Below are positions 1 through 38,264 of a stretch of 38,264 nucleotides of DNA, piece by piece (position 1 is the first letter of the stretch; each line of letters opens with the position of its first letter). Below the pieces are notes generated by a model that made no database searches, had not been told where the DNA came from, and was given only the letters and a program-made list of their open reading frames with translations. The DNA is taken from positions 1 through 38,264 of the forward strand of contig CAYRZF010000006.1 of the NCBI GenBank assembly GCA_964428805.1. The letters are read 5' to 3'. This stretch comes from an uncultured bacterium (GTDB lineage Bacteria; Methylomirabilota; Methylomirabilia; Rokubacteriales; CSP1-6). The position numbers and the translations under genes were made by a program.

Positions 1-111
1 CATCTCGACCTGGTCTCTTCCCACATGGCCGTGGTCCGGGACACCGAGGACCACACGGAAGGCGTGCGCGCCTTTAAGGAGAAGCGCCCGCCGAAGTTTA
101 TGGGCCGTTAG
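1..111 (+). CDS. Enoyl-CoA hydratase/crotonase family protein, C-terminal fragment (5' truncated by window)
   Basis: Frame 1 translates HLDLVSSHMAVVRDTEDHTEGVRAFKEKRPPKFMGR*, matching the typical crotonase C-terminal EG..AF.EKR.P.F.G signature. Confidence 0.8.
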   Translation, partial: HLDLVSSHMAVVRDTEDHTEGVRAFKEKRPPKFMGR

Positions 112-632
112 ATCGGGGTGATGCCGGCCTTGTGGCGCTGGGCGAGCGCCTGATAGCCCTCGGGGTTGAAGCGGACCCAGTACTCGGCGGGGGTTCCCGC
201 GAGAGCGCGCGTGACCTTGGCCGGTATCCCGACGGCCAGCATTCCCGGGGGCACTTCCGTGTCCGGCGTCACCACGGCGCCGGCGCCGACCATCGCGCGC
301 GCCCCGATCTTCGCCCCATCGAGCACGGTGGCGCCGTTGGCGATCAGGCACTCCTCCCCGAGGGTCGCCGAGTGAACCACGCACGAGTGACCGACTGTGG
401 CCCGCGGGCCGACCTCGAGAGGTGCGGCCGGCGTCGTGTGGAGCACCGAGTTGTCCTGGATGTTGGCGCCCGCTCGGACGACGACCTGGTTGAAGTCCCC
501 CCGCAGGACGGCGCCGTACCATACCGAGGCGCGCTCCTCCACGATGACGTCGCCGACGAGCGTGGCAGTGGGGGCGATGAAGGCCGTGGGATGAATGCGC
601 GGGGCCTTTCCCTCGAAGCTGAAGAGCGGCAT
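108..632 (-). CDS. Gamma-carbonic anhydrase-like hexapeptide repeat protein (YrdA/CaiE/PaaY family)
   Basis: Left-handed beta-helix repeats, WYGAVLRGD, NIQDNSVLH, TVGHSCVVH (three His ligands); AGGAGG SD upstream. Confidence 0.9.
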   Translation of the reverse strand: MPLFSFEGKAPRIHPTAFIAPTATLVGDVIVEERASVWYGAVLRGDFNQVVVRAGANIQDNSVLHTTPAAPLEVGPRATVGHSCVVHSATLGEECLIANGATVLDGAKIGARAMVGAGAVVTPDTEVPPGMLAVGIPAKVTRALAGTPAEYWVRFNPEGYQALAQRHKAGITPI

Positions 633-711
633 GATTTCCTCCTGTCGCGCTGAAAAATCGCGCCCACCCTAGCACCCCCCGTCCGCGCGCGTCAATCGGG
701 GTCGCGGTCGC

Positions 712-740
712 TAGACAGGGGCGGGGCCAGGGCGTATGCT
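712..740 (+). promoter_or_regulatory. sigma70-type promoter of PKS cluster (probably leaderless)
   Basis: TAGACA(712-717)-17 nt-TATGCT(735-740), ATG at 748 follows 7 nt later, no SD. Confidence 0.6.
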
Positions 741-747
741 CCAAGCC

Positions 748-1779
748 ATGCCGCCCCAGAACCCCAAAATTCTGGCCGTCGCCACCGCCACGCCCTCCCA
801 TTACTTTCCCCAGTCGCGCCTCGCCGAGCTGGTTGGTTACCGCGATGCCCAGCGAAGCGGCTTCTTCGCCAACAGCGACATCGAGGGACGCTACCTCTAT
901 CTGGACCCGGCCCACGTCCGCACCGATGAGGGCGCCCAAGAGCTGAATGACCGCTTCCAGAAGGGGGCGCTCGAGCTGGGGCGCGCGGCCGTCCTCGCGT
1001 GCCTGGAGCGGGCCGGCTGGTCGCCCACCGATCTCGACTTTCTTGCCACCACCACGTGCACGGGGCGGCTCTGCCCCAGCCTGGACGCGCACCTGATCCG
1101 GGATCTGGGCTGCCGCCGGGACATCCAGCGGGTCCACGTGGGGGACACCGGCTGCGCGAGCGCCATGGTGGCGCTCCAGCAGGCCAGTAACCACCTGGCG
1201 GCGTTCCCCCGTCACCGGGCGCTCATCCTCGCGGTTGAGATCTGCTCCGCCGCGTACTATCTCGACGACCGGCTCGAGAGCGCGGTGGCCCACGCCATCT
1301 TCGCCGACGGCGCCGGGGCGCTGGCCCTCGGGACCGCGGGGGAGGGGCCGAGCCTGATCGAACACCGGACCCTCTTCCGCTCGGAGCACCTGGACGCGAT
1401 GGGGTTCGAGTACCCGGACGGTCGGCCGCGGGTGATTCTCTCCAAGGAAGTTAGAAAGATCGGTGCGGCGATGATGAAGGACATGACGGCGACGCTCCTT
1501 GCCACTCACGGCCTGAAAAAGGAGGATGTCGCCTTCTGGGTGCTGCACTCGGCAGGCCGCCGGGTCATCGACCAGGCCGTCAGGGCCCTCGATCTTCGCG
1601 ACGAGGATGTGGCCGCCTCGCGCGCGGTGCTCAGGCGGTACGGCAACATGTCCTCCGCCACGGTGATTTTTGTCTTCGAGGAGCTGCTCAAGCGTGCTCA
1701 GCCGGTCCCAGGGGATTGGGCAGTCATGGTCGCGCTGGGCCCGGGGTTCGCCGCCGAGGGCGCGCTCCTGCGCTGGTAG
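748..1779 (+). CDS. Type III polyketide synthase (chalcone-synthase fold, DpgA-like)
   Basis: Catalytic triad GDTGC / VLHSAG / YGNMSS, C-terminal ALGPGF; EICSAAYYLD...AIFADG resembles the DpgA subfamily. Start set to ATG748 by promoter spacing. Confidence 0.9.
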   Translation: MPPQNPKILAVATATPSHYFPQSRLAELVGYRDAQRSGFFANSDIEGRYLYLDPAHVRTDEGAQELNDRFQKGALELGRAAVLACLERAGWSPTDLDFLATTTCTGRLCPSLDAHLIRDLGCRRDIQRVHVGDTGCASAMVALQQASNHLAAFPRHRALILAVEICSAAYYLDDRLESAVAHAIFADGAGALALGTAGEGPSLIEHRTLFRSEHLDAMGFEYPDGRPRVILSKEVRKIGAAMMKDMTATLLATHGLKKEDVAFWVLHSAGRRVIDQAVRALDLRDEDVAASRAVLRRYGNMSSATVIFVFEELLKRAQPVPGDWAVMVALGPGFAAEGALLRW

Positions 1780-1790
1780 CGGGCTCGTCC

Positions 1791-2582
1791 GTGCGGTTAC
1801 TGTCCGAGCTCCCCCGGGCCCACAACGCCGTCGAGTTTCTCGACGTTCCGGTCTCCCCCTCGGATCTGGAGGAGAGCCTGAGCGACATCTCGCGGCTCAA
1901 TCGCTACTTCGGGGGCTCGTGGGTGACGCGCTCTCATCTGATCCGGCTCCTGGGCAGACGCCGGGGCGGCCCGGTAACGGTGCTCGACGTCGGGAGCGGC
2001 GGGGCCGACATCCTTGTTCAGCTGGTTCGCTGGGCGCGACGCCGGGGGCGGCGGTTTCGCGTCATCGCCGTGGACCGGGACCGCCAGATCCTCGAGGTCG
2101 CCCGGCGTCGGGCGAGCGCCTATCCCGAGATCTCCTTCGTCCAGGCTGACGGCCTCCAGCTGCCCGTGAGGGTCGGCGGGGTGGATGCGGCGATCTCCTC
2201 GCTGACCCTCCACCATCTGGAGCCCGACGCTGCGCCGCATCTCCTCGCCGAGATGGCGCGGGTCGCCCGGGTCGGATTCGTGGTGAACGACCTGATGCGC
2301 AGCCGTGTCGCCTACGCCCTCGTCTGGCTCGCCACACGGCTCTTCGCCTGGAGCCACATGTCCCGGCACGACGGCCCCCTCTCGGTCCTGCGCGCCTATA
2401 CCTCCGGGGAGATCCGGGCGCTCGCCCGGCAGGCCGGCGTCGGCCGGGTCAGGATCATCCGCCATCCCTTCTGCGTCAGGCTCGCCATCGTCGGGTATCT
2501 CGGAGGGGGGCTCCGCCCCCCTTCCGACACCTCCCCCCTGGGATGGCGCGGGCAAAGCCCGCGCTCGAACGAACGCCAGTGA
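1791..2582 (+). CDS. Class I SAM-dependent methyltransferase
   Basis: VLDVGSGGAD motif I, SSLTLHHL, VNDL, HDGPLSV; GTG start at 1791 just after the PKS stop. The last ~28 codons are repeat-derived. Confidence 0.85.
   Translation: MRLLSELPRAHNAVEFLDVPVSPSDLEESLSDISRLNRYFGGSWVTRSHLIRLLGRRRGGPVTVLDVGSGGADILVQLVRWARRRGRRFRVIAVDRDRQILEVARRRASAYPEISFVQADGLQLPVRVGGVDAAISSLTLHHLEPDAAPHLLAEMARVARVGFVVNDLMRSRVAYALVWLATRLFAWSHMSRHDGPLSVLRAYTSGEIRALARQAGVGRVRIIRHPFCVRLAIVGYLGGGLRPPSDTSPLGWRGQSPRSNERQ
2496..2570 (+). repeat. Double-hairpin dispersed repeat, family 1, copy 1 (inside methyltransferase 3' end)
   Basis: TCGGAGGGGGGC-TCC-GCCCCCCTTCCGA and GCGCGGGC-AAA-GCCCGCGC; 2499-2538 matches the reverse complement of 14676-14715 at 39/40 nt. 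Confidence 0.85.
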
Positions 2583-3796
2583 GCGCGCGTGCGTACGACG
2601 CTGTCGTCGTGGGCGCTGGCCCCGCCGGAAGCGCCGTGGCCATTCTGCTGGCCGAGCAGGGCCATTCGGTGCTCGTCCTCGACAAGGCCGCCTTCCCTCG
2701 CCCCAAGCTCTGCGGCGAGTACCTGAGCCCCGAGGCCGCGCGGATCCTGGATCGGCTGGGCGTGCTCAAGGCCGTGGACGGGGCGGGAGCGGTGCCCCTC
2801 CGCGGAATGCGCATCACGGCGCCCGGCGGCACCGTGCTGGAGGGGAACTATCCGACCGACGGGCCGTTCCGGGGCTACCGCGATCACGCCCTGGCGATCA
2901 AGCGGCTCATCCTGGACCAGATTTTCTTGGAGCGAGTCAAGTCGCTTCCCGTGGACGTTCGCGAGCGGCACCGGGTTGAGGACCTGCTGCTCGAGAGGGG
3001 CCGGGTGGTGGGAGTCCGCGCCGCCGGCCCCGACGGCGCGGCGTTCGAGGTGAGGAGCCCGCTGGTGGTCGGGGCCGACGGGCGGCAGTCGGTGGTGGCC
3101 CGGCGACTCGGTCTGGTCAGGTCGCATGGACTGCGTCGCCTGGCGCTCATCGCCTATGTCGAAGGGCTCGGCGACTTCGAGGGCTGGGGGGAGATTTACG
3201 TGGACCCGCCGGATTACGCCATCTTGAATCCCGTGTCCGCCGGGGTGGTCAGCCTCAGCCTGGTCGTGCCCCTCGATCACGCCACGCCATTTTCGGGGAG
3301 ACTCGAGACCTTTTTCTACGCGCGGCTGAAGCAGCTCGATCGCCTCCGGTCGCGGGTCTCGCGGATGCGCCCGCTCCTCCCGGTGGCAGCGCTCGGCCCA
3401 CTGGCGTACCGGGTCGAGCCGTCCCGCCATGGGGGAGTGCTCCTGGTTGGGGATGCGGCTGGCTTCTACGATCCGTTCACGGGAGAGGGAATTTACACGG
3501 CCCTCCGCTCAGCCGAGCTGGCCGCGGAGGTGGCCCACGGAGCGCTCGCGCGAGGGGACTTCTCGCGCGCGGCGTTGACCTCATACTGGCACGCGCGCCA
3601 CGTGGCCTTCAAGGACAAGGAGCGGGTGACGCGCCTGCTCCAGGTGGTGATTAGACACCGGTGGCTCGCGAACCTCGTGGCCCAGCGGCTGGCCCGGCGC
3701 CCCGACCTCCTGAGTCTCCTGATGGGGGTGATCGGCGACTTCGTCCCGCCCCGCGTGCTGCTCTCCCCGCGGCGGCTGCTCGGCCGTCAGCGCTGA
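2579..3796 (+). CDS. FAD-dependent oxidoreductase, geranylgeranyl reductase / aromatic hydroxylase-like
   Basis: VVGAGPAG Rossmann motif, FPRPKLCGEYL, VGADG, GDAAGFYDPFTGEGI; GTG2579 overlaps the methyltransferase TGA (GTGA). Confidence 0.85.
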   Translation: MSARAYDAVVVGAGPAGSAVAILLAEQGHSVLVLDKAAFPRPKLCGEYLSPEAARILDRLGVLKAVDGAGAVPLRGMRITAPGGTVLEGNYPTDGPFRGYRDHALAIKRLILDQIFLERVKSLPVDVRERHRVEDLLLERGRVVGVRAAGPDGAAFEVRSPLVVGADGRQSVVARRLGLVRSHGLRRLALIAYVEGLGDFEGWGEIYVDPPDYAILNPVSAGVVSLSLVVPLDHATPFSGRLETFFYARLKQLDRLRSRVSRMRPLLPVAALGPLAYRVEPSRHGGVLLVGDAAGFYDPFTGEGIYTALRSAELAAEVAHGALARGDFSRAALTSYWHARHVAFKDKERVTRLLQVVIRHRWLANLVAQRLARRPDLLSLLMGVIGDFVPPRVLLSPRRLLGRQR

Positions 3797-3806
3797 CCCG
3801 GGCGTT

Positions 3807-4271
3807 CTATTCCTCCACGACCTTGCCGTCCCATTCGATGGCGATGCCGCGCTGGACGGACTGAGAGGCGGGGCAACCTTTCTCGTGCACTTCGATGGCA
3901 CGGAGGGCCTCTTCGCGCTTGCCTTTGGGGACCTTGACGTTGTAATGCACCTTGATCCGCGTGATGAGCGGCTTGCCGTCCACGTTCTCGATGAAGCCTT
4001 CCACCTCCGAGGACAGGCGGTCGGGGTGGGTCGGGATCTTCCTCGCCGCTAGCGCCACGGCCAGCGTGCCGGTCATTCAGCCGGCCACCGCAGCGACGAT
4101 GTGGTCAAGGGTGGTTGGAATCTCCTCCTCCGGCTCCACGCCGTAAAACTTTTTGATCCCGCCGTGGACCCCGTATCGGACCGGCTCGGGAAAGGCCTCG
4201 ATGTAGGCCCGGCGGGCTGGGCCCTTGTCCTTGATGATCTTCACCTTGGAGATGTGGATCAGCTCAGCCAT
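3807..4271 (-). CDS. OsmC/Ohr-family peroxiredoxin-like protein with in-frame TGA (probable selenocysteine, U65)
   Basis: ORFs 4077..4271 and 3807..4076 are contiguous in one frame, separated only by TGA (4077-4079) in HIVAAVAG-U-MTGT, the first catalytic Cys position. Second Cys in EKGCPAS; AGGAGG SD before 4271. Confidence 0.8.
4047..4066 (-). promoter_or_regulatory. Candidate bacterial SECIS element
   Basis: Stem CGCUGGC/GCUAGCG with loop CGUGGC starts at the 11th nt after the UGA. Confidence 0.65.
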
Positions 4272-4341
4272 GGGTGATCCTCCTCTGGGGCTGGGGAACC
4301 TACCGGTTTTGATGACCGGTCCTGCTCGGGGGATTCGCCTG

Positions 4342-5760
4342 CTAGCGGGAGCGGCGCGGGCGCGGCGGCGCTGGGGCTGTGGGGGCCCCCTCCGATTGGT
4401 CGCCCTCGATCAGCGCCACGTTCGCCTCGCGCAACGGTTTCAGGATGTGGTCGCGAATCCATCGGGCGTCCCACCACTCGAGCGGTGTGACCGAGATCCC
4501 CCTGATCAGCACTTCGAAGTGCAGGTGGTCGCCGATGGCGAGACCCGAGCTTCCGGTCCGGCCCAGCTCCGCCCCCTTGGCCACCTCCTGTCCCTCCTGG
4601 ACGTCGATGCGCGAGAGATGGGCGTAGAGGGTCTGAAGCCCCAGCCCGTGGTCCAGCACCACGGTGTTGCCGTAGATCGTGAGAGGGCCGGCGAAGACCA
4701 CCGTCCCCCGGTTGGCGGCGGGAACGGGGCTCGCCCTGACCGAGGCCAGGTCGTAGCCGAAGTGGACCTGGGTGTCCACGTCCTGACCGCCGAAGCGGTA
4801 GCTCCGCGTCTCGGCGAAGTTGGAGAAGACCTTGGTGTTCTTCGGCTGGAGGAAGGCGCCCTGCCAGAGCGGCTTCGGCTGGGTCTTGGCCGAGAGGGTG
4901 CGCTTGGCCTCCTCGGCCTGGCGACGCTTATCTCGGTTGATGACCAGAAAGGCTTGGAGCAGCTGATCGGCTGGAACGTTCCCGCGCTCGGGAAGTAGCT
5001 CCGGGAGCTTTCGCTGCAGGAACTCCTCCTTGATGTCCACCGTGTCCCTCGGGAACTTCCGCGGCTTGATCTCGCTGGCGACCGATCGCGAAGCGTCGTT
5101 GCCCGCTTCATCCTGGGCGGTCAGGACGAGCGGTGAGGCGACGGGGAAGTCGTACGGAACCGCGATCAGCGCCACGTGGATCCCGGCGTCGGGCGGTCCT
5201 GCCGGGAATCCCGGGAAGAAGATCCCGCCGAGGTTCACGCCGCTCCTCATCGCCCCCTTCGAACGGTAGACGACGAGCCCGCCACCCCCCTGGGCCAGAT
5301 ACTGGGTGGCGGATAGGAGATCGAGAGTTGGTGGGGTCAGATCCAGCGTGATCGGCTGAGTGAGGATCGGCCTGTCGTCGACTCGAAGCGGCCGCCAGAA
5401 TCCGTCCTTCGCGTACACCTCCAGCGTGGCCCCGCCCTCCCGGAGACCCAGCGAGCGTCCCTCTACGGTGAGGGCCAGCCGGTGCTCGTTGACCAGCGGC
5501 GGCGGAAAGGCCTGCTGGACCACCGTGACCTTCTGGGTGCCTTGGACGAGCCGGAGCTCGAGGGACCGGAGACCCCCGCGCGCCGCGGCCAGATTCAGCG
5601 TCAGCGGGGTTTTGAGCCCGATGAAGCGGGGGCGTGGAAGGAGCTCGGCGCGCACGCCGGGAACCGACTGGCGCCAGGCGAGGTAGGAGACCGCACCGAC
5701 GATGACGACGGAGAGGATCAGCGTGACGAGCAGCCAAGTCTTCCAGCCGGATCGGGACAC
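4342..5760 (-). CDS. M23 family metallopeptidase with N-terminal membrane anchor
   Basis: HFGYD (HxxxD), YGNTVVLDHG, YAHLS, HLHFE; N-terminal TM helix. GTG start at 5760 chosen from promoter position. Confidence 0.9.
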   Translation of the reverse strand: MSRSGWKTWLLVTLILSVVIVGAVSYLAWRQSVPGVRAELLPRPRFIGLKTPLTLNLAAARGGLRSLELRLVQGTQKVTVVQQAFPPPLVNEHRLALTVEGRSLGLREGGATLEVYAKDGFWRPLRVDDRPILTQPITLDLTPPTLDLLSATQYLAQGGGGLVVYRSKGAMRSGVNLGGIFFPGFPAGPPDAGIHVALIAVPYDFPVASPLVLTAQDEAGNDASRSVASEIKPRKFPRDTVDIKEEFLQRKLPELLPERGNVPADQLLQAFLVINRDKRRQAEEAKRTLSAKTQPKPLWQGAFLQPKNTKVFSNFAETRSYRFGGQDVDTQVHFGYDLASVRASPVPAANRGTVVFAGPLTIYGNTVVLDHGLGLQTLYAHLSRIDVQEGQEVAKGAELGRTGSSGLAIGDHLHFEVLIRGISVTPLEWWDARWIRDHILKPLREANVALIEGDQSEGAPTAPAPPRPRRSR

Positions 5761-5767
5761 GACGTGA

Positions 5768-5796
5768 ATGATAGCGGGCCGATTCCAGCCCGTCAA
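5768..5796 (-). promoter_or_regulatory. sigma70-type promoter of M23 gene (probably leaderless)
   Basis: TTGACG(5796-5791)-17 nt-TATCAT(5773-5768), GTG follows 7 nt later. Confidence 0.7.
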
Positions 5797-5813
5797 CTTT
5801 TGGTGCTATCCTT

Positions 5814-5933
5814 GGCGCGGGCCGCGTGCGCTTGGTGGCGACGGTGGACGACCCGTAGGCCATCCGGGCCATCCTGGAATCTCTGGGGGTTGCCGCTGAG
5901 GTGCCGCAGCCCGATGCACCCCGGCCGCCCTGA
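5814..5933 (+). pseudogene. IS91-family (rolling-circle) transposase C-terminal remnant
   Basis: Translates GAGRVRLVATVDDP*AIRAILESLGVAAEVPQPDAPRPP*, resembling the IS91-type tail (CGGxMRxIAxIxDPxVIxxILxHLG...ARxPP); internal TAG at 5856-5858. Confidence 0.6.
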
Positions 5934-5972
5934 GCGTTGAGCGCCCAGTCTTCCTGCGAGCGTTCTCTCCGG

Positions 5973-7244
5973 TCAGACCTTCTCCCTATTAAATATTTTT
6001 GGTGATAAGACAAAAACAAGCGCTAATACATTTATTACAGCCCATGCCAAGAACCCGTACTTATAACTCCCGGAGGTATTTTTACTTATTGCCATAATAG
6101 TGCTCATCGTAAAGCCGCATGCTGCCCCTGCAGCCTTAGCTAGTCCGCTCACCGTACCTACTTGCGTAAAATAAGTTGGAATAAGCTTGACCACACAAGC
6201 TGCGGAAGCGCCAGACAATAAAGCCAGGCTGAATATAGCGCCTATCTGTGCAGAAAATGATATCTCCGCAACCAACACTGATGCCAAAACCAGGGACATT
6301 CCGAAAAAACAGATAAGGATTTTCCGAGGATTGAGTCTGTCCGAGAGCCAGCCCCCGATTGGCCTCATAATGGCCACGAAAACAACCATGCCTGATGTAT
6401 AAATCATAGAGGCCTTTGTCCCATCTATTTCCCAACGGTCGACAAGATAAGTGGGGGTGAATGCAGAAAAAAATGTAAGCGTGCCAAACGATGTCCAATA
6501 CAGGAAAGCAATGACCCAAACAAGTGAGCCTGATTTGTAAACTCCTGCTATTTGTCCAAATGAGAGTTTCCTGTGGCGAATGGTTGGTTCAGAGGTCATC
6601 GTCCAGTATAGAAAACCCATAATCAGGGTGGGAACAGCGAATATGAGGAAAATAAAACGCCAGCCTGCCAAGGGACCTAATGCAAATTTAGGTGGGAGTT
6701 CAGCGTAGCCTTCTGGTCCTCCAAAAACATTAACAATCAGCAAAGGCACAAACACCATTCCCAATGCTATTCCGATATTTCCCAGGGAGAATATCCCAAG
6801 TGCAGTTCCCTGTTTTGCCTGCGGGTACCAAACAGACACATGTGCATTGCCTACGACAAAACTTGCTCCACCCAGGCCGAACATCATGCCTAGTATTAAA
6901 AACATGAAGTAGCTGTCAACAAACAATGCCGCAATCAATGGAATGAGCAAGGTAAAAAGTAGTATTGTAAATACTTTCCTCCCTCCGTACCTGTCAGCCG
7001 CTACTCCCAAGGGTATGCTTATGATGGTTGCAAACAAGGGCGGCATAGCCGCCAAAAACAGCACCTGGCTGGGCGTGAAGTTATACCACTTGATTAAAAA
7101 CGGACCAAGAGCTGCGAACATTCCCCATATACCAAAACCAAGGGAGAAGGCCACAAATGCAATCCACAATACTCGGGAGTTGCCCGCAGGTTCGGTACCA
7201 GGAGGTGTGCTTGTACTATCAGATTTGCTCTCATATCCGTTCAT
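5973..7244 (-). CDS. MFS transporter, NarK/NasA nitrate/nitrite porter-like (low-GC, likely horizontally acquired)
   Basis: ~12 TM, ADRYGGRK, GLGGASF...VSVWYP..KQGTALG..GN signature, MRPIGGWLSDR; markedly AT-rich relative to flanks. Confidence 0.8.
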   Translation of the reverse strand: MNGYESKSDSTSTPPGTEPAGNSRVLWIAFVAFSLGFGIWGMFAALGPFLIKWYNFTPSQVLFLAAMPPLFATIISIPLGVAADRYGGRKVFTILLFTLLIPLIAALFVDSYFMFLILGMMFGLGGASFVVGNAHVSVWYPQAKQGTALGIFSLGNIGIALGMVFVPLLIVNVFGGPEGYAELPPKFALGPLAGWRFIFLIFAVPTLIMGFLYWTMTSEPTIRHRKLSFGQIAGVYKSGSLVWVIAFLYWTSFGTLTFFSAFTPTYLVDRWEIDGTKASMIYTSGMVVFVAIMRPIGGWLSDRLNPRKILICFFGMSLVLASVLVAEISFSAQIGAIFSLALLSGASAACVVKLIPTYFTQVGTVSGLAKAAGAACGFTMSTIMAISKNTSGSYKYGFLAWAVINVLALVFVLSPKIFNREKV

Positions 7245-7331
7245 TGTGTTGTTAGATTGGAAAACAGGTTCGCAATTTCTTTTTTAAGCCGTGTAATGCG
7301 TGTGCTCACGGGAGTGGCTGCCTGGCATGGC

Positions 7332-7913
7332 TCATGTAATGGTGGTTTCGCCCCCTCCTGACGCGGTCCGCCGGCTCAGCGGGCTTTTCTTGGGGTAGAG
7401 GAGCCTTCCGGCGCGGACTTCGAGGAACGGCGTCAGCGCGTGGGGAGGAGCGGTCTTTCGGCTCTGGATATGGAAGACCCGCCAGTGTTGCGCAGTGAGC
7501 GCATCCGCAATGAGCGACCGATGGCACCTCCAGGGGACCGCTTCCGCACACATCACCGCCGTTTTCGTTTGCGCGGCGAGGTCTTTGAGGCGGGCCAGTC
7601 CGCGGGCAAACTCGGGGGTTCCCATATAGTCGGCGAACCCGCGAAACGACGCATTCTGCCATCCGAGATTGACCGAGTCTTTCTCCGGGCGGCGAAGTCC
7701 GCCCAACGCTTTTAGGTGCTCATAGGGAATGTGGGCGTTTTTGAGCGCGGCGTGGAGAGCGTCCTTTCCGAACTGGGGGTTGTGACGCGATCGCGGGATC
7801 GTCCTGATATCGACGACCTTCCGGATGCCATGGGACTTGAGCAAATCCAGAAACTCGGCGACAGGTCGGTTTGAGTGGCCGATCGTATAGATGGTCCACT
7901 GCTGCGACGTCAC
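7332..7913 (-). CDS. DUF488 family protein
   Basis: IYTIGHSNR, VDIRTIPRSR.NPQF, LGGLR, MCAEAVPWRCHRSLIAD; GTG start at 7913 (the upstream part of the 466-aa ORF is a shadow of the CDF gene). Confidence 0.85.
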   Translation of the reverse strand: MTSQQWTIYTIGHSNRPVAEFLDLLKSHGIRKVVDIRTIPRSRHNPQFGKDALHAALKNAHIPYEHLKALGGLRRPEKDSVNLGWQNASFRGFADYMGTPEFARGLARLKDLAAQTKTAVMCAEAVPWRCHRSLIADALTAQHWRVFHIQSRKTAPPHALTPFLEVRAGRLLYPKKSPLSRRTASGGGETTIT

Positions 7914-7921
7914 GTCAGGGG

Positions 7922-8821
7922 TTAAAACTCCATCTCGCCCGGCTCGGGGGGAGCACCGAGCGGATCCACGTGGACCACACAGTAGGCGCAGTTCGTCTCC
8001 GCCATGATGACGTCGCGCACCGCCTTGGCGACCTCCTCTCCGTCGGCCACCGTCATCGTCGGATCCACCTCCACGTGCAGGGAGAGGTTGACCGTCTCGG
8101 GCCCCACGTACTGAGCCCGGAGGTCGTGCACGGCCTCGACGGCGGGGACCGTGCGCGCCAGGGCTTCGATCCGGTCGAAGAATTCCCGCCCCGGGGCGCG
8201 TCCCATCAGCACGCGGGCGTTGTCGCGGAACAGGCCGACGGCGTTGGCGGCGATGAGGATCGCCACCGCCAGCGAGGCGAGGGGGTCGGCGATGGGCCAG
8301 CCGTTGACGACGAAGAGCGCCCCGGCCAGAGCCGCCAGGAGGCCCAGCTCGTCGTTGAGCGATTCCATCAGTTGGGCGTGGGCCGCGGGACCGCGGTGCT
8401 TCTGCAGGCCAAGGAGGATGACCGGGACCGCGCTCAGCACCATTGAGAGCACAAGAACCCCGACGGCCAGACCGAGACGGCTGTACGCCGGAACCACGGG
8501 GTGGAGGAGCCGGCCCACGGCCTCTTCGGCCAGCCTGAAGCTGGTGAAAGAGATGAAGAGCGTGGCGGCTACCAGCGCGGCCACGTGCTGGGCCCGCCCG
8601 TAACCGTAGCGATAGCGCGCGTCCGCGGGACGGCGGGAGAATCGGTCCGCGGCCAAGAGGAAGCCCGAGATCATGAGGTCGGAGAGAGTGTGGAGGGCTT
8701 CGGCCAGGAGCGCGAAGAGCCCCGTGAACCACCAGGTGACGAGCTTGAGGACGAACACGAGGACATACCCGATCAGTGCCGCCCTGAGCCCGATCGAGGA
8801 CTCTGCTGGAGCGTGTCGCAT
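7922..8821 (-). CDS. Cation diffusion facilitator (CDF) family transporter
   Basis: AEALHTLSD, RPAD..Y.YGYGR, ADPLAS, C-terminal HDLR...HVEVD...VHVDP dimerisation domain; AAGGAGG SD. Confidence 0.9.
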   Translation of the reverse strand: MRHAPAESSIGLRAALIGYVLVFVLKLVTWWFTGLFALLAEALHTLSDLMISGFLLAADRFSRRPADARYRYGYGRAQHVAALVAATLFISFTSFRLAEEAVGRLLHPVVPAYSRLGLAVGVLVLSMVLSAVPVILLGLQKHRGPAAHAQLMESLNDELGLLAALAGALFVVNGWPIADPLASLAVAILIAANAVGLFRDNARVLMGRAPGREFFDRIEALARTVPAVEAVHDLRAQYVGPETVNLSLHVEVDPTMTVADGEEVAKAVRDVIMAETNCAYCVVHVDPLGAPPEPGEMEF

Positions 8822-8877
8822 GCCTCCTTCTTACACCATTTGCCGGAGGCCTTCCAGCGTCTTGATCGGTCCGCGGC

Positions 8878-8907
8878 TTGACACTTCCTTGGGGGGTCCG
8901 CTAGAGT
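8878..8907 (+). promoter_or_regulatory. sigma70-type promoter of nuoL (probably leaderless)
   Basis: TTGACA(8878-8883)-18 nt-TAGAGT(8902-8907), GTG8914 follows 6 nt later, no SD. Confidence 0.65.
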
Positions 8908-8913
8908 GAGCCG

Positions 8914-10788
8914 GTGTCAAAGACTGTCTGGCTGATTCCGTTCCTTCCTCTCCTCGGGACCCTCCTCAATGCGCTCTTCGGGCGGTGGATCGGCCGACGC
9001 GCCCACTGGATCGCTGTCCCGGCTCTCGCGGGTTCATTTCTGCTGTCCTGCGCCGTCTTCCTCCGGGTGTGGCACGGTGAGACCTTCACCGGCGACCTCT
9101 TCCCCTGGATTCAGGCCGGGGCCTTCACGACATCCGTGACGGCTCAGGTGGATTCGCTCTCCGCGGTGATGCTGCTGGTGGTAACCGGGGTGGGGTTCCT
9201 GATCCACCTCTATTCCGTCGGCTACATGCACGGCGATCCGGGCTTTGCGCGTTACTTCGCCTATCTGAACCTGTTTGTGTTTTCCATGATCATGCTGGTT
9301 CTCGCGGGAAACTTCCTCGTCCTCTACGTTTTCTGGGAGGCCGTGGGGCTCTGCTCCTACCTGCTCATCGGCTTCTGGTACACGCGGAAAGCCGCCGCGG
9401 ACGCGGGCAAGAAGGCCTTCATCGTCAACCGCGTCGGCGACGCCGGCTTCGCCCTCGGGGTCATGTACATCTGGGTCGCGCTGGGCACGCTGGACTACGG
9501 CGCGGTCTTCGAAAGGGCGGGGACCCTTTCCCCCGCCACCGCCACGGTGATCGCGCTTCTCCTCTTCATGGGGGCCTGCGGCAAGTCCGCCCAGCTTCCG
9601 CTCCACGTATGGCTCCCCGACGCGATGGAAGGTCCCACGCCGGTTTCAGCGTTGATCCATGCCGCCACCATGGTGACGGCCGGTGTGTACATGGTGGCCC
9701 GGAGTCATGCCCTCTTCGAGCGCTCGGGCGTCGCCCTCGACGTCGTCGCGTGGGTGGGGGGGATCACGGCGCTCTTCGCCGCGACCATCGGTCTCGCCCA
9801 GACGGACATCAAGCGGATACTGGCCTACTCGACGATCAGCCAGCTCGGCTACATGTTCGCCGGCGTCGGCGTGGGCGCCTACGCGGCGGGGATTTTCCAC
9901 CTCGTCACGCACGCGTTCTTCAAAGCGCTCCTGTTCCTGGGGGCGGGGAGCCTGATCCACGCTCAAAGAGGCGAGCAGGACCTCCGGAAGATGGGAGGCC
10001 TCGCCCCGCGGATGCTCCCCACCACGGTGACCTTCCTGGTGGGGGCGGCCGGCCTCGCCGGCATCCCGCCGTTCGCCGGTTTCTTCTCCAAGGACGAAAT
10101 CCTGGCGTCGGTCTACCATCGGGATCAGTTCTGGCTCTGGGTCGTGCTCCTGGTCGGCGCCTTCGTCACGGCTGTGTATATCTTCCGGGTCGTCTTTCTC
10201 GCCTTCTTCGGAGGGCCCCGGATGTCGAAGGAGGTCGCCCATCACATCCACGAGTCTCCCTTGGTGATGACCGTGCCCCTGAGCGCCCTGGCCCTGCTGA
10301 CCGCCGTGGCGGGGGTGGTGGGGATCCCCTCGGTTCAGGGGACCGCCTTCGCCCGCTTCTTGAGACCGGTGTTGCCGCTTTCCGAAGAGGTCAACCACGG
10401 CGGGCTCGGAGCGTACGCGCTCCTCGTCCTTTCCGTGATTGTGGCGGTCGCCGGCGTGCTGCTCGCGTGGCTACTCTACCGGAGCCGCCCCCTCAAGGTC
10501 GAGGCCATCGGCCGGCCGCGGAACCGGTTTCACGCGCTGGTTCTCAACAAGTATTACGTGGACGAGCTCTACGGCTACCTCTTCGTCCGGCCACTGCTCG
10601 GGATCGCCGGCTTCTGCGCCCGCGCGCTGGATCTGCGCTTCCTGGACGGGATCGTCAACGGGGTGGGGCGGCTGGTGATGGCCTGGGCCCGCTCCATGCG
10701 GAGACTCCAGACCGGGTACGTGATGAACTACGCGCTGATGACGCTCCTGGGCGCCGTCGCCATCGTCGGGTTCCTCCTGTCACGATGA
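8914..10788 (+). CDS. nuoL: NADH-quinone oxidoreductase subunit L
   Basis: FWEAVGLCSYLLIGF, GKSAQLPLHVWLPDAMEGPTPVSALIHAATMV, HAFFKALLFL, C-terminal transverse helix and QTG..NY. Confidence 0.95.
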   Translation: MSKTVWLIPFLPLLGTLLNALFGRWIGRRAHWIAVPALAGSFLLSCAVFLRVWHGETFTGDLFPWIQAGAFTTSVTAQVDSLSAVMLLVVTGVGFLIHLYSVGYMHGDPGFARYFAYLNLFVFSMIMLVLAGNFLVLYVFWEAVGLCSYLLIGFWYTRKAAADAGKKAFIVNRVGDAGFALGVMYIWVALGTLDYGAVFERAGTLSPATATVIALLLFMGACGKSAQLPLHVWLPDAMEGPTPVSALIHAATMVTAGVYMVARSHALFERSGVALDVVAWVGGITALFAATIGLAQTDIKRILAYSTISQLGYMFAGVGVGAYAAGIFHLVTHAFFKALLFLGAGSLIHAQRGEQDLRKMGGLAPRMLPTTVTFLVGAAGLAGIPPFAGFFSKDEILASVYHRDQFWLWVVLLVGAFVTAVYIFRVVFLAFFGGPRMSKEVAHHIHESPLVMTVPLSALALLTAVAGVVGIPSVQGTAFARFLRPVLPLSEEVNHGGLGAYALLVLSVIVAVAGVLLAWLLYRSRPLKVEAIGRPRNRFHALVLNKYYVDELYGYLFVRPLLGIAGFCARALDLRFLDGIVNGVGRLVMAWARSMRRLQTGYVMNYALMTLLGAVAIVGFLLSR

Positions 10789-12359
10789 CGCAACATATTC
10801 TCTCGATCGTAACGTTTCTTCCTGTGCTGGCAGCGGTCGTCATCGCGCTCTTGCCCCGGGGGTGGGCCGCTCTCGTCCGGTGGCTGGCGTTCTTGGTGGC
10901 GACCGCCACCTTTGCCGTTTCCCTTCTTCTCTATTTCCGCTTCGACGCCCGGAATCCCGACTATCAGTTCGTCGAGCAGGTCCGGTGGATGCCGTCGTTC
11001 GGGATCTCCTACCACGTGGGAATCGATGGGATCAGCCTGCTCCTGGTGCTGCTGACGACGTTCCTCTCTGCGCTCGCTCTCCTTTCGTCCTGGCGGGCGG
11101 TGGACGTCCGGGTCAAAGAGTTCGCGGTGAGCATGCTGTTCCTGGAAACCGGGATGCTTGGGGTGTTCGTCAGCCTCGATCTCTTCCTCTTTTATATCTT
11201 CTGGGAGGCCATGCTGATCCCGATGTACCTCATCATCGGGGTCTGGGGCGGACCGGACCGGATCTACGCCGCGATCAAGTTCATCCTCTACACCCTGACC
11301 GGGTCGGTGCTCATGCTGGTGGCCATTCTCGCGCTCTACTTCCAGCACGGCGGCGTGGCGGGAAACTACACCTTCGACCTCCCGATCCTCGCGCGGTACG
11401 TTGTGCCGGCCGGGATCCAGGTCTGGCTTTTCCTGGCCTTCGCCGTGGCCTTCGCCATCAAGGTCCCGATGTTTCCCTTTCACACCTGGCTCCCCGACGC
11501 CCACGTGGAGGCGCCGACCGCGGGCAGCGTGATCCTGGCCGGCGTGCTGCTGAAGATGGGGACCTATGGCTTCCTCCGCTTTTGTCTGCCGCTCTTTCCG
11601 ACGGCGAGCCTGGCGTTCACCCCCTGGATCTTCCTCCTGGCCCTCGTCGGTATCATCTACGGCGCCTGGGTCTCCACGGTTCAGCCGGATTTGAAAAAGC
11701 TCGTGGCGTACTCAAGCGTGAGCCACCTGGGCTTTGTCGTCCTCGGTCTCTTCACGCTCACTCCCCAGGGGATCGTGGGTGGTATCATCCAGATGGTGAA
11801 CCACGGCCTCTCCACCGGGGCGTTGTTCGTCATGGTGGGAATCCTGTACGAGCGGCGGCACACTCGGCTCATCGCCGAGTTCGGCGGACTCTGGCGGGTA
11901 GTGCCCGCATTCTCGGCTCTCTTCATGATCGTTTCCCTTTCCTCGCTGGGCCTTCCCGGTCTCAACGGGTTCGTCGGCGAGTTCCTCATCCTGGTGGGCG
12001 CGTTCGCCTGGGCTTCCGGGCTGCCCGCGGCCGGCCCCCTCGCGTACCTGGTGCCGGTCCTGGCGACCACCGGGATCATCTTTGCGGCGATCTACATGCT
12101 CTGGATGTACCAGCGGGTGTGCTTCGGGGAGATCACGACCGACGCGAACCGGGGGCTCGTGGATCTCACGCCGCGGGAGTGGGCGGTGCTCCTGCCCCTC
12201 CTGCTCTTTATCGTCTGGATCGGCGTGTACCCGCGCCCCTTCACCGGCGTGACCGAGGCCACCGCCGAGGCGCTGATCGCCCAGGTGCAGTCCAAGGCCG
12301 CGGCGACCCACCTGCAGAGCGGGTACCCGGCGCGGGTAGCCGGTGAGGCGGCACGCTGA
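10785..12359 (+). CDS. nuoM: NADH-quinone oxidoreductase subunit M
   Basis: ATG overlaps nuoL stop; FWEAMLIPMY, KVPMFPFHTWLPDAHVEAP, LLKMGTYG, AYSSVSHLG. Confidence 0.95.
   Translation: MTQHILSIVTFLPVLAAVVIALLPRGWAALVRWLAFLVATATFAVSLLLYFRFDARNPDYQFVEQVRWMPSFGISYHVGIDGISLLLVLLTTFLSALALLSSWRAVDVRVKEFAVSMLFLETGMLGVFVSLDLFLFYIFWEAMLIPMYLIIGVWGGPDRIYAAIKFILYTLTGSVLMLVAILALYFQHGGVAGNYTFDLPILARYVVPAGIQVWLFLAFAVAFAIKVPMFPFHTWLPDAHVEAPTAGSVILAGVLLKMGTYGFLRFCLPLFPTASLAFTPWIFLLALVGIIYGAWVSTVQPDLKKLVAYSSVSHLGFVVLGLFTLTPQGIVGGIIQMVNHGLSTGALFVMVGILYERRHTRLIAEFGGLWRVVPAFSALFMIVSLSSLGLPGLNGFVGEFLILVGAFAWASGLPAAGPLAYLVPVLATTGIIFAAIYMLWMYQRVCFGEITTDANRGLVDLTPREWAVLLPLLLFIVWIGVYPRPFTGVTEATAEALIAQVQSKAAATHLQSGYPARVAGEAAR
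12306..12343 (+). repeat. Degenerate ACCC...GGGTACCCGG element (family 2) in nuoM 3' end
   Basis: ACCCACCTGCAGAGCGGGTACCCGG followed by CGCGGGTAGCCGG, paralleling the copy at 23190-23231. Confidence 0.45.
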
Positions 12360-13795
12360 TGGATGCCGCGTTTCTGCCCCTGGCTCCGCTCCTCGTCGTG
12401 ACGGGGACGGCGTTCCTCCTCATCCTGCTGGACCTACTGCCGCCTCGGGACAGCAAGGGGCACCTGGGCCTCGTGGCTCTGGTGGGGATCGTGGCCACGC
12501 TCCTCGTCGCGCTGTTCCTGTGGGGGCGGGCGGGCCGCGCGTTCAGCGGGATGGTCGTGCTGGACAACTTCGCCCTGTTCTTCGACGTGGTGATCTGCTA
12601 CGCCGCGGCGCTGGTCCTCCTCCTCTCCATGGACTACCTCCGGCGCAACGGGATGGAGACCGGCGAGTACTATATCCTGGTTCTCTTTTCGACGCTCGGG
12701 ATGCTCCTCATGGTCCATGCGTCGGATCTGATCGTGATCTTCCTGGCGCTGGAGCTGATGTCCCTGTCCCTCTACGTGCTCGCCGGCTTTTTCCGGTGGC
12801 GGCTGGCGGCCGGTGAATCCTCGATGAAGTACTTCCTCCTGGGTGCCTTCGCCACGGGCTTCTTCGTCTACGGGGTCGCGCTGATCTACGGCGCGACCGG
12901 CACCACGGCGTTGGACGGGATCGCCGTCGCTGCGGGATCCGCGCCGCGGGATCCGCTACTTCTCATCGGGCTCGGCCTGCTCCTGGTGGGCTTCGGCTTC
13001 AAGGTCTCGTCGGTCCCGTTCCATATGTGGGTCCCGGATGTGTACGAGGGCGCTCCCACGAGCGTGGCGGCGCTGATCGCCACGGGATCCAAAGCGGCGG
13101 GATTCGGAGCGCTCCTGCGCGTCCTCCTTTCGACGTTCAAGGTGGCCCAGCCGGACTGGACCGCGCTCTTGTGGGTTCTCGCGGTCCTGACCATGACGGT
13201 CGGGAACGTGGTTGCCATCGCCCAGTCAAACCTCAAGCGGATGCTGGCCTACTCCTCGGTCGCCCACGCGGGGTATATGCTGGTGGGGGTGGTCGCGGGG
13301 GGATCGCTCGGGGCCGGCGGTGTGCTCTTTTACCTCCTGGTCTACACGTTTACCACCGTGGGGGCCTTCGGGGTGATCCTGCTTCTCGAGCGGGAGCGCC
13401 GGGAGGCCGTGAACCTGGACGACTACGGAGGGTTGGCCGCCCATCATCCCGTGCTGGCGCTCACGCTTGCGCTCTTCCTCCTCTCGCTCATCGGGGTGCC
13501 GCCCACGGCGGGCTTTGCCGGCAAATTCTACCTCTTCGGCGCGGCAGTTCGATCGGGGTACATCTGGCTGGCGATCATCGCGGTTCTCAATTCGGTGGTG
13601 GCCGCCTATTACTATCTCCGCCTGATCGTCTACATGTACATGCGCGACCAGGAGGGCGCGCTCACCGAGCCGGCGCCGTCCTTCGCGGGCCGTCTGGCCC
13701 TGGGGATCGCGCTCTGGGGCGTCTTCCAGCTGGGACTCATGCCGGGTCCGGTGCTGGACCTCGCCCAGGCCGCCGTGGCACCGCTTCTGCGCTGA
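12359..13795 (+). CDS. nuoN: NADH-quinone oxidoreductase subunit N
   Basis: LELMSLSLYVL, KYFLLG, GFKVSSVPFHMWVPDVYEGAP, KRMLAYSSVAHAG, YYYLR. Confidence 0.95.
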   Translation: MDAAFLPLAPLLVVTGTAFLLILLDLLPPRDSKGHLGLVALVGIVATLLVALFLWGRAGRAFSGMVVLDNFALFFDVVICYAAALVLLLSMDYLRRNGMETGEYYILVLFSTLGMLLMVHASDLIVIFLALELMSLSLYVLAGFFRWRLAAGESSMKYFLLGAFATGFFVYGVALIYGATGTTALDGIAVAAGSAPRDPLLLIGLGLLLVGFGFKVSSVPFHMWVPDVYEGAPTSVAALIATGSKAAGFGALLRVLLSTFKVAQPDWTALLWVLAVLTMTVGNVVAIAQSNLKRMLAYSSVAHAGYMLVGVVAGGSLGAGGVLFYLLVYTFTTVGAFGVILLLERERREAVNLDDYGGLAAHHPVLALTLALFLLSLIGVPPTAGFAGKFYLFGAAVRSGYIWLAIIAVLNSVVAAYYYLRLIVYMYMRDQEGALTEPAPSFAGRLALGIALWGVFQLGLMPGPVLDLAQAAVAPLLR

Positions 13796-13801
13796 GGGAA
13801 T

Positions 13802-14584
13802 GTGGGAATCCGGCTTCATTACCGCGGTTGGCTCTTCGACCTCGATGGCACGGTGTATCGGGGGGAGAAGCTGATCCCGGGTGCGGCCGACGTCATTGCG
13901 GCACTCCGATCGGCCGGCAGCCGCGTCGCCTTCCTCTCCAACAAGCCTATCCAGACCCGAGCCGACTACGCGGACAAGCTGACTCGGCTGGGCATCCCCA
14001 CCACGGCTTCGGAGGTGGTCAATTCCTCGCTGGTCCTGGCCCGTCACCTGGCCCGCCTGGATCCCGGCGCCACTTGCTTCGTCATCGGTGAGCCCCCGCT
14101 GATCCGCGAGCTGGAGGCTCACGGCTTCAAGGTGAGGGAGGACCCGCTCGTCCGCTGGGTCGTCATAGCCTTCGACAGGACCTTCAGCTACGCCAAGCTC
14201 AACACGGCGCTGCAGGCAGTGAAGCGCGGGGCAAGGCTGATTGCCACGAACCCCGACCGGACCTGTCCCGTCACGGACGGCGAGATCCCCGACTGCGCCG
14301 GCATGATCGCCGCCGTCGAAGCAGTGACCGGCAAAGCCGTGGAGTTGATCGTGGGCAAACCGTCCCCCCTCATGCTCGAGGTGGCCCTGGAGGTCTTGGG
14401 CCTTTCGGCGGCGGAGACGGTGATCGTGGGCGACCGCATCGAGACGGACGTGACCATGGGGAAGGCCCTCGGGCTTGGCACTGTCCTGGTTCTCTCCGGC
14501 GTCACCGACCACGCCGACCCGCGCATCGCCGACCTCAAGCCCGATCACGTCCTCCGCTCGATTCGGGACCTCCTGATCCCATGA
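13802..14584 (+). CDS. HAD-IIA family hydrolase (NagD-like phosphatase)
   Basis: FDLDGT, IATNPD, VGKP, GDRIETD motifs. Confidence 0.9.
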   Translation: MGIRLHYRGWLFDLDGTVYRGEKLIPGAADVIAALRSAGSRVAFLSNKPIQTRADYADKLTRLGIPTTASEVVNSSLVLARHLARLDPGATCFVIGEPPLIRELEAHGFKVREDPLVRWVVIAFDRTFSYAKLNTALQAVKRGARLIATNPDRTCPVTDGEIPDCAGMIAAVEAVTGKAVELIVGKPSPLMLEVALEVLGLSAAETVIVGDRIETDVTMGKALGLGTVLVLSGVTDHADPRIADLKPDHVLRSIRDLLIP

Positions 14585-14724
14585 CCCGCCTAGTGCTCAC
14601 CTTCGCGCCCGCCGCCGCGCTTATTCGAGCGCGCACCCATGCCTCTGGCATGGGTGCCCGGCCCGCGCAACCCTCGGGGGGAGGTGTCGGAAGGGGGGCG
14701 AAGCCCCCCTCCGAGGATAGATGA
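14581..14724 (+). other. 47-aa bridging mini-ORF spanning an inserted repeat
   Basis: ATG14581 overlaps HAD TGA (ATGA); TGA14722-14724 overlaps glpD ATG14721 (ATGA); open throughout. Confidence 0.45.
14624..14719 (-). repeat. Double-hairpin dispersed repeat, family 1, copy 2, with nested family-2 hairpin (14633-14661)
   Basis: 39/40 identity to 2499-2538 on the opposite strand; in the second hairpin AAAGCC is replaced by a segment containing GCACCCATGCC-TCT-GGCATGGGTGC-CCGG. Confidence 0.85.
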
Positions 14725-16349
14725 GCCGACTGTCTGGCCTCGGGGAGCAACGGTTCGACGCCCTCGTGATCGGTGGTGGGATGGCCGGCGCGGGCGTGGC
14801 CCGGGATGTGGCCCTGCGTGGCGTCTCCGTGGTCCTCTTCGAGAAGGGCGACTTTGCCTCGGGGACCACGGGGCGTTCCTCCAAGCTCATCCACGGCGGG
14901 CTCCGGTATCTCGAGCTCTTCGACTTCGGGCTGGTGCGGGAGTCGCTCAGGGAACGGGAGACCCTCGGCCGGCTGGCCCCGCACCTGATCCGCCCGCTTC
15001 CCTTTCTGATCCCGATCTACCGCGGCTCGCGCCTCGGCCTCATCAAGGTCCGGATCGGTCTCACGCTCTACGATTGGCTCACGCCGGGGAAGACCACCGA
15101 CCGCTATCGCGTGATCCCGCCCGAGGCCGCGCTGGCGCTGGAGTCCGAAATCCGGGCCGAAGACCTCAAAGGGGCGGGGTTCTACTTCGACGACCTCCTG
15201 CTCTCTCCCGAGCGCCTGTGCCTGGAAAACGTTCTGTCCGCCTGCCGTCACGGGGCCCGAGCGTTCAACTATGTTGAGGTCGAGGAAGTCCTGACCGGCC
15301 CGAACGGAATCGAGGGGCTGCGCGTTCGGGACCTCCTGACCGATCAGGTCCACGCCGTGCGGGGGCGGGTTATCGTCAACGCGGCCGGCCCCTGGGTGGA
15401 TCGAATCCGCGGGCTCGCCGGTATCTCGGACCGGGGGCCGCAGGTCATCAGGACCACGAAGGGAATCCACTGTCTTCTGCCGCGGCTGACCGAGCACGCC
15501 GTGTACCTGGGGACGAAAGACGAGCGCATGGTCTTCGTGATCCCCTGGAGAGAGTTCTCCCTCGTGGGGACCACGGACACGGACTTCGCCGGCGATCCGG
15601 ATCGTCTGTGGGCCACGCGGGACGAAGTGACTTACCTGCTGGGGGAGGTGCGGCGGGTGCTTCCCGATCCCCGGCTGGCGGCGGCCAACGTGATGTACAC
15701 CTATGCGGGGGTCCGACCGCTAACCCACGAGGCGGGGAAGTCCCCATCCAGGGTCTCCCGCCAGCACCGAGTGTGGGCTGAGGGTCCCCAGGGGAGGTTC
15801 CTTACGATTACGGGGACGAAGTTGACCTGTTTCCGGAGCCTGGCCGAGACGGTGGCCGACCTCGTGATGGCCCGGCTGGGTCGCCGGGCGCGCTCGCGCA
15901 CAGCCGGTCTCACCCTGGACGGCGCCGACGAGAGGGTCCGTCGGCCTGTGGAGGTGCGGGCGTGGATGGACGTCTCAGACGAGATGGCGGCGACGGGGCT
16001 CCCACGCGAGACCCTGGAGAGGCTCGTCGAGACCTACGGGCGCAACTACGTGCGTGTGCTCGACCTTGCCCGAAAGCTCCCCGACGGCGACGCCCGGCTC
16101 TGTCCCCGAAACCCTGAGATCGTTGCGCAGCTGCATTATGCGGTCGCAGAGGAGCTCACGGTCTCGCTCGGAGACTTCCTGCTTCGTCGCACCGGCATCG
16201 GAACCAGCTCCTGCCAGGGACTCGACTGCGCCGAACGCATCACGTCCCGGATGGGAGACCTGATGGGGTGGAACTCCCGGCGGCGGGAGGCGGAACTGGC
16301 GGCGTATCACGACACTGTTGCGCGAAGCCGTCGGTTTCGGGATAGTTGA
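14721..16349 (+). CDS. glpD: FAD-dependent glycerol-3-phosphate dehydrogenase/oxidase
   Basis: IGGGMAGAG, DFASGTTGRSSKLIHGGLRYLE, NAAGPW, VGTTDT, YAGVRPL, DFLLRRT. Confidence 0.9.
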   Translation: MSRLSGLGEQRFDALVIGGGMAGAGVARDVALRGVSVVLFEKGDFASGTTGRSSKLIHGGLRYLELFDFGLVRESLRERETLGRLAPHLIRPLPFLIPIYRGSRLGLIKVRIGLTLYDWLTPGKTTDRYRVIPPEAALALESEIRAEDLKGAGFYFDDLLLSPERLCLENVLSACRHGARAFNYVEVEEVLTGPNGIEGLRVRDLLTDQVHAVRGRVIVNAAGPWVDRIRGLAGISDRGPQVIRTTKGIHCLLPRLTEHAVYLGTKDERMVFVIPWREFSLVGTTDTDFAGDPDRLWATRDEVTYLLGEVRRVLPDPRLAAANVMYTYAGVRPLTHEAGKSPSRVSRQHRVWAEGPQGRFLTITGTKLTCFRSLAETVADLVMARLGRRARSRTAGLTLDGADERVRRPVEVRAWMDVSDEMAATGLPRETLERLVETYGRNYVRVLDLARKLPDGDARLCPRNPEIVAQLHYAVAEELTVSLGDFLLRRTGIGTSSCQGLDCAERITSRMGDLMGWNSRRREAELAAYHDTVARSRRFRDS

Positions 16350-17161
16350 GGCGCCCTGGGTCGAGGATGCCAATGTCTGCCTTCGGTGCCCCCGGCGTCG
16401 CCCAATCAGGCCGGACCAGCCTGGCGGCTCACCGGGGTGGGGCGCTGCTCTGGCCCGAGAACAGCCTGCTGGCCTTCCGGAACGCCATCGCCCTCGGAGC
16501 CGACTTCCTGGAGTTCGATGTTCACCTCAGCAGGGAGGGAGAAGTGGTGGTGATCCACGATGCGACACTCCCGCGGACCACCACGGGGGTGGGCGCAGTG
16601 CAGGACCTGATGCTCGCCGAGCTCCGGGCGCTCTCCCTCAAGGACAAGGACGGGAAAGTCACGGAGGAGGTACTGCCGAGCCTGGAAGAGGTGGTGGCGC
16701 TCGCCGCGGCGACCCCGGTTGGGCTCCTCCTCGAGATAAAGGTGGATGCGCGCCGCGCGCGGTACCCGGGCATCGAGGAGAAGGTGTTTGCGATTCTCGA
16801 CCGGCACGGAGTGACCATGCGCGCCATCGTCATGTCGTTCGATCCCGAAACGGTTCGTCACGTCCGCCAGCTTCGTCCGGAAGTTCGAGCGGGCGCGCTC
16901 TACTCTCCCCGAACCCTGAGGCAGACGCGCTCGAGCGTCGGATCGGCGATCAACGAGCTGTGGAAATACGGAGGCCGCTTCGTGGGCCTCCAGCAATCGC
17001 TCGTGACTGCTGAGAGTCTGAAACTGGCGAGGGGGAAGGGCCTCCTCCTGGGGGCGTGGACCGTCAACGAGGCGGAGCCCATGCGCCGATTCATCGAGCT
17101 GGGGGTGGGGGTCCTGATCACGGATCGGCCGGACCTGGCCAAAGAGCTGCTCACAGGGTAG
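16346..17161 (+). CDS. Glycerophosphodiester phosphodiesterase (GlpQ/UgpQ family)
   Basis: AHRGG..PENSL.AF, EFDVH, VVIHD, EIK, WTVN, ITDRP; start uncertain (TTG16346 or ATG16367/16373). Confidence 0.9.
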   Translation: MRRPGSRMPMSAFGAPGVAQSGRTSLAAHRGGALLWPENSLLAFRNAIALGADFLEFDVHLSREGEVVVIHDATLPRTTTGVGAVQDLMLAELRALSLKDKDGKVTEEVLPSLEEVVALAAATPVGLLLEIKVDARRARYPGIEEKVFAILDRHGVTMRAIVMSFDPETVRHVRQLRPEVRAGALYSPRTLRQTRSSVGSAINELWKYGGRFVGLQQSLVTAESLKLARGKGLLLGAWTVNEAEPMRRFIELGVGVLITDRPDLAKELLTG

Positions 17162-17257
17162 CGGGGACGCGCATGGGGGGGATGTTCGGCTAGTTTGTGC
17201 GAGACTGACAGTCGGGAGGGCCGAAGAATCCCTTTAGGATTAATGAGTTTCCGCCAC

Positions 17258-17286
17258 TTGTCTTTGGTGGTGAGGTGTGATAGTTT
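17258..17286 (+). promoter_or_regulatory. sigma70-type promoter of atpZIBE
   Basis: TTGTCT-17 nt-TAGTTT with extended TGn; ATG17297 only 10 nt downstream. Confidence 0.5.
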
Positions 17287-17296
17287 TCCTGTTCAC

Positions 17297-17524
17297 ATGG
17301 TAGAGCCGTCCCCCTGGCGGGGCCTCGGCGTTGTGGGCAGTGCCGGGATCACCTTGGTAGTGGCGACGGCTGGCGGGGCCGTTCTTGGATATTTCCTGGA
17401 CCGTTGGCTTGGAAGCTCGCCGTGGCTTACCCTGATCGGGCTCGGCCTCGGAATTGTCGTGGGGTTCAGAGAGCTCATTCGAACGATCAAGGCCGCGGAG
17501 CGTGAGGAGCGGAATGGACCGTGA
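17297..17524 (+). CDS. atpZ: AtpZ/AtpI family ATP synthase accessory protein
   Basis: GYFLDRWLGSSPW..GL.LG motif, two TM, first gene of the Fo cluster. Confidence 0.85.
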   Translation: MVEPSPWRGLGVVGSAGITLVVATAGGAVLGYFLDRWLGSSPWLTLIGLGLGIVVGFRELIRTIKAAEREERNGP

Positions 17525-17882
17525 CCTGGTAGGGCGCGTGACGGGCGCTGGCGCGCTGGCGCTCATCCCGATCGCGGGAGCCGCCTTCTATCTCGCCGAC
17601 GTTCCAGGGCTCCTCGGCGTGCTCGCGGGAGGTGGTCTGGCGCTCGGGAACTTCGGCTGGTTGAGCACGGGGAGCCGACGAGCGCTCGCGCTCTTCAGCG
17701 CCCGACGCGTTCATCCGCTGTGGCTCCTGAGTCTCGGGCTTCGGCACCTGGTCCTGTTCGCGGCGCTCGGGATTCTCCTCTGGAGCGGGCACGTCCACCC
17801 TCTGGGGGTGCTCGTCGGCCTCTCGGTGCTCCCGCCGGTCCTCATCGCCCAGGGGCTTCGCGCGGTCGCGCGAAATCCGTAA
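17514..17882 (+). CDS. atpI: ATP synthase protein I
   Basis: Four hydrophobic segments, G..LALGNF.WL, position before atpB, GAGGAG SD. Confidence 0.75.
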   Translation: MDRDLVGRVTGAGALALIPIAGAAFYLADVPGLLGVLAGGGLALGNFGWLSTGSRRALALFSARRVHPLWLLSLGLRHLVLFAALGILLWSGHVHPLGVLVGLSVLPPVLIAQGLRAVARNP

Positions 17883-17886
17883 GCCG

Positions 17887-18633
17887 ATGGAAGCGATCGA
17901 GCATCCGCCGCTCTTCGCGGTCCCCGGAATCCCGAACCATCTCACTTACACCTGGATCGCGATGGCCATCCTCATCACGATCAGCCTCCTCGCCTCCCGT
18001 CACCTCCAGCTCGTCCCGACAGGGCTCCAGAACTTCATGGAGGTCGTGCTGGAGCAGTTCCTGACGCTCCTGGATGACGTGGTCGGCCCCGAGGGCCGGC
18101 GGTACCTCCCCCTCATCGCGACGCTGGGCCTGTTCATCCTCACCTCCAATCTGCTGGGGCTCGTGCCTGGGCTCATCGCGCCCACCTCGAACCTCAACAC
18201 CACGGCCGCGTGCGCGCTGATCGTCTTTTTCACCTACCATTGGATCGGGATCCGGAAACAGGGACTCGGACGGTACCTCAGGCACCTCTGCGGCCCAGTC
18301 TGGTGGCTGGCGCCGCTCATGTTCATCGTGGAAATTTTCAGCCACCTGGCGCGACCGCTCTCGCTCGCGCTCCGGCTCTTCGGCAACATGACCGGCGGCC
18401 ACATCCTGCTTGCGGTCATCTTTACCCTCACGCTCGGGATGGCGGGGTGGGTCGCGTCGGGAACACTTCCGGGCCTGCTGATCGGCCTGCCCGGGAGCGT
18501 TCTGCTGATCGTGTTCACCACGGGCTTCCTGCTCCCGCTCAAGATTCTGGTGGCCTTTCTGCAGGCCTTCATCTTCTGCATGCTCTCGATGCTGTACATC
18601 GCCGGGGCCGTCGAGGAGGCTGAGCACCATTGA
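17887..18633 (+). CDS. atpB: F0F1 ATP synthase subunit a
   Basis: PTGLQN, NLLGLVPG..APT, ARPLSLALRLFGNM, LQAFIF..L...YI. Confidence 0.95.
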   Translation: MEAIEHPPLFAVPGIPNHLTYTWIAMAILITISLLASRHLQLVPTGLQNFMEVVLEQFLTLLDDVVGPEGRRYLPLIATLGLFILTSNLLGLVPGLIAPTSNLNTTAACALIVFFTYHWIGIRKQGLGRYLRHLCGPVWWLAPLMFIVEIFSHLARPLSLALRLFGNMTGGHILLAVIFTLTLGMAGWVASGTLPGLLIGLPGSVLLIVFTTGFLLPLKILVAFLQAFIFCMLSMLYIAGAVEEAEHH

Positions 18634-18682
18634 GCCAATCATGCATCTCGGGGCTGTGAAGCGACGAAAAGGAGGACATATC

Positions 18683-19015
18683 GTGCGACGCGTTTTCGTT
18701 CTCACGCTACTGGCTGTCCAGGCAGTGTTCGTGTTGCCGAGCGGGGTGTGGGCCGCCGAGGCCGGAGCGCCGGGAGGTTGGATCGGTCCCTTTGCGGTGA
18801 TCGCGGCAGGGATCGGGATGGCGATCGCCTCCGGCCTGTGTGCGCTCGGGCAGGGACGGGCCACCGCGAGCGCGGTGGACGCCATGGCGCGCCAGCCGGG
18901 CGCCGCAGGGCGGATCCAGACGGCCATGATCATCGGCTTAGCCCTGATTGAGTCCCTGGCCCTGTACGTCTTCGTCATCGCCGCGATCCTGCTCTTCGTG
19001 CAGCCGGTGAAGTAG
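18683..19015 (+). CDS. atpE: F0F1 ATP synthase subunit c with N-terminal extension
   Basis: GQG..A.., ARQP loop, IESLALY; GTG start 7 nt after AGGAGG. Confidence 0.95.
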   Translation: MRRVFVLTLLAVQAVFVLPSGVWAAEAGAPGGWIGPFAVIAAGIGMAIASGLCALGQGRATASAVDAMARQPGAAGRIQTAMIIGLALIESLALYVFVIAAILLFVQPVK

Positions 19016-19079
19016 GTTCGCTGCGGGGGTGGGCCCCCGAAGGGGAGGGGGCCAGGCGCCCCCGCCTGAAACGGTGGGT

Positions 19080-19730
19080 ATGAGACCTCGGTCGAGCTTC
19101 AAGATGCCCAAGATCCCCGAGATGACGATTCGTCGTCTCTCGGTGTACACGCGCTGTCTGCTCCAACTGGAGGAGGACGGGGTCAAGACCATCTCCTCCG
19201 AGGAACTGGCGGAGCGCTTCAATCTCAACTCCGCGCAGGTGCGGAAGGACCTCGCCTACTTCGGCGAGTTCGGCGTGCGTGGCACCGGGTATTACGTGTC
19301 TGGGCTGAAGGCCGAGTTGCAGAAGATCCTGGGACTCGATCGCGAGTGGCAAGTGGCGCTGGTCGGGTTCGGAAACCTCGGGTCGGCTCTCTTCAACTAC
19401 AAAGGGTTCATGCGCCAGGGGTTCCGGATCTCGGTGATCTTCGATGACGATCCGCAGAAAGCCGGGCGGACCGTGGAGAGCGTTCCGATCCTCCCTCTGC
19501 GGGAGCTCGTTCACGAGGCCAAAGGGCGGAGCTTCCAGATCGGGATCGTGGCCGTGCCGGCGGAGGCTGCGCAGACCGTCGCGGATCAGCTCGTCGCGGC
19601 GGGCATCAAGGCCATCCTGAACTTTGCCCCGGCCCGACTCAAGGTGCCGAAGGACGTGCGCCTGCAAGTCGTGGACCTCTCGATCGAGCTGGAGACGCTC
19701 TCCTTTTATCTTGCTCAAGTGACCCGCTGA
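19080..19730 (+). CDS. rex: Redox-sensing transcriptional repressor Rex
   Basis: TIRRLSVY, SAQVRKDLAYFGEFGVRGTGY, VGFGNLG, ILNFAP; start at 19080 or 19104. Confidence 0.95.
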   Translation: MRPRSSFKMPKIPEMTIRRLSVYTRCLLQLEEDGVKTISSEELAERFNLNSAQVRKDLAYFGEFGVRGTGYYVSGLKAELQKILGLDREWQVALVGFGNLGSALFNYKGFMRQGFRISVIFDDDPQKAGRTVESVPILPLRELVHEAKGRSFQIGIVAVPAEAAQTVADQLVAAGIKAILNFAPARLKVPKDVRLQVVDLSIELETLSFYLAQVTR

Positions 19731-19773
19731 TCCGGACCGTTTGACGCCTCCTCTTTCCGATGGTATTGGATTC

Positions 19774-22700
19774 ATGTCGTTCATGATCGTGCCGGTCCAA
19801 CCCTTCCTGCTCACCCAGTGGGCCCCGTTTCAGGCGCTCTCGGGGGCCTTCGCCAAGGGAGATCCCCGCCTTTCCGTGGACGGCCTCTGGGGGTCGTCGC
19901 GCGCCATGGTTGTGTCGGCGCTCCTTCGGGAAGTCAACCGTCCCGCCCTGGTCCTGGTCCCGGACCTGCCCGCGCTCCACCGGATGTGCCAGGATCTCCG
20001 GTTCTTCGAGGCCACCCTGCCGGGTTCGCCTCGGCGCGCTCAGGAATTTCCTCCGAGCCAGCCGACATTCTGGCGCGGGGGGCGACAGCGTGAGACTGAG
20101 GGTGAGCGCGCGTGGGTCTGCCACCGCCTGCGGCGCGGAGAGCCGCTCACAGTGGTCACGACCCCGGCGGCTCTGGCCTCCCCCTTGCTGCCTCCCGAGG
20201 AATTCGGCCGCCTCGCGTTCGCCCTCAACGTGGGACAGGAGCTGGCGCGAGATGGCCTCCTGGAGCGGCTGGCGACCTCGGGGTATGAGCGGGCGGAAAC
20301 GGTCGTGGAGGTCGGGCAGTGGAGCCGACGCGGCGGGATCGTGGACATCTTCTCACCCGTACGGGAGCGACCGGTTCGCGTCGAATTCTTCGGTGATGAG
20401 ATCGAATCACTCCGTCTCTTCGATCCCACCTCCCAGCGAACGGTCGAAACGATCCAGTCCTTCGAGGTCCTCCCGCTGACGCTCGGGGGAGAGGCGGGCG
20501 CCGCGCTCCTCTCCTATTTCCCGGCGGAGGCCCCGGTGATCCTGGATGGTTCGGCTCTCCTGGAAGCCCCGCCGGACGATGCGCCGTCGCCGATTCCGCT
20601 CGGTGAGCTGTTGAAGGGGCGCCAGCGGATTGAGCTCGGGCTCCTGGCGGCGACGCCGCCCGGTCCGGAGTCCGGGCGCTTCACTCTGGAGACGCGATCG
20701 GTGGGGAGTTTTCGGGGACAGTTCCGCCAGCTGGCCGGCGAGCTTGGCCGGTGGTTGGCCGAAGGGTTCAGGGTCCGCCTCATCTGCCAGGACGAGGCTC
20801 AGGCCCGCCGCCTGAAGCAGATCCTCTTCGAGCACGGGTTCGAGGCGCTCGAAGGCGCGTCGCTCGCGGGACCGGAGGGGCTTGGGATCCTCGCCGGCGA
20901 GTGCGCCCAGGGGTTCTCCATTCCCGCACTCGGGATCGTCATCCTGACGGAGGAGGAGCTCTTCGGCGCCCGGCGGCGGACCCTGCGCCGGCCGCGCTAC
21001 CAGCGCGGGGCCGCCCTCACCGCCTTCACCGACCTTGTCGCGGGCGACCTCGTCGTCCACGAGGAGCACGGGATCGGCCGCTACCTGGGTCTGAAAACGC
21101 TGTCCGTGGATGGGCGACAGGGGGATTTTCTCCTCCTGGAGTATGCCGAGGGGAACCGTCTCTACCTCCCCGTGGAGCGGTTGGGCGTGATCTCCAAGTA
21201 CCTGGGGAGCGATGGCGCTGGGGTGAGCCTCGACCGGTTGGGCGGCAGCTCCTGGCAACGGGTCAAGGAATCGGTGCGCGCGGCGCTCCGCCAGATGGCG
21301 GAGGAGCTCCTCCAACTCTACGCGGCCCGCTCGGTCCTGGAGGGGCACGCCTTCGGGGAGGATACCCCCTGGCAGCGGGAGTTCGATGCGGCGTTTCGCT
21401 TCGAGGAGACCCCCGATCAGCTTCGCGCCATCGAGGAGGTCAAAGCCGACATGGAGCGACCTCGCCCCATGGACCGGCTGGTGGCCGGGGACGTGGGGTA
21501 CGGCAAGACCGAAGTCGCTCTCCGGGCTGCCTTCAAGACCGCGATGGATGGCAAGCAAGTAGCCCTCCTGGTGCCCACCACCATCCTGGCCCAGCAGCAC
21601 TGGGGGACCTTCGCGGAGCGCTTTGCGCCGTTCCCCGTCCGGGTGGAACTGCTGTCGCGCTTTCGATCACCCAGGGAGCAGAAAGCGGTGGTGGGCGGGC
21701 TTCGCCAAGGCACGGTGGATGTGGTGATCGGAACCCATCGTCTCCTCTCGAGGGACGTGGCCTTCCGGGACCTGGGGCTTCTCATCGTGGATGAAGAGCA
21801 CCGCTTCGGGGTGGCGCACAAGGAGCGGATCAAGCAGCTTCGAAAATCGGTGGACGTTCTCACCCTGACGGCGACCCCCATCCCGCGCACGCTCTACATG
21901 TCCCTGTCGGGGGTTCGGGATCTCTCGATCATCGAGACGCCCCCCCCGGAACGCCTCCCTGTGGAAACCGTCGTCGCCCCTTTCAGCCGAACGCTGATCC
22001 GGGAAGCCATCGAGCAGGAGGTGGCCCGCGGCGGCCAGGTCTTCTTCGTCCACAACCGGATCCAGTCACTCGCGTCTATGACGGCGTTCGTTCAGCGGTT
22101 GGTGCCGCGGGCCCGTGTGGTGATGGCCCACGGCCAGATGCGGGAAAAGGCCCTGGAGGGGGCCATGCTGCGATTCGTGGGCGGTCAGGCCGACGTCCTC
22201 GTCTCCACGGCCATCGTCGAGTCGGGCCTCGATATTCCCGCCTCGAACACCATCGTTGTGAACCGGGCGGATCGCTTCGGCCTCGCCCAGCTCTACCAGC
22301 TGCGCGGGCGCGTGGGGCGGGAGCGCCAGCAAGCGTACGCCTACCTGTTGATCCCTGCCGACGGCCGGATCGACGAGACGGCGCAGAAGCGCCTGCGGGT
22401 CATCCAGGAGCTCACCGAGCTGGGCTCCGGCTTGAGGCTGGCGCTTCGGGATCTGGAGATCCGGGGGTCGGGGAATCTGCTGGGCGCCGAGCAGCACGGC
22501 CACATCGCGGCGGTCGGCTTCGATCTGTATTCGAAGCTACTGGCCGAGGCCGTGAGAGAATTGAGGGGAGCTCCTGCGGAGGAGGCTCCGGAGCCGGTGG
22601 TGACCGTGGAGGTCGAAGCACTGCTGCCCGAGACCTACGTGCCCGAGGTGAGCCAGCGGCTGGCCCTCTACAAGCGGCTCGCCGGGATCACGCGCGCTGA

Positions 22701-23022
22701 GGAGATCGCGGATGCCCGCTCGGAGTTGCGGGACCGCTTCGGTCCGCTCCCCCCTCCGGCCGCCCGGCTCCTGGAGGTCGTGGAGATCCGGACCGCGGCG
22801 CGTGCGCTGGGCATCGAGCGGGTGGAGGCGGTGGGGAGCCGGGTCCTTCTGACCTTCTCGCCGGCGACGCCGGTTTCCCCCGAGGGGCTGCTCCGTGCTA
22901 TCCGCGCCGAGCCCGGACGGCTCCGCTTAAAGAAAGAGTTCGTCGTCGAGGCCACGCTCCCCGAGGGGCCGTGGCCGGTGGTTCGGCAGGCCCTGGAGAC
23001 GCTTCTGGAAACGTTTCGATGA
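19774..23022 (+). CDS. mfd: Transcription-repair coupling factor
   Basis: RGGIVDIF, GDLVVHEEHGIG (CarD-like), GDVGYGKT, DEEH, TATPIPRT, QLRGRVGR, TRCF C-terminus; exact start uncertain. Confidence 0.95.
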   Translation: MSFMIVPVQPFLLTQWAPFQALSGAFAKGDPRLSVDGLWGSSRAMVVSALLREVNRPALVLVPDLPALHRMCQDLRFFEATLPGSPRRAQEFPPSQPTFWRGGRQRETEGERAWVCHRLRRGEPLTVVTTPAALASPLLPPEEFGRLAFALNVGQELARDGLLERLATSGYERAETVVEVGQWSRRGGIVDIFSPVRERPVRVEFFGDEIESLRLFDPTSQRTVETIQSFEVLPLTLGGEAGAALLSYFPAEAPVILDGSALLEAPPDDAPSPIPLGELLKGRQRIELGLLAATPPGPESGRFTLETRSVGSFRGQFRQLAGELGRWLAEGFRVRLICQDEAQARRLKQILFEHGFEALEGASLAGPEGLGILAGECAQGFSIPALGIVILTEEELFGARRRTLRRPRYQRGAALTAFTDLVAGDLVVHEEHGIGRYLGLKTLSVDGRQGDFLLLEYAEGNRLYLPVERLGVISKYLGSDGAGVSLDRLGGSSWQRVKESVRAALRQMAEELLQLYAARSVLEGHAFGEDTPWQREFDAAFRFEETPDQLRAIEEVKADMERPRPMDRLVAGDVGYGKTEVALRAAFKTAMDGKQVALLVPTTILAQQHWGTFAERFAPFPVRVELLSRFRSPREQKAVVGGLRQGTVDVVIGTHRLLSRDVAFRDLGLLIVDEEHRFGVAHKERIKQLRKSVDVLTLTATPIPRTLYMSLSGVRDLSIIETPPPERLPVETVVAPFSRTLIREAIEQEVARGGQVFFVHNRIQSLASMTAFVQRLVPRARVVMAHGQMREKALEGAMLRFVGGQADVLVSTAIVESGLDIPASNTIVVNRADRFGLAQLYQLRGRVGRERQQAYAYLLIPADGRIDETAQKRLRVIQELTELGSGLRLALRDLEIRGSGNLLGAEQHGHIAAVGFDLYSKLLAEAVRELRGAPAEEAPEPVVTVEVEALLPETYVPEVSQRLALYKRLAGITRAEEIADARSELRDRFGPLPPPAARLLEVVEIRTAARALGIERVEAVGSRVLLTFSPATPVSPEGLLRAIRAEPGRLRLKKEFVVEATLPEGPWPVVRQALETLLETFR

Positions 23023-24155
23023 AGGCCTATCGCGAGGCTTCCGGCATACCGCTCCACCTGCTTCTGGCATCCTTGGTCGCCGGGGGGTGCGGCTGGCTGT
23101 CCACGGAGAAGCCCGTTCCCGCCGGGCCCATCTCGGAGGCCGTCCGCGAGGCCCAGGCGAAGGCGCAGGCCGCCGAGGCGCCCGCCCACGTACCCACGCC
23201 TCCGGCGGGGGTACCCGGCGCGGGTACCCGGAACGCAGCGCCGGTTGGCCACGCGGATGCTCTCGACGTCGTGGACCGCGTGATCGCCGTGGTCAACAAC
23301 GACGCGATCACTCTGAGCGAGCTGCAGGATGGGCTGGCCTACTACCTGTACGAGTCCAAGCAAACGGTGAAGCCCGAGCAGGAGGCGGAGCTCAAACAGC
23401 GGCTGCTGAGCCGGCTGATCGAGAGTCGGCTTCAGCTCCAGGAGGCCAGCCGGGAGCAGGTCAGCGTGGAGGACGCGGAGCTCAACGAGCAATTGGCCGA
23501 CCTGATGAAGCGGTTCGACGCCAAGACCCAGGACGAGTTCGAGACGCTACTCAAGGCCCAGGGGCTGACGCTGGCCGGGATCAAGAAACGGCTCCGGGAA
23601 CAGGTGATGATTCAAAGGGTGATCCAGCGGAAGGTCCAATTTCGGGTGTCGGTGACTGAGGAGGAGATCGAGGGGTATTTGCTCGAGAACCGGGAAAAGC
23701 TGGAAACCGGGCTCCCCTATCGTGCCCGACACATTCTCATCACGCCAACCCCCCCGGGGGACGAGGCGGCGTGGGAAGCCGCCGGGGCCCGGGCCGAGGA
23801 GGTTTGGGCCAGGGTTCGTGCGGGCGAGGATTTCGGGGAGCTCGCCGCGCGCCATTCCCAGGATCCGACGGCGAAGGAGGGGGGCGACCTCGGGGAGTTG
23901 AAGCAGGGAGAACTGGCCACCGACCTCGAGGGCCAGATCCTCCGGTTACGGGCGGGGGAAGCGTCCGCCCCATACCGCTCCAGGTTGGGCGTTCATATCT
24001 TCAAGCTCGAGTGGAGGGAGAGCCTCTCCGGCGAGGCCTTGGCGCAGGCCAAGCGACAGATTCGGGAGATCCTCTTTCGGCAGAAGTATGCCGCCCGTCT
24101 GTCGGCTTGGCTCGAGGAGATTAAGAAGCGCGCGATCATTGACGTTCGCCTGTGA
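23019..24155 (+). CDS. SurA/PrsA-like peptidyl-prolyl isomerase, predicted lipoprotein
   Basis: ATG overlaps mfd stop; hydrophobic signal ending VAGGC; VDRVIAVVNNDAIT SurA N-domain; ARHILI, GEDFGELA..HS.D, GGDLG rotamase. Confidence 0.85.
   Translation: MKAYREASGIPLHLLLASLVAGGCGWLSTEKPVPAGPISEAVREAQAKAQAAEAPAHVPTPPAGVPGAGTRNAAPVGHADALDVVDRVIAVVNNDAITLSELQDGLAYYLYESKQTVKPEQEAELKQRLLSRLIESRLQLQEASREQVSVEDAELNEQLADLMKRFDAKTQDEFETLLKAQGLTLAGIKKRLREQVMIQRVIQRKVQFRVSVTEEEIEGYLLENREKLETGLPYRARHILITPTPPGDEAAWEAAGARAEEVWARVRAGEDFGELAARHSQDPTAKEGGDLGELKQGELATDLEGQILRLRAGEASAPYRSRLGVHIFKLEWRESLSGEALAQAKRQIREILFRQKYAARLSAWLEEIKKRAIIDVRL
23190..23231 (+). repeat. Family-2 hairpin element inside the SurA linker
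   Basis: GTACCCACGCC-TCC-GGCGGGGGTAC-CCGG then CGCGGGTACCCGG. Confidence 0.7.
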
Positions 24156-24350
24156 GAAAAAAGTTGACAAGCTTCTCGGGCCTGAGCGAAAATATGCTCG
24201 GAACATTCGAAGTGCCTCGCGAACAGATCAGAACCCTCCGGTGGGGAGAATCTCGCTGAGCAGTTCTTGAACGAGTCTCACAGGGGGCTTCTGGAAGGCC
24301 GAACTAGGTTTCCCCCCGCCGTTCGGCGGGATCCCAACGAGGAGCATTCG

Positions 24351-24440
24351 ATGATCGCCCGCCCTAACGGAGTTGACGCAAGTACACGCGGCAGGCATTT
24401 CCCGCTAGTCTCAGCGAGGCTTCTAGGCCAGGAGGCATGA
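24351..24440 (+). other. Candidate 29-aa rho leader peptide (uORF)
   Basis: GAGGAG 6 nt before ATG24351; [29 protein letters not shown]; the stop lies between the rho SD and rho start. Confidence 0.35.
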
Positions 24441-24442
24441 GG

Positions 24443-25696
<1,254 letters not shown>

Positions 25697-25733
25697 CCGG
25701 GCGGCCCGGTCCCGTTATACCCCCCCCAATTCC

Positions 25734-25762
25734 TTGCTTTTTTCCCACCTCACTGGTATGCT
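25734..25762 (+). promoter_or_regulatory. sigma70-type promoter of rpmE
   Basis: TTGCTT-17 nt-TATGCT with extended TG; SD GAGGAGG downstream. Confidence 0.6.
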
Positions 25763-25786
25763 GTGATCTTTACGAGGAGGTGCGCC

Positions 25787-26002
25787 GTGAAGGCAGGCAT
25801 TCATCCTGAGTACGTCGAGACTACGATCACCTGCGCCTGTGGGGAGGTCATCCACACCCGTTCCACCCGTCCCCAGATCCGGGTGGAGGTGTGCTCCAAG
25901 TGCCACCCCTTCTTTACCGGGAAGCAAAAGCTGGTGGACACGGCCGGCCGGATCGAGCGCTTCCAGCGGAAGTACAAGAGGCAAACCGGTACAGAGGGGT
26001 AA
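25787..26002 (+). CDS. rpmE: 50S ribosomal protein L31 (Zn-binding type)
   Basis: [28 protein letters not shown]; GTG start after AGGAGG. Confidence 0.95.
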
Positions 26003-26142
26003 GGTCCGGTCCGGCGGCTCGCGGCTTGCCGGGTCGGGGAGGGTGTCGGTCCTGGACATCCGTCCCTCGGCGTCTCTCGAAAACGAAAGCTCCCCTCCCG
26101 CCTTTCGCGTTCCCCGCCCGCGATTCCTCATGAGGGTCCAGC

Positions 26143-27213
26143 GTGTTTGACAGGTTGCGCCAGATCGAGGAGCGATATCAGGAACTCTCCCGCCTGCTCG
26201 CCGACCCGCAGGTGATCGGGCAGCCTGCGGAGTACGCCCGCCACGCCAAGGCCGCGAGCGACTTGAGCCTCGTCGTCGAGCGCTTCGACGAGTACAAGGC
26301 GGTGCTTGCGCGGATCAGCGAAGCGCGTCACATCCTGGCTGAGGAGGGCGATCGGGAGCTCCGGGAACTCGCCCAGTCAGAGCTGGTGGAGCTCAGCGCG
26401 CGGCAGGCCGCCCTGGAGGAGGAGCTCCGGCGGCTCCTGACGCCCCGGGACCCCAACGACGACCGGAACGTCTTCGTCGAGGTCCGGGCTGGCGCCGGAG
26501 GCGACGAGGCGGGGCTGTTCGCCGCCGACCTGGCCCGCATGTACGTGAAATACGCCGAGCGCCAGGGATGGAAGGTGGAAACCGTCGATCGCCACCCCAC
26601 CGGCGTGGGCGGGTTCAAAGAGGTGATCCTGTTCCTCCAGGGGAAGGGCGCCTGGAGCCGCCTCAAGTTCGAGCGGGGGGTCCACCGCGTTCAGCGCGTG
26701 CCGGTCACCGAGTCAGCGGGCCGCATCCACACCTCGACGGTGACCGTGGCGGTTCTGCCCGAAGCCGAGGACGTGGAGGTCAAGGTCAGCGAGCAGGACC
26801 TCCGGGTGGACGTGTACCGGTCCTCCGGGCCCGGCGGGCAGGGGGTGAACACGACGGACTCGGCGGTGAGGATCACCCACATCCCCACCGGGCTCGTGGT
26901 GACCTGCCAGGATGAGCGTTCCCAGATCAAGAACCGGGCCAAGGCGCTGCGGGTACTCAAGGCTCGACTGCTCGAGCGCGCCCAGGAAGACCAGCGTGCC
27001 CAGATCGCCGCGGATCGGCGCAGTCAGGTGGGAACCGGGGAGCGGAGCGAGAGAATCCGCACCTACAATTTCCCGCAGGGGCGGGTCACCGATCATCGGA
27101 TCAGCCTCACCCTCCACAAGCTGCCCGTGGTGCTGGCGGGTGAGCTGGACGAGCTGATCGATGCGCTCGTGGCGTCGGACCAGGCCGAACGCATGGCGCA
27201 GACGCCAACGTGA
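26143..27213 (+). CDS. prfA: Peptide chain release factor 1
   Basis: PVT (PxT) anticodon-mimic motif, [20 protein letters not shown]. Confidence 0.97.
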
Positions 27214-28127
27214 TGATGCTTGCCGTGGCACCAACCGTCGGTGGCTTGCTGGCCGAGAGCGCCACCGCGCTCGAGGGCGCGGGCCTGCCTATGGCCCGCC
27301 AGGACGCTGAGTGGCTGCTAGCGGATGCGGTGGGGATCGAGCGGTTTCGGCTCTACTTGGATCCCGACCGCACCGTCTCGGCGGAGACCGCCAAAGACTT
27401 CAGAAGCCGGATCGAGCGCCGAACGGTGCATGAGCCTCTCCAATACATTCTCGGATTCGAGGAATTCCGGGGGCATCGCCTCCAAACGGCGCCCGTCGCG
27501 TTGATCCCACGCCCCGAGACCGAACTGCTCGTCGAGTGGGCTCTGGAGTTGGAACGGCAGGACGGTCCCTGGAGCGTCGCTGTGGACGTCGGCACCGGGA
27601 CCGGGGCGATTGCCTGCGCCCTTGCCGCGGCCGTCCCGGGTCTCCGGATCGTGGCGATCGAGCGCTCGAAGGGAGCATTGGCCCTTGCTGCCGTGAATGT
27701 CGGGACCCTCGGGCTCGGCCAGCAGGTTCGGCTGGTCCCGGGCGATCTCCTCGAACCGCTGGCCGGCCTTACTACGGCGGTTGACCTGGTGATCTCCAAC
27801 CCTCCGTACGTCCCGACCGGTGAACTTCCCGGCTTGCCCATCGAGGTTCGCGATTGGGAACCGCGCGAGGCGCTGGACGGCGGACCGGACGGGATGGATG
27901 TCCATCGGCGTCTCATCGCTCGGTCCCCGCGGTTTCTGAAGCCCGGGGGGTGGCTGCTGATGGAGATGGGAGAACGTCAGGCCGAACCGCTCAGGCAGTG
28001 CCTGGCGGCAAGTGGGTTTGAGAGGATCGAGGTGCGCAAGGATTTACGGGGCGTCGAGCGGATGATCGGCGGGCGGGTACCGGGTACCCACGCTCGAAGC
28101 GTGGGTACGGAGGCTTGGGTGCGCTGA
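27210..28127 (+). CDS. prmC: Release factor glutamine methyltransferase
   Basis: [27 protein letters not shown]; follows prfA. Confidence 0.93.
28080..28108 (-). repeat. Family-2 hairpin element in prmC 3' end
   Basis: Minus strand GTACCCACGCT-TCG-AGCGTGGGTAC-CCGG, perfect 11-bp stem. Confidence 0.75.
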
Positions 28128-29383
28128 TGGCGGCCGGTCTCGAGATCGAGGGGGGAGTTCGGCTCAGCGGCACGGTGCCTTCCAGCCCCGCCAAGAATGC
28201 CGCGCTCCCGGCCCTGGCGGCCTCGCTGCTGACGGCGGAGCCGGTCGTGCTGGAAAACCTCCCTGCGCTGGCCGACGTCACTACCATCAGCGAGCTGCTC
28301 GCGCGGCTGGGGGCCGAATTCTCCGAGGAGCCGGGAGGGGGAACGCGGGTCCAGGTGCCCCGGGTGAAGAGCCACGAGGCCCCCTACGAGCTGGTCTCCA
28401 CCATGCGCGCCTCGGTGCTCGTTCTGGGGCCGCTGCTGGCGCGGACGGGACTGGCCCGCGTCGCCCTTCCCGGCGGCTGCGCCATAGGGCTTCGACCCAT
28501 TGACCAGCACCTCAAGGGGCTCAAGCGCCTCGGCGCCGACATCGGGATCGAGAACGGGTTCGTGGAGGCGCGCGCGAGCCGGCTCAAGGGCTGCCGAATC
28601 ACCCTGGACCTGGTCACGGTGACGGGCACCGAAAACCTGATGATGGCCGCGGTCCTCGCGGAAGGAACCACGGTGATCGAGAACGCCGCCCGGGAGCCGG
28701 AGGTCGTGGACCTCGCCGGTCTGCTTCAGGCCATGGGGGCCACGATCGAGGGGGCGGGAACCGAGCGGATCGAGATCCGGGGAGTTTCCGAGCTCGGTGG
28801 CTGCCGACACCGGATCATCCCGGATCGAATCGAGACGGGAACCCTGCTCGTGGCCGGCGCCATCACGGCGGGAGAGGTGACCGTCACGAACACGGCGCCC
28901 AGGCACCTCTCAGCTCTGCTCGCCAAACTCGAGGAGGCGGGGGCGCTTGTCGAGATGGGGGAGGACTGGATCCGCTGCCAGGGCCCCGAGCGGCCGCGCC
29001 CGACCGACGTGATCACCAGTCCCTTTCCCGGCTTCGCTACCGACATGCAGGCGCAGATGATGACCCTGCTCGGGCTGGCCGACGGCCTGTCGCGCATCAC
29101 CGAGACGATCTTTGAGAACCGATTTATGCATGCGGCGGAACTGAACCGGATGGGGGCCCGGATCGAAACCGACGGGGCCACGGCCCTCGTCCGGGGTGTC
29201 GAGCATTACCAGGGGGCCCCCGTGATGGCGACGGATCTCCGCGCGTCCGCCTCGCTGGTCCTGGCGGGTCTGGCGGCGCGGGGGAGGACCGAGGTCTCGC
29301 GCGTCTATCACCTGGACCGCGGATACGAGCGGTTGGAAGCGAAGCTCCAGGGACTCGGCGCGCGGATCCGGCGAATTCCATGA
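28127..29383 (+). CDS. murA: UDP-N-acetylglucosamine 1-carboxyvinyltransferase
   Basis: AKNAALP, MRAS, PGGCAIG.RP (catalytic Cys), AREPE, PDRIE, TDLRA, LDRGY. Confidence 0.97.
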
Positions 29384-30021
29384 ACAAGCAGCTCACGCTG
29401 GCCCTGCCCAAAGGCCGGTTGCTCGCCCCGGCCCTCAAGATGCTGCGGAGCATGGGGCTGGACGGGGTGGAGGCTGACTCGCGGAAGCTGATCTTCGCGG
29501 ACGAGCGCCGCGGGCTCCGGTTCTTGATTCTGAAGCCTGCCGATATCCCGACCTATGTGGAGTACGGGGCCGCAGACCTGGGGATCGTGGGCAAGGACAT
29601 CCTCCTCGAGCAGGAGCCCGACGTTTACGAACCGCTCGACCTCGGCTTCGGCTTCTGCCGGCTCGTCGTGGCCGAGCCCAGGGCGCTCTGGGAGCGGGAC
29701 GATCCGTCCAAGTGGTCGTGGGTACGGGTCGCGACCAAGTATCCGACCCTGACCGAGCGCTACTTCTCCGAGCGGGGGATCCAGGTGGAGATGATCCGGC
29801 TGGACGGCTCCATCGAGCTGGCGCCGCTGGTGGGTCTCGCTGACCGGATCGTGGACCTCGTCCAGTCCGGCGAAACCCTGCGCGCCAACGGCCTCGTGGA
29901 GGTCGCCGAGATCGCGCGTTCCACTGCGCGCCTGATCGTGAACCGCGCGTCCCTCAAGACCGAGTACTCCCCGGTGAGCCACCTCATCGAACAGATGAAA
30001 AAGCAGGTGACGCGCCCGTGA
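29380..30021 (+). CDS. hisG: ATP phosphoribosyltransferase, short form
   Basis: [32 protein letters not shown]; 213 aa, no regulatory domain. Confidence 0.95.
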
Positions 30022-31331
30022 TATGCCTGAGGCTGGACACTCATGCGCTAGGGGTCCCCGGGGTAGTGAAGGCCCTGGAACGGTCCCCTGCGGGGGTGGA
30101 TCCCGAGATCCATGGCCAGGTGGAGGCAATCCTCTCCGGCGTCAAGGAGCGAGGGGATGCCGCTCTTGTCGAGTTCACCGAGCGGTTCGACGGGGTGCGA
30201 CTCACCCCGCAGGAGCTTCCCGTCGACGCCGGCGAGTACGAGGCCGCCGAGCGGGCGGTCGGCCGAGCCACGCTGCGCGCGCTGAGATATGCCGCCGATC
30301 GGATCGAGGCCTTTCACCGCCACACACTGCCCCGTTCCTGGTGGGTCGAGGATGCCAACGCCTCCCTGCTGGGGCAGCAGGTTCGCCCGCTGGAGCGCGT
30401 CGGTATCTACGTGCCCGGCGGCCGTGCAGCCTACCCCTCGACGGTCTTGATGACGGCCGTCCCGGCGCGCGTGGCGGGAGTATCGGAGGTCGTCCTCGTC
30501 TCGCCGCCGGCATCGGACAAATCGTTGAACGCGGCGGTTCTCGCGGCGGCGCGGGTCGCCGGAGTCACGGAGGCCTACAAGGTCGGGGGGGCTCAGGCCA
30601 TCGCGGCCCTGGCCTACGGGACGGCAACCATCCGCCGGGTTGACAAGATCGTCGGCCCCGGCAACATCTACGTCGCCCTCGCCAAGAGCAAAGTGTTCGG
30701 CCAGGTCGGAATCGACATGCTTGCTGGACCGAGCGAAGTGGTGGTGGTGGCCGACGAGAGTGCAGATCCGGAGTGGGTCGCCGCCGATCTCCTGGCCCAA
30801 GCCGAGCACGACCCGATGGCGCGCGCGGTGCTCCTGACGGCGGATGCCGGGCTCATCGAACGCGTGGCCGGGGCGCTGGAGCGAAGGCTGGCCGGGCTCG
30901 CGCGCAGCACGATTGCCCGGAAGTCGCTCGAGAACAATGGGGCGCTGGTGCTGACCCGGGACCTGGCCGAGGCCGTCGCGATCGCGAATAGGCTGGCCCC
31001 TGAGCATCTCGAGCTCCAGGTCGGCGACCCGTTTTCGCTGCTTCCCGCCGTCCGCCACGCAGGGGCGATCTTCCTCGGCCGGCAGACCCCCGAAGTGATC
31101 GGCGACTACGTGGCGGGACCGAATCACGTGCTGCCCACCGGGGGCACCGCCCGATTTTCCTCGGCCCTCGGCGTCGAGGATTTTATCAAGCGCTCAAACC
31201 TCATCCACTACTCTCAGAAGGGGCTCAGCGAGGCCTGGCCGCACGTCGAAGAGCTCACCCGAGTCGAAGGACTCCAGGCTCACGGCGTCGCCGCGGAGGT
31301 CCGTCTCCCCAAGCGAGGGCAACCATCATGA
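30018..31331 (+). CDS. hisD: Histidinol dehydrogenase
   Basis: YVPGG, GGAQAIAALAYG, GPGN, AGPSE, QAEHD, APEHL, GDY.AGPNH.LPT. Confidence 0.97.
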   Translation: MICLRLDTHALGVPGVVKALERSPAGVDPEIHGQVEAILSGVKERGDAALVEFTERFDGVRLTPQELPVDAGEYEAAERAVGRATLRALRYAADRIEAFHRHTLPRSWWVEDANASLLGQQVRPLERVGIYVPGGRAAYPSTVLMTAVPARVAGVSEVVLVSPPASDKSLNAAVLAAARVAGVTEAYKVGGAQAIAALAYGTATIRRVDKIVGPGNIYVALAKSKVFGQVGIDMLAGPSEVVVVADESADPEWVAADLLAQAEHDPMARAVLLTADAGLIERVAGALERRLAGLARSTIARKSLENNGALVLTRDLAEAVAIANRLAPEHLELQVGDPFSLLPAVRHAGAIFLGRQTPEVIGDYVAGPNHVLPTGGTARFSSALGVEDFIKRSNLIHYSQKGLSEAWPHVEELTRVEGLQAHGVAAEVRLPKRGQPS

Positions 31332-31972
31332 GCCGAATCACGCGAGAGGGACGGCCGGATGTTCCGCGGGCACCCGAACCCCTTCGGGCTCGGGTCGCGC
31401 GCATCGAGCGCAAGACCCGGGAGACCGAGGTGCTGCTCCAGCTCAACCTGGACGGCAACGGCGCCTCCAAGGTCGAGACCACGATCCCGTTCTTGAACCA
31501 CATGCTGGAGGCGTGGGCGAAGCACGGCCTGATGGACCTCACGGTGGACGCGCGGGGCGACACCGAGGTGGACCTGCATCACACGGTGGAGGATGTCGGC
31601 ATTTGCCTGGGCAAAGCGTTCAAGGAGGCGATCGGAGACAAGAAGGGGATCGTTCGCTACGGGGCCGCCTCCGTCCCGATGGACGAGGCCCTGGTTTCCT
31701 CGACCCTGGATATCTCGGGGCGTCCCTTCCTGGTATTCAACGTCCCGCTGATGCGGACCCGGGTGGCGAACTTCGACCTGGACCTCCTCAAGGACTTCTT
31801 CCGGGCGTTCGCCTTCAACGGGGACGTGACGCTCCACGTCAACCTCCACTACGGCGAGAATCTCCACCACATCTCCGAAGCGGTCTTCAAAGCCGTGGGG
31901 CGGGCCCTGGCCGAGGCCACGCGCCTCAACCCCCGGATCGAAGGCGTCCTTTCGACAAAAGGCGACCTGTAA
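31328..31972 (+). CDS. hisB: Imidazoleglycerol-phosphate dehydratase
   Basis: RKTRET, FLNHML, DLHHTVED, PMDEAL, NLHH..EA.FK, STKG; extended N-terminus. Confidence 0.95.
   Translation: MSRITREGRPDVPRAPEPLRARVARIERKTRETEVLLQLNLDGNGASKVETTIPFLNHMLEAWAKHGLMDLTVDARGDTEVDLHHTVEDVGICLGKAFKEAIGDKKGIVRYGAASVPMDEALVSSTLDISGRPFLVFNVPLMRTRVANFDLDLLKDFFRAFAFNGDVTLHVNLHYGENLHHISEAVFKAVGRALAEATRLNPRIEGVLSTKGDL
31367..31395 (-). repeat. Family-2-like hairpin in the hisB N-terminal extension
   Basis: Minus strand ACCCGAGCCC-GAAG-GGGTTCGGGT-GCCCG. Confidence 0.5.
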
Positions 31973-31973
31973 T

Positions 31974-32118
31974 GCCGGGCCAAGTGGCGAGTCAGACAAG
32001 GCCCGAGGGAGGAGCCGGCCGGAGGCGTAGCGACCCAGCCCGCCTGCGGCGGGACTGGGTGCCCGTAAAGGAATGGCGACGACCGAGAACGAAGTATGAC
32101 GAAGTCAGTTGGGCCGGC
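31974..32118. repeat. MITE/REPIN-like intergenic element between hisB and hisH with nested family-2 hairpin (32033-32065)
   Basis: Imperfect terminal inverted repeats GCCGGGCCAAGTGGC / GTCAGTTGGGCCGGC (12/15); central ACCCAG-CCCGCC-TGC-GGCGGG-A-CTGGGT-GCCCG. Confidence 0.55.
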
Positions 32119-32120
32119 AG

Positions 32121-32738
32121 ATGATTGCGATTGTTGACTACGGCAGAGGCAACCTGGGAAGCGTAGAGAAGGCGTTCGCGCGCGTCGGCATGGACGCCGT
32201 GGTGACCCAGGATCCCCAGGTTGTCGAGGACTCGGAGGCGGTGGTGCTGCCCGGTGACGGCGCCTTCCACGACGCGATGCTGAGCCTCGATCGCTGGGCG
32301 CTGCTGGCGCCCCTGCGCCGGGCGCTGGAGGGCGGGCGCCCCTTCCTTGGCATCTGCCTCGGCTACCAGCTCCTCTTCTCCGAGAGCGAGGAATTCGGCC
32401 AGGGCCGGGGACTCGACGTGATCCCGGGCGTGGTCCGCCGCTTCCCGAAGGGCTTCAAGGTACCCCACATGGGGTGGAACCAAGTCCAGCACGGGGGCGA
32501 CCTCGCCATCTTTGATGGCATTCCGAGCGGCGCCTACTTCTATTTCGTCCACTCCTATTACCCGGAGCTGCTGGACGGGACGCTGAAGGTCGCGATGTGC
32601 ACCTACGCCGTGACTTTCCCGGCCGCCATCGGGAAGGGCAATCTCTTCGCCACGCAGTTCCACCCGGAGAAGAGCCAGCGGTGGGGGTTGCGGCTGATTG
32701 AGAACTTCGCCGCCTTCGTCAGGGACCAACGGGCATGA
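32121..32738 (+). CDS. hisH: Imidazole glycerol phosphate synthase glutamine amidotransferase subunit
   Basis: IAIVDYG.GN..SV, LGICLG.Q, PHMGWN, YFVHSY, QFHPEKS. Confidence 0.96.
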   Translation: MIAIVDYGRGNLGSVEKAFARVGMDAVVTQDPQVVEDSEAVVLPGDGAFHDAMLSLDRWALLAPLRRALEGGRPFLGICLGYQLLFSESEEFGQGRGLDVIPGVVRRFPKGFKVPHMGWNQVQHGGDLAIFDGIPSGAYFYFVHSYYPELLDGTLKVAMCTYAVTFPAAIGKGNLFATQFHPEKSQRWGLRLIENFAAFVRDQRA

Positions 32739-33457
32739 TGGTCATTCCCGCGGTGGATCTGCGCGGCGGCCGCTGCGTTCGGCTCGTTCAAGGGCGTCAG
32801 GAGGCGGAAACCGTTTTCTCGGAGGATCCCGTGGCCGTCGCGCGTTCCTGGGCTGAGCGGGGCGCCCCCCGGCTGCACGTCGTGGACCTGGACGGTGCCT
32901 TCGCAGGGTCGCCGAAGCAGACCGGAATCATCGAAGAAATTGTCCGCAGCATTCAGGTCCCGGTTGAGGCTGGAGGCGGCCTCCGGAGTCTCGAGGCCAT
33001 CGGGGCGCTTTTGGCATCCGGGGTTCGGTGGGCACTGCTGGGGACCCGCGCCGCGCTTGATCCCGTGTTCCTCGCCGAGGCCTGCCGTCTGTTTCCCGGC
33101 AGGATCATCGTGGCCGTGGATGCCTCCGACGGGAACGTCGCCGTGGATGGCTGGACGCGGCGACTCGACGTCTCGGCGGTGGATCTCGCCCGGCGGGCCC
33201 GGCAGGTCGGCGCCGCGGAGATTCTGTACACCGACATTGCCCGCGACGGCACCCAGTTGGGTCCCGATCTCAGGAGCACCCTGGCGGTCGCCCAGGCGGC
33301 GGGGCTCCCGGTCCTCGCCTCCGGTGGGGTCGCGAGCCTGGAGGACCTCAAGCGGTTGGCAGGGATCCCGGGAGTAGTCGGGGCCGTCGTGGGCCGGGCG
33401 CTCTACACGGGAGCGGTTGACCTGAAGCAGGCGCTGGCCGAACTCTCAGCGTGCTAG
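32735..33457 (+). CDS. hisA: ProFAR isomerase
   Basis: [39 protein letters not shown]. Confidence 0.96.
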
Positions 33458-34230
33458 CAAAGCGCGTCATCCCGTGCCTGGACGTCAAGGACGGACGGGT
33501 GGTCAAAGGGGTTCGGTTCCTGGACCTCCGCGACGCCGGCGATCCTGTGGCGGCCGCGCAGGCCTATGATGCTCAAGGGGCGGATGAACTCGTGTTCCTG
33601 GACATCACGGCGTCCCACGAGGGGCGCGCCATCATGCTGGACGTGGTCCGGCGCACCGCGGAAGGGATCTACATGCCGCTGACGGTCGGCGGGGGCATTC
33701 GCGGGGTGGACGACATCAGAACACTGCTCCGCGCGGGAGCCGACAAGGTCTCGCTGAATACAGCCGCGCTGGAGCGGCCAGGGCTGATCCGCGAGGTGGC
33801 CGAACGCTTCGGGAGCCAGTGCATTGTGGTGGCGATCGATGCCAAACGGGAGCACGCCTCGTCCGGATCCGATGGCGGATGGGCTGTGTACAGCCACGGG
33901 GGCCGCCGTCCCGTGAACCGTGACGCCGTGGCCTGGGCGCAGGAGGCGGAAGGCCTCGGCGCGGGGGAGATCCTCCTCACGAGCATGGACCGGGATGGGA
34001 CCCAGGACGGCTATGACCTGGTGCTGACGCGCGCGGTGGCTGAGGCGGTTTCGATTCCCGTGATCGCCTCGGGGGGCGTGGGCGGCCTCGAACACCTCCG
34101 GGAGGGCCTCGTCGAGGGGAAAGCCGACGCGGCGCTCGCCGCCTCGATCTTTCATTTCGGAACCTATACGGTGCGGGACGCCAAAGTGTACCTGCGGGAT
34201 CACGGCGTGCCGGTGAGGGTTGAAGAGTGA
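33451..34230 (+). CDS. hisF: Imidazole glycerol phosphate synthase cyclase subunit
   Basis: [44 protein letters not shown]. Confidence 0.97.
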
Positions 34231-34970
34231 GGACGGTGGACGAACTCAAGTGGGATGGAGAAGGGCTGATTCCGGCTCTTGCCCAGGAGGCTCGGACCGG
34301 CGAACTCCTGATGCTGGCCTGGATGGACCGTCAGGCGTTGAGACAGACTCTCGACACCGGTCTGGCCCACTATTGGTCGCGCTCCCGGAAAGCGCTCTGG
34401 CAGAAGGGCGAGAGTTCGGGTCATCGCCAGCATGTGGAGGCGATCTACGCCGACTGCGACGGGGACGCGCTCCTGCTCCTGGTTCACCAGGAGGGAGTGG
34501 CCTGTCACACGGGCAGTCGGACGTGCTTCTTCAATGAGTTGGCCGTCGGGGCGCCTACGCGCCCGACGGTCGGCCAAGATTCGACGCGGGCGCCGGGCCC
34601 GAAGCTCGACCAAGACCCCTCGCCGGGAGAAGTTCCTGCCCGCGCACCGGCTTTCTCGGGACCAGTGATCCTTGACGTGGTGGAACGCGTCATCCAGTCC
34701 CGGAAGGTCAAGCCGACGCCCGGCTCTTACGTCGCCGACCTCCTGAAAAGGGGAGAGGCGCATATCTGCCGGAAGATCGGCGAGGAGGCCTCGGAGGTGG
34801 TAACCGCCGCCCTGGGAGGCGAGGGGGAGACCCGCCTCGTGGAGGAGGTCGCCGACCTCTGGTTTCATACGATGGTGCTGCTGGGCGGGCGCGGGATTTC
34901 ACTCCGCCGGGTCTTCGAGGAGCTCGGCCAGCGCCACGCGAAGAAAACGGCGGAATCGGAGGGGAGCTGA
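34227..34970 (+). CDS. hisIE: Bifunctional phosphoribosyl-AMP cyclohydrolase / phosphoribosyl-ATP pyrophosphatase
   Basis: WSRSR..LW.KGE.SG, DCDGD, ACHTG..TCF; KIGEEA.E, EVADL.FH. Confidence 0.95.
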
Positions 34971-35017
34971 GGCTGAGGGGGATTCGCCGGAGGCCTGGAC
35001 CGCTGATCGCGGGGGGC

Positions 35018-35491
35018 TTGCTGCTCCTCCTGGGAGGCTCGGCGTGCAGCGCCGGGCGCATCGAGGGGGGAGTCTTTTACTCTCCGAAGGGTTACCGTGT
35101 GACGCTCCCCGTGAGGCAGGGGTGGGAGGTGGCAGCCGATGGCCGGGCCGACCTGGAGCTGCGCCGGCCCGCGTCCCGGGCGGGGATCCTGGTAAACGCG
35201 ACGTGCGAGGGCAACGCGCCCTCGCGATCGCTCGCCGTGCTCTCGCGTCACCTGACCTTCGGGATTCAGAGCAAGGAGGTCCTGGAGCGGGGGGACCGCA
35301 CTATGGCGGGGCATCATGCCTTCCGGATGCTTTTCGAGGGACGCCTGGATGGCGCCCCGGTCCAGGTGGAGGCGTACGTGGTGAAAGGCGCCGGGTGCGT
35401 TTACGACCTGATCTACGTGGCCCCGCCCGCTCAGTTCGCCAGCGGGGCGGAGGACTTCCAGGCGGTCGTCGAGAGTTTTGCCGGACCCTGA
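35018..35491 (+). CDS. Hypothetical lipoprotein (start probably further upstream)
   Basis: LLLLLGGSAC lipobox-like segment; fills the hisIE-mlaE gap on the same strand; ends CVYDL.YVA...F...VESF. Confidence 0.65.
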   Translation: MLLLLGGSACSAGRIEGGVFYSPKGYRVTLPVRQGWEVAADGRADLELRRPASRAGILVNATCEGNAPSRSLAVLSRHLTFGIQSKEVLERGDRTMAGHHAFRMLFEGRLDGAPVQVEAYVVKGAGCVYDLIYVAPPAQFASGAEDFQAVVESFAGP

Positions 35492-35507
35492 GGAGGGAGA
35501 TTCCGTG

Positions 35508-36296
35508 ATGGCAGGGACGTACCTGAGAGAGCAAGGGCGGCAGGCCTTGATTTGGTACGGCGGCCTCGGACTGCTCACGGCACAGGTGATGAGGAACCTG
35601 GCCCTTCCCCCCTCCTATTGGCGTCTGGTGGCGCAAGAGGTGGACGCGATGGGGGTCCGCTCAGCGCTGGTTGCCCTGACCACCGCGATCTTCACTGGCA
35701 TGGTGCTCGCGCTGCAGAGCGCCGTGAACATGGCCCGCTTCGGTGCCGAAAACTACGTGGGGCCGGTGGTGGCGCTGTCCATGCTCCGGGAGCTGGGCCC
35801 GGTGCTCACCGCGATCCTCGTCGGCGGGAAGGTGGCGTCGGGGATTACCGCCGAGCTGGGCTCCATGAAAGTGACCGAGCAGATCGACGCCCTCCGGGCC
35901 ATCGGCGTCAACTACGTCAAGAAGCTCATCGTTCCCCGGCTGCTGGCCGCGCTTCTGGTCTTCCCGCTGCTGACCATCCTCGCGGACTTCATCGGGCTCC
36001 TGGGCGGGATGCTGATCGCGGTGTTCGAGCGCCGTGTCGATTTTTACGTTTACTGGAACAACATCTTCTACTGGGTGACGCTGCGCGACTTCCTCACCGG
36101 GATCGGCAAGAGTTTCTTCTTCGCCGCCCTCATCACGCTGATTGGGTGCTACAACGGCCTCCGCACCGAAGGCGGGACGGAGGGGTTGGGGCGCGCGACC
36201 ACCGCCACGGTGGTGCAGGTCGCAATGAGCGTGATCCTCGCGGACTTCTTCCTGACCAAGCTGTTCCTGTTCCTGTTCTGGCCCGAAATCCCATGA
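35508..36296 (+). CDS. mlaE: MlaE-family ABC transporter permease
   Basis: FTGMVLALQ, LRELGPVLTA, AELGSMKVTEQIDAL, G.EG.GRATT..VV. Confidence 0.9.
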   Translation: MAGTYLREQGRQALIWYGGLGLLTAQVMRNLALPPSYWRLVAQEVDAMGVRSALVALTTAIFTGMVLALQSAVNMARFGAENYVGPVVALSMLRELGPVLTAILVGGKVASGITAELGSMKVTEQIDALRAIGVNYVKKLIVPRLLAALLVFPLLTILADFIGLLGGMLIAVFERRVDFYVYWNNIFYWVTLRDFLTGIGKSFFFAALITLIGCYNGLRTEGGTEGLGRATTATVVQVAMSVILADFFLTKLFLFLFWPEIP

Positions 36297-37042
36297 AAGA
36301 GCAGCCGGTCTTGGAGGTTCGGGGGGTCTGGAAGGCCTTTGATCAGCACGAGGTCCTTCGCGGCGTGAGCCTGACCCTCCCCAGGGGGACCACCCTGGCC
36401 GTGATGGGTGGCAGCGGCGTCGGGAAGACGGTGCTCCTGCGGCTCTGCGCCGGTCTGACACGACCGGATGCCGGGGAGATCACGCTCTTCGGGCATGAGA
36501 TCGAGCACCTCCGAGAGGAAGCGATGCTCCCGCTTCGGCGCCGGACGGGCTTCGTCTTCCAAGGGGCCGCGCTCTTCGACTCGCTCTCGGTGTTCGAGAA
36601 CGTGGCATATCCGCTGCGCGAACACACCGCGTGGAGTGAGGGCGAGATCACGGACCGCGTTCACCGGTTCCTCGCGCTGGTGGGATTGCCCGGAACCGAC
36701 TCCCTCCTGCCGGCGAAACTCTCGGGGGGCATGAAGAAGCGGGTCGGGATTGCCCGGGCTTTGGTGCTGGAGCCCGAAGTGGTGTTCCTCGACGAGCCCA
36801 CCGCCGGGCTCGATCCGACAAACGCCCGCGTCGTGGGCGAGCTCATCGCGCAGCTCCGGAGCGGAGTGTGCGACACCGCGATCGTCGTCACGCACGACAT
36901 CGAGTTCGCTGACATGGTGGCGGACCAGATGGCGATTCTCCACGAGGGGCGATTCGCGGTCATGGGGACGCCAGCGGATGTGCACCGCTCCGAGGTTGCC
37001 GCCGTCCGGCAGTTCCTGGCCGGCGAGCTCCGGGGACAGTGA
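36293..37042 (+). CDS. mlaF: MlaF-family ABC transporter ATP-binding protein
   Basis: GGSGVGKT, FQGAALFDSL, LSGGMKKR, LDEPTAGLDP, VTHD; ATG overlaps mlaE stop. Confidence 0.9.
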   Translation: MKEQPVLEVRGVWKAFDQHEVLRGVSLTLPRGTTLAVMGGSGVGKTVLLRLCAGLTRPDAGEITLFGHEIEHLREEAMLPLRRRTGFVFQGAALFDSLSVFENVAYPLREHTAWSEGEITDRVHRFLALVGLPGTDSLLPAKLSGGMKKRVGIARALVLEPEVVFLDEPTAGLDPTNARVVGELIAQLRSGVCDTAIVVTHDIEFADMVADQMAILHEGRFAVMGTPADVHRSEVAAVRQFLAGELRGQ

Positions 37043-38214
37043 TGGCAGAAGACCGGCGTCAGCTGGCGCTACAGATGCGCATCGGGGTCTTCATCCTGGT
37101 CTCGCTGGGGGTGCTTATCGCCCTCATCTACCTGCTGGGGGCCCAGGCGCGGTATTTCGAGACGAAGAACGAGATCGTCTTGGAGTTCACCGAGGTCGGC
37201 GGGCTCACCCAAGGCGCAACCGTCCGACTGGCGGGGGTTCAGATCGGTCGCGTCACGCGGGTTTCCCTGTCGGAGACTCCCGGGGCTAAGGTCCGCGTGT
37301 CGCTCTCCATCGCCCGACGGTTCGCCGATCGGGTTCGCAAGGATTCGATCGCCCGCATCGAAACCCAGGGCCTCCTCGGAGACAAGATCGTCGAGATCAG
37401 CCTGGGAACCCTGGCGGCGCCACCCCTCAAGCCGGGAGAATCCATCGCCTCTCGGGATCCGGTGGAGGTCAGCCGGCTGGCGGGCGAAGGTGTGGAGATC
37501 CTGAAAAATGTGACGGCGCTGTCGGGGACGCTCCGGACCACCGTGGAGACGTTCAACGAGACGAAGGCACTGGAGGACCTGTCGGCGGTACTCCGCTCTG
37601 CCCGGAGGCTCACCAAGCAGGTGGAGAAGGGATCGGGGTGGCTCCACGTCCTCATCTACGAGGAGCCCGAAGCCCTGAAACGGCTCAATCGAATGCTGGC
37701 TTCCACGGAGCAGCTTTTGGCCGAGACGGGCCGGGGGCAGAGCGCTGTGGGGGTGCTGCTTTCGGCCGAGAGCGGCCGGGCGGCGCGCCAGCTCCTGGCG
37801 GCCATGGAGGCGCTTGGCAAGATGGCCGACCGGGGGAAAGCGGACGAGGGACTCATCGCCGCGCTCCTCTTCGACCCACAGTACAAGTCGGTGGCCCAGG
37901 ACCTCCAGGTGCTCGCGCGGAACTTTCGCGCAGTGTCCGAGCGGCTTGCCCAGGGCAAGGGGATTGCCGGGAGCCTCCTGCAGGACGAGGGGGAAGGCCC
38001 GATGGGGCAGGCGGCGAGTGATTTCCGCATCGCTCTCGCCAACCTCCGGGCCATCACCGACCGGCTGGCGGCGGGAGAGGGGACCATCGGCGGGCTGCTC
38101 GAGGATCCGACCGTCTACGAAAACCTGGCGGCCTTCCTCGAGGGAGCTCAGCGGAGCGTGGTCTTGCGGTACTTGATCCGCTCCACGATCAACGCCGGTC
38201 AGGACAGACGCTAA
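37042..38214 (+). CDS. mlaD: MCE/MlaD family protein with long helical C-terminal region
   Basis: N-terminal TM, VGGL..GA.V.LAGV.IG.V, I.TQGLLGDK.VEI. Confidence 0.88.
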   Translation: MAEDRRQLALQMRIGVFILVSLGVLIALIYLLGAQARYFETKNEIVLEFTEVGGLTQGATVRLAGVQIGRVTRVSLSETPGAKVRVSLSIARRFADRVRKDSIARIETQGLLGDKIVEISLGTLAAPPLKPGESIASRDPVEVSRLAGEGVEILKNVTALSGTLRTTVETFNETKALEDLSAVLRSARRLTKQVEKGSGWLHVLIYEEPEALKRLNRMLASTEQLLAETGRGQSAVGVLLSAESGRAARQLLAAMEALGKMADRGKADEGLIAALLFDPQYKSVAQDLQVLARNFRAVSERLAQGKGIAGSLLQDEGEGPMGQAASDFRIALANLRAITDRLAAGEGTIGGLLEDPTVYENLAAFLEGAQRSVVLRYLIRSTINAGQDRR

Positions 38215-38264
38215 TGGCGCGAGGCTCGTCGGTCTACCGCTGCCAGGAATGCGGTTTCGCCGCC
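38214..38264 (+). CDS. radA: DNA repair protein RadA, N-terminal fragment (truncated by window)
   Basis: ATG overlaps mlaD stop; MARGSSVYRCQECGFAA matches the start of the RadA zinc finger; only 17 codons visible. Confidence 0.6.
   Translation, partial: MARGSSVYRCQECGFAA

Follow-up and report, generated by a model that had tools for sequence, protein, structure and literature searches.

An OsmC-fold gene of a Rokubacteriales bacterium with an in-frame UGA that very probably encodes selenocysteine

The window, by which we mean the whole stretch of 38,264 nucleotides that was analysed, comes from an uncultured bacterium of the order Rokubacteriales (Methylomirabilota) and carries on its minus strand an OsmC-like gene that appears in the open reading frame listing as two separate pieces (Table 1). 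The first piece (4271..4077, 64 aa) ends in HIVAAVAG and is followed by TGA, the second (4076..3807, 89 aa) begins with MTGTLAV, and both lie in the same frame, such that translating the TGA as U turns 4271..3807 into one protein of 154 residues. The gene lies between a convergent gene for an FAD-binding oxidoreductase and an upstream gene for an M23 peptidase. These neighbours adjoin the OsmC-like gene in only 4 of the 104 homologous loci described below, namely the window locus itself and two close relatives, one of which occurs twice, and the gene context therefore says nothing about function. Scans of positions 3600-4500 found no promoter-like sites and a single terminator-like site, on the plus strand within the gene, which is no more than was obtained with shuffled sequences. 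The M23 peptidase gene and the OsmC-like gene are separated by 70 nt, and this spacer contains, on the minus strand at 4302-4320, a perfect palindrome, ACCGGT...ACCGGT (stem of 6 bp, loop of 7 nt), that could form a small regulatory or terminator-like hairpin; the only Rfam match at this palindrome was at chance level.

Table 1. Positions of the features discussed in the text; those prefixed G000 refer to contigs of the genome from which the window derives.
Feature	Position	Strand	Basis
Putative OsmC-like selenoprotein gene, whole	3807..4271	minus	154 codons plus TAG stop; single TGA; Pfam OsmC
Start codon ATG	4271..4269	minus	read from sequence
Stop codon TAG	3809..3807	minus	read from sequence
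Shine-Dalgarno GGAGG, 7 nt 5' of the ATG	4279..4283	minus	read from sequence
UGA codon 65, very probably read as selenocysteine; corresponds to first (peroxidatic) Cys of OsmC	4077..4079	minus	Cys alignment; TGA conservation
TGC codon of Cys133; corresponds to second (resolving) Cys of OsmC	3873..3875	minus	invariant in homologue alignment A1; context KGCPASQ
SECIS-like hairpin, 7-bp stem and 6-nt loop	4047..4066	minus	folding; conservation; bSECIS constraints
FAD-binding oxidoreductase gene, convergent neighbour	2543-3796
M23 peptidase gene, upstream neighbour	5796-4342
Selenoprotein candidates	G000: C1:49042-50250, C8:24637-25359, C21:16208-16675, C23:24102-24512, C24:13553-14923, C25:7357-8925, C26:23550-24515, C27:7442-7786, C30:20387-21004, C34:11737-12339, C34:276-782, C35:19486-20106, C36:16783-17835, C53:8923-9357, C103:2130-3296, C178:1878-2489, C178:497-1000, C43:12551-13363		TGA in Pfam domain
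Second OsmC-like selenoprotein candidate (L144), motif LLAALGAUTSIT	G000:C38:1979-2467		NF041052 type

The joined protein matched the Pfam OsmC family (PF02566; cut-off 27.5) with 50 bits, and the matching region, residues 51-147, spans the TGA. It scored 33.2 bits against TIGR03562 (OsmC proper; cut-off 85.8) and 16.8 bits against TIGR03561 (Ohr; cut-off 88.85), in both cases below the threshold. With the NCBIfam model NF041052 ('OsmC-related (seleno)protein'; cut-off 95) it gave 23.7 bits, and six relatives (five Sec forms and one Cys form), which represent other members of its own family and its two paralogous clades, gave 17-21 bits in five cases and no match in the sixth. These scores place the window protein outside that model.

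An AlphaFold model of the protein (mean pLDDT 75.1) placed residue 65 within a long helix (residues 51-76), the N-terminal 50 or so residues being of low confidence (pLDDT 47-63 for residues 11-50). Foldseek comparison with the PDB gave 1ukk as the best match (E 2.6e-7, probability 1.00, TM 0.54/0.58), and the matches listed at E <= 0.001 were all OsmC, Ohr or OsmC-like/putative redox-protein entries. The rmsd was high, at about 11 A, as would be expected when a monomer model is compared with a domain-swapped dimer. When the PDB was searched with a profile built from the window protein and ten full-length homologues, the two active-site Cys of the OsmC proteins 1ukk, 1qwi and 1nye were matched by column 65 (first Cys) and Cys133 (second Cys); in 1ukk and 1qwi, U65 falls on the Cys of AGCF/AACF and Cys133 on that of GCPVS. 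We take these two Cys of OsmC to be its peroxidatic and resolving residues. The window protein thus has its fold and both active-site columns in common with E. coli and Thermus thermophilus OsmC, but its identity to these Cys-based peroxidases is only about 19-26%, it would carry Sec in place of their first Cys, and it falls short of the model for OsmC proper. The original prediction, made from the DNA letters and a list of open reading frames, had described one frame with a lone TGA at the peroxidatic Cys position of OsmC/Ohr and with the resolving Cys retained in GCPAS; the open reading frame listing and the Cys alignment confirm both points.

The codon at column 65 was then followed through homologous loci. 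A six-frame search of 41 related genomes found TGA in all 24 loci, the window locus included, and a species-wide search with one genome per species found TGA in 77 of 80 loci, the remaining three having TGC, TGC and TGT. Taken together, with each locus aligned to the query, there were 101 TGA, two TGC and one TGT codons among 104 loci, the two sets overlapping in part and the 101 TGA loci comprising 77 distinct 63-nt sequences. One of the 24 loci (L027) belongs to G008, a genome that is flagged as unpublished, and it shifts no count by more than one. The 104 loci span at least four phyla (Methylomirabilota/Rokuibacteriota, Acidobacteriota, Nitrospinota and Chloroflexota), and the close orthologues are 80-94% identical over their full length, with conservation on both sides of the TGA. 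The conservation of the TGA is far beyond chance, and it excludes a sequencing error. The expectation that homologues would alternate between Cys and TGA at this column was borne out, the DNA-verified loci having either TGA or Cys codons and nothing else. Cys also occupies the column in eight full-length database proteins (P0003-P0010), and the Cys-containing homologues are continuous proteins of 154-157 aa.

A hairpin begins at the 11th nucleotide after the UGA, within the coding sequence. Its 5' arm is CGCUGGC (4066..4060), its loop CGUGGC (4059..4054) and its 3' arm GCUAGCG (4053..4047), all on the minus strand; counting the U of the UGA as 1, positions 14-20 pair with positions 27-33, and the distance from the UGA to the loop is 17 nt. 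This is the structure that had been noticed initially, a 7-bp stem with a GUG-containing loop, and it proved to be as described. The bSECIS model, as given in PMC13188914, specifies a loop of 3-9 nt with a G in its first two positions, a stem of 4-16 bp, a UGA-to-loop distance of 16-37 nt and a minimum free energy of <= -7.5 kcal/mol. With an energy of -10.1 kcal/mol and a loop in which a U comes directly after the G at position 2, the window hairpin lies within all four published constraints, in agreement with the E. coli fdhF type of geometry that was first ascribed to it. Like the fdhF SECIS and bSECIS elements (Zhang and Gladyshev 2005, as presented in PMC13188914), it is a stem-loop in the coding sequence just 3' of the UGA, but it has no sequence similarity to the E. 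coli fdhF SECIS, and its recognition by SelB is putative. An Rfam scan of positions 3700-4400 at E <= 10 returned no SECIS family and only four matches at chance level. Folding energy by itself was rejected as proof of the hairpin, as 16 of 200 shuffled sequences folded at least as well (z -1.57; the DNA is 66% G+C) and the value is thus not beyond chance.

Among 28 distinct orthologous sequences of the window protein's own clade, 96.9% of the hairpin cells were paired. The changes seen in this clade were one-sided only (U-A/U-G and A-U/G-U), none of the seven pairs showing a double compensatory change in the 28 sequences, and in one orthologue (L023) two of the seven pairs are broken and a shifted stem is apparently used instead. 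At the two Leu positions within the stem, 18 and 20 of these 28 sequences have CUA, a codon that makes up 1.0% of the Leu codons in the long ORFs of the window's own genome; the hairpin is in part maintained by use of this rare codon. In the other clades of the family and in two paralogue groups the hairpin is found in a second register, 9 nt further downstream (positions 23-29 with 33-39), where 97% of positions were paired over 29 distinct sequences and one pair occurred as GC in 22, CG in six and AU in one. The two registers are mutually exclusive within the family, a sequence having either columns 14-20/27-33 or columns 23-29/33-39 paired. At the three Cys-form loci, six to seven of the seven positions of the alternative helix are formally pairable, with more G-U pairs; since the helix is weakened in this way and yet can pair, loss of the hairpin in the Cys forms is not clear-cut.

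The original prediction implied that selA, selB, selC and selD should be present elsewhere in the genome; of these, selD was found in the assembly. The selD gene (G000:C2:27610-28551; about 1501-2535 in locus L006) scored 348.5 bits against a cut-off of 125 and is interrupted by a single in-frame TGA, which lies within AACAGUASKMGPG; a gene for a LysR-type regulator lies just upstream. We take the AACAGUASK site to be the Cys/Sec position of SelD, and by its sequence selD would itself encode a selenoprotein. In the 216-contig assembly of this genome there was no match for selA, the best match for selB had 105.8 bits (cut-off 242) and the best for tRNA-Sec 40.8 bits (cut-off 47). The assembly is rated 98% complete by marker genes, and ARAGORN found only 30 tRNA genes in the whole of it, so that its tRNA set is plainly incomplete. 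In the relatives, selA and selB were above cut-off in 27 and 25 of 30 genomes, respectively, and adjacent to each other, and tRNA-Sec lay beside them in three of the four loci checked (L018, L019 and L020). As the three genes are clustered in this way, one missing contig would remove them all. The cluster was also missing from two other genomes (G008 and G022), though both carry the TGA-containing orthologue.

A genome-wide scan for TGAs with coding-like GC3 on either side gave 150 raw candidates, of which 20 were picked by hand for redox-type motifs and compared with Pfam after translating TGA as U. In 19 of the 20 a Pfam domain spanned the TGA (loci L132-L149 and L151; Table 1). These included five rhodaneses (one fused to ThiF), four AhpC/TSA, two DsbA-like and two CMD/AhpD-like proteins, and single cases of a thioredoxin/glutaredoxin-like protein, a pyridine nucleotide-disulphide oxidoreductase (CxxxxU), a UGSC protein (also above its NCBIfam cut-off), a PCYCGC protein and a periplasmic binding protein, the last two being the least conventional selenoprotein candidates. 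The 19th was a second OsmC-like protein, which gave 50.4 bits with NF041052 over the first 80 profile positions, beyond which a run of N marks a gap in the assembly. The GC3 scan missed both the window gene and selD, and only 20 of the 150 candidates were tested, so the count is a lower bound: the window gene, selD and the 19 candidates give this small genome no fewer than 21 UGA-Sec genes, which agrees with the selenoproteome richness published for Methylomirabilota, as reported in PMC13188914. The larger hidden selenoproteome that had been thought possible is thus found in this genome as redox domains that run across TGAs, and the selD with its UGA together with the many other UGA-interrupted redox genes point to use of selenocysteine by the organism.

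The absence of selA, selB and tRNA-Sec from the assembly could be taken to mean that near-cognate or reassigned decoding places an amino acid without selenium, such as Trp, Gly or Cys, at the UGA, and two database proteins, with Gly (P0002) and Trp (P0011) at column 65, would fit such a reading. TGA stands for Gly under translation table 25 and for Trp under table 4. Because these are the very residues found, both are probably gene-caller artefacts, and both records come from contigs of no more than 1.3 kb. In the window's own genome 433 of 803 long coding ORFs end in TGA, more than in any other genuine stop codon, and the genetic code is therefore standard. Moreover, Cys codons (3 of 104) are the sole sense codons at the column in DNA-verified loci, selD itself carries a TGA at AACAGUASK, and the relatives do have selA, selB and tRNA-Sec. 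Decoding without selenium is in our judgement very unlikely.

Alternatively, the locus might hold two small genes, or a split OsmC, with translation stopping at the TGA (64 aa) and restarting at the adjacent ATG (89 aa). In the window protein's own clade an ATG does directly follow the TGA. The downstream half had been described as lacking a Shine-Dalgarno sequence, which is nearly right, but there is a weak GGTGG 8 nt upstream of this internal ATG. Public records also look this way, 110 of the best 120 database homologues listed being deposited as C-terminal fragments of 89-93 aa. Against this, the codon after the TGA in the other clades of the family is CUG, CUC or CUA (Leu) and no start codon, so that translation could not restart there; the break is crossed both by the OsmC domain and by the predicted helix 51-76; the Cys homologues are uninterrupted; and in 101 loci it is precisely the catalytic Cys column that is interrupted. 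This makes a split gene extremely unlikely. A pseudogene or an error of sequencing or assembly, in which an OsmC gene in decay would have acquired a nonsense mutation, would account for a single in-frame stop that looks fresh, and two related loci may indeed be damaged (L042 and L043, described below). Yet the same codon is TGA in 101 of the 104 loci, which come from at least four phyla, and the protein is conserved on both sides of it, so that this reading has a negligible probability and is effectively refuted.

These considerations leave, as very probably correct, the reading of 4271..3807 on the minus strand as an intact gene of 154 residues for an OsmC-fold peroxidase of the thiol/selenol type, in which UGA65 specifies Sec by means of the downstream hairpin. 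In the model that we infer, for selenium insertion as for the peroxidase activity of this OsmC-like protein, its substrate and its reductant, the hairpin would recruit Sec-tRNA(Sec) and SelB, which would decode UGA codon 65 as selenocysteine. By analogy with OsmC/Ohr, Sec65 at the peroxidatic Cys site would attack the hydroperoxide, after which Cys133, in the resolving role, would join Sec65 in a selenenyl-sulfide, and a cellular reductant would recycle the enzyme.

The databases largely miss this protein in its complete form. The original prediction held that standard annotation would split a Sec/Cys peroxidase-like protein of 154 aa or call its gene a pseudogene, and the 89-93 aa records among the best homologues listed are in keeping with that; where these records carry a name, it is 'OsmC family protein' or similar. 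That the clade lies outside the NF041052 model may explain the fragment records. Between the fragments and the records with Gly or Trp, the active-site residue is missing from the public protein sets. The value of the finding is therefore mainly corrective, in that it concerns a common annotation error, and the enzyme affected is predicted to be a widespread antioxidant enzyme of soil and groundwater. Where UGA recoding is ignored, gene counts and reconstructions of redox metabolism for Methylomirabilota are systematically distorted, and records of the P0002 and P0011 type bring wrong residues into protein databases. With Sec as its peroxidatic residue, an OsmC-fold enzyme would also provide a useful comparison with the Cys enzymes.

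The novelty implied by the original prediction was overstated, as OsmC-like selenoproteins have been in the literature since 2005 and the phylum is known to be rich in selenoproteins. They were reported from the Sargasso Sea (COG1765, motif UxxT, three sequences; Zhang, Fomenko and Gladyshev, PMC1088965), again in the GOS survey of 2008 (PMC2398784), and appear under PF02566 in a 2026 review (PMC13188914), according to which Methylomirabilota have the largest bacterial selenoproteomes, one MAG having 63 predicted selenoprotein genes. As the family is presented in these sources, it has in common with the window protein the Pfam OsmC domain, Sec from an in-frame UGA at the redox Cys position, the existence of Cys homologues and a bSECIS hairpin after the UGA whose small apical loop contains a G. 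The printed motif UxxT (PMC1088965, PMC13188914) is not matched by the window protein, however, which reads U-M-T-G-T, with Thr at +2 and +4 and Gly at +3; it is by this motif and the printed tables, not by its sequences, that the COG1765 family is set apart from the window clade here. NF041052 likewise has the OsmC superfamily and a Sec or Cys at the first active-site position in common with the window protein, but the window family scores closest to true OsmC (TIGR03562, 33 bits) and not to this curated selenoprotein model. Our literature search found no paper on this particular clade, although Deng et al. (groundwater MAGs; reference 66 of PMC13188914) or their supplements may list the gene, and the main text of BSepDB does not mention OsmC.

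The window gene possibly belongs, then, to a separate subfamily of OsmC-like selenoproteins. The fuller proposal, of a distinct and almost obligately Sec-containing OsmC subfamily that is not of the COG1765/NF041052 type and whose SECIS moved between two registers 9 nt apart, is a tentative one, on which we lean slightly towards doubt. If it is true, a shift of register with a nearly constant protein sequence would be a compact natural case of SECIS turnover. In a quickly built tree of 100 distinct sequences, rooted at the midpoint and thus with a root that is not established, the Cys forms were nested among the Sec forms, two changes being needed.

Two further clades of paralogous Sec OsmC-like proteins were seen in relatives from the Methylomirabilota, about 41-47% identical to the window protein. 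One (L032, L034, L035, L042, L043 and L050) has the motifs UMYGTLRG, UMFGTLRG or UMYGTLAG, and the other (L033, L036-L041 and L051) has ULTGTFGG or ULTGTLGG; two genomes (G015 and G022) carry two copies each. Within the first clade, L043 contains an additional TAG and L042 is divergent beyond about residue 130, and these two may be damaged copies or assembly errors.

Follow-up and report, generated by a model that had tools for sequence, protein, structure and literature searches.

A probable REP-like hairpin module in core genes and larger palindromic repeats of an uncultured Rokubacteriales bacterium

Introduction

Short palindromic repeats have been described in several bacterial groups. 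Rickettsia palindromic elements (RPEs), about 100-150 nt long, are in-frame palindromic repeats within genes that add peptides at tolerated places, and to our knowledge they are restricted to Rickettsia. In heterocyst-forming cyanobacteria, the SDRs attributed to Elhai et al. 2008 are reportedly 21-27 nt long, share a hairpin with compensatory changes, and are said to lie within minitransposons and nested in copies of themselves. The families SDR1-8 reportedly insert into HIP1 or heptamer repeats. The exact insertion site of SDR5 lies within the octamer palindrome HIP1 (PMC4390886). The REP/REPIN repeats of the GTAG superfamily are described as short, GC-rich, imperfect palindromes present in tens to hundreds of copies, mainly extragenic, with a conserved stem base and a variable tip, G.T wobbles and occasional in-gene copies at termini or linkers, some GTAG families having variable-length self-complementary "loops" (PMC3733652). 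CGTC-tagged REPs (Di Nocera et al. 2013) are characterized by the CGTC tag, by A/T in stem pairs 1 and 2, by a loop of 4-5 nt and by a CCA tail, with no dedicated transposase identifiable, and the same source places RPE-1 within a tRNA pseudouridine synthase gene (PMC3733652). REP-like palindromes have thus been reported inside genes before (PMC3733652), which qualifies the earlier proposal of an undescribed family at the locus studied here.

The window analyzed is a stretch of 38,264 nt (contig CAYRZF010000006.1, positions 1 to 38,264), for which an original prediction had proposed a selfish family of covarying hairpins; its observation is confirmed here and its interpretation partly supported. 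The hairpin shares with REP/REPIN sequences all the traits listed above for the GTAG superfamily, from the GC-rich imperfect palindrome to the in-gene copies at termini and linkers, and its 25-nt core falls within the 20-40 nt expected of a REP. In contrast to GTAG REPs, it has no unpaired GTAG (or GYRG-like) tag, its conserved flank being C-G ahead of GGGTACCC, no RAYT accompanies it either here or in G095, which has the most copies, it sits at the apex of other palindromes instead of forming inverted doublets, and its sequence is common to several phyla. As for the CGTC REPs, no dedicated transposase gene was found for this palindromic family, whereas its tag is CCG/GGG, its loop has 3 nt and it has no CCA tail, which sets it apart from those repeats. 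It resembles the SDRs, by their description, in size, hairpin and self-nesting, and in that the element begins with an octamer palindrome, GGGTACCC; unlike the SDRs, which are reportedly limited to one cyanobacterial subgroup, it spans phyla. Like the RPEs it can occur in frame within genes, where it adds peptide at tolerated places, but at 25-33 nt it is shorter than they are, and it lies mostly between genes and within other repeats. With the subterminal hairpins of IS200/IS605 it has in common a strand-specific single-strand hairpin beside a short conserved flank, but the genome has neither TnpA (Y1) nor TnpB and there is no element body between paired ends. No GTAG-type guide, the counterpart of the tetranucleotide in the predicted analogy with REP and IS200/IS605 ends, is found at the hairpin. 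For a comparison with MITEs, the assembly offers no DDE_3 or IS110 gene as a candidate full-length IS.

Results

Features of the window

14631..14660, minus strand (canonical strand): hairpin copy with a perfect 11-bp stem, filling the first hairpin site (HP1) of the type A composite repeat; intergenic.
14593..14720, plus strand: composite repeat of type A, flanked by genes for a HAD hydrolase and a GlpD-like protein and ending 4 nt short of the ATG.
31973..32110, plus strand: composite repeat of type D in the hisB-hisH interval; it carries a hairpin of the sister family at 32033-32060.
12304..12343, minus strand: degenerate copy with a duplicated arm, in the C-terminal tail of NuoM.
23189..23231, minus strand: hairpin copy with the left arm tandemly duplicated, in the SurA linker from the lipobox to the SurA_N domain; translated as HVPTPPAGVPGAGTR.
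28075..28121, plus strand: hairpin within a hairpin in the C-terminal tail of PrmC; outer arms 28075-28081 and 28109-28121, complete inner hairpin 28082-28108.
31335..31397, plus strand: about 57 nt inserted in frame behind the third codon of hisB; the nearest relative (G011) lacks them.

Consensus, covariation and folding strand

On the folding strand the family consensus is (C)CG-GGTACCC-(inner stem, N5)-(3-nt loop)-(inner stem, N5)-GGGTG-nG, with a loop that is mostly R-N-A. The module spans about 25-33 nt around a core of 25 nt; the stem base and the flank 5' of it have a conserved sequence, whereas the inner 3-8 bp and the loop are variable and the arms nevertheless complementary. All three hairpins with an 11-bp stem and a 3-nt loop were located where they had been predicted, those at 14633-14657 and 28084-28108 being perfect and that at 23190-23214 having one A/G mismatch. 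The 26 regular copies of this genome comprise 18 distinct sequences, in which pair 2-24 occurs as T.G, T-A or C-G, pair 8-18 as four Watson-Crick types and pair 11-15 as three, in agreement with the compensatory changes proposed at stem positions 2, 8 and 11. Paired cells reach 94.9% versus 89.8% after column shuffling, and the observed value is attained in 0 of 1000 shuffles.

The one-sided CCGG foot is also real and corresponds to the conserved 5' flank of whichever strand bears the G.T wobbles. In copies from other genomes this flank has C at -2 (98/107) and G at -1 (102/107), followed by GGTACCC; the GTAC of the consensus lies partly within the stem. The wobbles are strongly biased, G.T outnumbering A.C by 22 to 1 in this genome and by 65 to 5 in other genomes, and their near confinement to one strand indicates that one particular single strand, of DNA or RNA, folds. 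Moreover, the canonical strand is the better folder at 3/3 window sites, for example -30.4 kcal/mol on the minus strand versus -24.4 on the plus strand for the 14633 copy. Within the window the orientation of the hairpin tracks neither gene direction nor the strand given by GC skew; the strand that folds is the antisense one in surA and nuoM but the sense one in prmC. The octamer GGGTACCC alone has 58 sites versus about 90 by a rough composition estimate and is thus not over-represented; no precise insertion point within it was seen.

Three further sites, at 12306, 31367 and 32033, had been proposed as variants ending in GGGTRCCCG. The last two are instead members of a sister sub-family, GGGCACCC...GGGTCG, whose inner stems are longer, the 32033 site being placed there by sequence reading and fold, as it is absent from the broad-pattern scan list. 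The 12306 site is a degenerate relic, identical to the surA copy at 22/23 nt and without a significant fold (z -0.3 and +0.6).

No match to the window was obtained in Rfam at the gathering score, and a search by E-value with 10 foreign hairpin loci gave microRNA matches at chance level only. Full-text literature searches with hairpin strings of 10-12 nt retrieved only primers in unrelated papers, and none of the literature matches listed was a paper on REP- or MITE-type repeats in Rokubacteria or Methylomirabilis.

Copy number in the genome

A degenerate pattern has three matches in the window, exactly the three 11-bp hairpins, with 0.00 expected from 100 dinucleotide shuffles. In the 2.44-Mb genome there are about 30 strict and about 45 broad copies; the broad pattern matches 46 times, versus 1 in the reversed control. 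A separate count gives 15 sites in the genome versus 0 with the reversed pattern and only 3 sites across 30 relatives. The motif excess therefore held against the controls (0.00 in window shuffles, 0-1 with the reversed pattern), and the family is a real one. When coding state is assigned by Pfam on chosen ORFs, 23 of the 30 strict copies lie within other, intergenic repeats, 4 in verified coding sequences, and 3 are unclear.

Carrier repeats

The hairpin nearly always caps a different, larger palindromic repeat, and many unrelated longer palindromes bear the module at the tip, both in this genome and in other phyla. Bursts of copy number are apparently due to these carrier repeats (types A, B and D), which are about 80-130 nt long with the hairpin at the tip. 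Their locations differ among related genomes. For example, in a comparison with G011 over about 29 kb of synteny, the type A repeat at 14593-14720, which shows a possible 10-nt duplication (ATGAsCCGmC), is missing at the corresponding place, where the two genes overlap at ATGA; similarly, G011 has no repeat between hisB and hisH, and a type D copy sits elsewhere in that genome. In filled relative to basal carrier repeats the tip is replaced, which differs from a simple insertion, and at the hairpin copies no clean insertion junction or target duplication was noticed. A rule of +21 nt (filled minus basal, at both type A sites and at prmC) was dropped, because the filled type A copies may each trace back to a single event and the length of the basal tips ranges between 9 and 11 nt.

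Copies inside genes

The predicted placements were correct: four in coding sequence (NuoM, SurA, PrmC and HisB) and two nested, with the 14633 copy intergenic. Comparison with orthologues supports an in-frame copy in each of these four proteins. Further coding copies are found in the E2 linker and the SurE tail. The in-gene modules occupy a tail or a linker, in frame, and their residues are missing from orthologues; copies are also nested in larger repeats, as had been proposed, and even within each other. The expected empty sites were found in nuoM, prmC and hisB orthologues, as indels that fall exactly at the hairpins, all of them in frame. Part of the NuoM tail (BLAST gap 12310-12353) is absent from G011, the window nuoM being 44-48 nt longer. 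The hisB insertion holds the sister-family hairpin GGGCACCC-GAACCC-CTTC-GGGCTC-GGGTCG at 31368-31397. For PrmC, 11 of 18 other orthologue tails end 3-4 residues or fewer past the conserved motif; CSP1-6 has one hairpin in the tail, while the tail of the window and that of G011 hold the nested pair and are 21 nt longer. The prmC stop codon (28125-28127) overlaps the murA ATG.

The coding copies are old and also present in sister genera. In a strain check, contigs from four other studies were aligned over 12200-32150; no contig skips a hairpin, that is, no empty allele was found, and the surA, prmC and hisB sites have 0 gaps in the spanning pieces listed. There is thus no sign of recent movement.

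Search for a mobilizing enzyme

The prediction of a RAYT/TnpA(Y1) gene flanked by the hairpins was not borne out. Y1/RAYT (PF01797) has 0 matches in this genome, whose assembly is 98% complete by marker genes and may miss a gene, and 0 in G035, G095, G088 and G081, that is, in 4 of the 10 other copy-bearing genomes examined. The other six have Y1_Tnp genes; the hairpin is absent from the flanks of all 10 Y1 loci fetched from other genomes. Also, PF00078 (RVT_1), PF07282 (TnpB), PF01548 (IS110) and PF13358 (DDE_3, IS630) have 0 matches in the assembly. In G139, G031 and G095, the genes enclosed by hairpins that lie close together or in inverted pairs are ordinary; an IS630-type transposase about 320 nt from a hairpin and a small HNH gene nearby were judged coincidental.

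Distribution across genomes

In a sample of 201 genomes of the phylum, 24 carry the hairpin, and the counts per genome include 107 (G095), 15, 13 and 10. In genus g12, each of four species has 1-2 copies. Five genomes have 8-44 copies each, with controls of 0, and at least three of them are titled as other phyla. At least 110 loci lie in records titled Rokubacteria, NC10, Armatimonadia, Syntrophorhabdales, Omnitrophota, Gemmatimonadota and others. An identical 25-mer is found in unrelated phyla. One foreign genome has at least four different kinds of outer stem around the hairpin, and the junction bases of this genome and G095 are not alike. This survey of sequences supports a patchy, lineage-specific, cross-phylum distribution, as would be expected of mobile DNA. 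No match was found in 2.9 million viral contigs, so that no vector of cross-phylum transfer is in sight.

Discussion

We lean toward regarding each site as a copy of a non-autonomous, REP-like palindrome, about 25-33 nt long, that has neither GTAG tag nor RAYT. In this view, a protein acting in trans would recognize the conserved base of the stem and set the module into single-stranded or hairpin-tip DNA, and most amplification would proceed via the larger carrier repeats that acquired it. The coding copies would be rare survivors in tolerant places, with the frame and the stop/start junction preserved, and after fixation the pairing may be held either because the nucleic acid is under selection or because repair restores the palindrome. 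Against this reading count the absence of a mobilizing gene from the assembly, tips that are replaced where a clean insertion junction might be expected, strain contigs in which no empty allele appeared, an orientation that tracks no strand within the window, and the lack of viral matches. The selfish, mobile character that had been proposed is in keeping with the patchy spread across phyla, but is not supported by the coding copies, which are old and show no length difference in the strain contigs listed.

These copies are the ground for an explanation that we consider unlikely although it deserves attention, in which the hairpin is a functional host motif, an RNA or ssDNA structure that a conserved protein binds or cleaves, such as a stabilizer of mRNA 3' ends or a site of processing at the junction of coupled genes. 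Selection would maintain it, and its copies would arise by recombination between repeats and not by transposition. Base pairing persists at orthologous coding sites of different genera; the surA linker shows compensating changes, and three genomes retain hairpin relics at the E2 linker. The nested prmC hairpin is conserved far above its surroundings, and copies are located at the translationally coupled junctions prmC/murA and nuoM/nuoN. Pairing kept across genera, together with the lack of length differences in the listed contigs of four other studies that span sites such as that of prmC, makes a host-level role possible; for coding copies fixed in place with compensating changes, a host function fits as well as a selfish element. 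G.U pairs in REP stems have been taken elsewhere as a sign of RNA function (PMC3733652). However, the exact pattern is missing in 177 of the 201 phylum genomes and in most orthologues of the same genes, which implies that the hairpin is dispensable, and a folding strand that is antisense at surA and nuoM but sense at prmC argues against a single mRNA role.

It is more improbable still that the module is a classical REP moved by a RAYT (a Y1 HUH transposase) whose gene is unassembled or lost. The strand-specific hairpin, the conserved one-sided flank and the mostly extragenic location would agree with it, as would the Y1_Tnp genes of six copy-bearing genomes and the known loss of REPtrons in some strains (PMC3733652); against it stand a conserved flank of CCG/GGG and not GTAG, the five genomes without PF01797, this one included, and the absence of the hairpin from 10/10 fetched Y1 loci. 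Finally, GC-rich palindromes produced by chance or by local template switching, with no common origin, could be suspected in a genome of 66% G+C that holds several other hairpin repeat families, and left-arm duplications at surA, nuoM, prmC and C4:44624 resemble slippage. Nonetheless, every shuffle and reversed-pattern control is at or near zero and the same 25-mer is present in unrelated phyla, which refutes this idea and leaves it hardly any probability.

A further extension of the non-autonomous REP-like module is tentative. It would be among the smallest known mobile DNA modules, of about 27-33 nt, non-coding, without RAYT and phylum-crossing. It would preferentially settle on hairpin tips already present, including those of its own copies, by way of a host or other protein that recognizes nothing but the base of the stem. 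From there it would ride the carrier repeat that it caps and occasionally add 7-19 residues to essential proteins.

Such hairpins disrupt metagenome assemblies and misguide the annotation of gene ends. If the module is mobile, PrmC, NuoM, HisB, SurA, E2 and SurE would provide dated, orthologue-controlled examples of repeats that extend core enzymes by peptide segments. If the hairpin is a host signal, it would represent an unnamed and widely conserved nucleic-acid motif. If the module moves on its own, it would lower the size limit of mobile DNA and imply a hairpin-tip insertion activity common to distant soil and groundwater phyla.

A family of covarying hairpins

The hairpins form a genuine repeat family with secure statistics. 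It was searched in the assembly whose contig C6 is the window; this totals 2.44 Mb over 216 contigs, has a G+C content of 66% and is 98% complete as judged by marker genes. Three hairpins lie at the sites, and with the sequences, given by the original prediction, one stem carrying a single mismatch. A broad scan, requiring GGGYACCC, an inner stem of 3-8 complementary bp, a loop of 3-5 nt and GGGT(A/C/G)(C/G), has five window sites among its matches.

Hairpin copies in the window
14633-14657: perfect hairpin GCACCCATGCC-TCT-GGCATGGGTGC, read from sequence
23190-23214: hairpin GTACCCACGCC-TCC-GGCGGGGGTAC with one mismatch, read from sequence
28084-28108: perfect hairpin GTACCCACGCT-CGA-AGCGTGGGTAC, read from sequence
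12304 (minus), 14633 (minus), 23190 (minus), 28082 (plus), 31368 (plus): broad-scan matches
32033 (minus): hairpin of the same architecture with a bulged 12-bp stem, from sequence and fold

The copies at 31368 and 32033 form a sister sub-family, GGGCACCC...GGGTCG. A degenerate pattern allowing at most one mismatch hit the three hairpins read from sequence and nothing else in the window; 100 shuffles that preserved dinucleotides averaged 0.00 hits. Across the genome, the pattern RCCCRYGCCNNNGGCRYGGGT gives 15 sites and none when read backwards; among 30 relatives (~125 Mb), it gives two in the nearest relative (G011), one in G022 and none in the remaining 28. The broad scan yields 46 matches (45 loci) versus 1 in the reversed genome, and a profile trained on 110 copies from other genomes yields 55 matches that merge into 30 loci.

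Pairing holds in 94.9% of stem cells over 26 regular copies (18 distinct sequences) versus 89.8% when the 3' partners are shuffled within columns, the observed value being reached by 0 of 1000 shuffles. The stem positions for which compensatory changes had been predicted do show several pair types, at 2-24 (T.G, T-A, C-G), 8-18 (C-G, T-A, G-C, A-T) and 11-15 (C-G, T-A, G-C), and pair 7-19 is either G.T or A-T. Wobbles on one strand number 22 G.T versus 1 A.C in this genome and 65 versus 5 in copies from other genomes; because the G.T wobbles fall nearly all on one strand, this is taken as the folding (canonical) strand, with the consensus (C)CG-GGTACCC-RCGCC-RNA-GGCGT-GGGTG-nG. The canonical strand folds better than the other at all three window sites (-30.4/-24.4, -31.5/-24.3 and -29.3/-25.2 kcal/mol). 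The predicted "CCGG foot" corresponds to its conserved 5' flank, position -2 being C in 98 and -1 being G in 102 of 107 non-identical copies from foreign genomes, with G at +2 in 80 of them. Within one GC-skew regime of the window, three folding strands are minus and one plus, and orientation relative to genes is mixed.

With the outer arms only (GGTACCC-N13-GGGTS), five genomes gave 19, 62, 68, 113 and 26 matches, the summed reversed-pattern controls giving 2, 0, 1, 0 and 7. Judged by eye and without a formal count, at least six inner stems with exact complements occur among the matches listed (CGCC/GGCG, CTCC/GGAG, CTGC/GCAG, CACC/GGTG, TTCC/GGAA and TGCC/GGCA).

Occurrence in other genomes

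With each prokaryotic species represented by a single genome, a scan returned at least 110 hairpin loci, the titles among those listed including Candidatus Rokubacteria/Rokuibacteriota, NC10/Methylomirabilis, Armatimonadia, Syntrophorhabdales, Omnitrophota, Zipacnadia, Gemmatimonadota, Thermoanaerobaculia and others. Five of these genomes hold 26, 30, 8, 44 and 26 copies at up to one mismatch, each reversed control giving 0. Of the 201 genomes sampled from the phylum to which the window belongs, 24 contain the exact pattern (controls all 0): 107 in G095, 15 in G149 (whose coordinates are identical to those of G035), 13 in the own genome, 10 in G171, 5 in each of two, 4 in one and 1-2 in the other 17. 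A search of 2.9 million viral contigs gave no match, and no Rfam family matched the hairpin.

Carrier repeats capped by the hairpin

The predicted nesting is largely borne out. Other repeat families of the genome contain 23 of the 30 strict loci: 16 are in type A (~80 nt), 5 in type B and 2 in an element related to these. Type A in its basal form, ttcgagcgcGGGCtttGCCCgcgcaaNcctggggggaggNatcggaaggggGGCgaaGCCcccctccgag, has ~34 matches. The module takes the place of the tip in one or the other of the two small hairpins of type A, its orientation being opposite in the two; the first tip is basal in ~24 copies and module in 9, and the second is module in ~10. Between basal and filled tips, 6-7 nt are replaced by ~27 nt with no clean insertion. 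In foreign genomes the module sits on quite different palindromes, those of an Armatimonadia record including cccctctccc/gagagggg, gggcgc/gcgccc, cccccttcc/ggaaggggg and ggccgaatgggg/ccccatccggcc. In the regions of G095 examined, a type A subfamily carries the module at the second tip, its junction bases being gggggccc-...-gtccccc versus ggggc-...-gcccc in the own genome. The copy-number bursts thus seem due to the carriers, which would seem to have acquired the module more than once.

Examples of repeats
Type A: window 14593-14720; C13:16487, C41:15969 and C65:12110 on other contigs of the genome
CCCTCTCCC-type hairpins: C1:22352, C1:23327, C3:61018, C10:5383 and C14:5038 of the same genome

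The second family has the form CCCTCTCCC(C/T)-loop-(A/G)GGGAGAGGG; sequence resembling tgagggtg often comes after it. Similar palindromes bear the GGTACCC hairpin at the tip in Armatimonadia and Zipacnadia records. At C4:44622-44690, the left arms GGGTACCCGCGCG, GGGTACCCCCGCC and GGGTACCCGCGCG stand in tandem ahead of a single loop and a stack of right-arm fragments. The left arm is likewise duplicated at surA, nuoM and prmC, a pattern suggestive of slippage or of self-insertion that recurred.

Type A ends in ...cccccctccGAGG, with an ATG following within ~20 nt in at least 18 of ~34 matches (counted by eye). Alternative pairings could form between a G-rich segment, GGGGGGAGG, and a C-rich one, CCCCCCTCC. 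Type A may be a translational switch, or a 5'-UTR/ribosome-binding module that is mobile.

Carrier positions in the window and G011

About 29 kb of the window align with two G011 contigs at roughly 80% identity, the large differences being repeats.

Differences from G011
14593-14720: type A repeat, window only; in G011 both genes overlap at ATGA
31973-32110: type D repeat, window only at this locus; the G011 copy lies between other genes
nuoM tail: segment in the window, absent from G011
hisB: segment in the window, absent from G011
G011 only: three type A elements, one between prfA and prmC

A possible 10-nt duplication accompanies the type A repeat at 14593-14720. The different loci of type D in the window and G011 are direct evidence that this repeat has moved.

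By BLAST, type D (~138 nt) has 23 matches elsewhere in the genome, spread over no fewer than 11 further contigs, and its window copy is 88.6% identical over 114 nt to G011 C29:2056-2299. A reversed partial type A at window 2499-2568 is 97.5% identical over 40 nt to 14676-14715 and also matches G011 C29:5008-5077. Window 34534-34658 includes ~90 nt absent from G011, with a further long palindrome, ggccgtcggggcgcctacgcgcccgacggtcggcc.

Copies within genes and their age

The claim that PrmC, NuoM, HisB and SurA carry copies was largely right, and the expected empty sites appear as length differences in prmC, nuoM and hisB; for surA none was found among the relatives compared. PrmC (27210-28127) was compared with 20 other sequences. 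Eleven of 18 tails end no more than 3-4 residues beyond a conserved motif, ...R(V/F/Y)(L/V/I)xx, these short tails mostly having TGATG onto murA, and 7 of 18 are longer and unrelated (6 of 17 without the one from the unpublished G008). The tail of Rokubacteria CSP1-6 (L061) holds a single canonical hairpin read as RVPAPEAWVR*, and those of the window and G011 hold a complete second hairpin within the left arm of the first (+21 nt), reading as 17 protein letters. The relative G010 (L157) lengthens the same tail differently, by a coding tandem repeat (GAAGGAGGQRR)n.

In NuoM, an identity confirmed by Pfam, the tail in the window exceeds that of G011 by 16 residues and that of G010 by 9, the additional DNA being a degenerate copy with 22 of 23 nt common to the surA copy. 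HisB begins MSRQARIERK in G011 and MSR-ITREGRPDVPRAPEPLRARV-ARIERK in the window; in both, the ATG overlaps the hisD stop without a later in-frame start, so translation includes the insert. The SurA copy lies between lipobox and SurA_N domain, in a linker variable in all relatives, and at the same place G011 has a different perfect hairpin, CCCCAGCC-TTC-GGCTGGGG, with one fully compensated pair relative to the window. Further copies occur in 2-oxoacid dehydrogenase E2, in the linker that joins the E3-binding domain to the catalytic domain (shortened relics occupy the same place in G011 and G035), and in SurE, 17 codons upstream of the stop; three more loci, possible further cases, lie near gene starts.

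Four other studies, one of a cave, one of groundwater and two of soils, supplied contigs that diverge by up to roughly 3% as estimated from the listed differences. These cross the sites in surA, prmC and hisB without a gap, and none skips a hairpin. The coding copies are thus fixed, and those of prmC, surA and E2 predate the G011 split, the E2 copy also predating the G035 split.

Elsewhere in the window, G+C falls to 0.516 at 6001-8000, and at 24854-25519 the depth summed over contigs is more than ten times higher in each of the four runs, probably reflecting a highly conserved gene common to many organisms.

Proposed mobilisation and relation to known repeats

The original prediction looked to a hairpin-flanked RAYT/TnpA(Y1) gene. 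In the own assembly, no Y1_Tnp, RVT_1, TnpB Zn-ribbon, IS110 or DDE_3 domain was found, a result that at 98% completeness falls short of proof of absence. Y1_Tnp occurs in 6 of 10 other hairpin-bearing genomes and was not found in G035, G095, G088 and G081, which also bear hairpins; the Y1 loci fetched from hairpin-bearing genomes carry no hairpin. In G095, one type A repeat capped by the hairpin is followed ~390 nt downstream by a stand-alone HNH endonuclease gene (L223:2948-3265, 105 residues), a single case and probably a coincidence. We propose that the single-stranded hairpin would be recognised in trans via a sequence-specific base and the module put at hairpin tips. Amplification would run mainly through carrier repeats, and genic copies would be retained only where the frame is kept, in tolerant segments.

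The closest analogue in behaviour is the cyanobacterial SDR elements, which Elhai in 2008 reportedly described as 21-27 nt, nested and hairpin-forming. Rickettsia RPEs share the in-frame habit and are four to five times the length of the hairpin module. SDR insertion in the HIP1 octamer has been described (PMC4390886). According to Di Nocera et al. (PMC3733652), prokaryotic REPs split into GTAG- and CGTC-tagged superfamilies, the CGTC class lacking a transposase, and show G.U pairing, self-complementary variable tips and intragenic copies at termini and linkers. The hairpin family has neither tag, nor was a RAYT found in its own assembly. No published description of the hairpin was found, supplements and subscription journals lying outside the search. 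The family may be selfish, functional or both. It is best filed as a variant, so far undescribed, of REP-like palindromic repeats, among which it is unusual in having no visible transposase, in its identity across phyla and in its position at the apex of other repeats.
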